Sequence record: LR756500.1
DNA length: 64,000 bases
Reading direction: 5' to 3' (one strand)
Shown here: one piece after another, positions 1 through 64,000 of the stretch
Layout of the letters: every line of letters starts with the position of its first letter
How positions within the stretch are numbered: position 1 is the first letter of the stretch
Program-made: the position numbers and the translations under genes
The notes under the pieces: generated by a model
Database searches by the model: none
What the model saw: the letters and a program-made list of their open reading frames with translations, nothing else
What the model was told of the DNA's origin: nothing

Positions 1-123
1 TAAAAGTTTTTCTAATTCTTCTGTTGATAAAGATTCGAAATTATCTGTTGTTTCGTATTCAAATAACACTTTCTCATCACCATTACTAGAATTCATTACT
101 GAATCTCCGGCGTTTCCTTGCAT
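1..123 (-). CDS. 5' part of a gene running off the window edge (MQGNAGDSVMNSSNGDEKVLFEYETTDNFESLSTEELEKLL...); product unknown, possibly the C-terminal half of the split DNA polymerase
   Basis: Manual translation from ATG at 123 is open to position 1 (41 codons). It is not in the ORF track and follows 135..644 closely in the same orientation. Confidence 0.6.
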   Translation of the reverse strand, partial: MQGNAGDSVMNSSNGDEKVLFEYETTDNFESLSTEELEKLL

Positions 124-134
124 AATTTTTAAAT

Positions 135-644
135 TTATTTAATTTTATAATTCATTTTAATTTGTACTAATGGTCTTAATGTTTTTTCTGCTATTACTGT
201 AAATGATTCAATTAATAAATGTATCATTAAATCAAACTTATCACTAATTTTTAAATTTGTTTTAATTTCGTCATTTATTCTATTTGCAGCTTCTTCTATT
301 ATAGAAAGTTCAATTTCTTTTGTTATGAGTCCTGTATTTATAGATGTTGTTAATAAATCATTAGGTTTGAATGTTGCTGAAATAATTTCATCTCCTTTTT
401 CTATTCTATTACCTATTATTTTTATTGTGACATTTTCTGGAATATTTAATTTGCTAAATAATAATAATGATAATGGAAGTAATGAATATTCTTTATCAGA
501 TAGATTATTATTTGTTCTTTCAATAAGAGTATGATGATGTGCATATATACACATTGCTTCTTTTTTATTTACCTCAATATCACTAAAATTTGCATCAATT
601 ATTGGTGTCCAATTTTTAATAATTTGTTCTTTTGTTGCTTCCAT
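135..644 (-). CDS. Hypothetical protein whose N-terminus resembles the T4 gp23 propeptide
   Basis: ORF track 169 aa. TKEQIIKNWTPIID parallels TKAELLNKWKPLLE of T4 gp23 (from memory); the rest is unrecognised. Confidence 0.55.
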   Translation of the reverse strand: MEATKEQIIKNWTPIIDANFSDIEVNKKEAMCIYAHHHTLIERTNNNLSDKEYSLLPLSLLLFSKLNIPENVTIKIIGNRIEKGDEIISATFKPNDLLTTSINTGLITKEIELSIIEEAANRINDEIKTNLKISDKFDLMIHLLIESFTVIAEKTLRPLVQIKMNYKIK

Positions 645-1408
645 TATTCCTCCTCATCTCCATTCATGCATAATGCAATTATTAATAATGTATTAGTATC
701 TTGTGATTTAAAGAAAATTTTATTTGTACATACAGTAACATCATAACTTTCTTTATCTAAAAGAGGAAAATATTTTTTATAAACCATAACTTTTATTAAA
801 CTTTCATCTAATACTTCTACAGTCTCAGATAATATTGCATCATAATTTTTTCCTTTAACTCGTAGTATATTATCTTCAATAGCAAATTTAAATGTTTCTA
901 CTTCTTTATCTAATTTAAAATATGAATTAATATTATCTATTTGTTTAACAGGTAAATCGAATTTAAATGTACCATTATCTGTACTAAATGCTCTTTTTAT
1001 TTCATCTTTACTCATATCCATAAATGATAATGTAGGATCTGCACAAAATAATTTTATTGTTAATTTATCATTAAAAATAACAAAATCGCTAGCTATGAAT
1101 TCATCGCCCATTTGTTCATATACTATTTTACCTTTTATAGTATCATCTCCAAAATACGATAATGCATCAATTATACGTGAAGCATTATAAAATGAAACTT
1201 TAATAGTATCTTTTATAACATCTTTTATTTCAAACATTTGTTCTAATGGTACACTAACTAATTTAACTGCGTCTTTTTGCGGAAAATATACTGTTGATGA
1301 CACAGCCTTTGTATTTATTTTCATAAACACAAATTTATCTATTGCTAATAGCTTTTTAATAAAGCTTTGAAATTCATTAGCAATAACTTTATCTATTTTT
1401 AATTCCAT
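644..1408 (-). CDS. DNA polymerase sliding clamp, gp45-like
   Basis: 254 aa, the size and alternating beta/alpha pattern of T4-type clamps; replication-module context. Confidence 0.6.
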   Translation of the reverse strand: MELKIDKVIANEFQSFIKKLLAIDKFVFMKINTKAVSSTVYFPQKDAVKLVSVPLEQMFEIKDVIKDTIKVSFYNASRIIDALSYFGDDTIKGKIVYEQMGDEFIASDFVIFNDKLTIKLFCADPTLSFMDMSKDEIKRAFSTDNGTFKFDLPVKQIDNINSYFKLDKEVETFKFAIEDNILRVKGKNYDAILSETVEVLDESLIKVMVYKKYFPLLDKESYDVTVCTNKIFFKSQDTNTLLIIALCMNGDEEE

Positions 1409-1487
1409 GTGAATTTTTTAAAAATTTTGACTTAAAATATTGAATATAAATTATATGTAAATAATTTATTTTGTTTATCCGGATACA

Positions 1488-1521
1488 ACAAAGGCTCCAA
1501 GCATAAATGTGGAGCCTTTGT
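1488..1521 (-). terminator. Stem-loop downstream of the H1-like gene, probable intrinsic terminator
   Basis: Perfect 12-bp inverted repeat acaaaggctcca (1488-1499) / tggagcctttgt (1510-1521) with a 10-nt loop, 14 nt after the stop at 1535. The U-tract is weak. Confidence 0.65.
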
Positions 1522-1534
1522 AACCCTTTAAAAA

Positions 1535-1708
1535 TTATGAATTTTTAGTTTCTTGTATACTAATTCTTAATTCTTGCGCTAATTTTTTAGCGTCTTGTAA
1601 AGTTTTTCTAACTCTAGTACCAGCTGTTTTATTTCCTTTTTCGAAGAATTTTGTTACATCATCTTCTAAATTTGCTACTAGTTCTTTAAGTTTTTCATAC
1701 TGTTCCAT
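1535..1708 (-). CDS. Histone H1-like (Hc1-type) small DNA-binding protein, 57 aa
   Basis: Missed by the ORF track. Manual translation gives MEQYEKLKELVANLEDDVTKFFEKGNKTAGTRVRKTLQDAKKLAQELRISIQETKNS*. The GNKxAGTRxRK core is typical of Bacteroidota/Chlamydia Hc1-like proteins. Confidence 0.8.
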   Translation of the reverse strand: MEQYEKLKELVANLEDDVTKFFEKGNKTAGTRVRKTLQDAKKLAQELRISIQETKNS

Positions 1709-1786
1709 AACTGTTTTCTTTAATTAAATTATACATTATTTTTTCATTTATAATTATATGGATAATAATTAATTTGTTTCACAAAT

Positions 1787-2158
1787 TTAAATATTTTTAC
1801 AAAAAATATAATCAAAATGTGCTAACGGCATTATAATTAATCTTGCTATTTTATCACCTATGCTATATGTATTTGGTATATTTTCGTCAGTTGATTTGAA
1901 TTTTACAATAATTTCATCTTTTGATTCGGGATATATTATTCCTATATTATTTTTAAGTATTAAATCTTTATCATTGACAGAATCCATAGGAAATAAAAAA
2001 CCTGCATATCCTTTAGGAATATTTACACTAATACCTGTTCCATATTCTATATATTTATAGGTAGTTTTTTTTGAAATACAAGTAAATTCAAGAGTATTTT
2101 TTCCATCTAAAATAGGGTTAATTGCTCTATCATCTAACTGATTAATTTTAACATTCAT
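1787..2158 (-). CDS. Degenerate dUTPase-fold protein, predicted inactive
   Basis: YGTGISVNIPKGYAGFLFP, LILKNNIGII and YSIGDKIARLIIMP follow the trimeric dUTPase pattern. Motif III reads GIIYPESKDE (no catalytic Asp), motif II RS reads MDS, and motifs I and V are absent. Confidence 0.7.
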   Translation of the reverse strand: MNVKINQLDDRAINPILDGKNTLEFTCISKKTTYKYIEYGTGISVNIPKGYAGFLFPMDSVNDKDLILKNNIGIIYPESKDEIIVKFKSTDENIPNTYSIGDKIARLIIMPLAHFDYIFCKNI

Positions 2159-2175
2159 AAAATAATTTTTTTATA

Positions 2176-2703
2176 TTACTTTAATAGTTCATAAATTTCT
2201 GAAATTCTGCTATTAGTTTCTTTTTTTATTTTAATTATAATTTCAGGATATATTTTATTAAACCACTCATTATCAATAAGTGTATTATTCTTTAATACAC
2301 TTTGTATTACATCTAAACTTATTCCATTAAATGTATTAATTGGAATATGATTAAAATGATAAAATTTTATATTAATACTATCATTTCCAACTAAATGTAT
2401 AGAAACATTATAGTTTATCATTGCATTTGTTTGATCTCGATATATTTTTGTAAGTGATTTACTTTGTATAGTACTATCACTAACATATTTAAAAAACGTA
2501 CTATATTCAATAATATTAGATTGTTTATTTACATTTTTAATAATATAATTAGTTTTACCACTTAAATTATCTGTCAAATATTTAAAATTAGTTTTAGCTT
2601 TTTGATTATTAATAATTTTAAATGTTGTATCTATTTTTAAATCTTGTGAATAACTAACTGCTACAACTAAAAATAAGGATAAAATTAATAAGATTTTTTT
2701 CAT
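2176..2703 (-). CDS. Exported protein with signal peptide
   Basis: MKKILLILSLFLVVAVSYS|Q: basic N-terminus, hydrophobic core and Gln at +1, as in many Bacteroidota secreted proteins. Confidence 0.65.
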   Translation of the reverse strand: MKKILLILSLFLVVAVSYSQDLKIDTTFKIINNQKAKTNFKYLTDNLSGKTNYIIKNVNKQSNIIEYSTFFKYVSDSTIQSKSLTKIYRDQTNAMINYNVSIHLVGNDSINIKFYHFNHIPINTFNGISLDVIQSVLKNNTLIDNEWFNKIYPEIIIKIKKETNSRISEIYELLK

Positions 2704-3689
2704 ATAGGATTTTTTGACAATTTATACTCTTTAGGAAATTCTTTTTTTATTATTTCTCTGTATTCATTAATTATATTATTTGCTATATTTAATTTTTTTT
2801 CAGGTGGATCTTTTTTATAAAAATCTTTATACATTGCTTTATAAGTTGAAGCCTGAGAGCATGCTCCTAAACCTGGTGATAAATTTGATTCTATTAAAAA
2901 TACTTTACCGTTTTTATCGATAAAAAAATCTAATGCATAAAAGTCCGGAGCAAAATGCTTTCTAGTATCTTTTATTATAGTATTAAATTCATTTAAAAAC
3001 TTTAATTTATTTAAATCTTGTTCTATATAAATAAAACTAACTTTTTCTTTTTTATCTTTAGTTTTAATAGTACTATTATCTTCTTGATTTGGAACTCTTT
3101 CATATATTATAAATGCATTATCTTTTAAACATAATGCTCTATATTCTGCTGCAAAATCTATCATTTCACTATATACATCAAAAGTGCCTTTAGAGTTTAT
3201 TAAATCTTGATATGATTCAAATTTTTCTATTCCTATTCCACTATGTCCTGATTCAGGTTTAGCTATTATAGGAAAATTTAAATCTTTAGTATCTCTTCTA
3301 GAATAAACAGTTTTAGGTAAATATGATTTATCTCCTAAAGTTTTATGCCATATTTTTTTACTACCACTAATTTTTGCTAATTCTGGATCATAATTATATG
3401 TATGTTGTTTTACTATATCTAAATGCTTATTTATAAACTCAGAACTAAAACCTGTATCTGAATGAGCATATCTAAACACTGGTCTATAAATATCTAAATC
3501 TTTATGTTCTGTTTGATTATGATATACTTTTTTATTCACAATAAAAATATCATATAATTCATGTTCAGAAGTATTTGCTAATTCTTTTATTCTTTCATTA
3601 TCAGTTGATGAATTTTGATTAAAAATTTTTACCCATTGAATTCTATCATCATTAATTTTAAATTCTTCGTAAGGCTTAATAAATTTCAT
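2700..3689 (-). CDS. ATP-grasp (RimK-like) ligase with N-terminal capsid-targeting-like tag
   Basis: IIAKPESGHSGIGI, EYRALC and DFYALDFFIDKNGKVFLIESNLSPG match ATP-grasp motifs (KP..G..G.G; D; E.N..PG). N-terminus is MKFIKPYEEF. Confidence 0.8.
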   Translation of the reverse strand: MKFIKPYEEFKINDDRIQWVKIFNQNSSTDNERIKELANTSEHELYDIFIVNKKVYHNQTEHKDLDIYRPVFRYAHSDTGFSSEFINKHLDIVKQHTYNYDPELAKISGSKKIWHKTLGDKSYLPKTVYSRRDTKDLNFPIIAKPESGHSGIGIEKFESYQDLINSKGTFDVYSEMIDFAAEYRALCLKDNAFIIYERVPNQEDNSTIKTKDKKEKVSFIYIEQDLNKLKFLNEFNTIIKDTRKHFAPDFYALDFFIDKNGKVFLIESNLSPGLGACSQASTYKAMYKDFYKKDPPEKKLNIANNIINEYREIIKKEFPKEYKLSKNPI

Positions 3690-3850
3690 TAAAAGTATTT
3701 GTTTTAATATATATTTGAATATTTTTATAAAAATAAATTTAATTTCATCAAATACTTTTTCTTTCTAAATAATCATTTCTCATTACAGCTATCATATCAA
3801 CAACATCTATAGCTCTAAATATTTCCCATGTTATCATATTATGACTTAAT

Positions 3851-4279
3851 TTACCATATTATAGTTTTCATAAAATTATATGATAGTATCCAATTTTTCA
3901 TATCTTCTAATGTACAGTGTTCTCTAGATGGCCCATAAGGTATCATTCCACAATTAAATACCCAATAACCATTATCTGAATCCCATCTAAAATATGCATG
4001 ATCATCCTTTACTTTTTCAGTATAAATCTGTAATATTTCTAATTGTAATTTTAAAGCATTTTCTTTAGATTCAACAGGTATATTTGGATAAAATGTTTGT
4101 TTTGAAATATCGATATTTCTTAAAACTAAACCTTTATCAACATTAAAATTAATATCTTCTTTATAAGAACTCATTAATTTATGCATAGATATTTTTGCTT
4201 CTTCTTTTGTTATATTACCAATAGGTATTACGAATTTCCTTCTTATTTGATTATAGCCTGTTATATTATAATTAATCAT
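3851..4279 (-). CDS. Hypothetical protein containing a portal-(gp20)-like segment
   Basis: The track ORF 3851..4420 overlaps the nrdJ 3' end, so the likelier start is ATG 4279 (MINYNITGY). RRKFVIPIGNITKEEAKISMHKLMSSYKE resembles the T4-type portal motif RRIFYIDVGN...KAEQYL...M..Y. Confidence 0.5.
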   Translation of the reverse strand: MINYNITGYNQIRRKFVIPIGNITKEEAKISMHKLMSSYKEDINFNVDKGLVLRNIDISKQTFYPNIPVESKENALKLQLEILQIYTEKVKDDHAYFRWDSDNGYWVFNCGMIPYGPSREHCTLEDMKNWILSYNFMKTIIW

Positions 4280-4298
4280 ATTTATATTATATTTAAAT

Positions 4299-5471
4299 TT
4301 AACCTTGACACAGGGAAAATTCGCACGAATGACAATATGTACAACCTTCCTTTTTATAAAGACCTGACGGATCTCCGCATAAAGGACATTTAGTCTCAGA
4401 TAACTTTTCTTCTGCATCACCTTTTAAGTATTTAGATAATGTTCTAGAAATTGCTTTACTAAATGCTACTATAGTTCCTTCAGATTTATTTAATTGTTGA
4501 ACAATGAATTTAATATCAGCACCATGTCTTAGACTAACAGATATCATTCTAGTAAGAGCTTCTTCTTCATCTCTTTCGAATAATTCATTAACATTATCTA
4601 GTACTCCATTACCTGATATTTCTAAACTATAATGACCTCTTTTAACTTTTGTTAGAATAGCGTCTTTTATATTTTTAGATATACTTATATTTTTCTCTTT
4701 AAAAGCAAATACTTCATAAGGTTCATTATCCATTAGTCCTACAATTACGACATAATCGTGTCCCTTTGCTGTAATATGATGTATATTACAAGGAAGAGAT
4801 TTAGGTCTAATAGGAGCTTCAGTTTTAATTATTTTTTCTTTTTGTTTTTTATTGCTAACAAGTACTCCTGATCTTGAACCTTCTCTATAAACAGTTAATC
4901 CTTTACATCCTGATTTCCATCCCGTCTCATATACCTTAGATACCATATCTTCAGTTGCATTTTCTGGCAGATTTGTCGTCGAACTTATAGAATGGTCTAT
5001 CCACTGTTGAATTGCACCTTGCATTTTTACTTTTGCAACCCAATCAATATCTGCAGATGATGCTTTATAATAAGGAGATTTTTTAATTACTTCATCTAAT
5101 TGAGTTTCATTATATAATTTTACTTCTTCTATATTATAATTATTAATTTTTAACCATTTTAAAAATTTAGGATGAAATACTAAATATGTTTCCCATGCAT
5201 CACCTGAAAAATCAGTAAATGAAATATTAACTTCTTTATCGTTTGGATTTACTTTTCTATTTCTTTTATATACTGGAAGAAAAACAGGTTCAATTCCAGA
5301 TGTAGTTTGTGTCATAAGGGAAACTGTATTATGAGATACTATTCCATTATCTAAAATATAATAATGAGTATCTTCTACCTCTATATCCATTGTATAATCA
5401 GTATCCGTAGTTTTTTCTAATATTTCTATTAACTCATATTGTATATTTTCTAAATTAACTATTTCTTGCAT
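4299..5471 (-). CDS. nrdJ: Class II (B12-dependent) ribonucleotide reductase, C-terminal fragment, preceded by split-intein C-half
   Basis: After ...GIVSHN come TVSLMTQTTSGIEP, Q.WIDHSISSTTNLP and KGLTVYREGSR, then a TSCPD-like region and a C-terminal CPLCG...CHSC zinc ribbon. Confidence 0.92.
   Translation of the reverse strand: MQEIVNLENIQYELIEILEKTTDTDYTMDIEVEDTHYYILDNGIVSHNTVSLMTQTTSGIEPVFLPVYKRNRKVNPNDKEVNISFTDFSGDAWETYLVFHPKFLKWLKINNYNIEEVKLYNETQLDEVIKKSPYYKASSADIDWVAKVKMQGAIQQWIDHSISSTTNLPENATEDMVSKVYETGWKSGCKGLTVYREGSRSGVLVSNKKQKEKIIKTEAPIRPKSLPCNIHHITAKGHDYVVIVGLMDNEPYEVFAFKEKNISISKNIKDAILTKVKRGHYSLEISGNGVLDNVNELFERDEEEALTRMISVSLRHGADIKFIVQQLNKSEGTIVAFSKAISRTLSKYLKGDAEEKLSETKCPLCGDPSGLYKKEGCTYCHSCEFSLCQG
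5328..5471 (-). mobile_element. Split intein C-half (IntC, 48 aa)
   Basis: MQEIV...YTMDIEVEDTHYYILDNGIVSHN|T contains intein blocks F and G, the terminal His-Asn and a Thr+1 nucleophile, and has its own ATG. Confidence 0.9.
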
Positions 5472-6589
5472 AATAAATCTTTTATTTTATTTTTTATTTG
5501 TTCTGTAACTAAATTTATATTAATTAATTCTTTTTCCCATATTATTATAATATCAGATTTAAATTTATCTTTTATAATATTAATTCGTCTTTTATCTCTA
5601 TTTCGTATTTCATCATATATGTTATCTTTATAACATTCTATTTCTGGATTTTTATGCCAATAATCACCATATATTTCAATAACTAAATTAATATCTTTAA
5701 TATAAATATCAGGTTTAATTATTTTAAATTCTCCATTTCCAATATAAAAAGTATATTCATTTTCACCATAATAAATTTTATTAAATATTTTATTATATTC
5801 ATTATAAATATATTCACCTATTAATATAGAAAGTTTAGAATATGGTAATCTTTTAGCTTTTTTAATTAATAATTCAGAATACCATTTTTCTCCGTGTTTT
5901 TTAATTAAATTATCCTTTGAATTTCCAAATTTTAAACATTCTTTAAGTTTGTTATATTTTTCATTTCCTAATTCAACACCAAATTTATTAATATAATTTT
6001 CTAATGTATTAGATTTTTTAGCATTTATTTCTTGCCATTTTATTTTTCCTAACTCACCATATTTACTTATTAACTTATCTAATGATGAGGTATTTTGACG
6101 TTTTCTTAAACATTCTTTTGCTTTTTCAATAGAATCTGTTCTTTTTATCCAATATTCTAATGTTGTGGATTTTTCTCTTTTATTGTATGATGAATTGGGA
6201 TCATTTTTAATATAATCTTTAACTGCACATCTTTTTCTAAATAAATCATATCTTTCTCTACCTAATATTTCTCCATATCTTTCAATAAATCGTTGTAAGG
6301 ACCCAGCCGTTTTTTTATTTTTATTATTCCATATTATTAATCCTTTTTCATTTCCATATTTATCTAAATAATATTGTTTAGATGAATAATATTTACACTT
6401 TAATTTATATTCTTTATATTTTTTATTTCCTTCTATTTCACCGTATTTTAGTATATACTTTTCTAAACTTACTCCTCTAATAAATTTATGATATAATTTA
6501 TATGCTTCTTCAATAGAAAATTTATTAATTAATTCATTCCATTTACTAGGATATGTTTTAACATCTATTCCTTTTAACATCTGCTCCAT
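5459..6589 (-). CDS. Free-standing homing endonuclease (KYG-repeat N-region plus Vsr/DUF559-like PD-(D/E)xK domain) inserted within the fractured nrdJ
   Basis: Repeated Y..KYGE..G motifs and C-terminal KPDIYIKDINLVIEIYGDYWH. It lies between the two intein halves and overlaps the IntC start by 13 nt. Confidence 0.8.
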   Translation of the reverse strand: MEQMLKGIDVKTYPSKWNELINKFSIEEAYKLYHKFIRGVSLEKYILKYGEIEGNKKYKEYKLKCKYYSSKQYYLDKYGNEKGLIIWNNKNKKTAGSLQRFIERYGEILGRERYDLFRKRCAVKDYIKNDPNSSYNKREKSTTLEYWIKRTDSIEKAKECLRKRQNTSSLDKLISKYGELGKIKWQEINAKKSNTLENYINKFGVELGNEKYNKLKECLKFGNSKDNLIKKHGEKWYSELLIKKAKRLPYSKLSILIGEYIYNEYNKIFNKIYYGENEYTFYIGNGEFKIIKPDIYIKDINLVIEIYGDYWHKNPEIECYKDNIYDEIRNRDKRRINIIKDKFKSDIIIIWEKELININLVTEQIKNKIKDLLCKK

Positions 6590-6621
6590 TATTTAATTTT
6601 ATTTTATATATTAATGGAGCA
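6582..6621 (-). promoter_or_regulatory. RNA hairpin sequestering the endonuclease start codon, with a candidate late promoter in its loop
   Basis: 10-bp perfect stem, plus-strand tgctccatta (6582-6591) / taatggagca (6612-6621). One arm contains the ATG at 6589. AATATATAA reads on the minus strand at 6604-6612. Confidence 0.65.
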
Positions 6622-6625
6622 ACTG

Positions 6626-6973
6626 TTAATTTATTTTTTTAATTATTTTATCACCTACTTTTAATTCTTCAGCATTCTTCCAAATTGCTTCTTTATCATT
6701 AATTAAAACTAAAAATTTATGAACTTTACTTGTAAAAATATTGTAATCTTTATCTAATTTAAATCTATAACCCTCTGTTTTTCCATTCCAATATAATTTT
6801 GTTATTTTATTATAGTTTCCATTTATATCTAAAATATTAATAGGTTTAATTAAATCAAACCATATATTATTTTTAGTCTCAAGTTCTTTAATATTAACAC
6901 CATTTATATTAAATATTTCTTCTAATGAAATATCACCTATATCAGTTTTAATTATAGCATCTTTTTCTAAACA
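6626..6973 (-). mobile_element. Split intein N-half (IntN, 115 aa)
   Basis: Starts at Cys1 (TGT 6973-6971) after APTG, with block A CLEKDAIIKT, block B TSKVHKFLV and W..AEELKVGD, then a stop. It has no endonuclease domain. Confidence 0.9.
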
Positions 6974-8470
6974 TCCCGTGGGGGCGGCTGTTAGTAAACC
7001 TATATTTCTTCTTCCGTGTTTAATTAACAGTTCACTTACTTCAGAATCTGCTTTAATTAATCTTTGAATAAATGAATTTCCAATTTCTTTATCTCCATCA
7101 TATATTTTAAAAGATCCTCTATCTTTTGCTAATAAACATGATGATTTATAAACTTCAATTGCCATTATTTTATGAACTTCTTCAGAAAATTTTATAGCAT
7201 CATCTGTAGCATAAGTTAAACCTAATGCAGCTAACATGTCTCCTTCAGCAGTAATACCGATTCCAACTCTTCTGCCTAATAAAGCTTTTTCTTTAATTTT
7301 TTTCCATAAATTTAACTCTATTAATTTAACTTCATCAGATTCTTTATCATTATTAATTTTTTCTAATATTTTATCAATTTTTTCTATTTCTAAATCAATA
7401 ATATCATCTGATATTTTTACTGCATATTTTATATGTTCTTTAAATAACTCAAAATTAAATTTTGCTTCTTTTGTAAATGGATTATCTATATATGAATATA
7501 AATTTATAGCAAGTAACCGACAGCTGTCATACTTACATAGGGCGATTTCCCCGCACGGATTTGTAGAAACAGATTTAAATCCAACATCTGCATAACAATC
7601 TGGCACTGATTCACGTATTATAGTATCCCAAAATAATATTCCAGGTTCAGCTGATTTCCATGCGTTGTGAATAATTTTTTTCCATAATTTTTTAGCATCT
7701 ATTTCTTTAACTATTTTTGCTTTTTCTTTTTGTACGTTTATGGGATATTGTTGAAAATATGATGTATTATTTAAAACTGCCGTCATAAATTCATCATCTA
7801 ATTTAACTGATATATTAGCACCAGTAACTTTACCTTCTGCTAATTTAGCATCAATAAATTCTTCTGTATCTGGATGTTTTATAGATATGCTAAGCATAAG
7901 GGCCCCCCTTCTGCCGTCTTGAGCTACTTCTCTAGTAGAATTAGAGTATCTTTCCATAAAAGGAACTATACCTGTAGATGTCAGTGCAGAATTTTTAACA
8001 GCAGATCCTTTTGGTCTAATATGACTTAAGTCGTGACCAACACCGCCTCTTCTTTTCATTAATTGTATTTGTTCTTGATCTATTTTTAAAATAGATCCAT
8101 AAGAATCACCTTCATCACCAATGACAAAACAATTAGATAATGAAACAATTTGTAAATTATTTCCAATACCCGACATAGGACCGCCTTGTGGAACAATATA
8201 CTTAAAATCCTTAATTAATTCAAATATTTTATCTTCTGATATTGGATTAACATAATTATTTTCTATTCTTGAAATTTCACCTGCTAATCTGTGATGCATA
8301 TCATCAGGTGTTTTTTCATAAAATTTTCCATCAGAATCTTTAATAGCATATTTATTTAAAAATACTTTTGCTATCATTTCATCTCCTTTAAAATATTTTA
8401 AAGATTCTTCTAAAGCTTCATTATAAGTATACGTATTAATAACTTCTTTATTAATTTTAGTCATTTCCAT
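6626..8470 (-). CDS. nrdJ: Class II ribonucleotide reductase, N-terminal fragment, ending in split-intein N-half
   Basis: LSNCFV, RRGGVGHDLS, QDGRRGALM, TNPCGEI and RRVGIGITAEGDMLAALG, then LLTAAPTG followed directly by intein CLEKDA and a TAA stop. Confidence 0.92.
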   Translation of the reverse strand: MEMTKINKEVINTYTYNEALEESLKYFKGDEMIAKVFLNKYAIKDSDGKFYEKTPDDMHHRLAGEISRIENNYVNPISEDKIFELIKDFKYIVPQGGPMSGIGNNLQIVSLSNCFVIGDEGDSYGSILKIDQEQIQLMKRRGGVGHDLSHIRPKGSAVKNSALTSTGIVPFMERYSNSTREVAQDGRRGALMLSISIKHPDTEEFIDAKLAEGKVTGANISVKLDDEFMTAVLNNTSYFQQYPINVQKEKAKIVKEIDAKKLWKKIIHNAWKSAEPGILFWDTIIRESVPDCYADVGFKSVSTNPCGEIALCKYDSCRLLAINLYSYIDNPFTKEAKFNFELFKEHIKYAVKISDDIIDLEIEKIDKILEKINNDKESDEVKLIELNLWKKIKEKALLGRRVGIGITAEGDMLAALGLTYATDDAIKFSEEVHKIMAIEVYKSSCLLAKDRGSFKIYDGDKEIGNSFIQRLIKADSEVSELLIKHGRRNIGLLTAAPTGCLEKDAIIKTDIGDISLEEIFNINGVNIKELETKNNIWFDLIKPINILDINGNYNKITKLYWNGKTEGYRFKLDKDYNIFTSKVHKFLVLINDKEAIWKNAEELKVGDKIIKKIN

Positions 8471-8484
8471 TATTATTTATTTTT

Positions 8485-10428
8485 TTATTTTTTATATTCA
8501 AATTTATAGTTACCTGTTCCAAAACACCTATAACAACCTCTATCATGCATTATATCTACCTCTGTTAAACNNNNNNNNNNNNNNNNNNNNNTTAATTTAT
8601 CCTTCCTAAACTTAAACCTATTCTCCCTTAAACCATCTACTACCCACCAATAATTCAAACCAGTATGCCCTATATATTTAAAACCTAATTTTATATATAA
8701 GTTATCTTGCTCATCAACCGTCCAATCACAATCGGCATAACTTATTATTCTATTCGGTATATACTCCTTTATAAAATGCTTAAATAAGCGACTAGCTCCA
8801 CCAATAACTGAAGTATCTAATTTATTAGCAAATCTAGTCAACTCATACTCTCCTTCTTTAGCTACTTGATTTAAATTTTTACGTAGTTTACCAAAGGTCA
8901 TTAATGATACTAACNNNNNNNNNNNNNNNNNNNNNNNNNNNNNNNNNNNNNNNNNNNNNNNNNNNNNNNNNNNNNNNNNNNNNNNNNNNNNNNNNNNNNN
9001 NNNNNNNNNNNNNNNNNNNNNNNNNNNNNNNNNNNNNNNNNNNNNNNNNNNNNNNNNNNNNNNNNNNNNNNNNNNNNNNNNNNNNNNNNNNNNNNNNNNN
9101 NNNNNNNNNNNNNNNNNNNNNNNNNNGAGTTTAACTCCTTTTTCTTTAGCTAATGCTGTCTTATTTAAATGATAATCTTTAAGTTTATTGAATTCATTGT
9201 GCCAATAAACTCCATTATGTTCTATTCCAATCTTATTATTTGGTATATAAATATCTATCTCATTACCATTTAAAATAGTTCGATCTTTTTTAGTTTCTAT
9301 ATTTAAATCATTTATAAATAATTTAATCTCTTCTTCATTTTTACTTTCAAAAGAATTTGTAGAATTTAAAGGATTACATATNNNNNNNNNNNNNNNNNNN
9401 NNNNNNNNNNNNNNNNNTAAAAGATGTATATTTATATTTTTATAATCTTTGCATTCACTACAATAAAAATCCAATGTTCCATTTTCATATACCTGTTTAA
9501 TATCTAAATTATTATATCGTTCTTTTATTTTATTTTTATGTTTTTCAAATATAATTTTTTTAAAATATATACTCTTAAAAATAATTTTGTTTTTGTATCG
9601 TTCTAAATTAGTATCCTTAATTTTTTCTTGTATATCTTTACACTGTGCTACATTTTCAACTCCATAACGTTCTAAATTAGTATCCTTAATTTTTTCCTTA
9701 ATATCTTCTCTTTGTAATGTATTTTCAACTCTATAACGTTCTAAATTAGTATCCTTAATTTTTTCTTGTATATCTTTACACTGTGCTACATTTTCAACTC
9801 CATAACGTTCTAAATTAGTTTTTTTAATTTTTTCTTGTACATCTTTTCTTTGTATAGCATGCTCTACTCCATATAGTTCCAAATTATTTTTAATAATCTT
9901 ATCTTTTATATCTTTATATTGTAAACTACATTCAACTCCATATTTTTTANNNNNNNNNNNNNNNNNNNNNNNCTTAACATCTTTTGCTTGAAAACTATGC
10001 TCAACTCCATATCGTTTTAAAAATGTTTTTTTAATTTTTTCTTTTACAATATTACTTGATCCTGAATTTTCACATCCATATCTTTCTAAATTAGTTTTTT
10101 TAATTTTTTCTTGTACATCTTTTCTTTGTAAAACAGATGTAATTCCTTCATTTTTTAAAAGTCTTTCTTTAGTTTTTATATGTGCACATTTTAAACATGA
10201 ATATTTATCTGTTAATTTATTGGTCTGTGAAAAATATTTATTATATACAACTTTTTTTTCAATACCACAATAATCACATTTAACATTAATTTTAATACCA
10301 CAGCCGGAATTTAAATTATTAATATCTAAAATTATTATTGATTTTATTTTAATATCTAAATATAAATTTTTATAAAATCTTATATTATTTGAAGTAATAT
10401 TAATTTCAACATTTTTATCTAAAATCAT
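8485..10428 (-). CDS. Hef-like homing endonuclease with tandem KTNLERYGVEN repeats
   Basis: Zn-ribbon CDYCG...CLKC, about 23-aa repeats, EIDIYIP...GIEHNGVYWH nuclease motif and C-terminal YELTRFANK...VIGGASRLF...IISYAD domain. Interrupted by four N-runs. Confidence 0.7.
   Translation of the reverse strand: MILDKNVEINITSNNIRFYKNLYLDIKIKSIIILDINNLNSGCGIKINVKCDYCGIEKKVVYNKYFSQTNKLTDKYSCLKCAHIKTKERLLKNEGITSVLQRKDVQEKIKKTNLERYGCENSGSSNIVKEKIKKTFLKRYGVEHSFQAKDVKXXXXXXXXKKYGVECSLQYKDIKDKIIKNNLELYGVEHAIQRKDVQEKIKKTNLERYGVENVAQCKDIQEKIKDTNLERYRVENTLQREDIKEKIKDTNLERYGVENVAQCKDIQEKIKDTNLERYKNKIIFKSIYFKKIIFEKHKNKIKERYNNLDIKQVYENGTLDFYCSECKDYKNINIHLLXXXXXXXXXXXXICNPLNSTNSFESKNEEEIKLFINDLNIETKKDRTILNGNEIDIYIPNNKIGIEHNGVYWHNEFNKLKDYHLNKTALAKEKGVKLXXXXXXXXXXXXXXXXXXXXXXXXXXXXXXXXXXXXXXXXXXXXXXXXXXXXXXXXXXXXXXXXXXXXXXXLVSLMTFGKLRKNLNQVAKEGEYELTRFANKLDTSVIGGASRLFKHFIKEYIPNRIISYADCDWTVDEQDNLYIKLGFKYIGHTGLNYWWVVDGLRENRFKFRKDKLXXXXXXXXLTEVDIMHDRGCYRCFGTGNYKFEYKK
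9585..9840. repeat. About 69-bp coding tandem repeat (KIKDTNLERYGVENVAQCKDIQE units)
   Basis: cgttctaaattagtatccttaattttttc recurs about every 69 nt; more diverged copies extend to about 10130. Confidence 0.8.
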
Positions 10429-11843
10429 GCACTTTTTCTTTTTTCTAATATATGTTTAATTTCATCTGCTTCCATTTCATATTTAAACATTTCTTTTTTA
10501 TATTCTTTTCTTTGACTATAAAGTCTATTCAATATACCTTTTAATATTGAATCTTTTGTACTATATACACACCCATTAACTGCTACAATTCTATCATCTT
10601 GTTTATATTCATTTCTTACATCAGGATCAACTTTCATTATAAATGAATCAGGAGATACATTCATCTGTCTCATAATCGAAGGATAAAGTGATGCAAAATC
10701 AAAGCAAGCTACTGCTTTATGACGTCCTGTAATTGGTTTTTTAACATAAGCACCTTCATATTGTTCATCTTTATTTTCTTTTCTAATATTAAAATCTGAG
10801 GCTAATATTTTGTTATCTTTTAAAAATTCTCTTGCTAATAATGATTCAGTAATTGAAACTGGTGAATCAGCTTTATAAATACTAATTTTACATAGATTAG
10901 CTAATGTTAAAACTATTTCCATTGTTTTAAGTTTTTCATGAATTAGCATTACTAATAATGTATCAACTGCAGTATAAAATACATATTTTTCAAAATCTTT
11001 TTCTAATAGATCTTTTAAACTTCCATCGTAACTAATTTTCTTTAAACCTACTACTACCTCTGCTACCGTATTTAATTTAAAATTTTCTTTGACATCTACA
11101 CTTCTATCCCATGCTTTATAAAGATCCATATAGTCCATTATTCCAACATGTAGTGGAATATCATTATTTTGATTATTTAATTTTCCGCTTGGTGATGCTA
11201 TAGAAGGATCAATTCCTAATCGACGAGCTCTATTTATAATATATTTCCAATCATAACCAATTACATTCCAACCACTCATCATTGGTATTTTTTTCTGTAC
11301 TATTTCACTTAAAAAAGTATACAGCATGTCATATTCTGTATCAAACTTTTTATAAATAAAGGTAAATTTTTTACCAGTTTGTTCAAAGTATTTATCTATA
11401 CTAGATTGAACATTAGCAATACTTTTTGCAGGCAAATTCAAATGTGAAAATACGATTACTTGATTTTTAGGAGTTGTAAAAGTAATTGTAGTAATTTTTT
11501 CTTTTGCAGAATCTGCTTCTGGAAATCCATCAACAATTTCAACTTCTATATCAATAAAATAAATATCTGGATAGTGTGTTCCAAAAATTTCATCTTGATC
11601 TTCTTTAGATAATCTTTCAAATAATTCTGTTATTGAATGTTTATTTAAAAATTTTGAAGTATATTTTTTAACAGCACGTCCATCCCAATTTGTAAACTTC
11701 TTATCTTTTGATTTATCACTTTCACGACAAATCATCCAATTAGATATATTTTTTAATGGTATTGTTTTAAATGAAACTTTTCCTTCACTATTATAATAAG
11801 ATATAATTAATGAATTACCTTCATTCTCAATGTCTAATAGCAT
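10425..11843 (-). CDS. Family-B DNA polymerase, N-terminal part only (gp43A-like)
   Basis: Exonuclease motifs DIE, SGWN and Y...D, plus polymerase region DFASLYPSIM and L..LYSQRKEYK. It ends before the KxxxNSxYG and YGDTDS motifs. Confidence 0.88.
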   Translation of the reverse strand: MLLDIENEGNSLIISYYNSEGKVSFKTIPLKNISNWMICRESDKSKDKKFTNWDGRAVKKYTSKFLNKHSITELFERLSKEDQDEIFGTHYPDIYFIDIEVEIVDGFPEADSAKEKITTITFTTPKNQVIVFSHLNLPAKSIANVQSSIDKYFEQTGKKFTFIYKKFDTEYDMLYTFLSEIVQKKIPMMSGWNVIGYDWKYIINRARRLGIDPSIASPSGKLNNQNNDIPLHVGIMDYMDLYKAWDRSVDVKENFKLNTVAEVVVGLKKISYDGSLKDLLEKDFEKYVFYTAVDTLLVMLIHEKLKTMEIVLTLANLCKISIYKADSPVSITESLLAREFLKDNKILASDFNIRKENKDEQYEGAYVKKPITGRHKAVACFDFASLYPSIMRQMNVSPDSFIMKVDPDVRNEYKQDDRIVAVNGCVYSTKDSILKGILNRLYSQRKEYKKEMFKYEMEADEIKHILEKRKSA

Positions 11844-11862
11844 AAAATTTAAGATTTAAATA

Positions 11863-12426
11863 TTAATTACCAGTATGTCCGAATCCACCTTCTCCTCTTT
11901 GTGTTTTTTCTGTATAAAGTTCATTTTCAGGTACTTCGATTATGTCAGATAAATAAATAGGAATTTCTAAAAATTGAATTAATTTCATATTAGGAGTTAA
12001 TGTAACTATATTTTCATTTGAAGTGTTATATACATTTAAATGAATTTCGCCCTGATAATCCTGATCAACTACACTTGCCAGGAAGGAAATGCCTAATTTA
12101 GAACCTACACCTGATTTAGTATGAGCTATTAAAGCTCTATCTTTTCCCATTTTTACTTTTATTCCAGAAGGAATATTTATTCTTTCACCTGGACCTAATA
12201 CTATACCTATTACTTTATCTAATTCATAGGTCATTGGCATGCTATTCATTATATCTTTATTTTTAGATACAATATCATCAATAAATTCTTGTGTAAATTC
12301 TGGAATAAAAAAATCAATACCTGCTGATTCAGATGTTCCACGTGTTGGAAGTTTTACTTCTCTTGTTTTAGAAAAAAATATTTTATTTTCTTGCATATTA
12401 AGATTTTTTAGAGTTAGACTTTTCAT
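11863..12426 (-). CDS. dut: dUTPase (trimeric type)
   Basis: SAGIDF, KSG, VVDQDYQGEIH, QF and RGEGGFGHTG: all five motifs are present. Confidence 0.92.
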   Translation of the reverse strand: MKSLTLKNLNMQENKIFFSKTREVKLPTRGTSESAGIDFFIPEFTQEFIDDIVSKNKDIMNSMPMTYELDKVIGIVLGPGERINIPSGIKVKMGKDRALIAHTKSGVGSKLGISFLASVVDQDYQGEIHLNVYNTSNENIVTLTPNMKLIQFLEIPIYLSDIIEVPENELYTEKTQRGEGGFGHTGN

Positions 12427-12613
12427 TTTTCTTTTCAGCTTTTCTTTCAGCTATTTCATCAGCTCTTTTTTCAGCAGCTTGTTTAGAGATATCTCTAATT
12501 TTTAATTTCCATTCCTTTTTAGGAGTATAAAAATAACCATTAGTATTAACTAATTTTTCGGCTATTTCATTATTTACTCGTAAAATTTCATCATTCTTTT
12601 TTACTGTTTTCAT
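12398..12613 (-). CDS. Small basic hypothetical protein
   Basis: 71-aa ORF with AT-rich codon usage like its neighbours; overlaps the dut start. Confidence 0.6.
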   Translation of the reverse strand: MKTVKKNDEILRVNNEIAEKLVNTNGYFYTPKKEWKLKIRDISKQAAEKRADEIAERKAEKKNEKSNSKKS

Positions 12614-12674
12614 AATTATAACATATTAAAATTTAAATTTATATGCATTATTATGCTTTTGTTTCACCTGAGAC

Positions 12675-12710
12675 AATTGTGGCTTCTAAAGTATATTAGA
12701 AGCCACAATT
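12675..12710. terminator. Strong stem-loop just after the 12716..13180 stop
   Basis: 15-bp perfect inverted repeat aattgtggcttctaa / ttagaagccacaatt with a 6-nt loop. Confidence 0.65.
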
Positions 12711-12715
12711 TTAAA

Positions 12716-13180
12716 TTAACCTTCAAGATTTTGTGAAGCATTAATATCTCCAATATAAGCTTCTACATCATCATCTGTCAATTCAGCTTGTTTACCGTTT
12801 TCTAATTGTACTAAATATTTTCCTGTATCTTCACTCCATGAAATAATATCGCCTACTAATCCATCAGCTTTACATTTAACTTTAGATCCAGGTATTAAAT
12901 GACTTTCACCAACCAATTTTTGAGTTTTAGCTCCTAATCTATTATTATCATCATTAACTATAACTTCAATTTCAGTTTCATTAAATTGTTGTTGTCCACT
13001 ATCATCTAAACTAACATTATATTTTTTAATATCTTCACTCCAAGAGTTTAAATATCCTAATTGACCACTAGCTTTTACTTTTATTCTAGTACCTGGTGTT
13101 ATAACATCGGCTTCTTTAACCAAATGCTGATTAGTTTTAACGTCGTTTACAAACTCTTCAAATAATTTTACGTATTCCAT
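12716..13180 (-). CDS. Protein with two tandem SH3/KOW-like beta repeats and capsid-targeting-like tag
   Basis: ITPGTRIKVKASGQLGYLNSWSED..KYNVSLD is repeated as LIPGSKVKCKADGLVGDIISWSED..KYLVQLE. N-terminus is MEYVKLFEEFVND. Confidence 0.65.
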   Translation of the reverse strand: MEYVKLFEEFVNDVKTNQHLVKEADVITPGTRIKVKASGQLGYLNSWSEDIKKYNVSLDDSGQQQFNETEIEVIVNDDNNRLGAKTQKLVGESHLIPGSKVKCKADGLVGDIISWSEDTGKYLVQLENGKQAELTDDDVEAYIGDINASQNLEG

Positions 13181-13200
13181 TGTATATTGTTTTTATTTAT

Positions 13201-13584
13201 TTATTTGTATTCTGTTTTAAATTCATTAAACGTTTTAATGAATTTTAATTTCTTTTTTTTATTTAATAGTATATCACCTGATCCTAGTATTTGTTTTGAA
13301 AAATTAGTTGACAAATCAGGATCACCAGGCAATTTAACTGAACCTATTCCATTAACATTAATTGGAGTACTTGCTACTGGGGCAGTGCTTGTAATAGAAG
13401 TATTTTCATTAGCTTTTTTCATTTCTTCATCAGTAGTATGCGCATAATCTTTTATTTCTTTTATAGTCATTCCATTTGCAGCATCAATTACTTCTTTACT
13501 AACTTCTGATTCTTTCTTTTTACCTTCTTTATATGCTAAAACTATATTAAAAAAAGCTCTCTGTTTTACACTAGTTGATGGCAT
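13201..13584 (-). CDS. DUF3008-like protein
   Basis: MPSTSVKQRAFF...A.KEG.....SKEV...A.GM...EIKDYAHT pattern; a tag-like LKFIKTFNEF sits at the C-terminus. Confidence 0.6.
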   Translation of the reverse strand: MPSTSVKQRAFFNIVLAYKEGKKKESEVSKEVIDAANGMTIKEIKDYAHTTDEEMKKANENTSITSTAPVASTPINVNGIGSVKLPGDPDLSTNFSKQILGSGDILLNKKKKLKFIKTFNEFKTEYK

Positions 13585-13592
13585 AATATAAT

Positions 13593-13877
13593 TTATTTTG
13601 TCATATCTATTCCTAATAAATCTTTAGCTAATTTTAATGCATCAGGTTCATCTACTATTCCACTCTTAACTAATTCAGAATAGTATTTAGGATTTTCTGT
13701 TAAATGATCGATTGCAACTTCTTTTGCTGTTGATTTATCACTAGAGTGTTCAGCTTCTACTGCAATTCCAACTTCTAATTCATTTTTATCGATAGTTGAT
13801 TCATCAGTATCATCACCTTTACCTCCAATTAAAACTTGTTCATTAATAAATTCTAAATAAGTTTTTACAAATTCCAT
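13593..13877 (-). CDS. DUF5661-like protein with capsid-targeting-like tag
   Basis: ELEVGIAVEAEH...AKEVAIDHLTENPKYYSEL motif. N-terminus is MEFVKTYLEFINE. Confidence 0.7.
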   Translation of the reverse strand: MEFVKTYLEFINEQVLIGGKGDDTDESTIDKNELEVGIAVEAEHSSDKSTAKEVAIDHLTENPKYYSELVKSGIVDEPDALKLAKDLLGIDMTK

Positions 13878-13887
13878 ATTATTGTTT

Positions 13888-15849
13888 TTATTTATATATT
13901 TCTTTTTTTAATTCATCATAAAATGAATGTAATACTGTTGGAACCATAACTTTAAATACTTCATAATTATCATCTTTAATTGCAGTTCTAACAACCGATG
14001 CACTAATATCTTCATCTGCTCTTTTAATTTCAAATAACTCAAAATCATTTAGCATATTTAATTCATCTTTATATTTATCTATTTGTATTTTGAATGTTTT
14101 TAATCTATCTGTACCTACTCCCCATTTTAGAGGTTCATATTCAGGACGTAATGAATTAAATATTTTATCTACTGATGCTGAATCAATAATAAATACATTT
14201 TCTAGAAACTCATAATTTAATTTTAGTGCATCAAACATTCTTAATTGTAATTCTTTATCGAAAGGATTTAAATCTTTATCTTGTGAAGTCTCTTTACCTT
14301 TAACTATAAAAATTATAACAGGGAGTTTATTTGTCATATGTAATTTATTTAAAACTTTTATATGACCTAATGTAAAAGGTTGAAATCTTCCTACAAATAT
14401 ATTTACTTGTTGTTTTCCATGTTCTTTATCTTTAATATTTAATGCTTCGAATGTTGAATCTTCTAATTTTTCTATATTACTTTCTAATTTATTTAATTCT
14501 TTTTTTAAAAAATCAATAGTTGGAATATTTATAGGATTACTTTCTATTGTTATAGTTATACTATTTTCAGAAACGTCTTCCTCTTCTTCATATATATTAT
14601 CATTCATTTCTTTCATAATAATATAATCACCAAAAGTTTTAAATGAATCATCAGATTCAGCTTCTGTTGCATCTTTTATTTTTCCTATTATAATATTAAT
14701 TTCTTTAATAATAGGTTCTGTTAATACATTGGTAGTCTTTTTTCTCTTTTTTCTTAATGATGATAAAAATATTTTAAATAAATCTTTTAATTTATCTGAT
14801 GAATTTAAATATTCTTTTGTCTTTTGATTTTTAATTAATTCAATATTTAAATCAAATTCTTTCTTTTTTGCAAAACTTGGAGTTTCAAAATCTATATCTT
14901 TGTATTTATCTATATTTTTATTAACATACTTATTAAATATATCACAAATAATTTCAATATATCTTTCATCAGGTTTAATAGATAAAATGCCAACAGATAA
15001 AACGGATTTATTTCTTTCTATAAATTCAATTATATCTAATAATATTATTGAATAAATATCTTTAATAGTTCTAGTATCTTGTACTTTATTTTTCTCTTGT
15101 ATATTTTTTATAATTGGATCTATTATTTTTCCAATATATGTTTTATCATTGTGCTCATCAAAAAATTTAAATACAATTGAATCTATAGGTTTAATTAAAT
15201 CATTATTTAATGTAGTTTTTTTAAGAGATGGATTTAAAATACTTATAATATATTTAGTAAATGAATCTGTTCCAAATATATCACCTAAAGAATCTTTATC
15301 AGTTTTTATAAAATCTTTTATTTGATTTTTTTGCTTATCATTTAATACACCTTCAAAAATAATAGGAGGACCTTGTACTTCTAGTTTATTAGCCCATTCA
15401 TTTAAAATTTTAGAATTATCTATAACTTTAATTGTTTTATTTTGATTATTTTTTACCAATATATGTGTTAATACTAAATTATTAGTAGGTAAATTATCAT
15501 AAACAATATTTACTGGACTTTTATTTACAAAATATTGAAAACTAAATCTCCAATTATCTGGTATTTCTTTTAAAACAGATTTATCAATTTTATTAACAAA
15601 ATGATTTCTAACAGATTCATAATATATCATTAATGTTCTATCTATAATACTTAATGGAATTCTATCATCCCTTTTAAATATATCTATTGGGTCATTAACG
15701 ATATTTTTTCTATCAGCATCTATTTTTTGAACATATACTGTAGATCCATCTAAATTTTCACTTATAATCGTATATTTTTCGAGTAATTCTTCAATAAACT
15801 TATTACCCTGTTCTTTATAAATATCTTTTATTTCTTGTATTCCTGCCAT
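13888..15849 (-). CDS. Two-domain protein: degenerate ligase-like N-domain plus C-terminal HIGH-family nucleotidyltransferase (cytidylyltransferase-like)
   Basis: N-terminal ISENLDG (KxDG motif with K replaced by N). C-terminal FVGRFQPFTLGH, VGTDR and ISASVVR. Confidence 0.7.
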   Translation of the reverse strand: MAGIQEIKDIYKEQGNKFIEELLEKYTIISENLDGSTVYVQKIDADRKNIVNDPIDIFKRDDRIPLSIIDRTLMIYYESVRNHFVNKIDKSVLKEIPDNWRFSFQYFVNKSPVNIVYDNLPTNNLVLTHILVKNNQNKTIKVIDNSKILNEWANKLEVQGPPIIFEGVLNDKQKNQIKDFIKTDKDSLGDIFGTDSFTKYIISILNPSLKKTTLNNDLIKPIDSIVFKFFDEHNDKTYIGKIIDPIIKNIQEKNKVQDTRTIKDIYSIILLDIIEFIERNKSVLSVGILSIKPDERYIEIICDIFNKYVNKNIDKYKDIDFETPSFAKKKEFDLNIELIKNQKTKEYLNSSDKLKDLFKIFLSSLRKKRKKTTNVLTEPIIKEINIIIGKIKDATEAESDDSFKTFGDYIIMKEMNDNIYEEEEDVSENSITITIESNPINIPTIDFLKKELNKLESNIEKLEDSTFEALNIKDKEHGKQQVNIFVGRFQPFTLGHIKVLNKLHMTNKLPVIIFIVKGKETSQDKDLNPFDKELQLRMFDALKLNYEFLENVFIIDSASVDKIFNSLRPEYEPLKWGVGTDRLKTFKIQIDKYKDELNMLNDFELFEIKRADEDISASVVRTAIKDDNYEVFKVMVPTVLHSFYDELKKEIYK

Positions 15850-15880
15850 CAGTATTAAAATTTAATGATTATATTATATA

Positions 15881-17146
15881 TCAAAAACGAAGCAAACCCA
15901 TAATTTGGTTTACAGGAGAAAAGGATCCCGTTAATTTATATCTCTTTGAATTATAAACAAATACAATTCCTTCAGAAGGCATTATTGAATCAAATCCACC
16001 TAAAGCTTCTATTTTATTTAAGTTTAATTGTAATACATCTAATAATCCTTTTCCACCAGTATTTTCTATTTCTTTAATCTTTTTATCTAAATTATCTTTA
16101 ATAACTTTCACTGTATCATTAGAATTAACGGATAAAAATCCACTTATATTTTTTAAAACAGTAACACCTAATTCTGTAAAAATACTCTCAAATTTATCTC
16201 TTATATTTTGTCTAATATTTTTAATTGAATCAGATTTTTCTAGCATTTTAATAAATCCTAAATTATTTAGTTCTAATTCTTTTATTGATATAATAGTTCC
16301 ATTTTTAAAAGCTAAACGTTTAGCTGCTCGTTCAAACACATCTCCGTCAAAATCAGTTTCATGTTTAGCAATACTATTTAAAATAATTTTTTTCCAAAAT
16401 TCTATATGCCATTCTTCTAATGTAGAATTATCATTCATATCCATTGAATCTCTAATATCATCAATTTTTTTATGAAAATAATTTTGTTTAACAGAAAAAT
16501 CGTTATGCTTAGAAATATTTAAATAATTTGGTTCATGAACTTTAAATATGCTATTAATACTTTTATTTACTAAATTTATTACATCAACAATATTTTTAGA
16601 TATTTTATTATTTTCATCAATTGGATTTCCATCAAAATCATAACTTATAAATCCATGCATAATTATTTTAGGTGAATCATATACAATAACATTTGGAGAA
16701 CTTGGATATATTATTTCAATATTCATAAACTTTTTACCTGTTTCAAATTCAACATCTAATATTGATTGATCTATTTTAGAAAATATTTTATTTAATTCGG
16801 TTATAGCTAATGAAAATGCTTTAGATAATTCTCCTCTATTTTCAAATTTTTGTATTAATTGATCTACTGTTAAAGCATCTTTACCATAATTTTTTAAATG
16901 ACCTTTATTTCTTGCTGTAAATAATTGTCCATGTTTCCATGTTATTGATAAAGCATATCCATCCAATTTTTCAGATATTAATTCTTCTTTATCTAAATAT
17001 CCTCCAAGTGCTCTATCAACTATCGTTTTTAAATCTTTAAATGTTAAACTATAATCTTCAAAAGGATGATTTAAATGTCCGTAACTTCCACCTTCTAAAA
17101 TTAAATTTTCATTTAAAAATTCTTCATAAGATTTTAAAAATTTCAT
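15881..17146 (-). CDS. DUF6267-like ATP-dependent ligase/nucleotidyltransferase-fold protein with capsid-targeting-like tag
   Basis: GHLNHPFED, ISEKLDG (ligase motif I) and C-terminal EGIVFVYNSKRYKLTGSF (ligase motifs IV/V). N-terminus is MKFLKSYEEFLNE. Confidence 0.7.
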   Translation of the reverse strand: MKFLKSYEEFLNENLILEGGSYGHLNHPFEDYSLTFKDLKTIVDRALGGYLDKEELISEKLDGYALSITWKHGQLFTARNKGHLKNYGKDALTVDQLIQKFENRGELSKAFSLAITELNKIFSKIDQSILDVEFETGKKFMNIEIIYPSSPNVIVYDSPKIIMHGFISYDFDGNPIDENNKISKNIVDVINLVNKSINSIFKVHEPNYLNISKHNDFSVKQNYFHKKIDDIRDSMDMNDNSTLEEWHIEFWKKIILNSIAKHETDFDGDVFERAAKRLAFKNGTIISIKELELNNLGFIKMLEKSDSIKNIRQNIRDKFESIFTELGVTVLKNISGFLSVNSNDTVKVIKDNLDKKIKEIENTGGKGLLDVLQLNLNKIEALGGFDSIMPSEGIVFVYNSKRYKLTGSFSPVNQIMGLLRF

Positions 17147-17154
17147 TTATAAGA

Positions 17155-17709
17155 TTATTTTATGCATTCAATTATTAAATCACATTTATGTGGTCTAATT
17201 TCTAAATTGTTTAAATATTCAATTTCACTTTTTCTATAATCAGTTTCAAATGCATTTTTAAAACCAATATCTTTAACAGTTCCTATTAAATGATCAGCAT
17301 CCCAAATATATTGATGTCCCCATTTTTTCATTCCTTCATTCATTAAATCAGCAGCACAAGAAGGAGTCCATCCTACTTCACTCCAATATTCTAAATCATT
17401 TTCTAAATATTTTGTTGCTAATGTTTTTAAATTTGGCATACTCATTCTCATTCTACACCCAGGTTTTAAAACTCTAAAACATTCATTTAAAAAAGTGATA
17501 GCAGTTTCTTTGGGTAAATGTTCCATGAAGTGTTCAGAAAAAATACAATCAACTGAACTATCCTTATATGGTAATTTAGGAGCAGTCCAGTTGATTATAT
17601 TTTTTTTATTAGCTTTATCTAAATTATGCCATCCATTCATAGCGTTTGGACCTGCACCTATATTTAATCTAATAGCATCTGTAGGATCAATATCAACGAC
17701 AGTAGTTAC
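17155..17709 (-). CDS. Class I SAM-dependent methyltransferase (type 11-like); the frame extends upstream of the annotated ATG
   Basis: Track ORF 17155..17640 has LPYKDSSVDCIFSEHFMEHL and ECFRVLKPG. Motif I (RLNIGAGP) lies in the same frame 5' of that ATG, and no ATG/GTG/TTG precedes it before the in-frame stop. Confidence 0.75.
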   Translation of the reverse strand, partial: VTTVVDIDPTDAIRLNIGAGPNAMNGWHNLDKANKKNIINWTAPKLPYKDSSVDCIFSEHFMEHLPKETAITFLNECFRVLKPGCRMRMSMPNLKTLATKYLENDLEYWSEVGWTPSCAADLMNEGMKKWGHQYIWDADHLIGTVKDIGFKNAFETDYRKSEIEYLNNLEIRPHKCDLIIECIK

Positions 17710-18569
17710 TTTTTTTTTGAATATTCGTCGTTTAATTCTTCTAATCTATGTTGTTTATAAAAAGTTAAGGCATCTTTAGATTCCCAGTCAGGTAACATTG
17801 AATATGCTTTTTCATATATCATATGAATATCAGATTCTGTATTTAATTTAGCAAATATTTTTTCATTAAGATGAGTATACTTTGTTAAAAATTTATCTAC
17901 TTGATTACTATCAAATACTTTATCTTTTTTGCCTTTACATGCTTCTATAATTTTTGCATCAAAATCTTCTTTTACTTTGCTATCACCTTTCCATTCAGAT
18001 TTAATTTCATCCCAGAATTTTTTCTTTTTTTCTGGATCTAATTGCATTGGAGAATTAACATTATATTTTTTTAATTTACTCTTAAAAAAATCTTTATATT
18101 CTTCTTCATTAATTACTGCTTCTTTTAATTGATCTTTTTCAATTGCATCAGGAACTTTTTGATCAGCTGCATTAGTTATTTTTTTATCAGCTTCAGTATT
18201 TACAACAACTGGATCAATTTTAATTTGATCAGTAGCAGTAGCTGGAGTTTCTTTTACAACATCAATTGGATCAGGAACTTTTTGATCAGCTGCATTAGTT
18301 ATTTTTTTATCAGCTTCAGTATTTACAACTTTAGGATCAATTTGGCCTTCAATTTTATTTGGAAGTTCAGCTTCTTTTTTCTTTGCAGTTAAACCTTTAT
18401 GAATTTCATCATAAAATTTTTTTCTATCATCATCACTTAGATTACTTAAATCTTTAATTTGAAATGCTTTCATTACATCATTAAATATTCCTGCAATAGC
18501 ATCAGCTTCAAGAATAGAAGTTTCTTTAAACTTATTATAAATGTCAGACATTTTACCGATTTTATTCAT
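17706..18569 (-). CDS. Putative head-associated/internal protein with internal duplication
   Basis: Two similar charged helical units (FNDVMKAFQIK...KKFYDEI and YKDFFKSKLKKYNV...KKFWDEI) flank a duplicated linker. The gene ends in an A9-G-TAA slippery context. Confidence 0.6.
   Translation of the reverse strand: MNKIGKMSDIYNKFKETSILEADAIAGIFNDVMKAFQIKDLSNLSDDDRKKFYDEIHKGLTAKKKEAELPNKIEGQIDPKVVNTEADKKITNAADQKVPDPIDVVKETPATATDQIKIDPVVVNTEADKKITNAADQKVPDAIEKDQLKEAVINEEEYKDFFKSKLKKYNVNSPMQLDPEKKKKFWDEIKSEWKGDSKVKEDFDAKIIEACKGKKDKVFDSNQVDKFLTKYTHLNEKIFAKLNTESDIHMIYEKAYSMLPDWESKDALTFYKQHRLEELNDEYSKKK
18147..18329. repeat. Identical 60-bp direct repeat (18147-18206 and 18270-18329)
   Basis: atcaggaactttttgatcagctgcattagttatttttttatcagcttcagtatttacaac occurs twice, encoding VVNTEADKKITNAADQKVPD. 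Confidence 0.9.
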
Positions 18570-18590
18570 AATTTATATTTTTTTCTTTTT

Positions 18591-19190
18591 TTATATATCA
18601 CCCGTTCGTATCAAATATTCCTTAATTATCTCTAATGTAGTTATTGATGGTCTCCAATATAATTTTATTTTACTTTCAATATTATCTAATAATGTATCAT
18701 AATATTCATTTTTATTATGTATTCTATTAGGAGCTGATGATATCCAATATTCTATATCATCAAAATTAAATGTTGATTGTGCACCATATAATATATGAAA
18801 TTTATTTTCTAATTCTGTATAAGCTTTATTAAATTTAATATCTTTTAATCTATTATTTAGTCTAATTAATTCGTCATATAATATTTCTAATGTTTTATCG
18901 ACATCATGTTGTGTATTATTATCTGCAATTGTGTGATACCTCAAAAAATTTCCTATTTTATCCCTATTTATATCAAATGGTATTTTCCAATCCGTATGAA
19001 TATTAAATCCAATTTTTTTACTTACTTCTTTGGGAGCATAATTTTGTTTTAAATCTATAGGAAACTTTCTTCCATTAACCAGCCATTTAAATGTTCCATC
19101 TTGTGATTTATTCACAATATCTTTAACAAAAGATTCATCACTAATATTTGATTTATTTAAAAATTTTTCATATTCTAATATAAATTTCAT
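18591..19190 (-). CDS. Hypothetical protein with capsid-targeting-like tag
   Basis: N-terminus is MKFILEYEKFLN; the remainder is unrecognised. Confidence 0.6.
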   Translation of the reverse strand: MKFILEYEKFLNKSNISDESFVKDIVNKSQDGTFKWLVNGRKFPIDLKQNYAPKEVSKKIGFNIHTDWKIPFDINRDKIGNFLRYHTIADNNTQHDVDKTLEILYDELIRLNNRLKDIKFNKAYTELENKFHILYGAQSTFNFDDIEYWISSAPNRIHNKNEYYDTLLDNIESKIKLYWRPSITTLEIIKEYLIRTGDI

Positions 19191-19215
19191 TATAAATACT
19201 TATTTGATTTATATA

Positions 19216-20730
19216 TTAAAATTTTATATTTTGCATAGTGTATGAAAATTTTTGTTCTTTATAAATTTCTTTTCTAGCTTCAGCATGCTTAAACAAATAA
19301 TTAACAAAAGTTTTGCCGTTTTCTAGTTTATATCGCATATCATCAACAAAATCAATTATAATTAATTTATCTTTTCTATTATGCAAACGTAATCCACGTC
19401 CGATACTTTGACGAATTATAATTTCTGATTTAAAACTTTCTGTAAAAAATACATTATGTATATTAGTTATATTAATTCCGGTCGAAAAAGTTCCAAATGA
19501 AGCAACTAATAATCGTTTATCCCCTACTTCCATTAATTTTTTATAATCTTCTCTTAAATCTTTATCTGTACCACCATCAACATAATATACATCTCCTTCA
19601 TAAATATTTCTTAATAAATCATAAAGTTTTTTACCATGTTCTATTCTATGAAATAATATTAAACTATTTTTAGTTGATTTTTTAATTACATTAGCAATAA
19701 ATTTTAATCTCTTATTACTTTCTGCTACATAATCTTGTTCTAATTTAAAAACTTTTTTCCTTTCATCTTCATTAGATGATTTAGATAACCATAAAAATGC
19801 CTCTTTTTGTTCATCTGAAACATAATCCATATAAATCATTTTTACTTCACATGGACTTATAAATCCTTTATTAATTAAATAATCTGCACTAATATTTGTA
19901 ATTAATGGACCTGTATTAGACATTAAATTATATCTATCTATTGTTTGTGGTTTAGGAATAGTTCCACTTACCCCGAAACGATAATCACAATGCCAACACC
20001 TATCTAGTATTTTACAGATTGACGAACTATTTGCTTTATGTGTTTCATCTATTATAACAATATTAAATTGTTTAAAATATTCTTCATCTTTTTTAACTAA
20101 TGATTGATATGTTCCTATTACGAGATTAGTATTTTCTTTTAATTTCATTCCAGAAAATATCTGTTGTATTTTAAGTGTTACTTTTTCATCAGTATTATAA
20201 TCATTAAAATCTTCAGTTGCTTGTAATACTAAAGATACATTTGGAACTATTAATAATATTTTTTCAGCTACATCATATTCTAAAAGATATGCAATAACCA
20301 TAAACACTATTAACGATTTACCGGCACTAGTAGCTAATTCAGCTAAACATCTTCTATAACGTAATATTTTATATGCGGTATCAACTTGATAATCACGCGG
20401 CTTTTTTTCGTTACCTTCAAAAAATTTATCAACCCATTTATAAAATTCTTCTTTTTCAATATCTATATTGAATAATTTTATAGTATCAATTAATTTTAAT
20501 GGTAAATTATGCTCTTTAAAAACTTCCATAACTTCCATCCATAAACCAGAAGGAAGTTTATTACCCTTAACAAAACAAACGTCCCCACTCCACACACCTC
20601 GCTTCACAAGTGGATGAAATCTCCAATTATCTATACGTTTAGTAAAACTAAGCTTAAGTTGTTCATATTCATGTTCAGTTGCTTTAGTTATGTATAAATA
20701 TCTTCTATCAGGACTTAATTGTAATTCCAT
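19216..20730 (-). CDS. uvsW: UvsW-like SF2 DNA helicase
   Basis: PRDYQ, LATSAGKS (Walker A), DETH, GVSGT, SFGTFSTGINI and RQSIGRGLR. Confidence 0.92.
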   Translation of the reverse strand: MELQLSPDRRYLYITKATEHEYEQLKLSFTKRIDNWRFHPLVKRGVWSGDVCFVKGNKLPSGLWMEVMEVFKEHNLPLKLIDTIKLFNIDIEKEEFYKWVDKFFEGNEKKPRDYQVDTAYKILRYRRCLAELATSAGKSLIVFMVIAYLLEYDVAEKILLIVPNVSLVLQATEDFNDYNTDEKVTLKIQQIFSGMKLKENTNLVIGTYQSLVKKDEEYFKQFNIVIIDETHKANSSSICKILDRCWHCDYRFGVSGTIPKPQTIDRYNLMSNTGPLITNISADYLINKGFISPCEVKMIYMDYVSDEQKEAFLWLSKSSNEDERKKVFKLEQDYVAESNKRLKFIANVIKKSTKNSLILFHRIEHGKKLYDLLRNIYEGDVYYVDGGTDKDLREDYKKLMEVGDKRLLVASFGTFSTGINITNIHNVFFTESFKSEIIIRQSIGRGLRLHNRKDKLIIIDFVDDMRYKLENGKTFVNYLFKHAEARKEIYKEQKFSYTMQNIKF

Positions 20731-21032
20731 TAAATTTTATTTTTACATTCTGTACATTCTATCTTTTTAATGCATTTTTTACAATCAAAATTGTCATCAA
20801 ACACATCTATCCAATAATCTGCTTTAAAGGTAATAGAAATTTCTCCTTCTTTAAAATCAGTATCAACTTCACTTGCATATAATCCTTGAAATTCATAAGG
20901 TCCTATTTGAATAGGTTCTTTAGTTTTAAAAATACTTTCTTTATTATCAAAAATACTTTCTTTATTATCTTGCTTTTGAACTTCTATTATATTAACCCAT
21001 TCTCTAAGAAAGTTATATACTGTATTATCCAT
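20730..21032 (-). CDS. Hypothetical protein
   Basis: 100-aa ORF with a DNKESIF duplication and a C-terminal CxxC..CxxC. Confidence 0.55.
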   Translation of the reverse strand: MDNTVYNFLREWVNIIEVQKQDNKESIFDNKESIFKTKEPIQIGPYEFQGLYASEVDTDFKEGEISITFKADYWIDVFDDNFDCKKCIKKIECTECKNKI

Positions 21033-21468
21033 GATGTTTAATATTTAATAAATATTTTCTGTTAGAAATAGATTTAGAAGTTCTTTTTAATATTAATGAG
21101 AGTTCTCGTGGATTTAAATTACTATTTAAAATTTTTAAATCTTCTTTTAATGAAAATCTTTTAAATTTATTTTCGTTTATTTTTTTAATTAAATACTTTA
21201 TTCTAGATTTTTTAGAATATTCTTCTTTATGTATATCATAACTTCTTTTCTGTATAGCATGCCAAGTATCTTTATGTGTTTGTCTCCATTTATAATATAT
21301 CTTATTAGATTGTTCTTTATTATTATCTCTCCAATTTTTAAAATTATTATAAGGAAAATTTGGGTCTTCTAATTTCTTTTTTTCATAAGACTTTTTCGAA
21401 TATATTCGTTGATATCCAGGATGCTTTTTTCTCCATTCTCTTTGATATTCTGCACTAGTTTGTTTCAT
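21025..21468 (-). CDS. Basic, putative DNA-binding protein (homing-endonuclease-like linker repeats, no nuclease motif seen)
   Basis: YQREWRKKH / WRDNNKE / WRQTHKD repeats; overlaps both neighbours. Confidence 0.5.
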   Translation of the reverse strand: MKQTSAEYQREWRKKHPGYQRIYSKKSYEKKKLEDPNFPYNNFKNWRDNNKEQSNKIYYKWRQTHKDTWHAIQKRSYDIHKEEYSKKSRIKYLIKKINENKFKRFSLKEDLKILNSNLNPRELSLILKRTSKSISNRKYLLNIKHHG

Positions 21469-22102
21469 TTTCTTTAAACTTTAATGTTAATAATTTATTA
21501 TCTATTTCTTTTTGATTTTGTCTTATTTTATTTACAATAATTTTATCTTCTAATAATTTAATATCTCTATTTAATCCTAAGATAATTTTTATTTTTTTAT
21601 TTATCAAATCTTCTGTATTATTATTTATTATAATAGCATCATTTAATTGTTTTAACTCATCATTTCTTATATTAATAAATTGATTTAAATCACTGCTTAA
21701 TTTTATATTGTTATTTATTAATTCCATAACATAATTTTCACTAAATAATTTAAGTACTTCGGCTTCTACATCTATGCTAGAAAATAAATGTGTGAATGTT
21801 GGAAGATGATAACATAATTCATTAATTCTTAATGTAATATCATTTACATTTACTAATAATATCAAATCTTCTTTATCTAACATATATCCAAATTCATTTC
21901 TGAATATAATGTCTAATATTCGTCTAATAACTGGAGGAGTTAATTGAAAAGCCTTATCATTTGTTATTAAACTAAAATCAATTTTATTTAAAAATTCTTT
22001 AGCTATAATTTTATTTTTATCATTCAAACCATTTAATAAATCACTATCTTTCCAATTAGATAATTTTAAATATTTAATTGTTTCTTCATGCATGTGTTCC
22101 AT
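21455..22102 (-). CDS. Hypothetical protein with a major-capsid-N-terminus-like motif
   Basis: W...DLLNGL...K...F...PVIRRI recalls the W..SGLLEGL...PLVRRV start of T4-like capsid proteins. Confidence 0.5.
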   Translation of the reverse strand: MEHMHEETIKYLKLSNWKDSDLLNGLNDKNKIIAKEFLNKIDFSLITNDKAFQLTPPVIRRILDIIFRNEFGYMLDKEDLILLVNVNDITLRINELCYHLPTFTHLFSSIDVEAEVLKLFSENYVMELINNNIKLSSDLNQFINIRNDELKQLNDAIIINNNTEDLINKKIKIILGLNRDIKLLEDKIIVNKIRQNQKEIDNKLLTLKFKENETN

Positions 22103-22526
22103 CTGTTGTGTTTTTAAGTGTATACTCAGGGTAAACTAGTTCTATATTAGGACATCCTTCTACAGGTACTAAATTTGGAACAGTAAATGTTTTAGCAATA
22201 ATAGTTCCAAATCTAAAAGCAAATCCAAAAAATTCAACATCTTTACTTTCTTTTTCTAGCATTGATAAAATATTTTCCCAATCATTTGGATATTCAATCT
22301 TTAACCAATCTATAAAATTTTCTTTATATGATTTTTCAATTTTTTCAGGTTTATTATATCCATTCATTTCAAATAATTCATAACTTAATTCTTCAACTCT
22401 ATTAGAATATGAATTTAAATATGAGCATTTAACTCCTTTATCGGTAAATTCTAAAGTTTTAACTTCTACTGGAGCTAAACTTCCTAAATCTAATGAATAT
22501 TTTTTATTTAGTTTTATTTCTTTCAT
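22086..22526 (-). CDS. Hypothetical protein
   Basis: 146-aa ORF, translationally coupled to its neighbours. Confidence 0.6.
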   Translation of the reverse strand: MKEIKLNKKYSLDLGSLAPVEVKTLEFTDKGVKCSYLNSYSNRVEELSYELFEMNGYNKPEKIEKSYKENFIDWLKIEYPNDWENILSMLEKESKDVEFFGFAFRFGTIIAKTFTVPNLVPVEGCPNIELVYPEYTLKNTTDGTHA

Positions 22527-22756
22527 AATATTTTTTCTATTGTTATTCTGTATAAATTAGTTCCTATTTCTCGATCTACTCTATTTTTAGCTAAATTTAC
22601 CGCAAACATTAAACTTTTTTTATCATTTTTAACTATTAATGGTCCGTAATTTCCAAAAGAATTTAATATTTCAACTGCTAAATCATAATGTTCATCTTCT
22701 ATGTTGATGATTTCTTTTTCAAAAGTGTGTTCACTTATATATTCTATTTGTTTCAT
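22523..22756 (-). CDS. Hypothetical protein
   Basis: 77-aa ORF with a 4-nt overlap with the next gene. Confidence 0.55.
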   Translation of the reverse strand: MKQIEYISEHTFEKEIINIEDEHYDLAVEILNSFGNYGPLIVKNDKKSLMFAVNLAKNRVDREIGTNLYRITIEKIL

Positions 22757-22884
22757 TTTGTTTTATTTTAAGATTTATAAATAATTGAATTATAGTATAA
22801 TATTTATAAATTATTTTTCTTTATACGGAAATGTATAGACATAAATAATCATACAAATTAAAATTAATACTATAATAATAGCTG

Positions 22885-23760
22885 TCATTCCATAAACTCA
22901 AAGGGTATTTTGTCGCTTACAAATCCTGCTGCACCTTTATGACCTCCACCTCCATACTTTCCAGCAATGTTTGAACAGTCTATACCATCTTTATAACTAT
23001 ATATTGAGAAACCCCAATTTTTACTATCTGTTCTATAGAATGATATAAGTGCATCGTAGCCATCTTCAATATAATTAATTCCAAATACGCTAGGGTTATA
23101 ATGTCTTTCGTTTATAACACATATTTTTAAGTCACCAATTTTTGTTTCTAATCTAGATTCATATTTTAATTTAGCATCAGTTTTTAGATAATTTAAAATA
23201 ATTTTACCTTCAGCTATCCAATTTGTTATTGTATATGGACCAAAATCTAAATATTCATCTTTAAAAGTATCTAATGAATTAATTTTTGATCTAGAAGCAT
23301 ATTGAAATGCTTCTATTTCTTCAACATTCTTTTCCTTTTTATGTCTAAATGAATCGTATTTACCTAAATAGGTTACTAATTTAGGATGAACTCCTCCAAA
23401 AAAATATTCCCAGGTTAATTCGCAAGCAGCAAAATTAGTACTTCGTATTCCATTTAGTTTATCATATGGATAAATATATTCTTTTGATTTCTTAATACTT
23501 GATAAATGATGATCTAACCAAATAATTTCTTTTCCTTTAATTTCATATTCTCTTAATTTATACATATCTTTTTCAGGAAAAGAAATATCACACATTATAA
23601 TAGTATCATAATTATTAAAATTTGGTACAGGTAAATTATAATCCCAACCTTCTAATATTATTTTAGTATTTTTAATAGTTTCATAAAATCTTCGAACTAT
23701 AGCTCCACTACACCATCCATCTAAATCACGATTATGATAATAACATATTACATTTTTCAT
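22885..23760 (-). CDS. DHH/DHHA1 phosphoesterase (NrnB-like)
   Basis: YYHNRDLDG, DISF, WLDHH and C-terminal GGGGHKGAAGF. Confidence 0.88.
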   Translation of the reverse strand: MKNVICYYHNRDLDGWCSGAIVRRFYETIKNTKIILEGWDYNLPVPNFNNYDTIIMCDISFPEKDMYKLREYEIKGKEIIWLDHHLSSIKKSKEYIYPYDKLNGIRSTNFAACELTWEYFFGGVHPKLVTYLGKYDSFRHKKEKNVEEIEAFQYASRSKINSLDTFKDEYLDFGPYTITNWIAEGKIILNYLKTDAKLKYESRLETKIGDLKICVINERHYNPSVFGINYIEDGYDALISFYRTDSKNWGFSIYSYKDGIDCSNIAGKYGGGGHKGAAGFVSDKIPFEFME

Positions 23761-23762
23761 TT

Positions 23763-24230
23763 TTATCTATTTAATTCATCTGATAATTCCATTCTTCTTT
23801 TTATCGCAAATCCTAAATTATCAAGAGTCTTAACAACTTCTTGATAATATTCAATATGTGATTCAATAATTTTTTGTTGTCTTCTTAATAAAGTTATATC
23901 GGCAGCAACAAATTTACTTGTTTCTCCGCCATTAAGTTTAAGATCATATTCACTATCTGATCTTCTATAATATCTATATTGTTGTTTAAAGTAAAAATCA
24001 TATCTACTTTGGACTTTATATAAACTTAATTTAAGTTCAGCCATTTTATCTGTTAATTGATGCCTATAAGATAACATAAAAATTTGAGCTTCTGCCACCT
24101 TATTGATATCTTTAATAGATTCAATTAACGAAATAATTTTTTGATTCCAGCTTGCTCTACTTTTATTTACTCTATCTTCTAATTGAGTATTAGCATCTTC
24201 TAACTCAGTTTTATTAATTATATTTGACAT
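23763..24230 (-). CDS. uvsY: UvsY-like recombination mediator
   Basis: 155-aa helical protein with AD.....Q......IEYY..V...L....FAIK ending; lies near uvsW and the SSB. Confidence 0.6.
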   Translation of the reverse strand: MSNIINKTELEDANTQLEDRVNKSRASWNQKIISLIESIKDINKVAEAQIFMLSYRHQLTDKMAELKLSLYKVQSRYDFYFKQQYRYYRRSDSEYDLKLNGGETSKFVAADITLLRRQQKIIESHIEYYQEVVKTLDNLGFAIKRRMELSDELNR

Positions 24231-24425
24231 TTAAAATAAACCTTTCTTATTATTTATTTTTTTATTTACTATTTTTAGTTTAATTTGTTTTCTTTTAACT
24301 GGTTCTCCTAAAAATATTTCTTTTGTATCATAATCTATATTAACATTTTCAAAATAATCTATAAATAATTTAAATCTTTTATCTCTTAAATCTTTTTCTT
24401 TAAAAAATTCTTCAATTTCACTCAT
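24231..24425 (-). CDS. Small hypothetical protein
   Basis: 64-aa ORF abutting its neighbours. Confidence 0.5.
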   Translation of the reverse strand: MSEIEEFFKEKDLRDKRFKLFIDYFENVNIDYDTKEIFLGEPVKRKQIKLKIVNKKINNKKGLF

Positions 24426-24433
24426 ATTAATTT

Positions 24434-26152
24434 TTATTTATATTCGATATCATCAAATAAAATAGGTATACGTTTCTTGAATTCATCTAAAAGTGGACGC
24501 ATTAATTCTCTCATTTGAGGATGGGCTGCATTTGCAACTCTTAGTTTAAAAATATGTCTCCAATCTCTAATATTAGTTGACATATTTATTTCAGTCTTTA
24601 ATGAATTTGGTAATACTGATCTTGCTTGTTGTGGAGACCATTTGTAATCATTCATTAATTTATTATAATATTGTTCAGATTTTAACATTGATGTTAACCA
24701 TTGTACATTTACCGAAGGATAATCAAAATCTTTTGCTAAAGCATTAACATCAAATTCTGTATAAATATGTTCTTTAATATCTAACCATTCTGGTATAATA
24801 AAAGTAATATTATCATCTTTACTATAATTACAATAACGGGTACTATTATGAACTATAAATCCATTAGCAATATAATTAGAATATGGTTCTTTCATTTCTA
24901 TATCATAAGTATCTTCTACACCAATATATGTAATACTTATAATTTCATCTATTATTCCTTTAACACCTATATGCCAACCGTGATGTAATAAATTATGACA
25001 ACTACAGCATACTTTTGTAAGATTTATATCTTCATTATTGTTTAGATCTTTATCTTTATGATGAACTTCTAATTTAATATTACTTCCACATAATTCACAT
25101 GAAAATATATTTTCTTTCTTAAATCTTGCTTCATCTCTACCTCTCAGTCCGCCACTCCAATTAGAATTATCTTCTCCAAATCCATTGTTATGATGGTTAA
25201 GCCTTAACGAATTTGCTTGCCTTTTAACTGATACATTATTATCCTCGGTTAATCCTTTATTCCAGACAACTCTCCCATCATTGTACTGTTTTTGTATTGT
25301 ATTTTTAATTTTAATATATGAATCAGCAGTATGATTTTTATTGTACTTATCTTTATCTTTATCATTTTTTCGTTTAACAAAAATATTAAGTGTTTGAAGT
25401 TTAGTAAGAATTGTTCTATATGGAATAGAAAATTCTTCACTAATTTCCGTAGGAGATAACCCAACTATATTATATAATCTAATTAATTCATTATCAGATA
25501 ACGTGCATAAATTAGGTCTGCCATTAACTATAACCTTACTACCAATACTTAAATTTCGTAATTCTTCATATTTGTGAGTACTTGTCAAAAATCTATGAGT
25601 ATTAGTACACTTTATTTTATACCCCAATTTAGTAACAACTTCAAATATTACATTATTACCCTTAAAGAATATAGCATTAAAATGATTAGATACTATTTCA
25701 TTATTTTCATTTATACTTCGTAAAGTTAATGTCTTATTATGAGTTCTGTCATAATTTGTACCATGTTCTTGTCTTTCATATAATTCTTTGATAGTAATAT
25801 TTTTATTAGAGGTTGACTTAATAATAGTATCACCTGTTACACATTCTTGGGCAAAACTAGCTATTCTGTGTCTAACTAATTCATGACTAACTCCTCTATC
25901 ACATGTAAATTTAACAGTAATATTACCACCGAATTCTAACATTGCTTCGTGACCCATTTTAATAAGTTTAGCAATAAGTACTCTTGCTGATATAGCATCT
26001 AAATCATATAATTCACCATTAGGTGTTCTATGACCTATTTCTATTTTACCTTCGCTTTTATAACAAGTTCTAGCCGCTATTTCAATTTCTTTTAAAATAC
26101 TTTCTCCATCAATAGGAGTTAATATTTCATATTTTGATTTGATTAAATTCAT
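24434..26152 (-). CDS. thyX: FAD-dependent thymidylate synthase containing an intein
   Basis: GHEAMLEF, RGVSHELVRHRIASFAQE|intein|STRYCNY, ARSVLPNS and WRHIFKLR...AHPQMR. Confidence 0.92.
   Translation of the reverse strand: MNLIKSKYEILTPIDGESILKEIEIAARTCYKSEGKIEIGHRTPNGELYDLDAISARVLIAKLIKMGHEAMLEFGGNITVKFTCDRGVSHELVRHRIASFAQECVTGDTIIKSTSNKNITIKELYERQEHGTNYDRTHNKTLTLRSINENNEIVSNHFNAIFFKGNNVIFEVVTKLGYKIKCTNTHRFLTSTHKYEELRNLSIGSKVIVNGRPNLCTLSDNELIRLYNIVGLSPTEISEEFSIPYRTILTKLQTLNIFVKRKNDKDKDKYNKNHTADSYIKIKNTIQKQYNDGRVVWNKGLTEDNNVSVKRQANSLRLNHHNNGFGEDNSNWSGGLRGRDEARFKKENIFSCELCGSNIKLEVHHKDKDLNNNEDINLTKVCCSCHNLLHHGWHIGVKGIIDEIISITYIGVEDTYDIEMKEPYSNYIANGFIVHNSTRYCNYSKDDNITFIIPEWLDIKEHIYTEFDVNALAKDFDYPSVNVQWLTSMLKSEQYYNKLMNDYKWSPQQARSVLPNSLKTEINMSTNIRDWRHIFKLRVANAAHPQMRELMRPLLDEFKKRIPILFDDIEYK
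24845..25843 (-). mobile_element. Cis-splicing intein (333 aa) with HNH endonuclease
   Basis: Starts CVTGDT, has block B CTNTHRF, HNH CELCG...LEVHHKD...N....CCSCHNLLH, and ends TYDIEM...YIANGFIVHN|S. Confidence 0.9.
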
Positions 26153-26167
26153 TTTAATTATTTTAAA

Positions 26168-27262
26168 TTACATAAAAACTATGTCTAAAGGATTATCACT
26201 AAAATAATCATTTAAATTTTTTAATATTGGTTTCTTTTCAAAATAAGCTATTTTTATAAGATCATTTAAATCTTTAATTTTCCTATTAATTAGAAAATTA
26301 TCTCTTAAATACTTATCCCATAAAAATACTCTTTTATTTTTTTTAATTTTTTGTATCATTTTTTCTTTGCCTGCTTTATCATTATCGAAAAAATATTTTA
26401 CAGTAGGTAATTCATCAAAATCAAAAGGTTCCTTTCCAACTCCTGTTAATGAAAGAGAATTTGAAAGGAACATTGAATCAATAGGTCCTTCAAACATAGT
26501 AAAATCTTTTGTTAAATCTATGCTAAGTATACCGAATATTAAAGATAATTTATCTAATCTATCTCTATCTTTAGCGATTAATTCTAAGCCCATTAAATCT
26601 CTTAATTTAGATATATCATAACTTAAATATTTACTTCTAGTCGTTTTAGTTGAATCTAAATTTCTTGTTTGAAACCCAAGTATTTTATTACCATTATGAT
26701 TAAGATTAAATATTGCTAATAATTTTTTAGTTGGATTATAAGCAAAATTATTTAATTTATGATGTAATAATCTACTTTTTAAATAAGGATAAGCTCTGTA
26801 TGTTTTTTCATTAATAGGATAGTAATCGAATTTTGTAAAAAAATCCTCTTTACTAATAGCCAAATCATTTATATTTTTAAACATTTCTATATCTAATGAA
26901 TCAACTGCTGCTATTTCAGATTGATTTTCTTTAATATATTTAAGTACAGTAAAATGATTACTATCTGTAAAGTATCTATTAAAATCTGATAAAAATTTAA
27001 CTAAGCTTTTATGTTTATTACAGTTATAACAATGAAAATATAATGTATCCCACCAAATATTGCCCCGTTTTTTTGTAGCATCTGCATACGAATCTCCGCA
27101 ATACGGACATGCAAATTGTAGTCTATCCTCGTGTGTATTTATGTTTCTCTTTTCAGAAGAGCGATGCTCTGTATTGAGCACCGCTTGTACTTCTGATTCA
27201 ATAAGAGTTTTGAGTTGAGGAGTTATGACTATTTTTTCCACTGACTCAAATAATGATGTCAT
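26168..27262 (-). CDS. DNA primase, T4 gp61-like
   Basis: Zn finger CPYCGDS...KRG...FHCYNC; TOPRIM EGPIDSMFL and FDND. Confidence 0.9.
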   Translation of the reverse strand: MTSLFESVEKIVITPQLKTLIESEVQAVLNTEHRSSEKRNINTHEDRLQFACPYCGDSYADATKKRGNIWWDTLYFHCYNCNKHKSLVKFLSDFNRYFTDSNHFTVLKYIKENQSEIAAVDSLDIEMFKNINDLAISKEDFFTKFDYYPINEKTYRAYPYLKSRLLHHKLNNFAYNPTKKLLAIFNLNHNGNKILGFQTRNLDSTKTTRSKYLSYDISKLRDLMGLELIAKDRDRLDKLSLIFGILSIDLTKDFTMFEGPIDSMFLSNSLSLTGVGKEPFDFDELPTVKYFFDNDKAGKEKMIQKIKKNKRVFLWDKYLRDNFLINRKIKDLNDLIKIAYFEKKPILKNLNDYFSDNPLDIVFM

Positions 27263-27263
27263 C

Positions 27264-28172
27264 TTATAAATCTAAATCTGCTAAGAATTCATTCATATCA
27301 TTTTTTTCGCTATCTTCACTACCAGCATCTTCGTCATTATTAATTGACATATGAATATTATCTAATTCAGTATCAACATTAATGTCTTCTTTTTCTGTTT
27401 TAATAGTATTAATAGCTCTACCTGGTGAACCGTAAGATGCTAATATATCTGCTACTTTTTTAGTAGTTGCATCATCCCATGGTTTAAAATCAAAATCTTC
27501 GATTTTAGGAGCATCTGCTAATAAATCCATTATTAGTTTTCTACCACTTTCAGTATTTTCAACATTTTCTCCATTAATTTGTATTGGAGATTTTTTACCT
27601 TGAAATTTACAGGAATCATAATTATTAAAACCAAAAGCTTTAGTAATTGTTAATTCAAAATTTTTACCTTCAAATAAATCAAATACTTGTGTAGGTTCTT
27701 CGAATTGAGGAGTTAATTCTTCATCAATTTTAAGTTTTAATTTTTGTCCGTATTTAAAAATTTTAACTTTTCCATCTAATTCAGGATTATGTGGGTCTTT
27801 AATTATCTGAACAAGAGAATAATAAACTTCTCTTCTTTTTAAATCATCAGACATTTTTTTATCTACTGCAGAAGTACTATTTCTTAGTTTAAAGAATTTA
27901 TCTTGAACTGGATCTTTATCACCAATAGTATGAGGTGCATCATAAAGACCAAAGTTACCAGCAGAATCTTTTAACCAGTAAACAAATTTTCTAATAATAG
28001 ATTTTCTTGGATTTCTAGGATTAGGTAAGAATCTAATTAATGATCTATAAACTGAATCTTTACCTTCGTCAGCTGTAGGTTTGTACAGTACTGTTTCTTT
28101 TTTTCCTTCGTTGTAAGAATCGATATCTTTAATGCCTAGATCAAAGATACTCATTGGATTGTCATTTGCCAT
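27264..28172 (-). CDS. Single-stranded DNA-binding protein, T4 gp32-like
   Basis: IRFLPNP, DP......G.VKIFKYG.K and FDLFEGKNF.L...GF.NYD, with an acidic C-terminal tail. Confidence 0.85.
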   Translation of the reverse strand: MANDNPMSIFDLGIKDIDSYNEGKKETVLYKPTADEGKDSVYRSLIRFLPNPRNPRKSIIRKFVYWLKDSAGNFGLYDAPHTIGDKDPVQDKFFKLRNSTSAVDKKMSDDLKRREVYYSLVQIIKDPHNPELDGKVKIFKYGQKLKLKIDEELTPQFEEPTQVFDLFEGKNFELTITKAFGFNNYDSCKFQGKKSPIQINGENVENTESGRKLIMDLLADAPKIEDFDFKPWDDATTKKVADILASYGSPGRAINTIKTEKEDINVDTELDNIHMSINNDEDAGSEDSEKNDMNEFLADLDL

Positions 28173-28558
28173 TTGTTGCCTTTTTTATTTTTAATTGTTA
28201 AACACTTGACAAATCAAGAAAAATTTCGATGTTTCCAACAATTAAACCATTTAATGCCTCTAGAAAGCTGGTTAATTTTCCTTAATTTGCCTTTTTATTT
28301 TCGTTAAATATACATTAATATACAAAAATTAACATATGTAATAGTATATTTATAAGATATCAATCATTAATGGTTATACTATTAACCATTATCAACTATC
28401 TTTAAAGAATTGTTGACTACTTTTCTTATTACTTTAATATAAAGTTAAGAATAATTTCTATATTAATCTTTGTATATTTTATATATTTAATTATATTTTA
28501 AATTATATACCAAACCATGTGGTTGTTACATAATTTTAAATTTATTTTTAAAATATTT

Positions 28559-28903
28559 TTAAACCTTTTCACTTACATTAATATCCATATCATTAGGTAT
28601 AATTAACATAACATCTGAAGGTCTCATACTTATTAATTCTTGCTCACTAAATCCTTTTAAATGGACTTTTATTCCTGAAAAAGGTTGAAATAATATTCTA
28701 TCTCCTATATTTAGATCAGGATCTTCTTCTTTAGCTTTATTTCCAATATGAACTATTATACCAGTATGCTTAAGTTCATTTTGTAATAAAACAATTCCTG
28801 ATGCTGTTTCCATTTCAGATTCTTCTCTAATTACTAAAAGTCTTGATGAAATAGCTTTCACTCCTTTTAATAATTCCAATTTTTTATTCATTTTATTATC
28901 CAT
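28559..28903 (-). CDS. groES: Co-chaperonin GroES/gp31-like
   Basis: RLLV...ETASGIVL...G.IV.IG...IGDRILF...G......D.M.II pattern. Confidence 0.85.
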   Translation of the reverse strand: MDNKMNKKLELLKGVKAISSRLLVIREESEMETASGIVLLQNELKHTGIIVHIGNKAKEEDPDLNIGDRILFQPFSGIKVHLKGFSEQELISMRPSDVMLIIPNDMDINVSEKV

Positions 28904-29147
28904 ATGTAAAATTTTTAAATTATATGCTACAAAAACAAATAGTTTTAATTTTTAAAATTTATTTTTATTTTTAATTTTTTATCTGAATCTCGAAACTTTA
29001 TAGTAAAAACCCAATATAAAATTTACAGTTAAAGGGCCGGTGAAATGTAATATTAAAAGGAGCTATTATAGTATTTAAACGGCCTCTGACGGTAATCCTA
29101 GATGCATTTATTTATTATTAATATAGTATCTATAATTAAATAATACG

Positions 29148-29825
29148 CTATTTCCTAATATCATACAAATATTTACAAATGAAATATGCATCAACTAAGT
29201 CATCAATTGGTTTAACAATATCCTTTTTAGCATTTACACATTTATTATCATTATTAGTTAGCCATTTCCAAAATAGAGATTGTCCTAATATTATATCTTT
29301 TAATACGTTTTTCTTAAAATATTCATACATCATTAATTTATTTGCATTACCCTTCCCAGCGTGCATTTTTATAGCAGAAGGACTAAATACACTAATATTA
29401 TTCCCAAAATTATCATATAACTTACTTCTTAAAAATGAGTTAAAAATAATTAAATCGATAAACGCATTTCCCTTCGATCCGTAGGAAAAACCCTCAATAG
29501 CAATATTTATATTTTTTGAATTATTAACCTTTTTGGTTAGTATATTTATAATATCATTAGCTAGATTAGTCGCATCCTGTATTTTTTGAAATTGATCAAT
29601 CGCATAATCATCATTTTTACGTCTTCTATCATATAGATAAATATCAGCATATTTATTATCTAATAATTCTTTATGAATTTCTAGAGCCTTTGGTATTTTC
29701 TTTTTAATTAGTGAATCCTTTTCATAATTTGAAAAGGATATAAATTCATATTCAGTACTATTAAAAATACAAAGTGAAGGAGAGTTTAAAGAAAAATCTA
29801 TTCCTACATAATAGGTAATATCCAT
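29148..29825 (-). CDS. ruvC: RuvC-like Holliday junction resolvase
   Basis: YVGIDFSLNSP, IAIEGFSYGS, P.AIK..AGKGNANK and DDLVDAYF acidic catalytic motifs. Confidence 0.75.
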   Translation of the reverse strand: MDITYYVGIDFSLNSPSLCIFNSTEYEFISFSNYEKDSLIKKKIPKALEIHKELLDNKYADIYLYDRRRKNDDYAIDQFQKIQDATNLANDIINILTKKVNNSKNINIAIEGFSYGSKGNAFIDLIIFNSFLRSKLYDNFGNNISVFSPSAIKMHAGKGNANKLMMYEYFKKNVLKDIILGQSLFWKWLTNNDNKCVNAKKDIVKPIDDLVDAYFICKYLYDIRK

Positions 29826-29841
29826 TGTTAAATTGTTTAAG

Positions 29842-29875
29842 AAATAAAAGCCCTATTAATTTAGGGCTTTTATTT
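29842..29875. terminator. Probable (bidirectional) intrinsic terminator
   Basis: aaataaaagcccta / tagggcttttattt 14-bp stem with A/T tracts on both sides, just after the 29898 stop. Confidence 0.75.
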
Positions 29876-29897
29876 TATGATTTATAAATTTTAGTAA

Positions 29898-30749
29898 TTA
29901 TTTTACTATATCAATAATTTGTTGAGCTTTAATTTCAATTGAAGCTTTAACTTCGGTTGGAAGTTTTGCCATAACATCTGCATCTATTTTAGATAAAGAT
30001 TCAATTATAAATTGTTTATCTTTAATTTGTAAATGTTTAACATTATCAATATATTTTTTAATATCTTTTTGTTCTTCTACTGATTCTGTTATTGCTAAAG
30101 ATTCTTTTGCTTCATTTGCTTTTTTCTTTTTTCTAGCTAATGCTGCTACACCTAAACCTGCACCTGCAACAACTCCTGTACCTATAGCAACTTTTTTGCC
30201 AACTGGAGTCATAGCAATCTTTCCTCCTTTTCTATAAGCAAAAAGTTTTTTACCACCTTTACCACCTATAGTTTTAGTTAAAACTTTTTTAGATCCATGA
30301 GCTACTTTTTTAGCAATTGTTCCAATTCCTTCTTCTAATTTATTTAATTCTTCTTCAGCTAATGGAGTAATTCCTTCTTCATCTGATAAATGATAATATT
30401 CAATATCTTCATTTTCTTCGATTGCTTCTAATTCAGCTTTTTCTTCTTCAGTTAATGATTCAAATTCTTCATCAGTTAAACCAAAGTATACGTTTTCAGA
30501 TGTAATATCATCTTGATTTTCATTTTCATTTTCATCTAATTGTTCTAATTCATTTAATTTAGATTCAAATAAATCTTGATCTAATATAAAATCTTCTTCG
30601 ATTTTAGTATCATACCATTCATTTAAAAAGCTTTGTGCATCTTCATCTGAATTTAACCATTCATATGCTAATAAAGAAGAAACTTCTTCTTGTGTAAATT
30701 CTCTATTTACAACGTTAAAATAATCTGTAAAATTTAATACATTTTCCAT
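29898..30749 (-). CDS. Putative virion internal protein: acidic N-half, basic Gly-rich hydrophobic C-segment
   Basis: Very E/D-rich with many LxE sites, then KKVAIGTGVVAGAGLGVAALARKKKK. Confidence 0.55.
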   Translation of the reverse strand: MENVLNFTDYFNVVNREFTQEEVSSLLAYEWLNSDEDAQSFLNEWYDTKIEEDFILDQDLFESKLNELEQLDENENENQDDITSENVYFGLTDEEFESLTEEEKAELEAIEENEDIEYYHLSDEEGITPLAEEELNKLEEGIGTIAKKVAHGSKKVLTKTIGGKGGKKLFAYRKGGKIAMTPVGKKVAIGTGVVAGAGLGVAALARKKKKANEAKESLAITESVEEQKDIKKYIDNVKHLQIKDKQFIIESLSKIDADVMAKLPTEVKASIEIKAQQIIDIVK

Positions 30750-30789
30750 AATTTAATATTTTGTTTTAATTTATTTTATATATTTGGAA

Positions 30790-31167
30790 TTATTTGGCTT
30801 TTTTACTACTACCACTTCCTATAGCAGCACCTATAGCTGTACCAACTAATCTGCTAGTTAAAAGGTCAAAAAATACTCCTTTTTCAATTCCTAATATTTT
30901 AGCAATTAGTTTTCCAACTGATTTACCTAATGCAAATCCAACTAAACCCCCAAATATTGCTCCTAAAAATCCTTCATTAATTTCATCAAAATTAATTTCC
31001 TCTAATTTTTTTCCTTCAAATTGTTTGACATACAAATTAATTGCTTCATCAATTTTATTTTCTAACTCTTCTGTTAGCACTATATCTTCATTAATATTTT
31101 CATTAACGAATGAATTAAATGTTTTAAATTCATTATCATTATTTTTATATTCTATAAAAGTTTCCAT
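30790..31167 (-). CDS. Small protein with Gly-zipper hydrophobic helices
   Basis: EINEGFLGAIFGGLVGFALGKSVG...LVGTAIGAAIG, preceded by tag-like FKTFNSFVNE. Confidence 0.65.
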   Translation of the reverse strand: METFIEYKNNDNEFKTFNSFVNENINEDIVLTEELENKIDEAINLYVKQFEGKKLEEINFDEINEGFLGAIFGGLVGFALGKSVGKLIAKILGIEKGVFFDLLTSRLVGTAIGAAIGSGSSKKAK

Positions 31168-31197
31168 TATTAAATTCTATTTATGTTATATATTTTT

Positions 31198-31752
31198 TTA
31201 ATCTAATTCTACTTTAGTAATTAATTCATCATATCCAAATGTACAATCAAATGTTGTAAAGTCTTGTGAGTTATTTGAAAAAGACATTTCTAAAGAACCT
31301 ATTTCTTTAAATAACAGTTTTCTGAACTCTGAAGTAACAATAATATTACCTTCTGAATCTAATATTCTCAAACTTGTACCTTCAGGTATAAAAGGTTTAG
31401 GTTGTGGAAATTGATACCAAAAAGCTAAAGTATCCAATAATATCCAATAATTAATATTACCATCTAATAATTGTAATGTTATAGTAAGTTCTTTAGACAT
31501 TAATTCTTGTTCTGGAACAGATGCCCTATATTGACGGGTTCTTCCGTGCTTTCCAACTTGTGTTGCAGGATCATAAGAAACTGCGGGTAAATTTACTGAC
31601 TGAACTGAATAATTTATAAAATCAATCGGTCTAGTTATCATATTACCTGGAATTCTATTTAAATATTTACTATATCTATCCTTTATTTCATCAGGTATAA
31701 ATGCTATAGGAAAGTTAAATAAAAATAAATTATTTCTGCTATTTAATATCAT
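31198..31752 (-). CDS. Tail tube-fold protein (gp19/gp3/gp54-like)
   Basis: 184 aa with VQSVNLP, ELTIT, RILD..GN and TFDCTF.Y pattern; lies in the structural module. Confidence 0.6.
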   Translation of the reverse strand: MILNSRNNLFLFNFPIAFIPDEIKDRYSKYLNRIPGNMITRPIDFINYSVQSVNLPAVSYDPATQVGKHGRTRQYRASVPEQELMSKELTITLQLLDGNINYWILLDTLAFWYQFPQPKPFIPEGTSLRILDSEGNIIVTSEFRKLLFKEIGSLEMSFSNNSQDFTTFDCTFGYDELITKVELD

Positions 31753-31755
31753 ATT

Positions 31756-32634
31756 TTAAAAATTAGTTGTTTTAAATGATTTTGCTTGTGCTTCTAAATC
31801 TTTTATATTATTTCCTTCTGTTAAAGAATTATTAATATTCGTAGAATAATTTAAAGCTTCTCTATCTTTTTCAATCAATACTTGTTGATCCTTAGTTAAT
31901 TTATCAGCATCTTTAGCTGATAATTTAGGCTTAACACTATCTAATAATTGTTGTAAATTTTTATTTGATTCTGTTAAACTCTTTAAATATTTTTTAAGAG
32001 TAATTATTTCTTGATCTTTTTTAGATGATATAGTATTTTGTTCTACTACAGTTAAACTTAAATCATTAAGTATAGTTTCACTATTATTTTTTAAATTACT
32101 ATAATCTCTTTTAAGGGTATTAGTAGGTATTTCATTAAATGGAAAAAACTTACCTGTGTATAAAACAGACTCATCAGATTCTTCACCATTAGTTGTTAAT
32201 TTAGATGATATGTAAAAATTATTATCTTTAAAAGCTAATATTTTTTTAGATTGATCTTTATTAATCTTGAACAATACTTGTCCATGTTTAGGATCTATTC
32301 CATTACTTTCTTTAATATTCTGAATTTTAACTTCACTGTTATTACTTAAAAAGCTTAAATATAAATCGCCAGTGTTAGTTAAATCTATTGGAATATCTTC
32401 TCCATTTTTTTCTTGTACTAAATTGAATAAAAAATAATCATCAAATGGAGAAATTCCAATATAAGCTTCTCCTTGATAATAATAAGTTTCATTATCACTT
32501 AGATTAGCAACTTGTGCTACATTATAATTTAAAGGCTTTTCATTTAAATTAGATAAATTTAAATTACTGTCTTTAGCCATAGCTTGTATATTTGCTAAGG
32601 AATTATTTCTTTGTATTTTGTTTGACAAACTCAT
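31756..32634 (-). CDS. Putative structural protein with C-terminal coiled coil
   Basis: 292-aa ORF in the structural cluster. Confidence 0.55.
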   Translation of the reverse strand: MSLSNKIQRNNSLANIQAMAKDSNLNLSNLNEKPLNYNVAQVANLSDNETYYYQGEAYIGISPFDDYFLFNLVQEKNGEDIPIDLTNTGDLYLSFLSNNSEVKIQNIKESNGIDPKHGQVLFKINKDQSKKILAFKDNNFYISSKLTTNGEESDESVLYTGKFFPFNEIPTNTLKRDYSNLKNNSETILNDLSLTVVEQNTISSKKDQEIITLKKYLKSLTESNKNLQQLLDSVKPKLSAKDADKLTKDQQVLIEKDREALNYSTNINNSLTEGNNIKDLEAQAKSFKTTNF

Positions 32635-34042
32635 TTTTATTTTCCTTTTTAATTTTATCTAGTTTAACTTTTGAAAAACTTACTTTTATATTTACTCTAT
32701 CTCTATAGACATTTACAAATTCTGTTTTAATTTGAATTTTTGAATTATTAAGAGATGTTTCATTTTGGCTTAAAACTGAATTTTCAGAATTAATTTTTTC
32801 AATTTTATTATATATGTGTACTATTTTAGGTGATACACCCATATTTAATTGTTGCATTTTAGGACCATATTTTTTAACATTAAATGATGTTAAAGTAGAT
32901 GTTTTTATTATTTGAGTATTATCTACTCTATTTATAATTCTTAATGCATAATTAATAGTATATGATACTGCAGAGGATGCATTCATTACAACAGGTCTAT
33001 ATATAACAGGCTTATCCCAATATTCTGTTTGTATTAAAGTTTGACGAGTTGTTTCAACAAATTCTGTATCTATTTGTTCCTCTAAAAAAAATTCATGAAA
33101 CACCATATAATTAGAATTTGGCTGATTATTTAATGTTGTAATAAAATCTTCAAATATAATACCGTTATATTCACCATATAATTCATAATAATCGCCTGAT
33201 TCAGATTCTTTTATTTTTGCTACTAATTGTTCAAATTCATCTTTTTGATTAAATGATACAGAATTATTTTCTCTTACAGAAAAATATGTAAATCCATTTT
33301 CCTTTTTAGATTCAAATATTTCTAATAATTTAATATCTATCATTGTAGACTTTAATAAACCTACACCTAAATTTCTATTAGTTGGAGCTATATCAGTTTG
33401 AACGTTTTTAGATGTTAACCTTGAATTTAATGTATCACTACTAATAGGAGGATTTGCTGTATTAGGGCTTAATAAATAATTTACAGCTGGAATTTTAACC
33501 TCAATATATGAAGAATATTCTTTTTCACCAACTATAAATGGATTTGAATTAAATGTTTGATAACTATCAGTTTTTCTATATACTAACGACATCAAATTAA
33601 TAACTGCTCCACCTCTTTGTGTAATAGTAATATTAAAGATATATCCATCTAAGTCACTAAATGTAAAACCTGTTTGTAAATGTATTTTAATTGTATCATA
33701 CTTTATATTAGTTGTAGTAGGACTATCAAAATTTTGAACTAAATTTGTAGTCTTAGTTAAATTAGAATCATAATCTATATAATTTATAGGTAAATCCTTA
33801 TTTAAATAAACATATTTTGAATATTTATTATTTACAGGAATTGCACTTCTATCTCTTATATTACCCATGTCAATAGGTGCACTATCACTATTAAAATAAT
33901 AGTTAGTGTTGGTATATCCATTCGATAATATTTCAACTGGATGAGAATCTACTTCATATGATTCTGGGTTAAGAGTATCAGTATAAATATATTCTATTAA
34001 TATTTGTTTATCTATTTGTACATATTTTGAAGATCTAGCCAT
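32603..34042 (-). CDS. Putative virion structural protein
   Basis: 479-aa beta-rich ORF in the structural cluster. Confidence 0.55.
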   Translation of the reverse strand: MARSSKYVQIDKQILIEYIYTDTLNPESYEVDSHPVEILSNGYTNTNYYFNSDSAPIDMGNIRDRSAIPVNNKYSKYVYLNKDLPINYIDYDSNLTKTTNLVQNFDSPTTTNIKYDTIKIHLQTGFTFSDLDGYIFNITITQRGGAVINLMSLVYRKTDSYQTFNSNPFIVGEKEYSSYIEVKIPAVNYLLSPNTANPPISSDTLNSRLTSKNVQTDIAPTNRNLGVGLLKSTMIDIKLLEIFESKKENGFTYFSVRENNSVSFNQKDEFEQLVAKIKESESGDYYELYGEYNGIIFEDFITTLNNQPNSNYMVFHEFFLEEQIDTEFVETTRQTLIQTEYWDKPVIYRPVVMNASSAVSYTINYALRIINRVDNTQIIKTSTLTSFNVKKYGPKMQQLNMGVSPKIVHIYNKIEKINSENSVLSQNETSLNNSKIQIKTEFVNVYRDRVNIKVSFSKVKLDKIKKENKNEFVKQNTKK

Positions 34043-34055
34043 ATCATTTATTAAT

Positions 34056-34901
34056 TTAAAATTGTAAAAATTTTGGTGTATAACTTACACCTACTCCAAC
34101 ATATGGAGATAATTTTAAAGGATTATTAATACCTATTCCATATCCAACTTGAAATCCGATACCCCATGTTTTTCTTGTTTTCTTTAAAGCATCCATCGAA
34201 GCATTGTTATCAATAATATCTGCTCCAGCTATTTCTGTAAATTTAACTCCAGGATATTTAGTTTCTACCCATATAATAGGTTTTTTAGTTTTTTTATCAT
34301 AAGATAAACCAGTAAGTAAACTTATATTTTGTTTAATATCAAAAGTAGCTAATCCTGGATTAGGTTTAGAAAAATAATTTAGACTATCTAAACTTATTTC
34401 TGTAGAATCCTTTTTATTATAATATTGTTGTTGAAAAGGAATTAAACCAACTAAAGATCTTGAATTACCATCACTAAAAAGTGTATCAGTTTTAAATGTA
34501 AATTTTCCACTTCCATCTTTACTTAAATCAACTTTTATTGTTACATATTTAATAACCTCAGTAATTTCAGTTGTTGTTTTAATTATAGTTTTAGGTGGAG
34601 TTTTTTTCCATTCATCTAAATCACCGAACAAATCTTTATAATCAGTAGCTAATTCATCAAGAGTTAATTGATATGCTTGAATTTCTCCATGCATTGCTCC
34701 ATTAGTTTTAAGATATTGTTTTATTGTATCCTGAGATGCATCCCAATTATTTTGAATTCTTTTAGATTCTTGCTCAGCTCTTTTAGTTGCATTGCATTGT
34801 TGTAAATATAATAATGCAAAAACTATACCTATTATTAATAATAAGATACTTCTATTTTTAGGATCAAACATCCATTTAATTATATTTGTTACAAAATTCA
34901 T
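34056..34901 (-). CDS. Membrane-anchored protein, DUF6808-like (possible spanin-type lysis protein)
   Basis: N-terminal TM ILLLIIGIVFALLYLQQC, then a coiled coil, and C-terminal WGIGFQVGYG...PYVGVGVSY beta hairpin. Confidence 0.55.
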   Translation of the reverse strand: MNFVTNIIKWMFDPKNRSILLLIIGIVFALLYLQQCNATKRAEQESKRIQNNWDASQDTIKQYLKTNGAMHGEIQAYQLTLDELATDYKDLFGDLDEWKKTPPKTIIKTTTEITEVIKYVTIKVDLSKDGSGKFTFKTDTLFSDGNSRSLVGLIPFQQQYYNKKDSTEISLDSLNYFSKPNPGLATFDIKQNISLLTGLSYDKKTKKPIIWVETKYPGVKFTEIAGADIIDNNASMDALKKTRKTWGIGFQVGYGIGINNPLKLSPYVGVGVSYTPKFLQF

Positions 34902-35137
34902 AATAATATATCTTTTAAAAAGTTTGGTGTAATTATATTTCCATATTTTTCTATTAACTTATTAATTAAATAAGTTTCTTCTTCTTGTGTTTCCTTTATT
35001 TTAATTAACATCTTATCTTTTTTTGATTCGAGAATTTTCATTTGACTTTCTATCCATTCTATATCAATATTTATACCTCTATAAATAGAAATAATTTCTT
35101 TTAATTCTTCTTTTTCTTTTTCTGTTATAGTATTCAT
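34898..35137 (-). CDS. Small coiled-coil protein
   Basis: 79-aa ORF overlapping the next gene by 4 nt. Confidence 0.55.
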   Translation of the reverse strand: MNTITEKEKEELKEIISIYRGINIDIEWIESQMKILESKKDKMLIKIKETQEEETYLINKLIEKYGNIITPNFLKDILL

Positions 35138-35149
35138 TTTTATAAAATA

Positions 35150-38100
35150 TTAAATTAAACCTAATTTTTCCTCTATTAATCTTAATCTTTTTTCTAAATC
35201 ATTAATTTTAGTATCTTTTTCCTCAATTAATTTTTGTTGTTCTTGAATCGCAGGAATAGATAATAAAGCTAATTTTTTATAATCGATTGCTTTAATATTT
35301 TTATGTACTTCTCCATCAATTGTTACTTCATCTAAAAATTCATTAATCATTTCAGGAAATAATTTTTCTAAATCCTGTGCTATTAATCCTAATTCTGAAT
35401 CATCTAATTTATTAGTTTTCCATGCAAAATTAACTAACTGTAATTTATTAAATTTTTCTAATATTGATTCATTTTCTCTATAATTTCTAATATTAGTTTT
35501 TAATCTTTTATCTGATGGCGGAGTTGTATCAAAACTTACAATACTAGTTTCTTTTTTTCCATAATATACACAACCTCCAAGTGTTGCTCCATTATTATAC
35601 CAAAATGATCCATTTGCGTCATTGCCTGCAGTAGTACTTAAATGTCCTAAATAAACAGCACCTGTTCCTCCAACTGAAAATACATCAGTTGATCCATTTC
35701 TTAATTTTAAAATTTTTTCCGTTGATACTATTGAATCAATATCTATTAATAGTCCAGATCCTGTGGAATCATTTTGATATATTTTAACAGCATAATCTGC
35801 TTTATTTCCATAGAATAAACTAGTAGTATCTCCCATTACCCTAAATACTTCACCATCATTATTTTCAGTATTTAATATAAAAGCTGATGCACTTGTATTA
35901 TATATTTTAGAAGATAATCCAGATCCATCGACATTATCAAAATTATAAATTTGAGTTGTAAAATTTCCATTAATTGATGATGTAAATATAGATGATCCAC
36001 TTCCATACACTCTAAATCTTACATTTGAACCACTTTTCAGACTAATTAATTCTCCTGTTGATGAACTAGGAACTGTTATCTGTAATCCATCTCCATTAAT
36101 ATGTTCATTTTCAACTAATAGTGAAAATTTATTATTCATATCGGCAATAAAAGTACTTTCTCCTTCACCAGTTATCTTAAATATTTCGGAAATATTATTT
36201 CTACATGAAATAATATTTCTTGTAGCTAAAACATTTTCTATTTTAACATATAAACCATCTCCATTTGCATTATGATTTACTATTGCACAACTTGAATTAT
36301 TTAATGCATTACTATCTATAGTAAAAAAATTAGTATATGTTCTTATATAATTAATTCTATTTGTAAAAGAACCAAATTCAACATCTCCACTTAATTTATT
36401 AATGTATAAAGTAGTAGGAGTATTTGAAGCACTTTTACACATTATTTGATTTTCATCAAATGCTATATGTTGTCCTGATGGATCTCCTATAATTAAATCT
36501 CCTGTAGGATCAGTAGCACTTAATGTTATAGGATTTAATGAATTAATTACTAAACCTGTAATATTAGTTGCTGCTTCAATTTTCATATTATATCTATCAA
36601 AAGCACTAACTGCATAATTACCCATTGTAATAATACCTGTTTTATCTTTATAAGATTTAAATGTTAATTTAGTATCTATCACTGATCCGTCTCCTTGCTC
36701 AATAAATATAGCAGGATTAGTACTAGTCTCAGATGGAGATATAATAACATTTGATGAATCATTATCAGAATAAAATCTAACACTTTTATTTGAAGTAGAT
36801 TGAATATTAAAGTTTGCTATATACGATCCTAATCCTGCACTACTATTTACCCAAACAGATGAAGTGCTAAATACTGCATCATTATAAAAATAAGAATTGT
36901 TATTAGCTATTAATAATGCATTAAAAGTAGAATTATCATTAAATATAGTTAATCCATTAAAGGTAGAGTCATCATTAAATATAGTTAATCCATTAAATGT
37001 TGTAGTATTTGTAAAATCATTTAATGCATTAAAAGTAGTATCATTTTCAAATACAGCTAATTCATTAAATGTTGATTCTCCATTAAAAATAATTTGATTT
37101 TCAAATGTAGCTATTCCATTTAATGTTATACTTGAATTAAATATTACAGCATCATTAAAATCAACTAATGCATTAAATATAACGTCACCGTCAAAATTAA
37201 CTATTGCATAAATATTAATATCATCATAAAAATTAACTGTTGCATTAAACGTAGTTATATTATTAAATTCATTTATATTATTAAATGTAGTTGTTCCATC
37301 AAATATCGATGCTGCTGTAAAAGAAGAACTTCCTAATACTGTTATTGTGTTAGAATTAGTAAATTCAATTAAAGGCTGGTTAAATTGATTATTAATAGAT
37401 AATTTATGTGTAACTGAATTATAATTAATAGCCATCCATCCTGTAGTAACATTACTATAATCTCTAAATCTTAAATGTGTTGCTACTGGAGAATCATAAT
37501 ATGTATTTAAAGTAGCTATCGTATTAACTGCATGTATATCAGTAGTAGGATTGCTTGTAAATAATCCTATTTTACCTCTTTCATTTGTTCCAGTATGACC
37601 TAAAATTACATTTCCATTTAATGCAGTGCTTGATCCTAGTCCTCCATATAATTTAACATCACCACCAGATACTGTAACAAAACTTAAAAAATCTCCAACA
37701 TTTCCACCACTTAAAATTAAATCACCACCTTGTTCAGGAAATCCGCCGGAAAACGGTTCATCTTTTCCTTTTCCAGCAATTATAGAAAGATTAGGTTTGT
37801 TAGTATTAGTAGATTGACCAACTGATATTATTTTAGCAGAAGGTAATAAAGCATTAGTAGAATTAGGAAGGAAAATATTTCCTAAATAATCAAGTTCAAA
37901 TAATGATTGAGGCACAAATGTTGTATCACCAATTTTAATTTGAAATTTATTTTTTCTTCCACCATTATCTGTTGGTATAGCATTAAGTTCTACTCTATTT
38001 CTTTCATTTGTTACTGACCCAGATAATGTAGATAATTTTATACCTATGCCATTAGTTGTTGCTCCTGGATTATTATGTACAAATTTAATATATTGAGTTT

Positions 38101-40519
38101 GATTTAATTCTTCAGATATTGCTTCTATAAATTCACTTGGAGTAGATGTTCTAAATCCAAATAAACCTGTTTTAGTAATAGCAAATCTATCAATAGATTC
38201 AGTATTATCTTTTATTACAAATCCAACATTGTTATTTAATATTCTATACTCGTGATCAGTGTTACCTAAAATTATTCCCACTATATTTGTATCACCTTGT
38301 TGTAAAGCCATATACATAGCAGATCCTATATTATAAGCATGAATATTATAAGTAGGAACATTAATTCCTATACCTAATTTTCCACCTCTATCTGTTCCAT
38401 TATGACATAATATTACATCATTTAAAGATATACCTGTAGTAGCACTATCACCGCCATAAATATAAACTTTACCACCTATAGGATTAGCATGTGTCCCTCC
38501 ATAAATAGTTCCAGCATTACCGCCCTGTAAATATAAATTAGCACCAGCACCAGGATCTACTTCAATTAATGATAATGATAGAAATCCATCTGATCCGGCT
38601 CCTGCTTTTATATAAAGATTTGTTCCATTTGTAGGAATAGATGTACTAGGTGTTCCTTTTTCAACATCTAATATTCTACTAATAGCATCATTAGTAAATC
38701 TAATATCACCATTAATATTTAATAATACATCAGTATTTAAAGTATTAATACCAATTTTGCCATTAAAATAATTATATGTATTTGAACCTGTTTGATATAT
38801 ACCATATTTTTTTGATATAACATTTCCATCAATAGTATCTAAATATAATTGATAAACATTTGTAATATATCCACCTACTGCATTATCTTTAATTTTAATA
38901 TAATGTCCGTAAGCATTAGATATAAATTTTGTTGATGAATTTATAATTTTAATTTTTGTTCCATATGTATTTGTTATACTCCCACTTACTGCATAAATAT
39001 CTTGATCAAATCCTATTATTTCAGTTACATTATTTGTTCCAATTTGTTTAATAAAAGAATATATAGTACTTATTGATGATGAAGATGCTATAGTACCTGT
39101 ACCAGATTTATTAATATTAAATATCATACCTGATCTCTTAGGATATTCTGAAGTAACAAATCCTAAATCATTATAATTTAATGTAGCATAATATGCAGCT
39201 GCTCCTGTATTTCCAGCAGTTGATGTTGTATTATTAACATGAATAAATTGAATATCATCATTAGAATTAAAAGATCCGAGAGGTGTATTAAATATACCTT
39301 GTCCTGTTATACTTGTTGTTTTAGAAACACAAATTCTTCCGTACTTATCAAAAATAATATATCTATTTTCTGAATCATATTGTATAAATTTAGTTTTTTC
39401 TTTAGTAAAAATAGATATATCGTCATCAGAAGTATCATTTAATTTAATATAATTGTTAATACCAGTATTTAAACTATCAGTTACTAAATGTATATAACGT
39501 CTACCTAATTTACTATCAGCACCTAACTTTATATAAGTATTTTGTTTTTTAGTTATTTCATTATATAAAGCGTTTTCTAATATAATACTATTTCCACCTG
39601 TATATGTATCACCAGAAGAAGTTCCACTATCATTAGTATAATCAAATGATTTAAAATTAATATTTCCAGTTGTATTCGATAATCCAGATGTGTAATTTGA
39701 AATAGGATTACCACTAACAATAACATTAAAATCTCTTGATGAGAAAAATTCAATATCTGAATCAGTAGTAATAAATTTTATACCTGATAAAATAGAGGTA
39801 TCAATTAATTCTCTTGAATTATAAATATTTAATTCATCATATAATCCTGTTGAAATTGTAGGCATTTTATCAGTATCAACAGTATTAGTTGTGCTACCTC
39901 CTGATAATTTAATTTGAGGTACAGATCCATTATAACTATGAATAAATAATACTCCACTTGATCCTGCTGATATATCATTTGCATATGAATTACTAATTGC
40001 ATTTAGCCATGGACCTCCAACACTTGGATCAGGAGCACCTTGTGGATATCCACCAATTAAAACTGATAATATATCAATAGGATTATTTAAATTTCTTAAA
40101 TTTATAGAAGGTTGAATAAATAAAAAATCTTCTCCATCATAAGGAGCACTTCCAGAAACTACATTAACTCCACCTCTTTTAAAATCACTTATTCCACTAT
40201 CTCCAGTATCTCCTTTTAAATTAATCGATGTTTCTAACCATACATTATTAGTATATGTCCAAACACTACCATTGCTTTGTAAATAATTATCATTATTAAA
40301 TAATTCATCAGAAACAATTACTGTATTTGGGTCAGATGATCCTCCAAACCATTTAGATCCTCTTCTTCCATTAGGTCCAATAGTACCAGGGCCTCCTTTA
40401 TTACCTAAGAATCCTCTTGGTCCACCACCATGTAATAATACTTGGTCAAAATTATAATTTAGTTTGTTAACAAGATCTGAAACATTATCAGAAGCTAAAA
40501 TTTCTTTAATTCTTATCAT
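35150..40519 (-). CDS. Long tail fibre with C-terminal intramolecular chaperone (peptidase S74)
   Basis: N-terminal GxxG collagen-like stretch, repeated fibre modules, PSDKRLKTNI...GLIAQDLEKLFPE...IDYKKL...AIQEQQ and a terminal coiled coil. Confidence 0.85.
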   Translation of the reverse strand: MIRIKEILASDNVSDLVNKLNYNFDQVLLHGGGPRGFLGNKGGPGTIGPNGRRGSKWFGGSSDPNTVIVSDELFNNDNYLQSNGSVWTYTNNVWLETSINLKGDTGDSGISDFKRGGVNVVSGSAPYDGEDFLFIQPSINLRNLNNPIDILSVLIGGYPQGAPDPSVGGPWLNAISNSYANDISAGSSGVLFIHSYNGSVPQIKLSGGSTTNTVDTDKMPTISTGLYDELNIYNSRELIDTSILSGIKFITTDSDIEFFSSRDFNVIVSGNPISNYTSGLSNTTGNINFKSFDYTNDSGTSSGDTYTGGNSIILENALYNEITKKQNTYIKLGADSKLGRRYIHLVTDSLNTGINNYIKLNDTSDDDISIFTKEKTKFIQYDSENRYIIFDKYGRICVSKTTSITGQGIFNTPLGSFNSNDDIQFIHVNNTTSTAGNTGAAAYYATLNYNDLGFVTSEYPKRSGMIFNINKSGTGTIASSSSISTIYSFIKQIGTNNVTEIIGFDQDIYAVSGSITNTYGTKIKIINSSTKFISNAYGHYIKIKDNAVGGYITNVYQLYLDTIDGNVISKKYGIYQTGSNTYNYFNGKIGINTLNTDVLLNINGDIRFTNDAISRILDVEKGTPSTSIPTNGTNLYIKAGAGSDGFLSLSLIEVDPGAGANLYLQGGNAGTIYGGTHANPIGGKVYIYGGDSATTGISLNDVILCHNGTDRGGKLGIGINVPTYNIHAYNIGSAMYMALQQGDTNIVGIILGNTDHEYRILNNNVGFVIKDNTESIDRFAITKTGLFGFRTSTPSEFIEAISEELNQTQYIKFVHNNPGATTNGIGIKLSTLSGSVTNERNRVELNAIPTDNGGRKNKFQIKIGDTTFVPQSLFELDYLGNIFLPNSTNALLPSAKIISVGQSTNTNKPNLSIIAGKGKDEPFSGGFPEQGGDLILSGGNVGDFLSFVTVSGGDVKLYGGLGSSTALNGNVILGHTGTNERGKIGLFTSNPTTDIHAVNTIATLNTYYDSPVATHLRFRDYSNVTTGWMAINYNSVTHKLSINNQFNQPLIEFTNSNTITVLGSSSFTAASIFDGTTTFNNINEFNNITTFNATVNFYDDINIYAIVNFDGDVIFNALVDFNDAVIFNSSITLNGIATFENQIIFNGESTFNELAVFENDTTFNALNDFTNTTTFNGLTIFNDDSTFNGLTIFNDNSTFNALLIANNNSYFYNDAVFSTSSVWVNSSAGLGSYIANFNIQSTSNKSVRFYSDNDSSNVIISPSETSTNPAIFIEQGDGSVIDTKLTFKSYKDKTGIITMGNYAVSAFDRYNMKIEAATNITGLVINSLNPITLSATDPTGDLIIGDPSGQHIAFDENQIMCKSASNTPTTLYINKLSGDVEFGSFTNRINYIRTYTNFFTIDSNALNNSSCAIVNHNANGDGLYVKIENVLATRNIISCRNNISEIFKITGEGESTFIADMNNKFSLLVENEHINGDGLQITVPSSSTGELISLKSGSNVRFRVYGSGSSIFTSSINGNFTTQIYNFDNVDGSGLSSKIYNTSASAFILNTENNDGEVFRVMGDTTSLFYGNKADYAVKIYQNDSTGSGLLIDIDSIVSTEKILKLRNGSTDVFSVGGTGAVYLGHLSTTAGNDANGSFWYNNGATLGGCVYYGKKETSIVSFDTTPPSDKRLKTNIRNYRENESILEKFNKLQLVNFAWKTNKLDDSELGLIAQDLEKLFPEMINEFLDEVTIDGEVHKNIKAIDYKKLALLSIPAIQEQQKLIEEKDTKINDLEKRLRLIEEKLGLI
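36880..37330 (-). repeat. Hexapeptide F-x5 repeat shaft within the tail fibre
   Basis: More than 20 units of the type FNxxxx (FNGLTIFNDDSTFNGLTIFNDNST). An exact 27-nt duplication with 36-nt period lies at 36935-36961 and 36971-36997. Confidence 0.8.
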
Positions 40520-40528
40520 TTTATATCT

Positions 40529-43500
40529 TTACTTTTTGTCAATTTTTATGGATAATCCTATGCTAGTTTTATATCCTAATATTTTATTATATATCAACGA
40601 GATATCAAAACTACTATTGTTTAAACCTTTAACTTGAAAGTTATTAAATATTTTCATTCCAGATCTTAGTTTATCTGAGTTATTAATAGTTAATGGCAAA
40701 TAGTTTGTTGCTCCATCCATTTTTTCTTGCTTAATATAAAGATCAATTCCACTTATTTTATATCTAGGCAAAATATTTTGGTTAATATATTCAGTAACAT
40801 CGTCTTCAATTGATTCTTTTGAACCATATGAATATAATGGATTAATATATTTTACAAAAGTATTATATACTCCATCATGCAAATAGTTTCTTAATTTCTT
40901 TTCTATAAAAATATTTAAGGTAATTACAGAATTAATTTCAGAATAAAATATTTCTTCATTTAAATTATTTAAATCTATATTTATATCAAAAGTATTTAAT
41001 GCATACGTAAATGTATCTAATATAAATTGACTAGGTATAGTCATTACTTTAGATGCAAAAAAGGAAGGAATTTCCTTTTGAGATCTTGTACCTAATACTA
41101 ATTCAGTTAATATTTTACTTTTTTGATATGTATAATAGCCTTGATCCCAATTTGAACTAAATAAATAAAAGTTCTTTTTATCAATTCCTATTTCATGTAT
41201 TAAAGGATAAACGCTAGTATTTGAATTATTTTTAGATAATTCTAATATACTATCAGGATTATCTACATTAACTTTATGATAAAACATATTATTAATTATT
41301 CCAAAATAAGAATTTAAATTGAATTGAGTATTAGTATGTCTTACTAAATCAAATACTTGTTTTTCATACCATGTTAAATCTTCGCTGTATGTTCCAACAT
41401 AACCTTTTGTTATATAAGGATCTTCATATTTAATTACATCTATAAATTTAGGTTCATAATATCCTTTTTGTCTATAATATGGTGTAAGTTTAATATTAGT
41501 ATCCATAATTAATTTATAACCAATGGTTGAGCTTAAGTTTAATGAAACTGGTTTATTATCATCTTCTACTCTAGTAATATATGTAGGTTTAATAACTTCA
41601 TTAGGTGTTATTAATTCAACTAGAAATTGATCATAATTAATTGTTCCATCTTCTTCAACAGATTCATATATAACTTCAGGATCACCCTGATTAACCATTT
41701 TTTGAATATTAGAAAAGGATGCTTTCTTTAATCTATCTTTAAATACTTCATATCCACCGTCAATAACATAATAATTAACTTCTTTTAGTTTTTGTAACAT
41801 TGGTAAGCTAGATGGAAATGATACACTCGTACTTCCATTTCTAGATATTACTCCAGCTATTAAAGTATTATCATTTACTATTTTTACTATTTCATCTATT
41901 ACATAAACTCCAGCTCCACCACCACTATTAATAGTAAATGTAATTTTATTATATTTACCATTTGGGCCAACTTTAATATCATCTAAAAATTTAGTAGGAA
42001 CGCCATCTTTATCAGTCATTCCCTTAATTGTAAATGGACCTGGAAATGTTCCTCTACTACTAATAAAATCTATCGCGCCTTGCATTTTAATATCTTCATA
42101 ATTGTATGGTGATGGAAACGGTTGATCACCAGTAGAAGGTGCTATGTTATGTTTTAATGCATATAATAATGTTCTATCAATAAAATCTAAATTATTATCA
42201 AAATAAGGATAATCTATTGTTAAGAAAATCATCATAGTAATAGTTTTCCATTTTTTATTTTCAACTATTTTTATTTGAAATGTTGGATGTTTTGTTATAA
42301 TTGGATTTTCGATTGTAGCTATATTTTGATGCGGTATTAATACACATGAAAATTTATAGCCGTTAAATTTAGTATTTTTAACAAAATTTAATGACGACAA
42401 ATTATAATTAATATTTATTTTATCATTAATAAAAGCATCACTTCTTTGTTTAACTAAAATTTTAATTCCTCTAAAAAAAGTTTCAGCAAATCTATTTGTA
42501 TTTCCAAATTTAAAAGTATTATATCTAAATTGTTTATCAATAGTAATATAATTAGTTCCATTATTTAATCTATCAACAACAAAATAATTTAAAAAATTAT
42601 CCTTTGTAATATCTTGAAAAAATCCGTTTTGAAATTCTATAAAACCTTTTTGTTCAATATTATCGTATACTTTAGTATCAAAATAACTCCAAGATTTTTG
42701 TAAATCTGAATCTGTAAAATAATTAGGATATTTAGATAATAAATACCACTCATGAGTAAATGAATCTGGATCTTGTCCATTAACTTCTGCTGATGGTGAA
42801 AAATTATATAATCCAAATGCATCAGAAAAATTTAATCTATAATCATTATTTCTAACATCTTTTCCATCTTGATAAACCCATTTATTTACATAAGGAATTA
42901 CTCTAGATATAGTTGATAGTTCTTTTAAATAATTTTCTTTTAATCTATCATATTCATTCGTTAATTCATCTCTTCCGTTTGCATCAGCATTATCTTTTTC
43001 TAATATACCTTCTAATCTACCAAAACCAGTTGAATAAAAATCTAAAATATCAGGATTAGAAGATTTTTCAATAGGTTGTTCATATATAGAATCTACTTTA
43101 TTATATTCATCCGCTTCTGCAAATAATTCTCCTTGTTCAAAATACTCTGTTGAATAAAAATCAGTATCAAAATCTTTTATAGGATACATACTAAAACGTC
43201 CAAATGTAGGTTCAAATAATTCAAATAAAGATACTTGTTTTAATGAATCAACATAAGGTTGATTTCCATCTATTATTACAATTCTATAATCTTGATATAA
43301 TGATATATTGTCATTATAATATACAATATCTTTTATTTTTCCATATCCAGTATCAGTTTTAACATACCTATTAATATTAAATCTAGATATATCTTCATAT
43401 TTAATTTTTAATCTAGATTGATTTTTATCTGTTCCACCAACAAAATTATTTTCTAACTCATTTGTATTTGGAAAATATGAAATATGATCTCCTAATGTTA

Positions 43501-45112
43501 ATTCATTTAATACAAATCTTAATCTATTAAAATTACTTCCTGCAAATTTTGCTTGTATTATGATAGTATTTTTATTAACAATGGCTTCAAATAATCTTTT
43601 ATTAGGATCTATATTATTAATAGCATCTGTCATTGCTTCAGCTATTTCTTCTATTGTTCCGGCATTACTAAAATAATGATAATTAGATTGACCTGGAATA
43701 GTTAAAGTACTATCAGCGGATACTTCACCAATATAACTTTCATCTCCAGTTAATTGTAATATATTATTTCCATCATAAAATTTAATAGTAAATCCATGTG
43801 GTAAAGTATCGTTAATAGTAAATATAGAATGTGATTTTCCTAATGATTCTAGAATTTCAACATTAGCATATGTTAAAGGATCAGATACACCTACAAAATT
43901 TCCAATATTTATTTTTGTTTCGGCTAATCTTAATTCATTATTCTTCCAAGTTGAACCATTTTTAATATTATAAAAAATATTATTTTTATCTTTAACATAA
44001 AAATAACTAGCTAAACTATTTAATATTGAAGATGATGGTAAATCTGTTATAGTATTAATATTTTTTAAATACAATAATATACCATTATCATTATTTAGAG
44101 TATAATTTAAATTATTTGTATTAACAATAGTTTTAGTAGATGGAGGTTTAGGTAATTGAGATTTTTCTATATTCCATTTAGTATTAAATGCTTCCCCATC
44201 AATCACGAAGGATCCTTCTTCTATTTCATTAACATATAATCCAAAATATCTATGTAAATCATAATCATTAGCATTTTCATCTGAGAATAAAAATTCTAAA
44301 TTAATTAAATTACTTGCTATAATAGCATTTCGTTCAAACCCTTTTGTTATAAAGTATTCTGTCTCAATAATAGTCTTATCCTCAGTAATTAATTGTTGAT
44401 ATATCATTTCTCCTTTAGAAGCAAATCCTCCTTTATCATACGATATACCGTTCCAAGTTGTTAATCCGTATTTATCATTATCAAAGAATAAAGTTGATTG
44501 TGGATATAATGGATGATTAATATGATTTCTTAAATATTTTCCAATATTACTATTTTCTTTTAAATTAAATGTTTTAATTAGTGTAGATTTCTTAATTATA
44601 TTATCTACAAATTTAGTTTGATCTAATATATCATTAATTTTACTTGTCTCAGAACTCTCATTTGCTGTATTAATTGTTACAGGACCATCAACTCTAAATA
44701 TTATAAAATAGTTCGGTATGTTATTTTTATTTAACCATATAGGTGCAAACAATTTCATGTCTTCTGTATAGTTTTCAGATATATTTGCTCTTGTTCCATA
44801 ATTATAAAACATTTCATATTGATCAGAATACTTATCTAATACTTTGGTAGTACTAGTAGACTCATATAATGCATATGCTAATTCTTTAGGAAATTTTCCT
44901 TTATCATAAAAATTAAAAACATCTTGACTATAATCTGATGCTGGATTAATTTTATATGCTTTAAATTTAGAACTTGACAATTCCTTATTACTATCAAATG
45001 ATTCTAAATAAAGATTATCAAAAGAATCAACTAATAATTTAACATTTGACGTAATTTTTACATTAGTTCTTACTAATCCAAATGAAGTATCTAACAGAAT
45101 TTGGTTGGCCAT
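40529..45112 (-). CDS. Large virion structural protein (baseplate/tail-associated)
   Basis: 1527-aa ORF among tail genes; no catalytic motif recognised. Confidence 0.55.
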   Translation of the reverse strand: MANQILLDTSFGLVRTNVKITSNVKLLVDSFDNLYLESFDSNKELSSSKFKAYKINPASDYSQDVFNFYDKGKFPKELAYALYESTSTTKVLDKYSDQYEMFYNYGTRANISENYTEDMKLFAPIWLNKNNIPNYFIIFRVDGPVTINTANESSETSKINDILDQTKFVDNIIKKSTLIKTFNLKENSNIGKYLRNHINHPLYPQSTLFFDNDKYGLTTWNGISYDKGGFASKGEMIYQQLITEDKTIIETEYFITKGFERNAIIASNLINLEFLFSDENANDYDLHRYFGLYVNEIEEGSFVIDGEAFNTKWNIEKSQLPKPPSTKTIVNTNNLNYTLNNDNGILLYLKNINTITDLPSSSILNSLASYFYVKDKNNIFYNIKNGSTWKNNELRLAETKINIGNFVGVSDPLTYANVEILESLGKSHSIFTINDTLPHGFTIKFYDGNNILQLTGDESYIGEVSADSTLTIPGQSNYHYFSNAGTIEEIAEAMTDAINNIDPNKRLFEAIVNKNTIIIQAKFAGSNFNRLRFVLNELTLGDHISYFPNTNELENNFVGGTDKNQSRLKIKYEDISRFNINRYVKTDTGYGKIKDIVYYNDNISLYQDYRIVIIDGNQPYVDSLKQVSLFELFEPTFGRFSMYPIKDFDTDFYSTEYFEQGELFAEADEYNKVDSIYEQPIEKSSNPDILDFYSTGFGRLEGILEKDNADANGRDELTNEYDRLKENYLKELSTISRVIPYVNKWVYQDGKDVRNNDYRLNFSDAFGLYNFSPSAEVNGQDPDSFTHEWYLLSKYPNYFTDSDLQKSWSYFDTKVYDNIEQKGFIEFQNGFFQDITKDNFLNYFVVDRLNNGTNYITIDKQFRYNTFKFGNTNRFAETFFRGIKILVKQRSDAFINDKININYNLSSLNFVKNTKFNGYKFSCVLIPHQNIATIENPIITKHPTFQIKIVENKKWKTITMMIFLTIDYPYFDNNLDFIDRTLLYALKHNIAPSTGDQPFPSPYNYEDIKMQGAIDFISSRGTFPGPFTIKGMTDKDGVPTKFLDDIKVGPNGKYNKITFTINSGGGAGVYVIDEIVKIVNDNTLIAGVISRNGSTSVSFPSSLPMLQKLKEVNYYVIDGGYEVFKDRLKKASFSNIQKMVNQGDPEVIYESVEEDGTINYDQFLVELITPNEVIKPTYITRVEDDNKPVSLNLSSTIGYKLIMDTNIKLTPYYRQKGYYEPKFIDVIKYEDPYITKGYVGTYSEDLTWYEKQVFDLVRHTNTQFNLNSYFGIINNMFYHKVNVDNPDSILELSKNNSNTSVYPLIHEIGIDKKNFYLFSSNWDQGYYTYQKSKILTELVLGTRSQKEIPSFFASKVMTIPSQFILDTFTYALNTFDINIDLNNLNEEIFYSEINSVITLNIFIEKKLRNYLHDGVYNTFVKYINPLYSYGSKESIEDDVTEYINQNILPRYKISGIDLYIKQEKMDGATNYLPLTINNSDKLRSGMKIFNNFQVKGLNNSSFDISLIYNKILGYKTSIGLSIKIDKK

Positions 45113-45220
45113 ATTACAATATTACATAATTTATTTATATATTAGAATTTTATAAAATTAATAAAAAAGTCCCTATTACTAGAGACTCTTTATTTATTTT
45201 ATTTTTAAAAAATTAAATCG

Positions 45221-48200
45221 TTATTTACTTCCACTTCTATTAGAAGTACTAGATTCTGAACTTGTTTCAACTATACTTGGAGAAATAGATGATAATGTTT
45301 GTCTAACATCATCTAATGCAGCTTGTATATTTCTAGTTGGTATTTTATCTAGATTTAAATTATCTGATTTATATTTAGCAGAAATTTCTATATCAAATGA
45401 AAATATATTTTGATTATAATCATATAAGTCAATACCCATTTTTTTAGCATAAATAATATTAGTAACAGTTGCATTTTTTTCGCCTGCAATATTTCCTAAT
45501 CCTGTACTGCCTTGACCCCAATAATCTGTCATTCTAAATTGGAATATAATTGGAATACGAATAGAATTAGTCGAACCAAATTTTAATTCTTTTATAGATA
45601 TAGCACTTTTTCCATCAACTATTAAATCATCATGTGTATTTGAAGCTAAAAATAAATAACAACCACAAGATCTTTTTCCTAATAAATATTGATCATTAGA
45701 ATCAAAAGATGTTTTAATAGTTCTATTATATACTATATCAGATATTGTACCACCTGCATTTGTTATATCAATAGCATTTGTTACCGATGCATCATATAAA
45801 TACAAATTTTGTTTTTTACCTAATTTAGATGATGCACTTAAAGGTGCAAATCTTGATTGTATAAATAATTGTTTTGCTAAAGTACTCCATGGATCAACAA
45901 TAACATCAGGTAAAGTAGTTCCTGTAATAGTGTTATACATTGAAATAAAAGTAGTTTTATTTTTAATATATGGATGTTCTATATGAAGTTCAATAGTATC
46001 ATCAATAGATGAATCAAAATCATTAGCTCTATATGGATCACCAGATGGATTAAAATTAGCACCCCATATAAAATCAGTAGTTAAACTACTTGTACCTAAT
46101 ATAGTTCTTCCATAAGAATATTCAGCGTCATTAACATTAGTAATTTTAGTACCTGTTTCAATACCATTCATATCAGGTTGATCATATGAATAAAATATTT
46201 CCTCTGATGCAACATCTTTATATCTACAATAGATAAATTGTGATTTAACTTGTGATGATTGAAATGGATTTTTAACATTTATTTCTGAATCAACTGTTGT
46301 AGGATTAGCTAATACTATTGGAACTAAATCATATTTTAATTTAGTATTATAAGTATCATCTGTACTTGAATATGAAGGATTACCTTCTATTAAAATACTG
46401 TTATTATTATAATATGAATAAGAAGCTGGAATTATATTTGGAGAAGTTGATGGTTCTGATGCATTAACTTTTCTAGTGTAACTGCCTGGTATTCTAGATA
46501 TTAATTCTAATGTAGTTGCTTCAGAATTTTCTAATGTAAGGAAGAATGTTTTGCTCACAATAACTCCTTTTTTAATATCTAAATCTTTAACAATATCAGA
46601 ATAATATCCAGCAAAGAATTTATTTAATTGATTTTTCTTAATTAAAGTTTCATTTCCATTTTCATCAATCATTTTAATAACCAAATTACCTTTAGCTTTC
46701 TTAAGTATTTCTTCTAATTGAGCTAATCTTGTTTCATAAGATACTAATTTATCAAATAATGTAATAGGAGTTTGTTCTGGACTTAAAAATCCTGATGCGA
46801 TTTTAGTTGAGTCATGCGCAAAATAATTCTCTTTAGCAGTAAATGAATCAGAAATATGTTGTAATACTCCTTTAGAAGATAAATCTTCTTGCATATTTAC
46901 TTGTGCTAATTGAATAGTATTATTTTCAACTATTTGAGATAAAGCATCTTCATTACCTAAATTATCTGGAAAATCTTTTCTTATTATAGTAGACCAATCA
47001 GATTTTGCAGGGTTGCTTGGCCAGCCCGCTTCACTTACTGTTCTAACTTTTATTTCAATTGATTCACCTTTGCTTATAGGAATATCAATTGTATTAATAT
47101 TATTTTGATCTCCATCTTCTGGATTTTCTTCTTTCCAAATATATCTATTTAGTACTTCATCAAATATTCTTTCTCTAATTTTTCCTTCTACTTCAACCCA
47201 TGGAGACCATGTACCTCTTTTTTCAACACCACCATCAGAAAAATTATATTGTTTAGTATTAGATAAATTGCCGTCTTTAGATAAATATCTATAAGCATAT
47301 ATAAATTGAATAATAGTTTGATCTCCAGTTTCAATAGAGTATTTAGGTTTAGGCATTGGAAAATAACCTCTTAAATGGTATTTTCTTTTTACATCAGTTA
47401 AATTTTGATCTTTTACTTTAGCATCTACTTGTTTAATGAGTGAAGAAAATAATTGAGATTTTGAATTTCTTTCAGTTATTAATTTATTTTGTTCTGTTTT
47501 ATCAGTTTCTTTTTGCGATGAATTACCTTTATAATTCTTTGTTGCTATAGTTTCTTTTTTATTAAAAATAGCTTTATCAATTTCTTTAATTTCATTTTCT
47601 AATGAAATCTTATCTTTATGTAAAGTTTCTAATTCTTTAATAGACTTATTAGCAGTAATATGATCATTAATTTGTACAACTTCAAAATTAGTATCTACTA
47701 AAATAGGTATATCAGGTGTAATAGCTAATATAGATGGTGGTATATTATCTTTAGCCATTGATCTTAAAAATACACTAAAATCAGTTACCTCATTTTTATA
47801 ATAAGTTTCTAATTTTTGAGTTTGACCATTAACATTTATTTGTAATTCATTTGTATAAAATGAAGAACCTAATGACCAATTTTTAGCAGGTATTTTAGAA
47901 TCAGGATCAATTGGTTTTAAAAATACAACGCAATATTGATCATATCCTATTCCTATTTGAGCTTCAATTGTATCAGCTTTCTCATTAAAGAATATTAAAG
48001 TATTTGTACCTATTTGAATACTTCTTTGACCTTCTAATAATTCCAGTACAATACTGTTTGTTGATGAATCTATAGAAGTAATTTTGTATTTAGTGTCCAA
48101 TGGACTAGAATTTACTATAAGATGATCACCTACTCTTAAACTAACTGTATCGGAAAATTTAGAATCATTATCAGTATAAGTTAATTTATTTAATTTATAA

Positions 48201-48916
48201 AGTTTTCTTCTTTTAATTATTGTTACACCATTAATAGTTTCTTCTACATTAGTATCATTAATTCTTAATACATTAAATGTTCCGGTATATCTAATTGTTC
48301 TTGGTGGAATATCCATTATTTCATCATCTGGTATATAAGATATTTTCATATCTATAATATCTTTTAAGAATGTTGAATATTGTATATCAGATTTATTTTT
48401 ATAATTGTTATCATACCATGTTTTTTTAGTAAGTGTATCTAGATTCAAAATAAATTTTGATACCATTATTTTTTCAATATCATTAGAAACCTGTCCAGTG
48501 ATATCAAAAGAAACATACATAAATGGATTAATAAAATTTTCAAAGAAATAATTATTTTGTATATCGAAATTGGTTATAGTATTTAGTTCCTTTAAATCAT
48601 TTGCTTCTCTTTTTATATCGGTAACAAATATCTTTCTGAATGTTCCATCTGGCATTCTTAAATTACTTTGACTAGTACTAATTCCTCCTAATGATTCAAT
48701 ATTATTATTTAATCTTTCAATTTCGCCTTTAAGAAAACCAAAACTTGGAATAAATATTCTTTTAATATTATTATTACTATCAACAAGATCAAGAGCAACT
48801 GTTTCATTACTAGTAGTAATTGCTTCAGTTACTTTGTCGAATGATTCCATAGAATTATTAAATTGCTTTAATAATTCAGGTAACATTGTAGATATACTAT
48901 TTATGCTTTCTTTCAT
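45221..48916 (-). CDS. Large virion structural protein with central coiled coil and FN3-like segment
   Basis: 1231 aa, with IEIKVRTVSEAGWP..P.KSDWS (FN3-like end); structural context. Confidence 0.55.
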   Translation of the reverse strand: MKESINSISTMLPELLKQFNNSMESFDKVTEAITTSNETVALDLVDSNNNIKRIFIPSFGFLKGEIERLNNNIESLGGISTSQSNLRMPDGTFRKIFVTDIKREANDLKELNTITNFDIQNNYFFENFINPFMYVSFDITGQVSNDIEKIMVSKFILNLDTLTKKTWYDNNYKNKSDIQYSTFLKDIIDMKISYIPDDEIMDIPPRTIRYTGTFNVLRINDTNVEETINGVTIIKRRKLYKLNKLTYTDNDSKFSDTVSLRVGDHLIVNSSPLDTKYKITSIDSSTNSIVLELLEGQRSIQIGTNTLIFFNEKADTIEAQIGIGYDQYCVVFLKPIDPDSKIPAKNWSLGSSFYTNELQINVNGQTQKLETYYKNEVTDFSVFLRSMAKDNIPPSILAITPDIPILVDTNFEVVQINDHITANKSIKELETLHKDKISLENEIKEIDKAIFNKKETIATKNYKGNSSQKETDKTEQNKLITERNSKSQLFSSLIKQVDAKVKDQNLTDVKRKYHLRGYFPMPKPKYSIETGDQTIIQFIYAYRYLSKDGNLSNTKQYNFSDGGVEKRGTWSPWVEVEGKIRERIFDEVLNRYIWKEENPEDGDQNNINTIDIPISKGESIEIKVRTVSEAGWPSNPAKSDWSTIIRKDFPDNLGNEDALSQIVENNTIQLAQVNMQEDLSSKGVLQHISDSFTAKENYFAHDSTKIASGFLSPEQTPITLFDKLVSYETRLAQLEEILKKAKGNLVIKMIDENGNETLIKKNQLNKFFAGYYSDIVKDLDIKKGVIVSKTFFLTLENSEATTLELISRIPGSYTRKVNASEPSTSPNIIPASYSYYNNNSILIEGNPSYSSTDDTYNTKLKYDLVPIVLANPTTVDSEINVKNPFQSSQVKSQFIYCRYKDVASEEIFYSYDQPDMNGIETGTKITNVNDAEYSYGRTILGTSSLTTDFIWGANFNPSGDPYRANDFDSSIDDTIELHIEHPYIKNKTTFISMYNTITGTTLPDVIVDPWSTLAKQLFIQSRFAPLSASSKLGKKQNLYLYDASVTNAIDITNAGGTISDIVYNRTIKTSFDSNDQYLLGKRSCGCYLFLASNTHDDLIVDGKSAISIKELKFGSTNSIRIPIIFQFRMTDYWGQGSTGLGNIAGEKNATVTNIIYAKKMGIDLYDYNQNIFSFDIEISAKYKSDNLNLDKIPTRNIQAALDDVRQTLSSISPSIVETSSESSTSNRSGSK

Positions 48917-48931
48917 TATTAATAAAATTAA

Positions 48932-50032
48932 TTATTTTGATTCTTCTTTCCATGCATCTATTGCAGCCTGCATTGTTTCATAATCTTCTTTATGTTCTTT
49001 ATAAAATTTCTCGGCTTCAGCTGCATCATTTAAAGATAATTTATATGTTCTACTTATAATTAAATGATTAACGCATTTATTCAAAAATACTTTATAATTG
49101 TCACTTTCTCTTAATGCAAGTGCAGCATCACCTATTAAACTATTATATCTATCCCATACTTCTTTTACTTCTCTTTCTTTAATATTACTATCTAATAGTT
49201 TTAAATCATCTTCCATATCAACAAAACTAAATGCTTCTATTGCAGTAAATCCATATTTTTGTTGTAGGTCAATCCATCGTTGACTATGTTTATAAGGATC
49301 TGAACCTATTTGAGATTTTCTTTCAGATGATCTTTCTCTATGTAATGAATTATAAACATTTTGTAAAACACTACTAACTTCGCCTGGTTTATCTTTCATT
49401 AATTCATCAAGTTTTAATAATATAGGACTTATGTTTTTTTCATATCTATTATAATCTTCTGGATTACCTGAAGTTCTACCTCTTGTAGCATCATTAACAT
49501 CCTTATAATCTTTTTTAATTTGTCCATCTGCCATTTTATCAAAATTTCCATATGCAAATTTTTCATCATCAGTTGCAGTATCGGTCTTTAATGCATTAGC
49601 ATCTTTAATTCCTTTTAATTGTTCTCCCCTAAAAACTTTTCTTAAATATACATTAGTGCCTGCTATTTGCTGCGCATCCTTTTCCATTTCGTTTGCTGTA
49701 TCTAAAATTGGATCATTTTTCTTTTTAATTATTTGATCTAATTTAGATATATCAAAATATTCATTAGCTAAAATCATTTCTCTAACTTTACGTCTAGCTG
49801 CATCAGTATTTTGAGCTGCTTCTAATCTTAGTGCATTTACTTTCTTCATTATTTTTCTAATCTTAGGAGCAGTAAACATCCAATTTCCTATTTTACTAAA
49901 AATACCTTCTTCAATTAATTCCATTAAAATTTCATAATCTTCAATAGATTCAATTAAATAATTTTCATTATTTTTAATTTCAATTTTTTTAGAAAAATTT
50001 TCATATTTATTAATATATTTCATTTCTTTCAT
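48932..50032 (-). CDS. Helical hypothetical protein with capsid-targeting-like tag
   Basis: MKEMKYINKYENF, then LIE/IEEG sites typical of processed head proteins. Confidence 0.55.
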   Translation of the reverse strand: MKEMKYINKYENFSKKIEIKNNENYLIESIEDYEILMELIEEGIFSKIGNWMFTAPKIRKIMKKVNALRLEAAQNTDAARRKVREMILANEYFDISKLDQIIKKKNDPILDTANEMEKDAQQIAGTNVYLRKVFRGEQLKGIKDANALKTDTATDDEKFAYGNFDKMADGQIKKDYKDVNDATRGRTSGNPEDYNRYEKNISPILLKLDELMKDKPGEVSSVLQNVYNSLHRERSSERKSQIGSDPYKHSQRWIDLQQKYGFTAIEAFSFVDMEDDLKLLDSNIKEREVKEVWDRYNSLIGDAALALRESDNYKVFLNKCVNHLIISRTYKLSLNDAAEAEKFYKEHKEDYETMQAAIDAWKEESK

Positions 50033-50036
50033 TTTT

Positions 50037-52139
50037 TTATCTAATTATATCTACATCAAATGTATAGCTTTGACTATTTAAACAAATTAATTCAAATATA
50101 GGTCTTGCACTTAATAAATCTAAATATGATATAGTTGCTATTTTTAATCCATATTGTCCATTTCCAAATACATTTGCTTTATCTGTATATATTTCTATAC
50201 TGTATTCTTGTAAAAGTAATTCTGTAGGAAATACAAATTTAATAATTTGACCCTTTTCAAAACTTCTATTAGCATCATTTATATAAATTTTAAGAGTATT
50301 TAAAGCAGTATTAATTGTATATAATCTACACATATTAGTAAATTCCAATAACTCAAAATATACTCTAATATCAGATCTATTTAAATCTAACTCATGATTA
50401 AATTCAGCTGAAATTTCTTTATCATTTATATCATACGGAATAACAATATTATATTCTTGATTTACGTTGTTTATAATAACTCTATTTGGAACACTTTTAT
50501 CTAATCGTACTCCTTTTCCACTTTGTAATACATTTGTATTATAAGTTAAATTAATTGAAAGATTTCCACTTATAATATTTTGTATCTCGTCAGAATTAGC
50601 AGCTATTAAATCTAATAATGTTGTACTACTAGCAAAAGCTAATTGAGCATTATTTAATTGTGTTTGTAAATCTTCAATTCTAGTTTCTAATGTTTGAATT
50701 GAATCTAATGCATAAGATGTATTTTCTAAATCTGTAACTCTTATTTTTAAATCTCCTAATTCTAATATTCCATTTGTTAATATAACTGAAGCCTCCTGTA
50801 ATTTAGCAGTAGCTTCAGAAAATAAACCCATTGAAAAATTATTATATTCATTTACTATTGTAAATACTCCACCTTGTTCAATAGAAACATCTTGTTTAGT
50901 ATTAAGACTTAATCCATATGAATTTCCATTTAATTTAGTAATTTCATTCGGTTTATATTTTTTAAATCTTGGTATATAACCACCATCACTAGTAGATTTA
51001 ACATTATCTAAAAATAATATTCCATAAAGATTTGTAGCTCTATCTAATACTTGTGTTGCATCAAAAATATCATAATAAATAAGAACGGCATTAAATTCAA
51101 AATTTTTAGATTTTGCCATTGAATTATATTGTTGAATATTTTGAATATTAGAATCATTAATAATATCATAATAACTTTCAGGTTCAAAATCAACAGAAAT
51201 TCCGTCTAATTTTGATCTTTTATATGCAACTCCACCACTTTGTCCAGCTACATAATCATCATAATATTTTTTAATATTAACATTAGTAGGATCTGTAAAT
51301 GAATTTAGTTCTGTAAAATAACTATTTACGTTACCGCCACTAATTGATTCATTATGCCAATTAGCATTAGGATCAGTATAGTCAACTGATGCATCATAAT
51401 CATAAAAAGCATTAATGCTTAATCCATCAGGATGTATAGTACCTGAAGTTCTTCCTTGTAAATATTCTCCAGATCCTGTTATAATAAGATTAGGTTTATA
51501 ATTAGTATCTGAAAGTGCATCAAATAAAACCATTGGTGTATTACCAACTAATGTAGGTATTCTAATATAAACTTCCGTATACGTTTCTCCTGCAAGTTCT
51601 ACACTATTCATTACATCTAATTCACCTATATATGTTACAACTTTTTGGTATCTTGTTGTTCCTGTTAAATTTTCATCTTCTTCTACAAATCTAGGTGCTC
51701 CTATATTAGTATTTACTTCCGTAGAAGTAGCTTCTCTAAATCTTATTGCACCTATTTCTTTTAACCATTTAAAAAATATTCTTTCAGAAGTAGATTTCTT
51801 AGATGATGCATCATAATCAGTATCAGATAATACTAAAGCTTCCATATTTAAAACGTAATTTTGAAAACTTTGTATTAAATCAACATTTGGATCACCCGTT
51901 AATCCACCATTAAATAAAGTACCATCAATAGTTTCTAATTGAACATAATTTTCATAATGTCCAAATGTAGCAAAATCTAATTTACTTATATTTGGAATAT
52001 TCAAACATACAAATTTTGAAAATTCAAGTTTTAAATTTTCATTTGCTTTTATTTTTGTAAAATCTCGAGCAGCAGAAGAAAAAGCATAGAAAGTTCCGCC
52101 TTGTATATTTAAATTCTTAATAAGTGGACCGGATGCCAT
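50037..52139 (-). CDS. Putative virion structural protein
   Basis: 700-aa ORF with a central coiled coil; structural context. Confidence 0.55.
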   Translation of the reverse strand: MASGPLIKNLNIQGGTFYAFSSAARDFTKIKANENLKLEFSKFVCLNIPNISKLDFATFGHYENYVQLETIDGTLFNGGLTGDPNVDLIQSFQNYVLNMEALVLSDTDYDASSKKSTSERIFFKWLKEIGAIRFREATSTEVNTNIGAPRFVEEDENLTGTTRYQKVVTYIGELDVMNSVELAGETYTEVYIRIPTLVGNTPMVLFDALSDTNYKPNLIITGSGEYLQGRTSGTIHPDGLSINAFYDYDASVDYTDPNANWHNESISGGNVNSYFTELNSFTDPTNVNIKKYYDDYVAGQSGGVAYKRSKLDGISVDFEPESYYDIINDSNIQNIQQYNSMAKSKNFEFNAVLIYYDIFDATQVLDRATNLYGILFLDNVKSTSDGGYIPRFKKYKPNEITKLNGNSYGLSLNTKQDVSIEQGGVFTIVNEYNNFSMGLFSEATAKLQEASVILTNGILELGDLKIRVTDLENTSYALDSIQTLETRIEDLQTQLNNAQLAFASSTTLLDLIAANSDEIQNIISGNLSINLTYNTNVLQSGKGVRLDKSVPNRVIINNVNQEYNIVIPYDINDKEISAEFNHELDLNRSDIRVYFELLEFTNMCRLYTINTALNTLKIYINDANRSFEKGQIIKFVFPTELLLQEYSIEIYTDKANVFGNGQYGLKIATISYLDLLSARPIFELICLNSQSYTFDVDIIR

Positions 52140-53343
52140 AATTGTAATTTTTATTATTTATTATATATTCATTTTTATAAACCCAGAAGTACCCATTATA
52201 TATACTTTTATCAGATATTGATTTCCTAATTTTTATTAAATTATAATTAAGCTCTTTTATTTCTCCTATGTTATACCATTCTTTTACTATATTACTATTA
52301 ATATCTAATTGTAAAATAGGTTTAGATGAATGGTTATTTTTTCCTTTTTTACCATACATTCCATTTTTACTACCCATTTTAGATTCGCTTAATTTTTTTC
52401 TATATTCTGTACTATTCATTGCATTTCTCCATGCTTCTGAATTCTTAATTGCCTCACTCATTTTTTTGCTATATTCTTTACTTTGCATAGCAATCTTGTG
52501 TGCCTCAGAATTTTTAATTATTTCAGATCTTTTTGTTCTATATTCTTCACTTTGCATAACAATCTTATGTGCATTTGAATTTTTAAGTGCTTCACTTTGC
52601 TTTTTTCTATTAGCATCTATACTATAATATTTTTTTAAACTATTACTTACTTTTTTATTGCGCTCTTTACTTCGCATAGCGATCTTATGTGCCTCAGAAT
52701 TTTTAATAATTTTACTCATTAATATACTTCTTTCTTCACTATGTATATAAGTTTGAAATTTTTCTGAGTTTTTTAATGATTCACTTATTTTTTTACCATG
52801 TTCTTCACTATGTATGCTATTTTGAAATTTTTCAGAATTTTTTAATGATTCGCTTAATTTTTTTCTATATTCTGTACTTTTCATAAGAGTCTTATGAATT
52901 TCAGAATTTTTTAATCCATCTGAAAGCTTTTTTAAATATACTGGATCTAAATATAATTGTTTTCTTATTATTGAATTTTTTAATCCATCTGAAATTTTTT
53001 TTCTTATTTCTTCGCTCGGATTTAATTTTATTAAACTTATTTTTTTCTTAGTTTCTTCACTATGCTTTAAGTTAGTCATAGGAGCTTCACCACCTAAAGA
53101 AATGTTATAACCTATACTTTTATTACTTGAATTATAATAAGATATCCAATATATTTCTCTATCATTTAAATACTCTCTTTTTTCACATTCCTCAAGTATT
53201 TCTTTCTTAAAGTTTTCTTTTCCATATTTATTTATTGCTTTTATAATAAGCAAACCTGATCCTAAATATTCAGGATCATTTTTGTATGATTGTCCAATAT
53301 AAATTTTATTGTTAATCAAATTTGTAGTTTTATAAATTATCAT
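52117..53343 (-). CDS. GIY-YIG homing endonuclease with NUMOD3-like repeats and C-terminal NUMOD1-like HTH
   Basis: IIYKTTNLINNKIYIGQS...YLGSG...E.YWI, GYN...GG, HSEETKKKIS and about 10 KKLSESLKNSE-type repeats. Confidence 0.9.
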   Translation of the reverse strand: MIIYKTTNLINNKIYIGQSYKNDPEYLGSGLLIIKAINKYGKENFKKEILEECEKREYLNDREIYWISYYNSSNKSIGYNISLGGEAPMTNLKHSEETKKKISLIKLNPSEEIRKKISDGLKNSIIRKQLYLDPVYLKKLSDGLKNSEIHKTLMKSTEYRKKLSESLKNSEKFQNSIHSEEHGKKISESLKNSEKFQTYIHSEERSILMSKIIKNSEAHKIAMRSKERNKKVSNSLKKYYSIDANRKKQSEALKNSNAHKIVMQSEEYRTKRSEIIKNSEAHKIAMQSKEYSKKMSEAIKNSEAWRNAMNSTEYRKKLSESKMGSKNGMYGKKGKNNHSSKPILQLDINSNIVKEWYNIGEIKELNYNLIKIRKSISDKSIYNGYFWVYKNEYIINNKNYNYGIRSTY

Positions 53344-53418
53344 AATGACATATTTTATTATATATCATATAACCAACATGTAATTGTATAATTTATATAT
53401 AAGTGCTATGTGACTTAT

Positions 53419-54036
53419 TTATACTATTGAATATAAATGTCCTCCAAGTATATACCATTCTTTAGTTCCAACATCGTTTGTAATACACAATAATTTTACA
53501 GTCTGTCCAACAGTATTTAAATCTATTTGACTTGTTCCCATAAAAGGAACACTACCTCCTGCTATAATTGATACTGTACCACTATTAGCTTTATCATATA
53601 CAAAAGTAATTTCTTGTCCTATTTCGCCTTCAAATAATTCAATTATTACAGGTTGTGTACCATTAGGATTTGTAACTCTATAAATACCATACTCTGGTAC
53701 AGAGGTTCCGGAACCAATACTTGTATCATCACTTATTGTATTTGAAAAAATATTATTTGATAATATTTTTCCTGTTAAATTTACATCTCCATTAATAGTT
53801 ATATCAGTATTTAATGAAGAGTTTGATGCTGATATAGATAATAATGTTGTATTTAATCCAACTACAAGATTATCACTAGATATACTATTCATATTATCTA
53901 AGATTGCACTTGATGGATCAAAATATGTTTCAATTAAATTTATCTCATTTTTTAAAACAGTAAAATTTGTATTAATTACTGTTCTAGATCCAGATAATGA
54001 ATCTGTACCTAAAATTTCCGTTACGGCTATACTCAT
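53419..54036 (-). CDS. Putative tail/baseplate structural protein
   Basis: The N-terminal I.EILGTDSLS.SR..IN.NF motif matches the start of the 35150..40519 fibre (IKEILASDNVS..V..LN.NF). Confidence 0.6.
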   Translation of the reverse strand: MSIAVTEILGTDSLSGSRTVINTNFTVLKNEINLIETYFDPSSAILDNMNSISSDNLVVGLNTTLLSISASNSSLNTDITINGDVNLTGKILSNNIFSNTISDDTSIGSGTSVPEYGIYRVTNPNGTQPVIIELFEGEIGQEITFVYDKANSGTVSIIAGGSVPFMGTSQIDLNTVGQTVKLLCITNDVGTKEWYILGGHLYSIV

Positions 54037-54050
54037 AGTTTATATTTTAT

Positions 54051-57047
54051 TTATTCTATTATTATTAAATTTTTATCAATTTGTTTTCTATTTCCATTAG
54101 TATCTTCAATTGCTAAAGAAATTGTATAATTTCCATTTTCAGTGAACATATAATTTAATTGCTTTTGGTTAAAATATATATTAGAAAAATTATCGTTAGT
54201 ATTGTTTTTTATAGTCCAAAGTGGTTTAGTTTTTCCAGGAATTTTACATTTATCATAAGAAAAACTAATATATGTAAATGGTTTTAAAATTTTATATGTA
54301 TCTAACAAATTTAAATTATCCCATGTTGGATTTGTAACTCGACTATTTTTCCATTTCTCAATAATTACTTTTCCTGGAGTACCAGATATTGAATTAATAT
54401 CAGCTCCTTTTCCAGCAAATTTAGCTACTGCTAAAATATATTTAACTTCATTATTTTCATCTAATACTGCATTATATACATATCTAGAAAATATAGTATC
54501 TTTACTATTATTCAATTCCGTTGCAGCATTAATTAAATCATAGCATTTAAAGGTATGTACGTGGGTATTAATACCGTCATCTAGGATTAAATCAGAACCA
54601 TAGTATATATTGGTAATTTTAAAATACGTATTGCTATCACCGCTTACATCCGTTGAATCCCACCATAAATGTGTAGTGTCATTCCATAATCCATCAGTTA
54701 AATTATCCCAGAAATAAGGACCTGGATAACTTATTTCATCATAAGCAGTAAATGTTTGTATATATGTTTTAGGATCAATATTATTAGGTAATGAATTTGC
54801 TCTATCTAAAACATCATACCAACTTAAATCACAATTATTCCATATTGTATCTTGAACTAATGGTAAATCCCAGTATGATCCATATTTATCCCAGGAAGTA
54901 TTAGCATTTTTCCATTCATATTTTTCATTTCTATATTTATAAAATCCTATAAAATCACTTTCTTTATCTTCAACAGTAATATGATTATATTTTATATCAT
55001 AAGACATATGATTAAACGTATCATATAATTTTAATTCTATTGTATATTCTCCTACATAAGGAAGATTTACTGGATATACTTCATAATCTGCAATTGCACC
55101 TCTTACATTATGATAAAATTCTGGAGTGGTATCAGCAGATTTGAAAACAGTCCATTCTATATCGTAAAAGCTACCTCTCAGAATACTATCCCAAGTATAC
55201 ATATTAGATAAAGAAATATTTTTTGTTTTAAAATCAGTATATATACTTCCTATATTATCAACACTTGTTACAAAGTTAAAATGTATTTGTTGTGATGCAA
55301 CATTTATTCCTTTAACTCTAACAGCATATCCTAAATCTGTTTCTACTACAGTAGGATAAAATCGTTCCCATGGAAGTCCATCACTAGTTATTTTTGTCCA
55401 CCATAATACAACTAAATTTTCACTTATTTCTTTACTTGTATCTCCAGGTTGTGCTTGATATTCAATTTCTTGTCCAGAAATAGTTTCACTAATTTTAAAT
55501 ATTGTATATGACGTAACACTAATAGGTTCAAAATCATAAATATGATTTGCATCAGTATCTAAATTATTCCAAGTTAACATATAAGAATTATCCCAAGTTA
55601 TATCAAAACTTGTATTTTCTAAAACTATTGGATATCCTACTGGTATGCCTTCTTTATCTGGAAATTGTTCTACTGTATTTAAATTTGGATAATAATTTTG
55701 AAAATATGCTAATAAAACATTGGAGATATCTCCAAGTGTTATATCAGTAGCTTGAATTAATTCTCTAAAATCATGAGGAATATTCCATCCAGTATTTTCA
55801 GGCCATTGTAAATCTTCTATATTTCTCAAATCTATTACATAACCTGATGTTGAAGGGAGTACTTTAAATTTAGGATGTATACCAACATCAATATGTTGTC
55901 TTTCACTTATACATGGAAGAACTATTTCTTTTATCTTTGTAAAATAATCGGCTTCTGCTGTAATGTCTAATATTCTAGCATTTAATGGTAAGAAATGATT
56001 TTTTAAAATCTTTTGCAAACCCATAAACTTTATTAAAGCTTCTTCAATAGTATAATCGAAAGACTCTTCTGTTATTGGAATATCATATTCATCATAATAT
56101 CCTTCTTTATGTCTATTTATTCTAAATGATAAATTAAACATATTAGTTTTTCTATATGAATCACTTTTATCATTTATAATAGCGTCATTTAATTTAATAG
56201 AATTATCTTTTATACTAATAGATTTATTAGGAATATACTTACCATACTTAGAAGAATAAATATTTATATTTTTCCAATATTCTTTTATTACTAAATCATT
56301 ATATCCAAAGTATTTAATACTATTTATAAGTGCTTTATATGATCCAATATAAGGAACAATTTTATGGCCTTCTAATAATATTTCTTTTCTTTTTTCATTT
56401 AGAATAATATTATCTGATAGTTCTTCGTATATATCAGATTCTTTAAACATTGATAAATCATTTGCTATAAAATCATAACCCAAATTTTTAGTTAAGACTT
56501 TTAATCTTTCGTCTTCATCGACAGTTTCACCATAAAACTTTATTTGTGCAAATATATTTCCAGTATTTAAATCTCTTAATAATAATACTCTTTCATAAAT
56601 ATCTTCTTCATCAGAATTAATTGCTACATATAAAGATATAGGTTCATTATTAATAACATCAGTTATTTTTAATTCATCTATATTTAATGTTTCAGTTGGA
56701 TCAAGATCCAATTCTATTTCTAAAGTATCTATATTTTCTATAGTAGGAGAAGTAGTACTTTGATTAAATTGAAATAAAAATATTTTTAATGTACTATCAC
56801 TATACCACTCAGCTTGTATATTTTTATTAGTAGCAGATGGATCACTAATATGAGGTTTACCGTATTTTATAACAGAATTAGTAGTGACAAATTTTTCAAC
56901 TATAAATAGACTTTCTACCTCATATAAATTAGTAGAAACCTTAGGTAAAAATAAATTACCTATCCATTGATTACTTTCTGTATCAAATTCAAAATTGCAA
57001 TTTTGACCCAGCTTATTAAAAAAAAATAAATTTTTATAATCAGTCAT
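54051..57047 (-). CDS. Baseplate wedge-type protein with PKD-like domains (gp7-like position)
   Basis: IGSYKAL.NSIKYFGY motif; GEYTIELKLYD and GNYTISLAIED PKD-like ends; adjacent to the gp6-like gene. Confidence 0.55.
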   Translation of the reverse strand: MTDYKNLFFFNKLGQNCNFEFDTESNQWIGNLFLPKVSTNLYEVESLFIVEKFVTTNSVIKYGKPHISDPSATNKNIQAEWYSDSTLKIFLFQFNQSTTSPTIENIDTLEIELDLDPTETLNIDELKITDVINNEPISLYVAINSDEEDIYERVLLLRDLNTGNIFAQIKFYGETVDEDERLKVLTKNLGYDFIANDLSMFKESDIYEELSDNIILNEKRKEILLEGHKIVPYIGSYKALINSIKYFGYNDLVIKEYWKNINIYSSKYGKYIPNKSISIKDNSIKLNDAIINDKSDSYRKTNMFNLSFRINRHKEGYYDEYDIPITEESFDYTIEEALIKFMGLQKILKNHFLPLNARILDITAEADYFTKIKEIVLPCISERQHIDVGIHPKFKVLPSTSGYVIDLRNIEDLQWPENTGWNIPHDFRELIQATDITLGDISNVLLAYFQNYYPNLNTVEQFPDKEGIPVGYPIVLENTSFDITWDNSYMLTWNNLDTDANHIYDFEPISVTSYTIFKISETISGQEIEYQAQPGDTSKEISENLVVLWWTKITSDGLPWERFYPTVVETDLGYAVRVKGINVASQQIHFNFVTSVDNIGSIYTDFKTKNISLSNMYTWDSILRGSFYDIEWTVFKSADTTPEFYHNVRGAIADYEVYPVNLPYVGEYTIELKLYDTFNHMSYDIKYNHITVEDKESDFIGFYKYRNEKYEWKNANTSWDKYGSYWDLPLVQDTIWNNCDLSWYDVLDRANSLPNNIDPKTYIQTFTAYDEISYPGPYFWDNLTDGLWNDTTHLWWDSTDVSGDSNTYFKITNIYYGSDLILDDGINTHVHTFKCYDLINAATELNNSKDTIFSRYVYNAVLDENNEVKYILAVAKFAGKGADINSISGTPGKVIIEKWKNSRVTNPTWDNLNLLDTYKILKPFTYISFSYDKCKIPGKTKPLWTIKNNTNDNFSNIYFNQKQLNYMFTENGNYTISLAIEDTNGNRKQIDKNLIIIE

Positions 57048-57289
57048 TAGTTAATCTTTTTATAGTTATATGGAACTGTGTAATTAAAAAATGTTCGTAT
57101 ATATTTAACATTTTCAATATGATGAACCATTATATCATTAATATATTTTAGAAATCCATCCATATTAATATTTTTGAAAAGATAATTAGAACTAGTTTTT
57201 CTTATTAATACATCTTTATAATCAAAGCCTAAATTTTTTAAACTTTCATTACGATAATATGTTAAATTATATAAACTTACTTTTGCCAT
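57047..57289 (-). CDS. Small baseplate-associated protein
   Basis: 80-aa ORF coupled between the gp6-like and gp7-like genes. Confidence 0.55.
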   Translation of the reverse strand: MAKVSLYNLTYYRNESLKNLGFDYKDVLIRKTSSNYLFKNINMDGFLKYINDIMVHHIENVKYIRTFFNYTVPYNYKKIN

Positions 57290-59088
57290 TATTTTAATTT
57301 CTTTCTATTATTTTCAGTTATTCTATTATATAAATCGTATTTAACTTCACCTTTAAAAATAATATTTAAAGAAGATAGTTTAGTAGGTTCAGGATATATT
57401 TCATAAAATTTATTATTTCTATCTCTCCATCCACCTCTTATAATTGGAACTTCTTTCTCTTTAATAACTATATCACCAAATTCATCTAATCCTAAATTTG
57501 GATTTTCATTTTGTTTAAGTGTTATTTTTTTATTTGTTAATAGTTTTTTTGTATTAGTTTTAGTATCATATCCTTCAACTGGAACATAATAATATCCTCT
57601 TATTAATGCTAATTCGTTTTCTTTAGAAACAAATGTAACATTTACAGAATCAATACCATCAATATTTTCTATTAAAGCTATTATATCAGATCTAGGTATT
57701 TTGTCTCTTCTTCTAACCGTTAAAAAATATTCACTTAATTTAGTTCTAATTTCAGATCTTAAATTACTTTCTGATTTATTTTCAAAATGAGTAATAATAA
57801 TATTAATTGCATAATATTTAATTATTGGATCAACTAATCTTAATTCTGAACTAATTAATTGTTGTTGACTTTCTTCGATTATATTGAATATATGTTCTTT
57901 TTCTAAAGGAGTTAATGTAAATTCAGATTGATCTAAAGTAAAATAATCAACATCAGTTGTTACTTTTCTAGATATATCAGGTAATAAAAATAAATAAACA
58001 ATATTATCATCATTTAAATATTGATCATCAAATGTTGAATATGCATCAATAACAGAAAAGAAATTATATCTTCTTAAAAAATAAATATAATTATCAGGTC
58101 TTGCTAATACAAAAGATTTACTAGCTTTAGGAGCTATCAATCTTGTAAAATCTAAAGGTTCAGAATCTGATCCAAATGAAGGTGGCATTAATATGCTTGT
58201 CATTAATACTTCATTTAAATCTATTTCATTTCCATATTTATCAAATCCAGAATCTTCATATTTTAAAATTACTTCATTACTATTTCCAATATTTCCGCTT
58301 CTTCCATTTATCTTAATATACTGTATTTCAATAATAGATCCTTCAGCTGGAATGGTTCCAAAATTTTCAGATCCAAAATATACGTCTAAACCTCCACTAA
58401 TACCAGTTTTAACAATTACTCCTTCATCACCTCGCATCATATCATAAAGGCTTTCATATTTTTCCCATTTCTTTCCATTTATAAATACTTCGACTTGAAA
58501 ATGATCTGTCATATCTTTAGTAGTTAAAGAATGACTTTCCATTGATCTTCCCTGTGATACAAATTGTTGTGATTCAATAGTTCCCTGATATATTTGAGCA
58601 TGATGAAATGACGTATCTCCTTTTTCTAAAATAATATTATCCTTATCTAAAAATAAAAAATAAGGTAAATTATTAGTTAAACACATTATCTTTGTATACT
58701 TTGGAATTATTATATAATCACCGACTATTTCTTTATCTATCCCGCTCTTTAATTTTAATGCAACCTTTCCAAATGCAGAAATACCTCTAGTAGGATTATG
58801 ACCAGTTAATCGACTTAATCCATAAATAGATTCTCGATTTCTTGCAGTCATGAAATTTAATTCAGTTAATGCATTCTCAATATAATAAAATATTAATTCA
58901 CTTATCTCAGATAATACATGAAGTATTTGAGAAAATGGACTAGCAGGTGTTAAAATATTTTTACTCTGTTCATATTTCTCAACTAAATATTTAAAAGCTT
59001 GTCCAAATATTTGAGCTGATAATAAACGTTCCTTACTTAAAAATTTAAAATTCATTCTATTGAANNNNNNNNNNNNNNNNNNNNNCAA
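57289..59088 (-). CDS. Baseplate wedge protein, T4 gp6-like
   Basis: TAR..ESIYGL.RL.G.NP.R..SA, V.FG....G.IP..G..I...Y....G..GN and GSDSEPL....L.AP. The start is obscured by an N-run. Confidence 0.75.
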   Translation of the reverse strand: MXXXXXXXFNRMNFKFLSKERLLSAQIFGQAFKYLVEKYEQSKNILTPASPFSQILHVLSEISELIFYYIENALTELNFMTARNRESIYGLSRLTGHNPTRGISAFGKVALKLKSGIDKEIVGDYIIIPKYTKIMCLTNNLPYFLFLDKDNIILEKGDTSFHHAQIYQGTIESQQFVSQGRSMESHSLTTKDMTDHFQVEVFINGKKWEKYESLYDMMRGDEGVIVKTGISGGLDVYFGSENFGTIPAEGSIIEIQYIKINGRSGNIGNSNEVILKYEDSGFDKYGNEIDLNEVLMTSILMPPSFGSDSEPLDFTRLIAPKASKSFVLARPDNYIYFLRRYNFFSVIDAYSTFDDQYLNDDNIVYLFLLPDISRKVTTDVDYFTLDQSEFTLTPLEKEHIFNIIEESQQQLISSELRLVDPIIKYYAINIIITHFENKSESNLRSEIRTKLSEYFLTVRRRDKIPRSDIIALIENIDGIDSVNVTFVSKENELALIRGYYYVPVEGYDTKTNTKKLLTNKKITLKQNENPNLGLDEFGDIVIKEKEVPIIRGGWRDRNNKFYEIYPEPTKLSSLNIIFKGEVKYDLYNRITENNRKKLK

Positions 59089-59120
59089 AACGAAAAAGTC
59101 TCTAAGAAATTATAAACTTT

Positions 59121-59480
59121 TTATAAAAGTATGCTTAAAGATTTTTTACCTTCAATTATAATATCAATTAAAGCAATATCTTTTTCAGTTCCTCTTAAAA
59201 AATAAGCTCTAACATCAACTGGATGAATTCTAGATAATGGACAATAGTTAATTATATTAGAAGATACTTTAGCAATTAATTCGTTTTCATTAACATTAAA
59301 TGTAAATAATAATTCTTCTAAATTAACTCCCATCCCTGGAAATCCAATTACTTCTCTTCTTTTAGTAAATAAAATATTTTCTATTTGAATAATTAATAAA
59401 GAAACAGTATCAGATAATTCCATAATATCTGATTGATATTTAGGAGCAGTATCATCTCTTGTATAAAAATCTCTTGGCAT
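59121..59480 (-). CDS. Baseplate wedge protein, gp25-like
   Basis: 119 aa with IENILFT.RREV.G.PGMG..L..LLF pattern; directly upstream of the gp6-like gene. Confidence 0.75.
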   Translation of the reverse strand: MPRDFYTRDDTAPKYQSDIMELSDTVSLLIIQIENILFTKRREVIGFPGMGVNLEELLFTFNVNENELIAKVSSNIINYCPLSRIHPVDVRAYFLRGTEKDIALIDIIIEGKKSLSILL

Positions 59481-59485
59481 ATCTT

Positions 59486-59872
59486 TTATTTATTTATTAG
59501 AATTTTAGAATAAAACAATTCAAATACTCCAGAAAATGCTACATATAAAATACCTAGTTCTAAAAATATATTTATTCCACATGATTCATAAAAAATTATT
59601 GCACAACATAAACATGTAATCATTAAAGATTTTGCACAGTGCCAAGCATCTGTTACAGAAACTAAAAATGTCATTGATCCAAAAAATGCTGGACCTTTTT
59701 TTGGATCTTTATCTTTATACTTATTTTTCCAACTAACTGCGGGATTAATCCATGATATTAATTTTTCATTTTTTATATCATTAAAAATAGATTTATAAAA
59801 TCTAAATGAAAGCACGTCCATTATAGCATTTAAAATTCCAGCAATTAAAATAAATATTAATGATACAATCAT
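59486..59872 (-). CDS. Membrane protein
   Basis: Hydrophobic segments flank SWKNKY and TDAWH.AK. Confidence 0.65.
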   Translation of the reverse strand: MIVSLIFILIAGILNAIMDVLSFRFYKSIFNDIKNEKLISWINPAVSWKNKYKDKDPKKGPAFFGSMTFLVSVTDAWHCAKSLMITCLCCAIIFYESCGINIFLELGILYVAFSGVFELFYSKILINK

Positions 59873-60171
59873 TTTTTATTCATTTTATTTACAATAAATG
59901 CTACTAAAGTAATAATAGGTTTAACTATCCAAGCATATCCTATAAATACTAATGCTATAATAGATAATATTAATGCTCCTAAATTAAATATAGTTCCAAC
60001 TATATTATCTATAGTTGTTCCTTCTGTTGTAAAATTTAATATAATTGATGTTATAATAACTAATGAAGCTCCAAACAATATTTGTGTAATAGTATTAAAT
60101 AATAAACTCTGAAAAAACTTACAAAATATATTTGTACATTTTTTCTCTTTAAATGATTTTAAAAAATTCAT
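59869..60171 (-). CDS. Small membrane protein (2 predicted TM helices; holin candidate)
   Basis: Two long hydrophobic stretches and basic termini. Confidence 0.5.
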   Translation of the reverse strand: MNFLKSFKEKKCTNIFCKFFQSLLFNTITQILFGASLVIITSIILNFTTEGTTIDNIVGTIFNLGALILSIIALVFIGYAWIVKPIITLVAFIVNKMNKK

Positions 60172-60578
60172 ATATTTTTATTTTTTTCTATTTCTAAACT
60201 TACTAATTTTTTATACTCATAATAATCTGAATTTTTAACTGTTTGAGTACAACATCTAAGACAATCTAAATCTAAATAATAAACTAATATCATAGGATTA
60301 CTATTAGTTATACTTGGAATTAATTGAAAGCATAAAGGATCTTTAATAGCATCTTTATTTTCATTAAAAGGATGATTATAATTTTTAAAAACTTTATTAA
60401 ATATTTCAAGAGTATATATTTCATCAATAGTATTTGATGAAAATAATAATTCTATATCTTTACATATATTTGTACAACTATCATTAATATATCCAAAATT
60501 TTTAAAATAAGTATAAATTTTTTTAGATATAAATAAATCTGCGTATATTCTACTTCTAGTTTTTTCTTTGTAATTCAT
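60168..60578 (-). CDS. Hypothetical protein
   Basis: 136-aa ORF coupled to its neighbours. Confidence 0.55.
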   Translation of the reverse strand: MNYKEKTRSRIYADLFISKKIYTYFKNFGYINDSCTNICKDIELLFSSNTIDEIYTLEIFNKVFKNYNHPFNENKDAIKDPLCFQLIPSITNSNPMILVYYLDLDCLRCCTQTVKNSDYYEYKKLVSLEIEKNKNI

Positions 60579-60579
60579 A

Positions 60580-60903
60580 TTAAATTTTTATAAAGTGATT
60601 ATTGTATTTAGTTAATTCCGTTATATTTTTTTCTACCTTTCTACAAATTAATCCAAATTCTTCTAAGTCATTTTGATTAAGTTTAAAAAATTCTCCTTTA
60701 ATTTGTTTATTTGAATAATTTCTTTTTAAATAAGCTTCAATTTTTGTAGCAAATTTTGTATTGTATTCTAATATTACTTTCCATTCTCCAGGATTACCGG
60801 TTGTCATTCCTTTAATTCTATCTTCCATATTTTGACCAGTCCAACCTATTTTATATTGAACTTCTTCTCCTATTATATTTTCTATTAAATAAACTTTTTT
60901 CAT
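60580..60903 (-). CDS. GIY-YIG nuclease, T5orf172-like
   Basis: VYLI...YKIGWT...RI..M.TGNP...E..L...Y....KGEFF.L. Confidence 0.8.
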   Translation of the reverse strand: MKKVYLIENIIGEEVQYKIGWTGQNMEDRIKGMTTGNPGEWKVILEYNTKFATKIEAYLKRNYSNKQIKGEFFKLNQNDLEEFGLICRKVEKNITELTKYNNHFIKI

Positions 60904-61304
60904 CTACTAGGTATTGCTAAATCTCCATAATATAAAACTTCTTTTTCATTTGGTATTTCTATAAATCCATTCTTTTTATAAAAATTAAATTGTTTCTTAG
61001 AATCTGCTCCATATCCACCAGGAGTAACATATATTGATTTTGGATCATATTTTTTTATTATTTCTTTTATAGCTATTTGTAAAATTTTAGATCCTACTCC
61101 TTTTCCTTTTCCTAATACATCTGGAATATTTACTCTATTAATATACCATTCACAGTTATTAATATTTGAAATTTCACATACTCCTAAACTAAAATTTTCT
61201 TTATAATATACATTGACATATTCCTTTGTTGAAACAATAGTTATATTGTTAGATTCACTTAATGTTTCGCTTTTAAATAATTTATATTCTTTTATGTATT
61301 TCAT
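60900..61304 (-). CDS. GNAT-family acetyltransferase with capsid-targeting-like tag
   Basis: I..VNIP..LGKGKGVGSKIL (acetyl-CoA motif A) and FYKKNGF. N-terminus is MKYIKEYKLF. Confidence 0.75.
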   Translation of the reverse strand: MKYIKEYKLFKSETLSESNNITIVSTKEYVNVYYKENFSLGVCEISNINNCEWYINRVNIPDVLGKGKGVGSKILQIAIKEIIKKYDPKSIYVTPGGYGADSKKQFNFYKKNGFIEIPNEKEVLYYGDLAIPSR

Positions 61305-61321
61305 TTTTCATGTTTTATTTT

Positions 61322-61852
61322 CTATAAAAATCCAAAATCATCAGCATTATACAAATGCTCGTATTTATTTTTTATTTTACTACTAACACTTAACTTTCTT
61401 ATAAATTCATACTTTAAATATAAATTGGGATCTTCACTCAACCAATTATCAACTATACTATCTATATCATTTCCAATTATATCTAATTGCTCTATCTTTA
61501 AAAATTCTTTTGGTAATTTTTTAAGATTATTATTATTTAAACTTAATATTCTTAATTTTTTTAACTGACTTATCTTTTTAGATATCAACGTTAATTTATT
61601 ATTATTTAAATCTAATACGACTAAATTTTTAAGTTTTAATATGTCATCAGGTACTGATGACAATTGATTATCAAATAAATAAAGTTGTATTAAATTTTTA
61701 AATTTATATACTCTATCTGGAATAGTTGTTATTTGATGTCCGTTTAAATATATTACATCATCATTTATATTTTTTTCAGCTATAATACTCATAGCTATAT
61801 CAGGTCCTTTATTTTCTAATAAAAATTCTTCATATTCTAAAATGTATTTCAT
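61322..61852 (-). CDS. Leucine-rich-repeat protein with capsid-targeting-like tag
   Basis: LYLFDNQLSSVP / LDLNNNKLTLIS / LSLNNNNLKKLP fit LxLxxNxL. N-terminus is MKYILEYEEFLLE. Confidence 0.85.
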   Translation of the reverse strand: MKYILEYEEFLLENKGPDIAMSIIAEKNINDDVIYLNGHQITTIPDRVYKFKNLIQLYLFDNQLSSVPDDILKLKNLVVLDLNNNKLTLISKKISQLKKLRILSLNNNNLKKLPKEFLKIEQLDIIGNDIDSIVDNWLSEDPNLYLKYEFIRKLSVSSKIKNKYEHLYNADDFGFL

Positions 61853-62460
61853 TTTCCACGTCTTATATTAGTTAATATTCTCAAATCATTTGCACTATGT
61901 TGTGTATAATTTAAATTAAATTTCTTAGAAAATATTTTAAAATCAAAAGGATCAGAATCTCCGCCACTATGAATTATTGTATACTTTAAAATTAATTCTG
62001 CCAAGTCTTTAGATGTACTAGCGTCAATTATTTTTCTTTCTAAATATAATCTTATTTGATTATCCATTAATACACTATCTAAAGCTACTAATAATTGTTG
62101 CCTACTTCTTTCAGGCCCTATATCATCAAATCTTTGAAGCAATCTCATACTAGTTACTTTTTCTTTGAAAGGTCTTATTTGTTTTGTATAATATAACAAA
62201 GTAACTTCTAATTTATTTTCATCTTTGTTTCCTTCTTTTTCTTTTGCTTTTCTTAAAACTTCATCAAATTCTTTTTGCGATGCAGTTCCTTTAACAGTAT
62301 TAGGAGTTCTAAATGAGTTACTTGATTTTGATTTATTTTTATCATTAGAAGTGTTTTTAAACTTATTCGCATATTCGGGTGGAATATAACGTCCACTATA
62401 TCTTATTTTTTCATCATCTGCTTCTAATAAAAATTCTTCGTATTCTAAAATGTATTTCAT
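61849..62460 (-). CDS. Hypothetical protein with capsid-targeting-like tag
   Basis: N-terminal 13 aa are identical to those of the LRR protein. Confidence 0.65.
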   Translation of the reverse strand: MKYILEYEEFLLEADDEKIRYSGRYIPPEYANKFKNTSNDKNKSKSSNSFRTPNTVKGTASQKEFDEVLRKAKEKEGNKDENKLEVTLLYYTKQIRPFKEKVTSMRLLQRFDDIGPERSRQQLLVALDSVLMDNQIRLYLERKIIDASTSKDLAELILKYTIIHSGGDSDPFDFKIFSKKFNLNYTQHSANDLRILTNIRRGK

Positions 62461-62468
62461 ATGCTTAC

Positions 62469-62511
62469 TCTATTTTAATTATATATTTTGAATATATAAT
62501 TAAAAATAGAA
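62469..62511. promoter_or_regulatory. Near-palindromic divergent promoter region
   Basis: tctattttaattatatatt-ttg-aatatataattaaaaataga gives AATATATAA on both strands, upstream of the two divergent tagged genes. Confidence 0.55.
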
Positions 62512-62515
62512 GGTT

Positions 62516-63517
62516 ATGAAGTTTATATTAGAGTATGAAGAATTTTTGTTTGAGAATACTAGATATGTAGATGCTGAAAAAGACTTTTTAAAAACTAAAA
62601 GAATAGATAAAAAGACTTGGGATTATTTAATAACAAATATAAGTAATAAATATGTTTATTGGGCTGTAAGAGAGTATGTTTTAAATAAAGAAAATAATAG
62701 AATTGGTAATAAATTAGAAGATTATGTTAATATATCACGAATGTATGATATCAAAGGAAATACATTTGCTAAAAATGAAAGAGATTTATATAATTTTTCA
62801 GATTTTAATAAAAATAACGATTATACATTTAATAAAGTAAAAGATTTATATAATATTAATAACAGTTTAAAAATCAAACCAAAAGATATATTTAAAACTA
62901 GAACAGATTTAGTTGAAATAGGAAGTAATATTTTATATGAAGATAAAGAAGGTAATATTGTAGTTGAAGCATTAAATAGAGCTGCTGATTTATATTGGGG
63001 AAGTTGGTATAAAAAAAGAGAAGGTGCATTAGTTATAGATAACTGTATGACAAGTGAACCTTCATCTGATATAAAATATTTAAAAGATGTTCCAGAGGGT
63101 GGTAGACTTTATATTATATTACCTAAAGAACCGATAATTATATTAAGAAGATTATTTATAATGGAATATGAAGATGCATGGGGATTCGTAGGTCATCAAG
63201 ATTTTTCGATTGAAGAAACTAGTTATAAAAATATGTTAATTAAAAAATATCATGCTTTATATAAAGAATTAAATAAAAAATTAAATTATAAAAATGAAGA
63301 ATTATATAATATAATTAAAAGACTTTTTGAGTTAGATAGTAAACATGTAATCTATGATTACATTTATAATGGTTATAATGAATTAGATATTAATATAGAA
63401 TTTAATGAATTTATTAAACAATTAAACAATAATTTTAATCATATACCATCATATATGTCAGAGTATTTTATAGAATTATATAATTATTATCATGGATTAA
63501 CTAATAAAATAGTTTAA
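62516..63517 (+). CDS. Hypothetical protein with capsid-targeting-like tag; the only convincing plus-strand gene
   Basis: 333-aa ORF starting MKFILEYEEFLFE; no competing minus-strand ORF covers it. Confidence 0.75.
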   Translation: MKFILEYEEFLFENTRYVDAEKDFLKTKRIDKKTWDYLITNISNKYVYWAVREYVLNKENNRIGNKLEDYVNISRMYDIKGNTFAKNERDLYNFSDFNKNNDYTFNKVKDLYNINNSLKIKPKDIFKTRTDLVEIGSNILYEDKEGNIVVEALNRAADLYWGSWYKKREGALVIDNCMTSEPSSDIKYLKDVPEGGRLYIILPKEPIIILRRLFIMEYEDAWGFVGHQDFSIEETSYKNMLIKKYHALYKELNKKLNYKNEELYNIIKRLFELDSKHVIYDYIYNGYNELDINIEFNEFIKQLNNNFNHIPSYMSEYFIELYNYYHGLTNKIV

Positions 63518-63616
63518 AAATTAATTGAACATAAGTAATAAAAATAGAAAATGATATAAAAAAGTATTTACTTAAAGGTTATAATAAAATATATTTTAAA
63601 TTATAACATTTAAAAA

Positions 63617-63952
63617 TTATTTTCTTTGTTTGTATTTATTTTTTATATAATCATTAATATCTTCTTCACTCATACCTTTACGTCTTAAAATATTTTTCAT
63701 AACATGTGTACGTTTTTCTTCTTTACTCATATTTTTTAAATTTACTGTTGGTGCTGGACCAGATTTAATTTGTTTATATTTAAATTTAATATAGTCGTTA
63801 ATCTCTTCATCACTTGCGCCTTTACGTCTTAAATGAGTTTTAATAGTAGATATATTGAAATTTGATCTTTCTTCATCATTAAGAGATGAAGAAAGATTAT
63901 TAAATTTACTCATAGTGTATTCATTATATTTTTTAACGACTTCTTTAGCCAT
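63617..63952 (-). CDS. Small basic protein with a duplicated helical motif
   Basis: IKTHLRRKGASDEEINDYIKFKY and MKNILRRKGMSEEDINDYIKNKY. Confidence 0.65.
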   Translation of the reverse strand: MAKEVVKKYNEYTMSKFNNLSSSLNDEERSNFNISTIKTHLRRKGASDEEINDYIKFKYKQIKSGPAPTVNLKNMSKEEKRTHVMKNILRRKGMSEEDINDYIKNKYKQRK

Positions 63953-64000
63953 ATTTAATGTCGGTTCATTAGCTAACCAAACATATAAATTATGTTTGGT

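What the first reader, a model, noticed from the sequence alone, without database searches (positions are those of the whole stretch)
2700..63517. A shared capsid-targeting-like N-terminal tag marks a diverse, probably injected protein payload
Seen: the consensus M(K/E)(F/Y)(I/V/L)xx(Y/F)xxF(L/I/V)xE begins at least ten unrelated ORFs: 2700 ATP-grasp, 12716 SH3-like, 13593 DUF5661-like, 15881 ligase-like, 18591, 48932, 60900 GNAT, 61322 LRR, 61849 and 62516. Established: T4 internal proteins IPII/IPIII carry the capsid-targeting sequence MKTYQEFIAE, removed by gp21 at (I/L)xE. Inference: this phage packages and ejects an enzyme and effector toolkit (peptide ligase, nucleotidyl ligase, acetyltransferase, LRR) for host takeover or anti-defence. 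This is the best candidate for an undescribed system here.
Basis: partly seen in the sequence, partly recalled or inferred. Interest (0 to 1): 0.85.

Follow-up and report, generated by a model that had tools for sequence, protein, structure and literature searches.

The report
Shared capsid-address tag on phage proteins
A huge uncultured groundwater phage starts 31 unrelated proteins with the same 13-residue peptide, which closely resembles phage T4's capsid-targeting signal, so these proteins are probably packed into the virion and injected, but no experiment shows this yet.

Summary
The peptide M-K-(Y/F)-(I/L/V)-x-x-(Y/F)-x-(E/D)-F-(L/I/V)-x-E starts 31 of about 644 ORFs in this 429 kb phage. 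Nine clear cases lie in the window. A six-frame scan finds it at ORF starts in 31 of 32 hits. Conservation stops after residue 13, and the protein bodies are unrelated (ATP-grasp, LRR, DUF5661, DUF6267, PNK phosphatase, DUF2201 peptidase).

The tag also marks at least 98 unrelated families in related uncultured jumbo phages. It is nearly absent from 596 Gbp of prokaryotic genomes.

Its four best-conserved positions match the four T4 IPIII residues shown to drive capsid targeting (Y4, F7) and cleavage (I8, E10). The phage encodes a T4 gp21-type (S77) prohead protease fused to a scaffold-like tail. That tail has twice the expected number of [LIV]-x-E sites, as T4 gp22 does. Tagged genes are enriched for the promoter-like motif found before head genes. 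In relatives the tag heads Tad3-family proteins and a domain that other phages build into head proteins.

Best reading is a T4-type capsid-targeting propeptide on an expanded cargo set (confidence about 0.55). Packaging, cleavage and injection are untested. Site 48932 is weak. The SH3 and ligase labels are unsupported, and the GNAT match is below Pfam's cut-off.

The parts
2700..3689 (-). Tagged gene: ATP-grasp (R2K family 2). The tag is codons 1-13 at 3651-3689 (MKFIKPYEEFKIN). It ends in N rather than E.
12716..13180 (-). Tagged gene of 154 aa with no family assigned. Tag at 13142-13180 (MEYVKLFEEFVND).
13201..13248 (-). Decayed tag copy (LKFIKTFNEFKTEYK then stop) with no start codon. It is fused to the end of ORF 13201-13584 and sits 20 nt before the next tagged gene. 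It is the only non-N-terminal hit in the genome.
13593..13877 (-). Tagged gene: DUF5661, 94 aa. Tag at 13839-13877 (MEFVKTYLEFINE).
13892..13899 (-). Promoter-like motif ATATATAA, 22 nt before the start of gene 13593-13877. The same motif stands before the major capsid and protease genes.
15881..17146 (-). Tagged gene: DUF6267 family, 421 aa. Tag at 17108-17146 (MKFLKSYEEFLNE). In several of the structural matches in the ESM Atlas the aligned region starts at query residues 16-19.
18591..19190 (-). Tagged gene of 199 aa, no family. Tag at 19152-19190 (MKFILEYEKFLNK). ATATATAA motif at 19209-19216.
48932..50032 (-). Weak or doubtful member. Only the second Met gives MKYINKYENFSKK (49985-50023). 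It has no (L/I/V)-x-E end and a background score. It lies among large structural-type genes.
60900..61304 (-). Tagged gene of 134 aa with weak GNAT matches below Pfam's cut-off. Tag at 61266-61304 (MKYIKEYKLFKSE).
61322..61852 (-). Tagged gene: leucine-rich repeats, 176 aa. Tag at 61814-61852 (MKYILEYEEFLLE). It also ends in the second shared motif NADDFGFL.
61849..62460 (-). Tagged gene of 203 aa, no family. Tag at 62422-62460 (MKYILEYEEFLLE). ATATATAA motif at 62479-62486. It heads the unit 62460 to 60900.
62516..63517 (+). Tagged gene of 333 aa, no family. Tag at 62516-62554 (MKFILEYEEFLFE). ATATATAA motif at 62492-62499. It is divergent from the previous gene.
63617..64000 (-). 3' part of a further tagged gene (338 aa in the whole genome). 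Its tag (MKYILEYEEFLLE) lies just beyond the window's end.
30790..31167 (-). Possible degenerate variant (METFIEYKNNDNEFKTFNSFVNEN, where residues 15-23 resemble the tag's second half). An ATATATAA motif sits at 31186-31193. I do not count it as a member.

Best explanation
The 13-residue N-terminal peptide is a capsid-targeting propeptide of the T4 type.

Proposed mechanism:
1. Tagged proteins are made together with head proteins.
2. The hydrophobic face of the short helix (Y3, I4, Y7, F10, L11) docks them onto the scaffolding core. That core is built by the long C-terminal extension of the S77 protease-scaffold protein.
3. The capsid shell closes around them.
4. The protease cuts after E13, at (L/I/V)-x-E followed by a small residue, and also chops the scaffold at its many (L/I/V)-x-E sites.
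5. The freed proteins stay in the head and enter the next host cell with the DNA. They can act there before any phage gene is expressed, in host takeover or anti-defence.

Shown here: the tag, its strict N-terminal position, the unrelated cargo, the protease family, the excess of cleavage-type sites in the scaffold-like tail, and the shared promoter-like motif.

Inferred: docking, packaging, cleavage, ejection and function.
For: 1. The tag is modular and under peptide-level selection. It starts 31 ORFs here, and 31 of 32 six-frame hits lie at ORF starts. Information content is 1.3-4 bits at positions 2-13 and falls to background from position 15. Position 14 is A, S or G in 51% of the relatives' tags. 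Synonymous codons vary freely.

2. The bodies are unrelated. Pfam finds ATP-grasp, five LRR proteins, DUF5661, PNK3P and a DUF2201 peptidase with a VWA domain. The 190 tagged ORFs of relatives fall into 98 clusters once the tag is removed.

3. The tag matches T4. T4 ipII and ipIII start MKTYQEFIAE. In IPIII, residues 4 and 7 govern targeting and residues 8 and 10 govern processing (PMC9026906). Aligned from the cleavage end, these are Y7, F10, (L/I/V)11 and E13 of this tag. Y7 and F10 are its two best-conserved positions after the Met, and E13 is the best-conserved position of its last four.

4. The protease fits. An ORF of 632 aa matches Peptidase_S77 (44.8 bits against a cut-off of 27), phrog_207, and T4 gp21 structure 5JBL, with the GELxHP and SSRxxGS motifs kept. 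It sits between the portal and the major capsid protein.

5. The protease's C-terminal 430 aa hold 20 (L/I/V)-x-E sites against 9.5 +/- 2.6 in shuffles. Two relatives give 26 vs 12.8 and 24 vs 10.7. T4 scaffold gp22 gives 20 vs 10.1.

6. The tag is a clade feature. 22 of 30 carrier contigs, including every one at least 40% complete, encode the same long S77 protein. The huge phages LR756502 and LR756504 give 12 and 9 hits against 0 in the control. Only 5 hits occur in 596 Gbp of prokaryotic genomes.

7. Timing. The motif ATATATAA stands 15-35 nt before the capsid and protease genes here and before head genes of relatives. Tagged genes are enriched for it (odds ratio about 4, p = 0.006). None of the 30 genes with the other promoter-like class is tagged.

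8. Cargo of relatives. Two Tad3-family proteins (79.6 and 69.3 bits) begin with the tag. Tad3 is a tested Thoeris inhibitor (PMC13728456). The commonest tagged family shares a domain of about 100 aa (36-59% identity) with internal parts of a protease fusion, a portal-MuF fusion and a protease-capsid fusion in cultured viruses.
Against: - There is no virion proteome, N-terminal mass spectrometry or expression data for this phage or any tag-bearing relative. The only sequencing runs that hold it are groundwater DNA.
- The cultured relatives PTm1, pT24, PAU and Slicko01 lack the tag, so nothing can be cross-checked.
- The match to T4 covers only 7-10 residues and could be convergent.
- The link with the S77 protease is confounded by common descent, and the relatives were found through the motif itself.
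- Ten of 31 tags lack E at position 13 (4 D, 3 N, and one each of K, S and C). In T4, a D at this position blocks cleavage.
- Several tagged genes sit inside the replication module.
- Mature tagged proteins are not basic like the T4 internal proteins (p = 0.16).
- They are not clearly depleted in (L/I/V)-x-E sites.
- The promoter enrichment is modest.
- The complex prediction gave no verdict.
Confidence: 0.55

Rival explanations
1. The tag is a functional docking peptide with a different destination. It could bind a phage or host hub, such as a chaperone, a protease adaptor (a degron that times protein lifetime), a replication or assembly compartment, or a modifying enzyme. On this view it is not a capsid address.
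For: The tag is a short amphipathic helix on many accessory proteins. Many tagged genes lie outside the head module, some among replication genes. Cargo such as Tad3-like and 2H-phosphoesterase proteins is normally thought to act from early expression. There is no evidence of virion presence.
Against: This does not explain the residue-by-residue match to the T4 positions for targeting and cleavage. It does not explain the sharp end of conservation at (L/I/V)-x-E plus a small residue, the link to head-gene promoter motifs, or the sharing of one tagged domain with head proteins of other viruses.
Confidence: 0.22
2. The tag does direct proteins into the prohead, but they are assembly or internal structural components such as extra scaffold or inner-body material. 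They are not injected effectors.
For: Giant phages hold many internal head proteins of unknown role (PMC5694885). The commonest tagged family of relatives has a Lys-rich coiled tail and a domain found in head-assembly fusions.
Against: The cargo includes enzymes and binding modules with no obvious structural role: ATP-grasp, PNK phosphatase, LRR and Tad3-like proteins. The repertoire varies widely between relatives, at 5-31 per genome and 98 families. That pattern is typical of arms-race genes, not of structural parts.
Confidence: 0.12
3. The shared start has no function of its own. It could be a relic of gene duplication, a recombination joint for swapping gene cassettes, or a nucleotide-level signal for translation initiation.
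For: Tagged genes form tandem arrays. Three tags in and just beyond the window's right end (ORFs 61322-61852 and 61849-62460, and the gene that runs off the window) are nearly identical in DNA. A decayed copy marks a past rearrangement.
Against: The peptide is kept across phages whose proteases are only 33-43% identical, while the protein bodies are unrelated. 32% of identical residues use different codons, and rare codons are not avoided. Key positions are nearly invariant.
Confidence: 0.08

Closest known systems
Phage T4 capsid-targeting sequence on internal proteins IPI-III (and Alt), removed by gp21
   Same: Both are short N-terminal peptides shared by otherwise unrelated proteins. Both have MK at the start, then aromatic-x-acidic-Phe-(I/L)-x-Glu. 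Both phages have a gp21-family protease and a scaffold rich in (L/I/V)-x-E sites. The genes are scattered and variable between relatives, and some cargo is anti-defence (PMC3012670).
   Different: This tag has 13 residues rather than 10, roughly one extra helical turn (Y/F-I-K-E). There are 31 tagged genes per genome rather than a handful. The cargo is mostly enzymes and repeat proteins, not small basic proteins. The protease and scaffold are one 632-aa protein. The host is probably Bacteroidota. Nothing has been tested experimentally.
Ejection and inner-body proteins of giant phages phiKZ, 201phi2-1 and SPN3US
   Same: These are jumbo phages with many internal head proteins. A related protease processes them after Glu, and the propeptides are thought to target proteins into the prohead (PMC5694885).
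   Different: Their propeptides are mostly 80-130 residues long and are not a common sequence shared by many unrelated proteins. Their cleavage motif is (S/A/G)-x-E rather than (L/I/V)-x-E.
Phage P1 DarB N-terminal packaging signal (Dar anti-restriction system)
   Same: An N-terminal signal of 30 residues or fewer is enough to load a protein, or a reporter, into the capsid for delivery with the DNA (PMC9024508).
   Different: The signal has been described for one protein rather than as a family-wide tag. It has no sequence similarity to this tag. Loading is stepwise and depends on DarA and Hdf.
Encapsulin cargo-loading peptides (from my own knowledge, not tested here)
   Same: A short terminal peptide shared by unrelated enzymes addresses them to the interior of an HK97-fold shell.
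   Different: The peptide is usually C-terminal and is not cleaved. Encapsulins hold no DNA and nothing is ejected. These are bacterial compartments, not virions.

Membership tests
T4-type capsid-targeting sequence / internal protein system | A short (10-19 aa) N-terminal peptide shared by proteins that are otherwise unrelated | tested here: met
   A 13-aa tag starts 31 ORFs. Conservation ends at residue 13-14. The bodies belong to different Pfam families, and relatives give 98 clusters.
T4-type capsid-targeting sequence / internal protein system | Residues equivalent to T4 IPIII Y4 and F7 (targeting) and I8 and E10 (processing) | tested here: met
   In the 31 tags, position 7 is Y29/F2, position 10 is F29, position 11 is L/I/V in 28, and position 13 is E21/D4. 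The T4 roles come from PMC9026906, and the T4 sequence was read from NC_000866. This is sequence correspondence only.
T4-type capsid-targeting sequence / internal protein system | The phage encodes a gp21-family (Peptidase_S77) prohead protease | tested here: met
   PF03420 scores 44.8 bits (cut-off 27). phrog_207 gives 1.4e-40. T4 gp21 structure 5JBL gives E = 2.3e-4, with the His and Ser motifs kept.
T4-type capsid-targeting sequence / internal protein system | A scaffolding core that receives the tagged proteins and is degraded at (L/I)-x-E | tested here: inconclusive
   The protease's C-terminal 430 aa have a two-fold excess of (L/I/V)-x-E, like T4 gp22. The PTm1 homologue is annotated 'prohead core scaffolding protein and protease'. 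No binding evidence exists, and the complex prediction gave no verdict.
T4-type capsid-targeting sequence / internal protein system | Tagged genes are expressed with the head genes | tested here: inconclusive
   The ATATATAA motif is shared with capsid and protease genes here and in relatives. Tagged genes are enriched for it (odds ratio about 4, p = 0.006). There are no RNA data.
T4-type capsid-targeting sequence / internal protein system | Tagged proteins are present in virions, with the tag removed after Glu | not testable with these tools
   The phage is uncultured (groundwater metagenome). The cultured relatives lack the tag.
T4-type capsid-targeting sequence / internal protein system | The proteins are ejected into the host and act there, for example against defence systems | not testable with these tools
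   There are only indirect hints. Relatives carry tagged Tad3-family and 2H-phosphoesterase proteins.
phiKZ-type giant-phage inner-body / ejection proteins | Long (about 80-130 aa) propeptides cleaved at (S/A/G)-x-E | tested here: not met
   The shared segment here is 13 aa and ends in (L/I/V)-x-E. The defining features are taken from PMC5694885.

The most novel reading that the evidence does not exclude
A readable capsid-cargo address label is shared across a whole uncultured clade of Bacteroidota-infecting jumbo and huge phages. It marks more than 100 unrelated protein families as pre-packaged, injected proteins. These include relatives of known anti-defence proteins (Tad3, 2H phosphoesterases), enzymes and LRR binders. 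If so, the injected arsenal of these phages could be read straight from sequence, and the tag could serve as a protein-delivery handle.
Probability: 0.45. Interest if true: 0.85.

Novelty: new variant of a known kind. Interest (0 to 1): 0.68.

Why it matters
Which proteins huge phages carry into the cell alongside their DNA is largely unknown, because almost none of these phages are cultured. If this tag is a capsid address, the injected proteome can be listed from sequence alone: 31 proteins here, and 5-17 by a stricter DNA pattern in four relatives.

That would give a focused candidate list for first-minute anti-defence and takeover factors. It would show that the T4 strategy is far older or more widespread than the T-even phages. 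It would also offer a short, portable tag for loading foreign proteins into large capsids.

The claim can be tested with simple reagents: a cleavage assay, tag-reporter loading, and virus-fraction proteomics.

Tried and rejected
- **Complex prediction.** I folded the protease domain (residues 1-230) with the first 40 residues of a tagged protein. The result was no verdict (score 0.00). It counts neither for nor against.
- **T4 late sigma factor gp55 against this genome.** No match. This is uninformative at this evolutionary distance.
- **Charge of the mature tagged proteins.** They are not significantly more basic than the rest of the proteome (median pI 7.9 vs 6.5, p = 0.16).
- **Depletion of (L/I/V)-x-E inside tagged proteins.** Not significant within this genome (p = 0.21). 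The relatives' set is lower, but it lacks a matched control.
- **Cultured relatives with proteomes.** Tenacibaculum phages PTm1 and pT24, Sphingomonas phage PAU and Alishewanella phage Slicko01 have the protease but no tag. Lak-A1 and two 635-735 kb phages have only 1-2 doubtful hits.
- **Second-commonest tagged family of relatives (831 aa).** No match in cultured phages.
- **PDB and Atlas searches of cargo.** DUF6267 shows only a weak fold resemblance to RNA ligase, so 'ligase-like' is rejected as a call. ORF 12716-13180 has only sub-threshold barrel-like matches, so 'SH3-like' is rejected. ORF 62516-63517 gave nothing usable.
- **Capsid protein cleavage site.** The capsid protein's N-terminus aligns with T4 gp23, and candidate (L/I)-x-E sites exist. 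The alignment is too loose to place a cleavage site.
- **Literature.** Full-text searches for the peptide and for capsid targeting in huge phages found no prior description.

Full report
**What the window is**

The window is bases 54,558-118,557 of a 429 kb virus record with 24% G+C. Part of it is identical to the uncultured huge phage LR756500.1. The only sequencing runs that hold it are groundwater metagenomes.

Nearly all genes are on the minus strand. The left third of the window is a replication and nucleotide module: RNR, DNA polymerase, helicase, primase, gp32-like SSB and thymidylate synthase. The middle holds very large structural-type genes.

**Assembly gaps**

The five stretches of N lie inside two ORFs that are not part of the finding (8485-10428 and 57289-59088). 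No tagged ORF or its upstream region is closer than 1.8 kb to a gap. The observation therefore does not depend on the gaps, and I did not read across them.

One disclosure. I did not use those letters. I leave that gene out of the promoter discussion. The odds ratios were computed over all called ORFs, so the gene remains in their untagged background.

**Checking the observation**

Nine of the ten listed ORFs begin with M-(K/E)-(Y/F)-(I/V/L)-x-x-(Y/F)-x-x-F. The tenth, 48932, fits only from its second Met. It lacks the (L/I/V)-x-E end and scores at background.

In the whole genome, 28 ORFs fit a strict pattern and three more fit loosely, out of about 644 called. Scores against a position matrix are bimodal: 28 ORFs score above 26, three score 10 to 22 (two of these are counted as tags, the third is not), and everything else scores below 0. 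A third loose tag has a GTG start and was found only in the six-frame scan.

A six-frame scan that ignored the initial Met gave 32 hits. Of these, 31 sit at an ORF start (30 ATG, 1 GTG). The last is a decayed, start-less copy at the very end of ORF 13201-13584, 20 nt before the next tagged gene. Shuffled genomes gave 1-3 hits.

Information content is high from position 1 to 13 and falls to background from position 15. The selection is on the peptide. Between tags, 32% of identical residues use different codons, and rare codons are not avoided.

**The cargo**

Behind the tag stand unrelated bodies:
- ATP-grasp of the R2K clade
- five leucine-rich-repeat proteins
- DUF5661
- a PNK-type 3' phosphatase
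- a DUF2201 metallopeptidase with a VWA domain
- a weak GNAT (below Pfam's cut-off)
- many proteins with no family

ORF 15881-17146 belongs to DUF6267. In several of its structural matches the aligned region starts at its residues 16-19, which suggests the tag lies outside the shared fold. The labels 'SH3-like' and 'ligase-like' are not supported.

**Relatives**

It found only 5 in 596 Gbp of prokaryotic genomes.

In the fetched flanks, 190 distinct tagged ORFs fall into 98 unrelated clusters once the tag is removed. They often stand in tandem arrays of up to six.

Of 30 carrier contigs, 22 encode a Peptidase_S77 domain within an open frame of 570-770 aa in 20 of them, and these 22 include every contig judged at least 40% complete. 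CheckV rates the other eight as 12-32% complete fragments.

These proteases are closest to the one in this phage (43% identity) and to those of the 630-735 kb 'Mahaphage' genomes (PMC7162821). LR756502 and LR756504 carry 12 and 9 tag hits against 0 in the control. Lak-A1 and two others carry 1-2 doubtful hits.

A stricter DNA pattern gives 22 hits in this genome and 5-17 in four relatives.

The cultured relatives PTm1, pT24, PAU and Slicko01 lack the tag. The freshwater Bacteroidota phages of PMC9723584 are probably the same clade. I did not test that.

**Comparison with T4**

T4 ipII and ipIII begin MKTYQEFIAE, as read from NC_000866. [quoted passage not shown]

Mutagenesis of IPIII showed that residues 4 and 7 matter for targeting and residues 8 and 10 for processing. 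An Asp at position 10 blocks processing but not targeting (PMC9026906).

Aligned from the cleavage end, T4's Y4-Q-E-F7-I8-A-E10 corresponds to Y7-E-E-F10-(L/I/V)11-N-E13 here. Y7 and F10 are the tag's two best-conserved positions after the Met, and E13 is the best-conserved of its last four. Position 14 is A, S or G in half of the relatives' tags, as in T4 (E followed by A).

**The protease**

The genome has a T4-like head block: gp2-like end protector, portal, protease and major capsid protein.

The protease ORF has 632 aa. Its first 200 or so residues match PF03420 (44.8 bits, cut-off 27), phrog_207 and the T4 gp21 structure 5JBL. The GELxHP and SSRxxGS motifs are kept.

Its C-terminal 430 residues contain 20 (L/I/V)-x-E triplets against 9.5 +/- 2.6 in shuffles, which puts it in the 98th percentile of the proteome. 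Two relatives give 26 vs 12.8 and 24 vs 10.7. T4 scaffold gp22, a known gp21 substrate, gives 20 vs 10.1. This fits a protease-scaffold fusion with T4-like specificity. The PTm1 homologue is annotated that way.

**Timing**

The octamer ATATATAA is nine-fold enriched upstream of genes. It lies 15-35 nt before the capsid and protease genes and before several large structural-type genes. It also lies before the protease and portal genes of two relatives. It resembles the T4 late promoter TATAAATA (my own knowledge).

Seven tagged genes carry the exact motif, and several more follow such a gene in tight arrays. Enrichment has an odds ratio of 3.9 (p = 0.006) over all genes and 4.9 (p = 0.03) for genes with their own upstream region.

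A second motif class, TTATTATATTTAC, precedes 30 genes, none of them tagged. This is suggestive only, because no RNA data exist.

**Hints on function from relatives**

Among 74 representative tagged proteins, Pfam finds Tad3, an Acb1-like 2H phosphoesterase (a ten-member family), GNAT, ATP-grasp, DUF5661 and a zeta/AAA_33 kinase.

Two Tad3-family proteins (79.6 and 69.3 bits) start MKKIKLYEEFLNE and MKTVKLFEEFLAE. Tad3 binds and blocks the Thoeris sensor ThsB (PMC13728456).

The commonest tagged family (15 members) shares a domain of about 100 aa, at 36-59% identity, with internal parts of three head proteins: the HGTV-1 protease fusion, the HRTV-28 portal-MuF fusion, and the N-terminus of a Roseobacter phage protease-capsid fusion. 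Other viruses therefore place this domain inside the head by gene fusion, which fits the tag doing the same job here.

**Verdict**

The most likely explanation is a T4-type capsid-targeting propeptide, cleaved after E13 by the S77 protease, on a greatly expanded and fast-changing cargo set. I put this at about 0.55.

The main rival is a docking peptide for some other destination (0.22). A prohead address for non-ejected components comes next (0.12). A functionless relic or a nucleotide-level signal is unlikely (0.08).

The weaknesses:
- No proteomic or expression data exist.
- The link with the protease is confounded by common descent.
- Ten of 31 tags lack E13.
- Several tagged genes sit among replication genes.
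- There is no basic-charge bias.
- There is no clear depletion of internal cleavage-type sites.
- The complex prediction gave no verdict.

I found no prior description of this tag.

**A second, unexplained feature**

Thirteen ORFs of this genome end in a second shared motif...KYEHLxNADDFGF(F/L)DN. Eleven of them are also N-tagged. The motif is absent from the relatives' loci and from IMG/VR by an exact degenerate pattern. I have no explanation for it.

Noticed in passing
window 61322-61852 (C-terminal end); elsewhere in the genome: L001:317-2013, L002:16354-17043, L005:435-5745, L006:537-1316: A second shared terminal motif, ...KYEHLxNADDFGF(F/L)DN followed by stop, ends 13 ORFs (two in weaker form). 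Eleven of them also carry the N-terminal tag, and their bodies are both LRR and non-LRR. It is absent from 1.16 Mb of relatives' loci and from IMG/VR by an exact degenerate pattern. Its function is unknown.
   Followed up: partly
window 135-644 (- strand): A 169-aa ORF is a paralogue of the first 95 or so residues of the major capsid protein (BLASTP E = 9e-6). It shares the W-x-P-I-I and Y-A-H-x-H segments. It may be a second protein that uses the capsid protein's N-terminal assembly region.
   Followed up: partly
window 13201-13248 (- strand): A decayed, start-less copy of the tag (LKFIKTFNEFKTEYK then stop) is fused to the end of ORF 13201-13584, just before tagged gene 12716-13180. It looks like a scar of cassette turnover at the tag.
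   Followed up: partly
whole genome; in the window e.g. 13892-13899, 19209-19216, 62479-62486, 62492-62499: There are two promoter-like motif classes. ATATATAA lies 15-35 nt before head and large structural-type genes, here and in relatives. TTATTATATTTAC lies before 30 genes at genome positions 160-385 kb, outside the window, and none of those genes is tagged.
   Followed up: partly
G000:C1:417568-417966 (outside the window): A short 132-aa ORF gives a weak second match to the prohead protease family (18 bits). Relatives have similar 132-aa ORFs at 31 bits. This recalls the diverged protease paralogue reported for SPN3US-like giant phages.
   Followed up: no
window 13593-17146: DUF6267, a cytidylyltransferase-bearing protein and DUF5661 are three separate genes here, and two of them are tagged. 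ESM Atlas clusters in other phages carry CTP_transf_like and DUF5661, or CTP_transf_like and DUF6267, together in one long protein whose fold matches the DUF6267 gene here (TM 0.71-0.86).
   Followed up: partly
window 24434-26152 and 8485-11843: Homing-endonuclease traffic is visible. The thymidylate synthase ORF carries an HNH endonuclease segment in its middle. A 472-aa DNA polymerase piece abuts an ORF that holds the masked gaps and whose first residues resemble the homing-endonuclease ORF next to the capsid gene. Two similar endonuclease genes flank the head block.
   Followed up: no
L181 (phage T4, NC_000866 18966-19130): T4 gene 61.1 is a 54-aa hypothetical ORF beside the primase gene. 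It starts MKTFKEFIKE, which looks like a capsid-targeting sequence. I do not know of any report that it is packaged.
   Followed up: no
L023:4944-5816:+ and relatives; L189, L190, L191: The commonest tagged family in related phages shares a domain of about 100 aa with internal segments of head-assembly fusion proteins in haloviruses and Roseobacter phages. One member also has an internal LFEEFLLE segment after that domain.
   Followed up: partly

Follow-up and report, generated by a model that had tools for sequence, protein, structure and literature searches.

A fractured class II nrdJ gene in a huge groundwater phage, probably split by a mobile element of intein halves and a Vsr-like endonuclease gene

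Introduction

The closest described relatives of the locus analysed here are NrdJ-1 and NrdJ-2, two fractured nrdJ genes from the Global Ocean Sampling metagenome, whose inteins are inserted one residue after the NrdA site and adjoin the thiyl-radical Cys (Dassa et al. 2009, PMC2677866). A hairpin before the endonuclease start and a 3′ overlap of the endonuclease gene with the downstream gene have also been described for fractured genes (PMC2677866). The prototype of the EDxHD (Vsr-like) homing endonucleases is I-Bth0305I (Taylor et al. 2011, PMC3239194; PDB 3R3P). In Aeromonas phage Aeh1, a ribonucleotide reductase (RNR) large-subunit gene, nrdA, is likewise cut by a free-standing homing endonuclease gene, mobE, but without an intein, and the pieces assemble non-covalently (PMC3045599); translation of the endonuclease there is described as limited by a hairpin.

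The window studied here is a stretch of 64,000 nucleotides from sequence record LR756500.1, which derives from a huge groundwater phage (break points in motifs are marked by ↓). It adds a genuine new case of the known fractured-gene layout, and we assign a probability of about 0.82 to the reading that a mobile element, composed of a split intein plus a homing-endonuclease gene, sits in a phage class II nrdJ at the motif APTG↓T. In common with NrdJ-1 and NrdJ-2, the window has a phage-type class II RNR divided between two adjacent genes by a split intein whose halves enclose a free-standing endonuclease gene, together with a hairpin and a 3′ overlap; the first-pass annotation was thus right that the architecture is known, nrdJ included, though at another insertion site. 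While NrdJ-1 and NrdJ-2 sit at the thiyl Cys, the APTG↓T break lies ~190 residues downstream and the thiyl-radical motif NPCGE is intact (N-extein residues 304–308, Cys306), so that the insertion-site comparison with NrdJ-1 called for by that annotation identifies a different intein allele and not a copy of NrdJ-1. The two are set apart by the published insertion site rather than by sequence alignment. The thiyl-site motif NPC precedes IntN in none of the 150 relatives listed, and no description of an insertion at the APTG↓T site was found in searchable papers.

Results

Layout of the locus and the interrupted protein

The three reading frames announced by the first-pass annotation are all present: a NrdJ-N ending in APTG↓C and running into a 115-aa IntN and a TAA codon, a separate 376-aa endonuclease ORF, and an ORF that opens with a 48-aa IntC and passes through HN↓TVS into NrdJ-C (Table 1). 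They are arranged as NrdJ(1–499)-IntN, endonuclease and IntC-NrdJ(500–841), all on the minus strand, so that IntN ends the upstream ORF, IntC begins the downstream ORF and the endonuclease lies between, as in the fractured genes of Dassa 2009. The Cys1 codon of IntN (6973-6971) directly follows ...APTG, the Thr+1 codon (5327-5325) follows IntC, and the C-extein continues TVSLMTQTTSGIEP. The spacer between the IntN stop and the endonuclease ORF is 36 nt, and there is no N in the sequence of 4299..8470.

Table 1. Coordinates of the features of the fractured nrdJ locus in the window
Feature	Position	Strand	Description
ORF NrdJ-N + IntN	8470..6626	-	614 aa; NrdJ residues 1-499 + 115-aa N-intein
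nrdJ N-extein	6974..8470	-	class II RNR residues 1-499, end ...LLTAAPTG; Pfam Ribonuc_red_lgN + Ribonuc_red_lgC matches
IntN	6626..6973	-	115 aa + TAA stop 6628-6626; Pfam Intein_splicing positions 10-93
RNA hairpin	6574..6629	-	17 pairs; predicted from folding energy against shuffles
Endonuclease ORF	6589..5459	-	376 aa; 373 aa if started at Met4 (6580)
Endonuclease helical repeats	5852..6472	-	seven, ~27 aa each; predicted model and repeat cores
Vsr-like (EDxHD) nuclease domain	5462..5845	-	endonuclease residues 249-376; profile, fold, conservation
Endonuclease/IntC ORF overlap	5459..5471	-	13 nt, different frames
ORF IntC + NrdJ-C	5471..4299	-	390 aa; 48-aa C-intein + 342 aa NrdJ
IntC	5328..5471	-	48 aa; Pfam Intein_splicing positions 116-155; ends ...GIVSHN
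nrdJ C-extein	4299..5327	-	342 aa + stop; starts Thr+1; Ribonuc_red_lgC match

According to Pfam and alignment, two adjacent ORFs on the same strand between them encode a single conserved protein, of which nothing is lost or duplicated. The Pfam RNR barrel, Ribonuc_red_lgC, is cut exactly at 390/391: its positions 1-390 match the first ORF up to residue 499, and positions 391-523 match the third from residue 49 of IntC-NrdJ-C. The joined exteins make up an NrdJ of 841 aa, and its alignment to the uninterrupted NrdJ of two other phages has no gap at APTG↓TVS; identity is 54% with the LR745206 NrdJ and 44% with that of Bacteroides phage DAC19. The N-extein is collinear with uninterrupted NrdJ in L001 and L002. 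The break, after residue 499, falls in the APTG(T/S) loop, a phosphate-loop motif; in related phages the gene runs through precisely this codon without interruption. That the product is a class II NrdJ, with predicted use of the B12 cofactor, is indicated by the ten-strand RNR barrel, its thiyl Cys loop and closest relatives annotated as B12-dependent. Its C-extein supplies the remaining RNR barrel and the TSCPD region, followed at the end by a Cys-rich tail. The best DNA matches of the gene, in crAss-like and Bacteroides phages, carry the annotation vitamin B12-dependent RNR, and its PHROGs match is phrog_84.

The split intein

The two halves retain every residue required for class 1 (HINT) splicing chemistry, namely Cys1, a block B (...TSKVH...) with the SKVH motif and His85, a block F (...TMDIEVEDTHYY...; ...DIEVEDTHYY...), a block G (...GIVSHN) ending in His47-Asn48, and Thr+1. 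All 35 aligned homologues have Cys1 and at least 90% of them keep His85, at 32–55% identity to the window's IntN; among the matches listed, every IntN relative aligned from intein position 1 has this Cys. The His-Asn pair is invariant in 10 aligned sequences, in which the +1 residue is always Thr or Ser. The Thr+1 nucleophile of the first-pass annotation is indeed there, but it is not fixed in the family, since homologous loci have Thr or Ser and uninterrupted alleles likewise; NrdJ-1, by comparison, has an obligate Ser. With these residues kept and the joined exteins aligning without a gap, trans-splicing would restore APTGT.S, as had been proposed.

Like Npu and Ssp DnaE, gp41-1 and Aes123 PolB1, the window's intein is split at the canonical position and has opposite charges on its halves (net −11 for IntC, +1 for IntN), whose lengths also agree with those of characterised split inteins (IntN ~100-120 aa, IntC ~35-50 aa). 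Its sequence similarity to them is weak, however, and the halves flank an endonuclease gene, while the genes for the DnaE halves lie at distant positions and do not enclose an endonuclease. The IntN family profile matches solved inteins, with the DnaB mini-intein at E 3.6e-5 and also Mxe GyrA, PI-PfuI and gp41-1 (E 0.019; DnaE inteins 0.4-0.7), and the sole match of IntN alone in the PDB is PI-PfuI (E 0.042).

IntN and IntC are predicted to bind each other, with an ipSAE of 0.86 in three runs that share at least 97% of contacts (partner pLDDT at least 84; best control 0.00). In the calibration of the binding tool, the 0.86 mark was attained for 51 of the 78 solved complexes and for 2 of the 108 mismatched pairs. 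The predictor may be reproducing solved split-intein complexes that it has learned; since such complexes exist, the score shows likeness more than proof.

The endonuclease and its expression features

The ORF between the halves was expected to encode a Vsr-like endonuclease, and profile, fold and conservation among homologues all point the same way. A family profile matches Vsr (1ODG, 1VSR, 1CW0) and I-Bth0305I (3R3P) in the PDB at E ~3e-3 with the catalytic motifs aligned, including the Vsr motifs PDF... and ...G.FWH. The AlphaFold model has a mean pLDDT of 91, and VIA-align of its nuclease domain gave Z scores of 11.9 to 3HRL, 11.4 to 3R3P (97/97 residues) and 11.2 to 1CW0; a Foldseek search with the whole endonuclease returned no match at E ≤0.001, with Vsr and 3R3P still among the top-ranked. 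The catalytic set consists of Asp294, Glu305, His312, with Trp311 directly before it, and Asp332, and among 47 homologues Asp294 and His312 are each conserved in 46, Glu305 in 45 and Asp332 in 40. On this modelling and conservation, the protein has the Vsr/EDxHD fold with all four catalytic residues and would be expected to cleave DNA.

The N-terminal region is modelled as all-helical (pLDDT ~90) and carries seven repeat cores of the type [ST]L..[FY]I.KYGE..G..KY at residues 48, 77, 104, 150, 176, 202 and 231, the glycines of which are nearly invariant in homologues. This region is the presumed DNA-binding part. A Pfam search of the endonuclease detected no family at E ≤0.01, apart from one weak sub-threshold match that we took as spurious. 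I-Bth0305I and the window's endonuclease thus share an N-terminal binding region (presumed in the latter) followed by a C-terminal Vsr-type nuclease with the Glu/Asp/His/Asp set. They differ in setting and in N-terminal motifs: a group I intron in phage recA and two NUMOD-2-like motifs for the former, a position between intein halves and the helical repeats for the latter.

The hairpin (−18.2 kcal/mol, z −5.4; none of 200 shuffles folds as well) has a 5′ arm that begins at the IntN stop codon and a 3′ arm that carries GGAG and both candidate starts (6589 and 6580). The earlier length of 376 aa holds for the ORF; the start is probably Met4 rather than Met1, giving a protein of 373 aa. Several homologous loci also have hairpins, of different sequence, that cover the called start of the endonuclease or lie immediately before it, and in L016 an overlap of 8 nt is found where the window has the 13-nt overlap. 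Promoter-like matches were not enriched (61, against 67.5 expected from shuffled sequence), the same scan found no transcription terminator, and no RNA run containing the stretch was found.

Distribution in other phages

The same three-gene layout occurs at the same codon in at least eight other phage contigs (L016, L018-L022, L029, L092, L103), at identities to the window of 45-63% for the exteins, 42-55% for IntN and 29-45% for the endonuclease, meaning that it has been kept across much divergence. Among the best 80 IMG/VR nrdJ loci by junction match, 71 are uninterrupted and 7 are fractured; one of the uninterrupted loci (L055) has exteins that are 64% and 54% identical to those of the window. 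Since most related nrdJ genes are uninterrupted, the distribution is patchy, as expected for a mobile element. Two further arrangements were found at this site, a contiguous mini-intein (P0022/L179) and an in-frame fusion of IntN with the endonuclease, with IntC separate (P0021/L178).

Alternative explanations

The halves could be non-splicing domains that merely hold the NrdJ pieces together, as a fragmented phage RNR assembled non-covalently is documented in Aeh1 (PMC3045599). We consider this improbable, since association alone needs neither Cys1 nor the block B His, the His-Asn pair or a +1 hydroxyl, all of which are invariant or nearly so at 32-55% identity, and since without splicing the conserved loop would stay cut at APTG↓TVS and burdened with bulky appendages. 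Still less probable is a decaying nrdJ, inactivated by invasion of the endonuclease and left as functionless relics: RNR genes degraded by mobile elements have been reported in phages, for example in Campylobacter phages (PMC3653736), but here each of the three ORFs is open over its full length, the RNR motifs (NPCGE, the complete barrel and the Cys-rich tail at the C terminus) are intact, and the layout recurs in at least eight further phage contigs at extein identities of 37-63%. Furthermore, the window ORFs that were compared with Pfam or PHROGs included no second gene for an RNR large subunit.

As the sequence comes from a metagenome assembly and the comparison was made by contigs, there is room for an assembly or consensus artefact: the true genome would then carry one contiguous intein with the endonuclease nested in it, and the stops would be errors. 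This is very improbable indeed. A 10.6-kb Logan contig from the likely source sample, built from the same reads by a different assembler, matches 3900-8467 throughout, free of differences and gaps, at a depth of ~46; coming from the likely source sample, this contig checks the assembler and not the biology. Short contigs from a second sample of the same study, over ~5685-6931 only, also show no differences. Three more in-frame TAA codons follow IntN in the spacer besides the stop itself, the IntC frame differs from that of the endonuclease, and identical ORF boundaries recur in unrelated samples. As for RNA splicing, which the first-pass annotation had named together with an assembly artefact as a possible refutation, an Rfam scan of 3700-12000 detected neither a group I nor a group II intron. 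The source population may contain a minority variant in which the intein is contiguous or absent.

Discussion

Under the preferred reading of a mobile, trans-splicing element, the acidic IntC and IntN would associate into one HINT fold, after which Cys1 would undergo the N-S acyl shift, Thr+1 would attack the thioester, Asn48 would cyclise, and an O-N shift would yield the 841-aa NrdJ with its native APTGTVS loop. The endonuclease would cut the intein-less nrdJ of co-infecting phages near the insertion codon, and repair would then copy the whole IntN-endonuclease-IntC cassette into the cut allele. By pairing the IntN stop region with GGAG and the start, the hairpin probably lowers translation of the endonuclease or couples it to the upstream ORF, and the 13-nt overlap probably couples translation of IntC-NrdJ-C to that of the endonuclease.

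Three further fractured genes are found in the same genome, in polB, a clamp-loader-like gene and a topoisomerase II-like gene. The C-inteins of the four fractured genes are two acidic and two basic, and one intein is probably cysteine-less. Inteins of the nrdJ family may also occupy the corresponding phosphate-loop position in further RNR subtypes (APTG↓C, KPSG↓C, MPSES↓C, PTGN↓C); no description of such a large, mostly split family was found in searchable papers. We give even odds to the broader picture, in which the phage (~430-460 kb) depends on four mutually orthogonal trans-splicing pairs, every one of the four genes having a split intein and an endonuclease of its own, and its nrdJ intein belongs to a large, mostly split family at the RNR phosphate-loop site. 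Four pairs in one cytoplasm would have to be mutually orthogonal, which would make them a ready-made natural orthogonal set.

Fast split inteins that do not cross-react are sought for protein ligation; most fast ones need Cys+1, and NrdJ-1 is valued for needing Ser. Use of the present intein as a new orthogonal tool is plausible, and a Thr/Ser+1 family with many natural variants, together with three co-resident and presumably orthogonal partners, is a defined set of candidates.

The three states seen at one site, namely the mini-intein, the three separate genes and the IntN-endonuclease fusion, correspond to proposed intermediates of endonuclease entry into inteins and of gene breakage. The locus also shows how large a load of selfish elements the replication genes of a huge phage can bear.

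Organization of the nrdJ locus

From the ORFs of nucleotides 4299-8470, it is clear that the first-pass annotation described the arrangement correctly in all its figures: the N-terminal part of NrdJ ends in APTG followed directly by the Cys of a 115-aa IntN, a separate 376-aa endonuclease ORF comes next, and the third ORF opens with a 48-aa IntC whose terminal HN precedes a Thr. The endonuclease and IntC-NrdJ ORFs overlap by 13 nt. The Pfam RNR barrel model is divided between the two outer ORFs, with positions 1-390 in the first (to residue 499) and 391-523 in the third (from residue 49), and the Pfam intein model is likewise found in two parts: the first ORF ends in a match to its positions 10-93, and the third opens with one to positions 116-155. 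The joined exteins form an 841-aa NrdJ, which aligns without any gap at the junction (marked by a slash) with the uninterrupted NrdJ of phage LR745206 (...IAPTG/SVSILTQT..., 54% identity) and with that of Bacteroides phage DAC19 (...VAPTG/TVSLMAQT..., 44% identity). NPCGE, the thiyl-radical motif with Cys306, is preserved, as is the Cys-rich tail at the C-terminus. Judged from sequence, the two outer ORFs are a single gene cut at one codon.

The record LR756500.1, a 462-kb "uncultured phage" entry without annotation, is 100% identical to the window over the stretch, which is also contained in a 429-kb IMG/VR record; the public runs with this stretch are groundwater metagenomes. The G+C content is about 23%, and the minus strand carries nearly all genes. 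A 189-aa ORF shares 122 nt with the 3′ end of nrdJ-C; it had no PHROG match and only a weak, sub-threshold Pfam match, and its true start is probably further downstream.

A gene broken in this manner could also arise from misassembly or from an RNA intron. For the likely source sample, a Logan contig of 10.6 kb, built separately from the same reads, covers 3900-8467 without difference, and short contigs from another sample in that study cover about 5685-6931 with no differences, this being a comparison of contigs only, in which rare variants would not show. The contig joints were all of low depth and had sides of no more than 20-37 letters, and were taken as other organisms or repeats. An RNA intron at nrdJ was rejected, as the Rfam scan (E up to 1, 3700-12000) returned no group I or II intron.

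Coordinates of the nrdJ locus and of the other elements discussed (G000:C1, whole-genome record of the same phage; L178, related locus in another contig)
Feature	Record	Coordinates	Strand	Remarks
NrdJ-N and IntN	window	8470..6626	-	614 aa; NrdJ residues 1-499 (...APTG), 115-aa IntN from Cys1 (codon 6973-6971), TAA
Spacer hairpin	window	6574..6629		17 pairs
Endonuclease	window	6589..5459	-	376 aa, after a 36-nt spacer
IntC and NrdJ-C	window	5471..4299	-	390 aa; 48-aa IntC (...SHN), 342 aa of NrdJ from Thr+1 (codon 5327-5325)
189-aa ORF	window	3851..4420	-	called from a GTG
Endonuclease-like ORF	window	8485..10428	-	647 aa, partly N-masked
First polB piece	window	10425..11843	-	472 aa
Fractured polB	G000:C1	51280..54680	-	reaches window 1..123 (-)
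polB middle piece and N-intein	G000:C1	53910..54680	-	...YIDTD/SIQKE...
polB endonuclease	G000:C1	52214..53917	-	567 aa
polB C-intein and last piece	G000:C1	51280..52221	-	...ILVHN/SCYLAF
ThyX with intein	window	24434..26152	-	...FAQE/CVTGDT ... FIVHN/STRY
Homing-endonuclease-like ORF	window	52117..53343	-	408 aa, phrog_314
Clamp-loader/RFC-like AAA+ gene	G000:C1	10633..13378	-	outside window
Putative topoisomerase II-like gene	G000:C1	425877..428599	-	outside window
Putative PhoH-like gene	G000:C1	301594..302977	-	outside window
IntN-endonuclease fusion locus	L178	2125..6738		one ENA contig; fusion ORF of 1125 aa

The two intein halves

An exhaustive HMMER search of 1.84 billion representatives with the 115-aa IntN as query gave at least 150 relatives with E-values up to 0.001, of which 31 had values no higher than 1e-10, and was more informative than a word-index protein search with the IntN region, which recovered only the sequence itself and one relative. 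Since the match ends a few residues from the protein C-terminus in nearly all of the relatives listed, these are split N-inteins too. The same RNR motif (...RRNI..T.AP[TA]G/C) lies upstream of the intein in the roughly 30 best relatives, and KPSG/C, MPSES/C or PTGN/C precedes the more distant ones, which we take to be the equivalent loop in other RNR subtypes. The 35 aligned sequences, with 32-55% identity to the IntN of the window, all have Cys1, and at least 90% of them retain the block B His; in IntC, six loci share the TMD.EV...H.Y block and the terminal SHN without exception. A Thr+1 nucleophile had been proposed for this intein, and the Thr is indeed present, but the position is not fixed, being either Thr or Ser across the aligned homologous loci.

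Compared with solved inteins, the family profile matched the Ssp DnaB mini-intein best (E 3.6e-5), followed by Mxe GyrA, PI-PfuI and gp41-1 (E 0.019), and reached the DnaE split inteins at E 0.4-0.7 only; a PDB search with the single IntN sequence found PI-PfuI alone (E 0.042). These weak matches place the nrdJ intein far from every structurally characterised intein. The two halves differ in net charge (IntC −11, IntN +1), and structure prediction of the IntN-IntC complex scored 0.86 in each of three runs, with at least 97% of the contacts agreeing between runs and a partner pLDDT of at least 84, as compared to 0.00 for the best of three controls. In the calibration of the tool, 51 of 78 solved complexes reached this mark, as did 2 of 108 mismatched pairs. 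The predicted complex thus supports binding of IntN and IntC to each other; since solved split-intein complexes exist, the score expresses likeness to these and is no proof that this pair binds.

The intervening endonuclease

The 376-aa ORF has homologues in 64 clusters. The Pfam families DUF559 or PF18741 occur in the distant ones, one of which bears the source label of very-short-patch repair endonuclease. A profile built from 47 homologues matched Vsr (1ODG, 1VSR, 1CW0) and the catalytic domain of I-Bth0305I (3R3P) at E ~3e-3, with the PDF... and ...G.(F/Y)WH motifs aligned. A single-sequence PDB search found no match, and a whole-protein Foldseek search found none at E 0.001 or better, with Vsr and 3R3P among the top-ranked entries at weak E-values; the likeness emerged only from the family profile and a second-look structure aligner. 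In the AlphaFold model (mean pLDDT 91), the C-terminal alpha/beta domain (residues 249-376) aligned with 3HRL (Z 11.9), 3R3P (Z 11.4, 97/97 residues) and Vsr (Z 11.2 and 10.9). The residues conserved in the homologues, Asp294, Glu305, Trp311-His312 and Asp332, correspond to the EDxHD set of PMC3239194. Profile, predicted fold and conserved residues all argue for the free-standing Vsr-like endonuclease that had been suggested earlier. Residues ~40-246 form seven helical repeats, each of ~27 aa, which may constitute the DNA-binding part. The homologues mostly start at the position of Met4, so that the true start is probably at 6580.

The spacer in front of this gene can fold into a stable hairpin (−18.2 kcal/mol, z −5.4, with 0 of 200 shuffles as good), whose 5′ arm starts at the IntN stop codon and whose 3′ arm takes in both endonuclease ATGs as well as a GGAG motif. 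Hairpins of other sequences lie over or just upstream of the called endonuclease start at six related loci (L018, L019, L021, L022, L032 and L039); at L016 there is only a weak one, and at L103 none at the endonuclease start. Dassa et al. have reported hairpins at 15/16 fractured loci and likened them to one attenuating translation of the Aeh1 endonuclease, and have likewise described the overlap of the endonuclease 3′ end with the downstream gene (PMC2677866). Promoter-like sites were not above shuffled sequence in a promoter scan, and no terminators were found.

Other inteins in the same genome

Another split intein divides the gene of the family B DNA polymerase. From its junction, the polB intein probably has Ser1, and the DTDS motif would be regained on splicing; its N-intein matches (E 8.6e-6) the PDB entry 9HTH, which was deposited as 'DNA-directed DNA polymerase'. 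The first polB piece, made up of the exonuclease domain and the beginning of the polymerase domain, has no intein at its end and matches phrog_2062 (half-length polymerases) end to end. About 10.3 kb downstream the next piece begins; the genes in between include the fractured nrdJ, an ATP-grasp gene and a dUTPase-like gene. The 647-aa endonuclease-like ORF overlaps the end of the first piece by 4 nt, contains DUF7487 repeats (...NLERYGVEN...), matches phrog_3339 and phrog_559, and is a paralogue of the polB endonuclease (47-67% identity over two blocks, given the N-masked letters of the window).

The clamp-loader-like gene, also fractured, reads ...VVILDE/CLQEDE, an ORF of 443 aa in which there is a motif of the D...E.K type, and an IntC ending ...GICTHN/CDGAS, with charges reversed relative to nrdJ (IntN −6, IntC +6). 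The putative topoisomerase II-like gene, fractured too, reads ...YHHGD/CGDYDT, a 300-aa Vsr-like endonuclease and an IntC ending ...KIVVHN/SALNQ (IntN −9, IntC +3). With nrdJ and polB, four split inteins are thus predicted in one genome, sharing pairwise identities of 24-38% in their N-halves and 26-40% in their C-halves. ThyX (thymidylate synthase) contains a contiguous ~320-aa intein with an HNH-like motif inside, and the putative PhoH-like gene, with a GKT nucleotide-binding motif, contains a contiguous mini-intein (...ISSHN/TGKT), a 120-aa Vsr-like ORF lying just upstream and overlapping the gene. A homing-endonuclease-like ORF also lies among tail and baseplate genes. This phage genome is rich in homing-endonuclease-like elements.

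Insertion site and distribution

The layout matches the "fractured genes" of Dassa et al. 2009 (PMC2677866). In their two fractured nrdJ loci the insertion lies beside the thiyl-radical Cys, one residue past the NrdA site, and was called a new site, whereas the site in the window is ~190 residues further downstream. A literature search, made without InBase and most subscription journals, yielded no paper on split inteins at this RNR site, nor any on split inteins of huge phages, a negative result which is no proof of novelty. Given the known layout, the different site and this search, the intein allele and the insertion site appear to be new here, and the presumed mechanism is already known.

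We have gathered nrdJ junction loci by alignment of IntC together with the extein start; a locus search with the single C-half protein gave no loci. Among the 80 best-matching IMG/VR nrdJ loci, the junction region was uninterrupted in 71 and fractured as in the window in 7, and the nrdJ of L055 was uninterrupted despite exteins 64% and 54% identical to those of the window. The closest endonuclease relatives (IMG/VR, JGI; 29-45% identity) all lie between IntN and IntC at the same nrdJ codon, the fractured loci being L016/L017, L018, L019/L020, L021, L022, L029, L092 and L103; more distant relatives stand free beside an intact nrdJ (L027/L028, L046, L055) or inside other fractured genes. Two further states occur at this site: a contiguous mini-intein (...APTG/C...SHN/TIS; protein P0022, locus L179), and an in-frame fusion of IntN and endonuclease, after which IntC has an ORF of its own (P0021, L178). 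The L178 fusion ORF also includes a mini-intein at the thiyl-Cys site. The fusion may represent a stage between free-standing and nested endonucleases, or may stem from an error in sequencing. Taken together, the patchy distribution and the conservation of the three ORFs over large divergence are as expected of a mobile but functional element.

What the first reader, a model, noticed from the sequence alone, without database searches (positions are those of the whole stretch)
6582..6621. Hairpin-plus-late-promoter switch controlling the intervening endonuclease
Seen: the 36-nt gap after IntN carries a 10-bp arm complementary to the endonuclease start (UGCUCCAUUA / UAAUGGAGCA), with AATATATAA in the loop. 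Established: T4 I-TevI and Aeh1 mobE are silenced on early read-through transcripts by a hairpin over the initiation region and expressed from a late promoter that omits the 5' arm. The same logic appears here inside a split-intein locus.
Basis: partly seen in the sequence, partly recalled or inferred. Interest (0 to 1): 0.7.

Follow-up and report, generated by a model that had tools for sequence, protein, structure and literature searches.

The report
Start-masking hairpin before a homing endonuclease
A conserved RNA hairpin hides the start of a selfish endonuclease gene lodged inside a phage's split ribonucleotide reductase gene, and its loop carries the phage's probable late-gene promoter; this control device was already described for such "fractured genes" in 2009, so this is a well-supported new example and not a new mechanism.

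Summary
On the minus strand, a 10-bp perfect stem (6621-6612 with 6591-6582) extends to 18-nt arms (6629-6612 with 6591-6574) around a 20-nt loop. Folding energy is -18.2 kcal/mol, z -6.6. The stem covers both candidate ATGs of the endonuclease gene and the stop codon of the IntN gene.

In 25 orthologous metagenomic loci (RNR-IntN, endonuclease, IntC-RNR) the helix is kept by compensatory changes. Seventeen of 26 loops carry a TATATAA or TATAAATA-like word.

In this phage's own genome, TATATAA(A/T)..AAA is a strand-specific motif 12-26 nt before start codons. It precedes the major head protein, prohead protease, portal and tail-sheath stabilizer genes. A gp55-like late sigma gene is present. 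Two more fractured genes here (PIN-PhoH and GyrA-like topoisomerase) carry the same module.

Predicted cost to open the start region falls from about 15-16 to about 3 kcal/mol if the transcript begins in the loop.

No transcript data exist.

It is not new. Dassa et al. 2009 (PMC2677866) reported such hairpins, many with TATAAATA, before the endonucleases of split-intein loci. Verdict: a new member of a known kind.

The parts
6626..8470 (-). Ribonucleotide reductase N-terminal part fused to the N-terminal half of a split intein (IntN, about residues 506-614); TAA stop at 6628-6626
   Evidence: Pfam Ribonuc_red_lgC E 9e-63, Ribonuc_red_lgN and Intein_splicing at 509-610. The IntN tail ...GDKIIK.. 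is conserved in 26 loci.
6612..6629 (-). 5' arm of the hairpin (core 6622-6612, outer helix 6629-6624). It contains the IntN stop codon.
   Evidence: covariation
6592..6611 (-). 20-nt loop
6597..6610 (-). Candidate late-promoter word TATATAAAATAAAA within the loop (sense strand, read from 6610 down to 6597). The inferred transcript start, about 6598-6592, would lack the 5' arm.
   Evidence: The 14-mer occurs 11 times in the genome; those matched to a called gene lie just upstream of its start. TATATAA is enriched upstream in a strand-specific way. It precedes late genes. The transcript start itself is inferred, not shown.
6574..6591 (-). 3' arm of the hairpin. It holds ATG-1 (6589-6587), GGAG (6587-6584) and ATG-2 (6580-6578).
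   Evidence: Both ATGs fit the family's N-terminal alignment.
5459..6589 (-). Free-standing homing-endonuclease-like gene (376 aa from ATG-1) with a Vsr-like C-terminal nuclease region
   Evidence: phrog_22677 E 1e-20. 64 homologs, the remote ones carrying PF18741/PF04480. Weak match to the Vsr endonuclease in PDB, E 0.5.
4299..5471 (-). C-terminal intein half (IntC, ending ..VSHN|T) fused to the RNR C-terminal part. Its start overlaps the endonuclease's 3' end by 13 nt.
   Evidence: Pfam Intein_splicing 8-48, Ribonuc_red_lgC 49-195 and TSCPD; coordinates

Best explanation
This is the 5' control module of a selfish endonuclease gene that sits between the two halves of a split-intein ribonucleotide reductase gene (a 'fractured gene').

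Both RNR halves are presumably needed together, so transcripts made for them probably run through the endonuclease gene. On such read-through transcripts, the sequence just after the IntN stop codon pairs with the first codons of the endonuclease gene. This buries the start codon in an 18-nt-arm hairpin, so that little endonuclease is made.

The hairpin loop carries the phage's own late-gene upstream motif (TATATAAAATAAAA). This is probably a promoter with only a -10 element, read by a gp55-like late sigma factor. Transcripts that start a few bases after it begin in the loop, lack the 5' arm, cannot form the hairpin and are translatable. The endonuclease would therefore be made mainly late in infection.

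Shown: the hairpin, its conservation by compensatory change, the genome-wide motif with its position and strand bias, its presence before late structural genes, and the gp55-like gene.

Inferred: that the motif is a promoter, where transcription starts, the timing, and the size of the translational effect.
For: Hairpin at the locus: -18.2 kcal/mol, z -6.56.

Homologous loci: 27 non-redundant loci have the same gene order. In 22 the start codon is paired in the predicted fold (mean z -4.9). Covariation is 81.8% paired against 29-59% for slid controls, with 46 double-change cells against 21 +/- 3.7 (0 of 500 shuffles reach this). The loop carries TATATAA, or TATAAATA with at most 1 mismatch, in 17 of 26 loci against 6.8 expected.

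Own genome: ATATATAA is 48% intergenic, while 13% of the genome is intergenic. TATATAA has 62 sense against 25 antisense hits within 60 nt of starts, at a median of about 18-20 nt before the ATG. It occurs in 50 of 228 upstream regions against 28 +/- 4.9 in shuffles. No -35-like conservation is seen. The motif lies before the major head protein, prohead protease, portal and tail-sheath stabilizer genes. A gp55-family ORF matches phrog_234 at E 1.6e-12.

Accessibility: the start region costs 15-16 kcal/mol to open on read-through RNA and 2.6-3.6 kcal/mol on RNA starting in the loop. The genome median is 4.3, and this gene ranks 8th of 561.

Independent repeats of the module in the same genome, with unrelated arm sequences: the PIN-PhoH fractured gene (z -10.2) and the GyrA-like topoisomerase fractured gene.

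Context: no terminator-like site was found between the upstream genes and the endonuclease, and genes are tightly packed.

Precedent: PMC2677866 and PMC2988022.
Against: - There is no RNA evidence of any kind. No RNA runs hold this sequence.
- The T4 consensus TATAAATA itself is not enriched in this genome (8 against 13.4 expected). The motif could be an RNA-level leader element and not a promoter. With a T4-like start, the leader would be only about 7-17 nt.
- Nine of 26 homologous loops lack the motif, so the promoter is less conserved than the hairpin.
- The IntN stop codon lies inside the stem in 12 of 26 loci, and within 5 nt of it or inside it in 18 of 26. Terminating ribosomes should therefore melt part of the 5' arm, so silencing on read-through RNA may be leaky.
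- The preference for the sense strand over the antisense strand in folding is weak (17 of 27 loci, p 0.049).
Confidence: 0.67

Rival explanations
1. Translational coupling device. The hairpin keeps the endonuclease start closed unless a ribosome finishing the IntN ORF unwinds the 5' arm, which contains or abuts the stop codon. Endonuclease synthesis would then be tied at a low ratio to translation of the upstream RNR-IntN gene, as in MS2 coat/replicase-type unmasking. This could act instead of, or alongside, a late promoter.
For: The stop codon lies inside the stem here (6628-6626 pairs with 6577-6575). Its end lies within 5 nt of the stem or inside it in 18 of 26 loci, at a median of 0.5 nt. 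The hairpin is more conserved than the loop motif.
Against: The hairpin fills almost the whole short gap, so closeness to the stop may simply reflect compaction. The loop motif is enriched and matches the genome's late-gene motif, which coupling does not explain. The 10-11 bp core lies mostly beyond the few bases that a terminating ribosome would be expected to open (own estimate, not computed).
Confidence: 0.2
2. RNA processing or stability element. The stem-loop would be an RNase III-type cleavage site or a 3'-end protector that separates or stabilises the RNR-IntN message, with start-codon masking as a by-product.
For: It is a long, near-perfect stem at a gene boundary. No U-tract follows it, so it is not an intrinsic terminator on the sense strand.
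Against: The 3' arm ends at or over the endonuclease start in 22 of 27 loci, even though arm sequences and loop lengths vary. In this genome the most occluded starts include several endonuclease genes. Nothing here tests cleavage.
Confidence: 0.07
3. DNA-level element. The inverted repeat would be an operator for autorepression by the dimeric endonuclease (as the I-TevI operator overlaps its late promoter) or a recombination or cruciform site of the mobile cassette.
For: I-TevI autorepression at an operator overlapping its late promoter is established (PMC2988022). Part of the arm sequence is conserved among orthologs (consensus AAC.A..GC.C / G.GC..T.GTT). Folding barely distinguishes the strands.
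Against: Arm sequences at the three fractured genes of this one genome are unrelated and track each endonuclease's own first codons. Fifteen G-U pairs are tolerated in the sense-strand helix. No comparison with a homing site was possible.
Confidence: 0.05
4. Chance palindrome in an AT-rich genome, with no function.
For: The genome is 24% G+C and contains 198 perfect inverted repeats of at least 10 bp with short loops.
Against: z -6.56; covariation across 25 loci; recurrence at two other fractured genes in the genome.
Confidence: 0.01

Closest known systems
Hairpins upstream of endonuclease genes in 'fractured genes' (Dassa, London, Stoddard, Schueler-Furman & Pietrokovski 2009, NAR 37:2560; PMC2677866)
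   Same: The arrangement is the same: host gene N-part plus IntN, then a free-standing Vsr-like endonuclease, then IntC plus the host gene C-part. The endonuclease's 3' end overlaps the downstream gene (13 nt here). That paper reports hairpins in 15 of 16 endonuclease 5' UTRs, 10 of them holding TATAAATA, and two conserved motifs that pair in the stem. NrdJ-type RNR is among the host genes.
   Different: This locus is in a groundwater phage of more than 400 kb, not in marine GOS reads. The loop word is TATATAAAATAAAA, not TATAAATA. Here it could be tied to the phage's own late-gene upstream motif and to a gp55-like gene. Three such modules occur in one genome. The intein tail differs from my recollection of NrdJ-1 (memory, not tested).
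Aeh1 mobE in nrdA (Gibb & Edgell 2007 and 2009, as cited in PMC2988022)
   Same: A free-standing endonuclease splits an RNR large-subunit gene. A hairpin sequesters its initiation region on read-through transcripts, and a late promoter lies within or next to the hairpin.
   Different: mobE is an HNH enzyme and the split NrdA assembles without an intein. An SD-type RBS is sequestered there, whereas here SD sites are rare and the start codon itself is masked.
T4 I-TevI / I-TevII / I-TevIII and segB regulation (PMC2988022)
   Same: A late promoter is positioned so that late transcripts lack the sequence needed for the inhibitory structure, and the endonuclease is embedded in an early or middle transcription unit.
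   Different: These are intron-encoded GIY-YIG or HNH enzymes. For I-TevI the rationale includes protecting intron splicing, and it also autorepresses at an operator. Neither point applies or was tested here.
Translational coupling by structure unmasking (for example MS2 coat and replicase; textbook knowledge, not checked here)
   Same: A downstream start is buried in a stem whose other strand is traversed or approached by ribosomes on the upstream ORF.
   Different: Here only the stop codon and a few bases of the arm are within reach of the upstream ribosome. A promoter-like word sits in the loop.

Membership tests
Start/RBS-sequestering hairpin with internal late promoter (T4 I-TevI / Aeh1 mobE type) | A stable local hairpin whose 3' arm contains the initiation region of the endonuclease gene | tested here: met
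   -18.2 kcal/mol, z -6.56, with both ATGs in the 3' arm. Opening cost is 15-16 kcal/mol against a genome median of 4.3.
Start/RBS-sequestering hairpin with internal late promoter (T4 I-TevI / Aeh1 mobE type) | The structure is maintained by selection (compensatory changes in relatives) | tested here: met
   10 of 12 pairs show changes on both sides. 81.8% of cells are paired against 29-59% for slid controls. 0 of 500 shuffles reach the covariation score.
Start/RBS-sequestering hairpin with internal late promoter (T4 I-TevI / Aeh1 mobE type) | A late promoter placed so that its transcripts lack the 5' arm | tested here: inconclusive
   The loop holds the genome's late-gene upstream motif and 17 of 26 relatives have a like word. 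Promoter activity and the transcript start are not shown.
Start/RBS-sequestering hairpin with internal late promoter (T4 I-TevI / Aeh1 mobE type) | The endonuclease gene lies on read-through transcripts of an earlier transcription unit | tested here: inconclusive
   Upstream genes are packed or overlapping (polB part, endonuclease, RNR-N; a 14-nt gap at 8471-8484) and no terminator-like site was found in 5300-8600. No RNA data exist.
Start/RBS-sequestering hairpin with internal late promoter (T4 I-TevI / Aeh1 mobE type) | Translation is repressed early and permitted late | not testable with these tools
   This needs infection time courses or reporters. The phage is uncultured.
Fractured gene (split intein with intervening free-standing endonuclease; Dassa 2009) | The host gene is split at an intein, with IntN and IntC on separate adjacent ORFs | tested here: met
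   Intein_splicing N blocks lie at residues 509-610 of the upstream ORF and C blocks at 8-48 of the downstream ORF, both flanked by Ribonuc_red_lgC.
Fractured gene (split intein with intervening free-standing endonuclease; Dassa 2009) | A free-standing endonuclease ORF lies between the halves, with its 3' end overlapping the downstream gene | tested here: met
   The ORF is 6589..5459 and overlaps 5471..4299 by 13 nt. The same order is seen in homologous contigs.
Vsr-like homing endonuclease family of fractured genes | A C-terminal Vsr-type nuclease fold with conserved acidic and His residues | tested here: inconclusive
   Invariant D294, K298, E305, D309 and H312 in 32 homologs. The profile match to Vsr in PDB is only E 0.5. 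Remote homologs carry PF18741/PF04480. No fold was predicted and no cleavage can be tested.
T4-type (gp55-dependent) late promoter | Consensus TATAAATA at -10 | tested here: not met
   The loop has TATATAAAATA. TATAAATA is not enriched upstream of genes in this genome (8 against 13.4 expected). The related word TATATAA is enriched.
T4-type (gp55-dependent) late promoter | No -35 element, a gp55-family sigma encoded, and the motif found before late structural genes | tested here: met
   No conservation upstream of the motif. phrog_234 hit at E 1.6e-12 in a 124-aa ORF. The motif lies before the head, protease, portal and sheath-stabilizer genes.

The most novel reading that the evidence does not exclude
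The hairpin may be more than a timer. It could be a portable three-in-one module that travels with, or is rebuilt for, each gene-fracturing endonuclease.

Its 5' arm supplies the stop codon that truncates the intein. Its loop supplies a late promoter. Its 3' arm is the endonuclease's own first codons. Ribosomes terminating on IntN would then set a low, coupled level of early endonuclease synthesis, with a late burst from the loop promoter.

The three differently sequenced copies in one SD-poor huge phage would show that the design is re-evolved locally and not inherited as a sequence.
Probability: 0.25. Interest if true: 0.45.

Novelty: new member of a known kind. Interest (0 to 1): 0.28.

Why it matters
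The finding shows that the T4/Aeh1 way of taming a selfish endonuclease extends to a very distant, huge, SD-poor groundwater phage. The start is locked on early read-through RNA and freed on late transcripts.

The device is kept by compensatory evolution across many uncultured phages. It also gives a working definition of this phage's probable late promoter (RA-TATATAA-www-AAA), which is useful for annotating its genome.

It does not open a new question. The principle and its occurrence in split-intein loci were published in 2009.

Tried and rejected
- A single-protein scan of viral contigs with the endonuclease found nothing. A profile scan was needed.
- Direct search of the genome with T4 gp55 found nothing. 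Pfam has no usable gp55 model. The PHROG profile did find a match.
- Rfam gave no match at E up to 1 in 5300-8600.
- Intrinsic terminator reading: no terminator-like site on either strand, and the sense-strand stem is followed by A-rich coding sequence.
- Sigma-70 reading (TTAACA, 17 nt, TAAAAT at 6629-6601): such hits are as frequent in shuffles (30 against 30.1), so it was rejected as evidence.
- Shine-Dalgarno reading of GGAG (6587-6584): only 3 nt separate it from ATG-2, and only 7 of 561 genes have GGAG or GAGG upstream. It is probably not used as an RBS here, although relatives have AGGAG about 8 nt before their ATG.
- Dispersed-repeat reading: the arm words are not repeated as a unit.
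- RNA evidence: only DNA runs from groundwater and soil hold the stretch.
- The PDB profile search gave only a weak Vsr match.
- Strand test by folding energy is only marginal.

I did not seek them. I have set that instance aside and it is not used as evidence.

Full report
**Setting.** The window is part of a 429-kb metagenomic phage contig. It is identical to GenBank LR756500.1, 'uncultured phage'. The only sequencing runs that hold it are groundwater metagenomes. The genome is 24% G+C, and standard-code ORFs cover 87% of it.

Around the finding all genes run on the minus strand:
- 8470..6626 encodes the N-terminal part of a ribonucleotide reductase, ending in the N-terminal half of an intein.
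- 6589..5459 encodes a 376-aa endonuclease-like protein.
- 5471..4299 encodes the C-terminal intein half followed by the rest of the reductase (Pfam).

The middle protein belongs to phrog_22677. It has 64 metagenomic homologs, and the remote ones carry the Vsr-related domains PF18741 and PF04480. A profile of the family aligns only weakly (E 0.5) with the Vsr endonuclease in PDB.

**The observation.** The structure is larger than reported:
- 10 Watson-Crick pairs (6621-6612 with 6591-6582);
- a U-G pair;
- a 1x1 mismatch;
- six more pairs (6629-6624 with 6579-6574);
- a 20-nt loop (6611-6592).

The fold is -18.2 kcal/mol, z -6.56, and 0 of 200 shuffles fold as well. It persists in a 161-nt context. 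The 3' arm contains both in-frame ATGs (6589 and 6580). The 5' arm contains the TAA stop of the IntN gene.

Perfect inverted repeats of this size with at least 4 G/C are rare: 28 in 429 kb. The arm words are not a dispersed repeat.

**Comparative evidence for the hairpin.** Homologs of the endonuclease sit in the same order (RNR-IntN, endonuclease, IntC-RNR) on many phage-like contigs. I placed the start codon by the family profile and removed duplicates, which left 27 loci.
- In 22 loci the start codon is paired in the predicted fold of -70..+15. Mean energy is -18.2 kcal/mol and mean z is -4.9.
- Arm sequences differ between loci.
- On a plain MAFFT alignment of 25 loci, RNAalifold finds 8 pairs, all with compensatory changes.
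- A 12-pair helix that I specified is 81.8% paired, against 29-59% when the 3' partners are slid by 1-3 columns. It has 46 double-change cells against 21 +/- 3.7 in shuffles. Its covariation score is 0.394 against 0.202, and 0 of 500 shuffles reach it.

The sense strand folds only slightly better than the antisense strand (17 of 27 loci, p 0.049). The argument for an RNA structure on the sense strand therefore rests mainly on its fixed relation to the start codon.

**The loop word in relatives.** Seventeen of 26 loops contain TATATAA, or TATAAATA with at most one mismatch. About 6.8 are expected from shuffled loops.

**The loop word in the phage's own genome.**
- ATATATAA is 48% intergenic, although only 13% of the genome is intergenic.
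- TATATAA lies within 60 nt upstream of a same-strand start 62 times. Its reverse complement does so 25 times. The median distance is about 18-20 nt before the ATG.
- It occurs in 50 of 228 upstream regions, against 28 +/- 4.9 in dinucleotide shuffles. The reverse complement is not enriched, and neither is the T4 word TATAAATA.
- The aligned instances extend the motif to R-A-TATATAA-w-w-w-A-A-A, with no conserved -35-like part.
- The exact 14-mer of this loop occurs 11 times in the genome. Those I could match to a called gene lie directly before its start.

Genes preceded by the motif include the major head protein, the prohead protease, the portal protein and a tail-sheath stabilizer. They also include several homing endonucleases and a transposase. 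A baseplate-wedge instance is set aside because it falls on a masked stretch (see the disclosure below).

A 124-aa ORF matches the T4 gp55 late-sigma family (phrog_234, E 1.6e-12). A single-sequence search with T4 gp55 had found nothing.

Together this makes the loop word a credible gp55-type late promoter of this phage. It is a variant of the T4 consensus, not the consensus itself.

**Predicted consequence.** The cost of opening -12..+12 around either ATG is 15-16 kcal/mol on RNA that starts upstream. It is 2.6-3.6 kcal/mol on RNA that starts anywhere in the loop. Across all 561 called genes the median is 4.3 kcal/mol, and this gene ranks 8th.

**The same module elsewhere in this genome.**
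- The second most occluded start belongs to a paralogous endonuclease. It lies between a PIN-domain ORF and an IntC-PhoH ORF, so it marks a second fractured gene. It has a 27-bp stem, z -10.2, and the TATATAAAATAAAA word straddles the 5' arm and the loop.
- A third fractured gene, a GyrA-like topoisomerase subunit split by an intein, has an intervening ORF with a weaker hairpin (-9.5 kcal/mol, z -2.1). It has the same loop word and its ATG in the 3' arm.
- A further endonuclease-like gene shows the same module.
- Endonuclease genes that overlap their upstream neighbour have neither hairpin nor motif, for example 10428..8485. T4 likewise has promoter-less endonuclease cassettes (PMC2988022).

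The arms at the three fractured genes are unrelated in sequence. Each follows its own endonuclease's first codons. This argues for selection on pairing and against a DNA-sequence site.

**Mechanism and its limits.** The hairpin is a lock on the start codon on read-through transcripts, and a late promoter in the loop bypasses it. I put this at about 0.67. Several points limit it:
- Nothing here shows a transcript start or timing, because no RNA runs exist.
- Nine of 26 relatives lack the loop word. The lock is therefore the conserved core and the promoter is a frequent addition.
- This phage almost never uses Shine-Dalgarno sites (25 of 561 genes). The GGAG in the arm, 3 nt before ATG-2, is probably a relic or simply part of the stem. 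Relatives do have AGGAG about 8 nt before their ATG.
- The IntN stop codon lies inside the stem in 12 of 26 loci, and within 5 nt of it or inside it in 18 of 26. A terminating ribosome should therefore open at least the outer helix. Coupled, low-level translation is a real alternative or complement.

Terminator, sigma-70 promoter, Rfam family and dispersed-repeat readings were checked and dropped.

**What is known.** Dassa et al. 2009 (PMC2677866) described 'fractured genes' as split inteins with an intervening free-standing, often Vsr-like endonuclease. They reported RNA hairpins in 15 of 16 endonuclease 5' UTRs, ten of them containing the late-promoter word TATAAATA. They also reported two conserved motifs that pair in the stem, and overlap of the endonuclease's 3' end with the downstream gene. 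They explicitly compared these features with Aeh1 mobE. The T4/Aeh1 paradigm is reviewed in PMC2988022.

The present locus meets every sequence-level feature of that description. It is therefore a new member of a known kind. This analysis adds four things:
- quantified covariation;
- the link between the loop word and the phage's own late-gene motif and gp55-like gene;
- the recurrence at three fractured genes in one huge phage;
- the observation that the stop codon is built into the stem.

Noticed in passing
window 8485-11843 and 1-123; G000:C1:52093-54680: The family-B DNA polymerase seems to be in at least three pieces. Part 1 is 11843..10425; its end overlaps by 4 nt a 647-aa homing endonuclease (10428..8485, phrog_3339). 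A second piece with an IntN lies about 10 kb away at G000:53910-54680. An IntC match lies at G000:52093-52323. The endonucleases at these junctions have no hairpin or TATATAA word.
   Followed up: partly
G000:C1:301594-304856 (L166), outside the window: A second fractured gene: a PIN-domain ORF, then a Vsr-like endonuclease paralog (430 aa), then IntC-PhoH. Its start sits in a 27-bp hairpin (-26.8 kcal/mol, z -10.2) whose 5' arm and loop together carry TATATAAAATAAAA.
   Followed up: yes
G000:C1:425877-428599 (L178, L180), outside the window: A third fractured gene: a GyrA/ParC-like topoisomerase subunit split by an intein, with a 300-aa intervening ORF (weak DUF7487 match). It has a weaker start-masking hairpin with the same loop word.
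   Followed up: yes
window 24434-26152: The thymidylate synthase ORF contains an HNH-endonuclease-like insert and a full Intein_splicing match (G000:79402-80367). This looks like a contiguous intein, not a split one.
   Followed up: no
G000:C1:35794-36168 (L169:1417-1791): The gp55-like late sigma ORF has only 124 aa and matches profile positions 3-107 of 181. It lies directly upstream of a homing endonuclease gene (G000:34048-35661). It may itself be truncated or split.
   Followed up: no
G000:C1:371401-372390 (L167:1401-2390): An AAA-ATPase / clamp-loader-like gene has the most occluded start in the genome. A roughly 23-bp G+C-rich stem over its ATG gives -37.4 kcal/mol and an opening cost of 32.8 kcal/mol. 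The reason is unknown.
   Followed up: no
whole genome: Shine-Dalgarno-like words are rare before genes: 25 of 561 genes, and GGAG or GAGG in only 7. This suggests a host with SD-independent initiation. RNR DNA similarity is highest to Bacteroides and crAss-like phages.
   Followed up: partly
genome, window-relative 193502-219220 (plus-strand genes, outside the window): A different, longer upstream word (..TTTGTTATTATATT directly before TATATAA) recurs before a block of small plus-strand genes. It may be another promoter class.
   Followed up: no
window 62440-62540: Divergent genes 61849-62460 (-) and 62516-63517 (+) share a palindromic spacer with a TATATAA word facing each way. This produces strong but probably incidental hairpins over both starts.
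   Followed up: no
window 12674-12709: A perfect 15-bp stem with a 6-nt loop follows the gene ending at 12716 and precedes the dUTPase / polB / RNR gene run. It may be a terminator or processing site, although no T-run follows it.
   Followed up: no
G000:C1:37994-39229 (L165:13994-15229): A transposase-like gene (phrog_506) also carries the TATATAA word 14 nt before its ATG. Several kinds of mobile gene in this phage therefore seem to use the late-gene motif.
   Followed up: no

Follow-up and report, generated by a model that had tools for sequence, protein, structure and literature searches.

A conserved ligase-like pair with a HIGH-family transferase in a huge groundwater phage: a candidate end-repair module

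What do two neighboring ligase-like genes, one with an intact active-site motif and one with a disabled copy, do together in a phage genome? The question arises from a locus of a huge groundwater phage (record LR756500.1), which we studied in a window of 64,000 nucleotides, the whole stretch of DNA that was analyzed. Every gene of the locus lies on the minus strand, so the open reading frames of P0001 and P0002 end with their stop codons at positions 13888 and 15881, respectively. We read the locus, with belief and doubt about evenly balanced, as a conserved end-repair module made of a ligase and a HIGH-family transferase, in which P0002 is loaded into the head and the adjacent methyltransferase is a passenger. 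The genes are as follows.

12716..13180, minus strand: P0190 (154 aa), with leader MEYVKLFEEFVND
13593..13877, minus strand: P0188, DUF5661 protein (94 aa; PF18905 E 2.3e-10), with leader MEFVKTYLEFINE
13888-15849, minus strand: P0001 (653 aa), degenerate Rnl2-like domain A plus HIGH-family domain C
15881..17146, minus strand: P0002 (family B, 421 aa), predicted intact RNA-ligase-type nucleotidyltransferase
17155..17709, minus strand: SAM methyltransferase of Methyltransf_11 type (Pfam), next gene upstream of P0002
17706..18569, minus strand: P0004, K/E-rich repeat protein (287 aa), ending in an A9G run
17709..17718, minus strand: the A9 run plus G (heptamer A_AAA_AAG, then TAA)
18591..19190, minus strand: P0191 (199 aa), with leader MKFILEYEKFLNK

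An intact and a degenerate ligase-like protein

The first-pass annotation had pointed to an intact ligase motif I in P0002 and a disabled one in P0001, the latter fused to a HIGH nucleotidyltransferase. The domains and motifs on which this pairing turns are listed here.

17108..17146, minus strand: P0002 N-terminal leader MKFLKSYEEFLNE, resembling the T4 capsid targeting sequence
16958..16978, minus strand: P0002 motif I ISEKLDG, residues 57-63, with K60 the predicted AMP-accepting lysine
14590..15849, minus strand: P0001 residues 1-420, family A, nucleotidyltransferase plus helical C-domain (Foldseek, PF09414 relatives, Atlas)
15745..15765, minus strand: P0001 disabled motif I ISENLDG, residues 29-35, in which N32 replaces the lysine
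13891..14418, minus strand: P0001 residues 478-653, domain C (PF01467, VIA, PDB sequence match)
14362-14373, minus strand: domain C motif TLGH, residues 493-496, within GRFQPFTLGH
13987-14007, minus strand: domain C motif ISASVVR, residues 615-621, signature ISxSxxR

In a pairwise BLASTP comparison, the likeness between the two heptapeptides falls short of significance (E 0.6), and the ligase nature of both proteins is therefore read from their predicted folds and family conservation, not from the shared motif. For P0002, the best 37 VIA matches of the AlphaFold model (pLDDT 88, pTM 0.86) were polynucleotide ligases without exception. RNA ligases led, namely Naegleria Rnl (Z 9.0), T4 Rnl1 (8.8), Trl1 (8.4) and Rnl2 (7.7); the alignment with 6vt3 gave Z 9.0 and rmsd 4.0 over 184 aligned residues. 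A DNA ligase from a marine phage (7.0-7.1) and that of ASFV (6.5-6.6) followed, with the remaining DNA ligases and capping enzymes at 5.4-5.7. Foldseek likewise returned T4 Rnl1 (prob 0.96). Eight residues of P0002 (K60, D62, G63, R79, E144, E392, G393 and K404) were invariant in all 149 homologues; their assignment to motifs I, Ia, III, IV and V follows their order and the secondary structure and does not come from a residue-level superposition. Together, the model and the alignment show a covalent nucleotidyltransferase fold with strictly conserved catalytic motifs, and P0002 is predicted to be a catalytically competent enzyme of the RNA-ligase type. Rnl5 and Rnl2 rank among its best structural matches, and it differs from the Rnl2-type ligases (Rnl2, REL1, Naegleria Rnl5) by a large helical insert of ~170 residues that separates motif IIIa from motif IV (about residues 217-387) and by a conserved N-terminal GHxxHPF[DE] motif. 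Structure comparison revealed no OB domain, Pfam gave no match to P0002, and the sequence profiles of families A and B reached no solved ligase.

The N-terminal part of P0001 also adopts a ligase-type fold in its predicted structure. Foldseek matched it to full-length T4 Rnl2 (2hvr_A, E 1.3e-5; 2hvq, E 6.2e-5; prob 1.00), with which it shares the two-domain layout and, at the family level, the motif I context E-K-x-x-G-S-x-F-S. P0001 itself had no match to PF09414 at E <= 1; its relatives P0168 and P0175 scored 26.1-26.2 bits (E 1e-5, residues 26-221), below the cut-off of 27 bits, and Atlas neighbors of the P0001 N-terminal part carry PF09414 and T4_Rnl2_C. Across family A, 94 sequences have K in the lysine column of motif I, 13 have N (as in P0001), 11 have Q and 2 have M. 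At the motif III position, 92 of 121 have Q, and DS stands where motif IV would read EG. Judged from these alignments, the A domain of P0001 no longer has the nucleophilic lysine or the glutamates of motifs III and IV, and it differs from Rnl2 further in the transferase fused to it. Of 12 A domains whose loci had no detected B, 8 kept the canonical motifs (EKxDG, E, EG, K); where B is adjacent, none of 70 loci did. The first-pass reading of one intact and one degenerate protein is supported.

A DUF6267-like label, raised in the first-pass annotation, fits P0002 at best distantly and does not fit the N-terminal part of P0001, which is Rnl2/PF09414-like. Neither hmmscan nor the genome search matched the DUF6267 model (PF19782) to P0002 at E <= 1; as a positive control, S-PRM1 gp066 matched it at E 5e-140. 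Atlas comparisons with DUF6267 clusters gave feature similarities of 0.96-0.97 and TM 0.68-0.71, and an hhalign comparison of the families placed the motifs in colinear order over 137 columns (P 0.09, not significant). Both DUF6267 and B pair with the same type of transferase, and in cyanophages DUF6267 lies directly upstream of a cytidyltransferase in 66 of 66 testable loci. Atlas features, structure and shared gene context point to a probable distant kinship. In the pair of T4-like cyanophages (for example S-PRM1 gp066/gp067, fused in S-PM2), a KxDG protein is likewise joined by an NMNAT-like transferase; unlike P0002, the DUF6267 protein has no leader, and unlike P0001, the transferase has no Rnl2-like domain. 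Our literature search found no mention of DUF6267. In one Atlas cluster of B-fold proteins, 92% of members carry CTP_transf_like and 82% carry DUF5661, and P0188, a DUF5661 protein, probably belongs to the module.

The HIGH-family partner and the conservation of the pair

The transferase domain of P0001 proved real. Residues 484-622 matched Pfam CTP_transf_like (PF01467) with 31.8 bits (cut-off 21), and the (T/H)xGH and ISxSxxR signatures are both intact. VIA matched it to the M. jannaschii NMNAT 1f9a (Z 16.3, rmsd 2.2, 152 aligned), with PPATs at Z about 15 (15.2), and NadM (2qjo) was a PDB sequence match. Every NCBIfam equivalog score was far under its cut-off. The predicted Rossmann-like fold and the motifs show domain C to be NMNAT/PPAT-like, a predicted adenylyltransferase of the HIGH family.

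Since domain C is nearest to NMNATs in both fold and sequence (GRFQPF...GH), it might be a true NMN adenylyltransferase and restore NAD+ when defenses deplete it, with the ligase-like proteins using NAD+ as AMP donor (domain C recycling the NMN) or making dinucleotide polyphosphates. NAD+-using ligases do release NMN (PMC8131947), and the phage encodes an NAD-dependent LigA. We nevertheless consider this reading rather unlikely. The genome already encodes its own NadV and, ~230 kb away, a better NMNAT-like gene with a stronger CTP_transf_like match, so that domain C is not needed for NAD salvage. In addition, domain C shares its fold and signature motifs with archaeal/NadM NMNATs and PPAT but has a ligase-like partner in each lineage, something for which an ordinary salvage enzyme has no use. 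B and A, for their part, are similar to RNA ligases of the ATP-dependent kind and not to LigA.

Co-occurrence in relatives, which had been set beforehand as a check, was borne out. Among 80 related A-C loci, 70 carry B adjoining A-C and 74 carry UvsW; the gene order UvsW, B, A-CTase was seen in 70, and the genes always lie between UvsW and dUTPase/PolB. The B/A-C pairing is not obligatory: three complete huge-phage genomes contain A-CTase and no B, as established with a positive control. What stays invariant across four architectures is a core of one ligase-like enzyme and one transferase of the domain C type. CTase-B fusions occur in Mel-JY01, P0008, P0064 and P0065, among the best BFVD matches (including S-PM2) and among the Atlas structure matches. 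In five of the six long B forms tested, B is preceded by a CTase, an RNase_T-like exonuclease or a P-loop kinase of the AAA_33/Zeta type, and a looser CTase profile marked the HIGH-motif region in all 26 open reading frames of at least 1000 aa. In IMG/VR, at least 570 B stretches and at least 471 A-C stretches were confirmed. We read the conserved phage module as built on one predicted competent enzyme of the RNA-ligase type and one NMNAT-like adenylyltransferase of the HIGH family.

A leader resembling the T4 capsid targeting sequence

P0002, P0188, P0190 and P0191 begin with a leader whose core, Y-x-E-F-[ILV]-x-E, also occurs in the T4 capsid targeting sequence (CTS), MKTYQEFIAE (PMC8442874), whose role in T4 and cleavage after Glu have been described (PMC5694885). 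A search of 668 open reading frames for this core found 11 N-terminal and 7 internal matches, an enrichment of about 30-fold at N-termini. The leader is recognizable in nearly all of 53 distinct B N-termini, 36 of which fit the strict pattern, and residues 1-21 of P0002 have low pLDDT. The same leader is carried by a PNK3P (Pnk-type) 3'-phosphatase encoded at another site of the genome (G000, 119585-120217) and is absent from the A-C protein P0001. The genome also encodes a gp21-type protease (PF03420, E 2e-12).

The parallel with T4 internal proteins and Alt extends to an N-terminal core ending in Glu, to its presence on many unrelated small proteins and to the accompanying gp21-type protease. 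The leader of the P0002 type differs in being three residues longer and is a candidate signal by resemblance; the phage is uncultured and represented by DNA contigs. The locus itself lies in the replication module, not among the head genes. To our knowledge, an RNA ligase or a Pnk phosphatase as injected T4-type cargo would be without precedent. By analogy with T4, the leaders on P0002, its neighbors and the phosphatase support virion delivery and end repair, an unexpected strengthening of the first-pass guess that the complex might be delivered by the virion. Given the leader, B probably enters the head, where the gp21-type protease would cut it after Glu, and is probably injected together with the DNA, which would let it act before phage translation begins.

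Proposed function and alternatives

In the end-repair reading, P0002 would perform lysyl-AMP chemistry and seal or 5'-adenylylate broken polynucleotide ends, most likely of RNA or tRNA cut by host nucleases. Domain A would no longer catalyze but bind substrate or serve as a scaffold, bringing domain C to the same ends. Domain C, in turn, may add or remove an adenylyl group on the 5'-phosphate (App-N chemistry, formally the NMN-to-NAD reaction) or, alternatively, supply a dinucleotide cofactor. We know of no HIGH-family enzyme that acts on polynucleotide ends. In one report, E. coli NadD and NadR showed neither RNA capping nor decapping (PMC8131947). In its most specific form, a virion-injected kit in which the HIGH enzyme (de-)adenylylates 5'-phosphates (App-RNA/App-DNA, the polymer analogue of NAD), B represents a new RNA-ligase family with DUF6267, and the lysine-less Rnl2-like part is an end-binding or step-3-only module, the proposal becomes decidedly improbable as a whole. 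The phage already encodes a canonical kinase and RNA-ligase pair; this counts against the end-repair reading, as another repair system on top of it calls for a reason of its own. The profiles that reach no solved ligase, the site of the locus outside the head genes and the A-C protein without a leader weigh on the same side.

The constant site between UvsW helicase and DNA polymerase (dUTPase/PolB) could also suit a non-canonical DNA ligase, B or, where B is absent, A, that serves the lagging strand or nick repair; Rnl2/Rnl5-type enzymes, which B and A resemble, seal duplex nicks (PDB titles 2hvr, 5cot). We regard such a role as unlikely, as a LigA-type DNA ligase is present in the phage, split with both halves there, and as B, without an OB domain, scores RNA ligases above most DNA ligases (Z 9.0 versus 5.4-7.1). 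The CTS-like leader and the kinase and phosphatase associations also suit end repair better.

Compared with T4 Pnkp + Rnl1 and with Pnkp/Rnl/Hen1, the end-repair module may share a ligase tied to end-healing enzymes, seen for B in its AAA_33 kinase fusions elsewhere and in the PNK3P protein with the same leader. The present locus differs in containing no kinase or phosphatase, and the known systems lack a HIGH-family adenylyltransferase, which is the partner here. The parallel with Pnkp/Rnl/Hen1, drawn in the first-pass annotation, breaks down at the methyltransferase, which is indeed the next gene upstream and is not a member of the module. A Pnkp/Rnl/Hen1-type or capping-type system, in which this enzyme, directly upstream of P0002, modifies the repaired or capped end, is highly improbable, and the comparison of relatives already speaks largely against it: the gene was found in 0 of 80 related loci, encodes a small 184-aa Methyltransf_11 enzyme with neither Hen1-specific nor cap-methyltransferase features found, and has no canonical start codon.

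The methyltransferase is a lineage-specific insertion, a passenger outside the conserved module. Motif I precedes the first ATG (17640); upstream of that ATG the frame, with LNIGAG, stays open to 17709-17745 and offers no ATG, GTG or TTG, and the match to a Salmonella phage methyltransferase starts at residue 1 of this upstream stretch. The phase of the A_AAA_AAG heptamer would suit a -1 shift out of P0004 and into the frame of the methyltransferase, and the length of the A9 run is identical in contigs from two samples. A P0004 counterpart lies between UvsW and B in 7 of the 80 relatives.

The pair of a ligase and an NMNAT-like transferase is common in phages. Even read conservatively, the analysis points to a new ligase family with an obligatory partner of the HIGH-transferase type, and to a leader of huge phages that is a candidate for capsid targeting. 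If the end-repair reading is true, a widespread marine-phage gene pair would gain a function, and a new RNA-ligase family would come with a pseudo-ligase offshoot that illustrates the decay of an enzyme into a scaffold once a second ligase is present. Some T4-like phages would then inject ready-made repair enzymes, defeating tRNA-cutting defenses that block translation of the phage's own repair genes.

Gene order around the ligase-like pair

The sequence of the window is the same as in GenBank LR756500.1, from an uncultured 462-kb phage, and corresponds to positions 54558-118557 of that phage's IMG/VR record, G000. The sequencing runs that contain it comprise DNA contigs only, from groundwater (and soil) metagenomes. 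Its GC content is ~24%, and between 8.4 and 22 kb every gene lies on the minus strand. The ligase-like pair is surrounded by a T4-type replication and nucleotide-metabolism block, listed here in transcription order.

19216-20730, minus: UvsW-like helicase
minus, after the helicase: P0191, a 199-aa ORF
17706-18569, minus: P0004, a K/E-rich repeat protein
17155-17709, minus: methyltransferase
15881-17146, minus: P0002, the intact ligase-like protein (family B)
13888-15849, minus: P0001, a degenerate ligase-like domain (A) fused to a HIGH-type nucleotidyltransferase domain (C), together A-C
13593-13877, minus: P0188, a DUF5661 protein
minus, after P0188: two small ORFs, then a dUTPase, a 472-aa piece of a family-B DNA polymerase and a homing endonuclease

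The two ligase heptapeptides, the HIGH domain and the methyltransferase were all found as the first-pass annotation had described them. Matches to the T4 late promoter TATAAATA are no more frequent in the window than expected by chance (47 versus 47.75). Within window positions 4299-10428, the DNA polymerase gene is present as its 472-aa N-terminal piece only, likewise in related phages, and is followed by a 647-aa homing/HNH endonuclease; in the same interval the RNR large subunit is divided among three ORFs: one of 614 aa whose end is intein-like, one of 376 aa with no known function, and one of 390 aa that forms the C-terminal part.

An intact ligase fold beside a degenerate one

Since the heptapeptide match between P0001 and P0002 is not significant (E 0.6), the claim that they form an active/inactive ligase pair was tested by fold and family. 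A word search yielded 64 homologues of B, and an alignment of 52 rows gave an AlphaFold model with pLDDT 88 and pTM 0.86. When this model was compared with known structures by Foldseek and VIA-align, the top 37 rows were polynucleotide ligases only, with RNA ligases first. The VIA-align scores were highest for RNA ligases, namely Naegleria Rnl (Z 9.0, rmsd 4.0, 184 aligned), T4 Rnl1 (Z 8.8), fungal Trl1 (8.4), and Rnl2 and REL1 (7.7), followed by the DNA ligases of a marine phage (7.0-7.1) and ASFV (6.5-6.6) and by other DNA ligases and capping enzymes (5.4-5.7). Similarly, a BFVD search with B returned its own family members first and then viral RNA ligases.

Residues K60, D62, G63, R79, K81, E144, E392, G393 and K404 are invariant in 149/149 B domains from IMG/VR loci. 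By their order and secondary structure, they were assigned to motifs I (K60/D62/G63), Ia (R79/K81), III (E144), IV (E392/G393) and V (K404). The model also contains a helical domain of ~170 residues inserted between motifs IIIa and IV, and family B carries a GHxxHPF[DE] motif N-terminal to motif I. The family went unrecognized by Pfam and by a profile search of PDB sequences; B is detectable as a ligase through fold and motif order only. In the ESM Atlas, P0002 lies beside DUF6267 clusters (features 0.97, TM 0.68-0.71). The DUF6267 HMM matched neither P0002 nor anything else in the phage genome, and an hhalign comparison of the P0002 family with DUF6267 was colinear and not significant.

The AlphaFold model of P0001 (pLDDT 85) places the HIGH-type domain in its family: residues 480-653 superpose on the archaeal NMNAT 1f9a (Z 16.3, rmsd 2.2, 152/164 residues) and on PPATs (Z ~15), and both HIGH-family signatures, TLGH and ISASVVR, are present. 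Residues 1 to ~420 match full-length T4 Rnl2 (2hvr_A, E 1.3e-5), two members of family A match PF09414 at 26 bits (residues 26-221), and Atlas neighbours of domain A carry PF09414 and T4_Rnl2_C. Searching PDB sequences with the A3 and A2 profiles recovered PPAT/NMNAT for C only, with the ligase parts at noise level, and P0168 alone recovered nothing. Direct homology of A and B was rejected (BLASTP E 0.6; no HMM cross-matches; hhalign P 0.0096, probability 4%), and on these sequence comparisons their common descent is demonstrable to the superfamily level at most.

Across 121 homologues of A, the motif I lysine column reads K in 94, N in 13, Q in 11 and M in 2; Ser mostly replaces the Asp of KxDG, Q occupies the motif III position in 92, and at motif IV DS and ES together outnumber EG. 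Many members are degenerate in ways other than that of P0001, whose A domain reads N / D-G / Q / D-S / K. Its nucleophile and both the metal- and the ribose-binding glutamates are gone, which justifies the label "disabled" for this phage.

The canonical ligase signature (E-K-x-D-[GA], E, E-G, K) was found in 8/12 A domains from loci without a detected B, a count that overstates independence because the canonical set spans only three or four lineages, versus 0/70 A domains adjacent to B. The latter carry K-x-[QSA]-[AG] or Q-x-D-G instead, and their motif III residue is D, Q or E. The direction of this difference is clear, and it provides the strongest support for reading the two proteins as an active/inactive pair. 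It appears that the transferase requires one competent ligase, and that A drifts into a pseudo-enzyme wherever B fills this need. The pattern also suggests that A is retained for binding rather than catalysis.

Co-occurrence and fusion in related phages

Searching IMG/VR with the A-C alignment gave 80 loci. UvsW lies upstream in 74/80 and B directly before A-C in 70/80; a small o127 homologue follows A-C in 40/80, and a P0004-like gene is present in 7/80. One related locus (L004) keeps the order gp32...UvsW...B, A-C, dUTPase, PolB, RNR. B and A-C therefore passed the co-occurrence test that had been set beforehand, and the methyltransferase, present in 0/80, did not, so that the module is probably not the suggested Hen1-type system. 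B and A-C are not always paired: A-C occurs with B absent at E <= 0.1 in three complete genomes of huge phages (374-435 kb), while in four control records the identical search did recover B (E 1e-137 to 1e-150).

Overall, a ligase with a HIGH-type transferase is the invariant core of four architectures. In the first, B adjoins A-C, as in the window. The second comprises nucleotidyltransferase (CTase)-B fusions, such as those of Microcystis phage Mel-JY01 (639 aa), P0008, P0064 and P0065; fusions of 600-970 aa also occur among the BFVD and Atlas rows, some including DUF5661 as well. In the third, B is the C-terminal part of long ORFs, which measure 1,000 to ~1,630 codons from stop to stop. Six of these were searched against Pfam, revealing an AAA_33/Zeta-type P-loop kinase in four, an RNase_T-like exonuclease in one and a CTase in two. 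With a looser CTase profile, the HIGH-motif region was picked out in 26/26 ORFs of at least 1000 aa, mostly near or above E 1e-5. The kinase domain has weak PDB matches (Pnkp1 E 0.14, PSTK E 0.006), suggesting by sequence a polynucleotide kinase. These long B forms belong to other phage lineages; they lie at L017:5512-10407, L032:1902-6692, L061:642-5183, L028:7343-11230 and further IMG/VR loci, and their N-termini have conserved short motifs of their own, e.g., MNKLTEWL..E and MSLKKLVEEI. In the fourth architecture, that of T4-like cyanophages, a true DUF6267 gene (E 5e-140) lies directly upstream of a "cytidyltransferase" in 66/66 testable loci; in S-PM2 the two are fused.

The methyltransferase gene has an unusual start (window 17706-17745, minus). 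Its first ATG comes after the codons for the SAM-binding glycine loop, LNIGAGPN; ahead of that ATG the frame is open and has no ATG, GTG or TTG, and a Salmonella phage methyltransferase aligns from residue 1 of this extension. The 3' end of P0004 reads TCA AAA AAA AAG TAA, with an A9 run at 17710-17718 whose length is identical in contigs from two samples. The A_AAA_AAG heptamer has the right phase for a -1 shift, which would take translation on into the frame of the methyltransferase and fuse both proteins. No stable RNA structure was found downstream of it (z +1.42), so a programmed frameshift is one possibility, alongside a non-canonical start or a decaying gene. P0004 itself (17706-18569) contains two near-identical copies of a ~24-aa repeat (..VVNTEADKKITNAADQKVPD..), and its 40-aa motif (phrog_28651) recurs in a 936-aa protein of Tenacibaculum phage pT24, annotated as "DNA ligase 1" and encoded next to the DNA polymerase. 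This phage protein was rejected as a relative of A or B, as it has no similarity to either and no Pfam domain.

Proposed mechanism and a capsid-targeting-like leader

From the folds, motifs, conservation, synteny, fusions and leader enrichment, we propose a mechanism in which B would be the active ligase, using lysyl-AMP chemistry, A would be a decayed domain that binds ends, and C would act as an adenylyltransferase on a putative 5'-phosphate-bearing acceptor, at the same site as B and A, possibly within one physical complex. HIGH-family enzymes are not known to act on polynucleotides. In addition, E. coli NadD and NadR showed no RNA capping in one report (PMC8131947). These two points make the role of C the weakest link of the mechanism.

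The module is probably not the phage's NAD salvage route, for which a NadV-like NAPRTase lies near a stronger CTP_transf_like gene at G000 298-311 kb. Nor is B the only ligase of the phage, which also encodes two PF09414 ligases and a split LigA. One PF09414 RNA ligase, at 287-289 kb, adjoins a canonical AAA_33 kinase ORF, resembling the T4 Pnkp/Rnl pair, and the phage thus has conventional versions of both functions considered. In the NAD-dependent DNA ligase (LigA), at G000 158-162 kb (L008, L252), a 282-aa ORF encodes the adenylation domain and a 399-aa open frame the OB-fold part; an ORF of ~337 aa separates the two.

P0002, P0188, P0190 and P0191 start with M-[KE]-[FY]-x-x-x-[YF]-x-[EK]-F-[LIV]-N-[EDK], as do eight ORFs elsewhere in the genome (12 in total; consensus MK[YF][IL]xxYx[ED]F[LIV]NE).

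13877, 13180, 17146 and 19190 (window), minus: starts of leader-bearing ORFs
120217, 124888, 125509, 135042, 172430, 256136, 256404 and 278626 (G000): starts of leader-bearing ORFs

Counted over 668 ORFs, 11 copies of the core motif fall within the first 10 residues versus 7 in the remaining ~125,000 residues, a ~30-fold excess. Among 53 distinct B N-termini of related phages, the leader is recognizable in nearly all (36 by the strict pattern); it is absent from A-C N-termini and disordered in the P0002 model. P0189 (window 13201-13584) has a C-terminus, ..LKFIKTFNEFKTEYK, that resembles its neighbours' leader and may have been left behind when genes fused or when genes with the leader recombined.

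Like the T4 capsid targeting sequence MKTYQEFIAE, which is removed by cleavage within the prohead (PMC8442874), the leader contains Y-x-E-F-[ILV]-x-E. T4 internal proteins reach the core via the T4 sequence, and gp21 cuts after Glu (PMC5694885); a gp21-type protease is encoded in our genome (PF03420, E 2e-12). By analogy, the leader-bearing proteins would be a candidate set of head-packaged, injected proteins of this huge phage. Outside the window, they include an LRR protein and a Pnk-type (PNK3P/HAD) 3'-phosphatase (E 2e-21) at G000 119585-120217. That a ligase and an end-healing phosphatase both carry the leader suggests that cut nucleic acid would be repaired as soon as infection begins.
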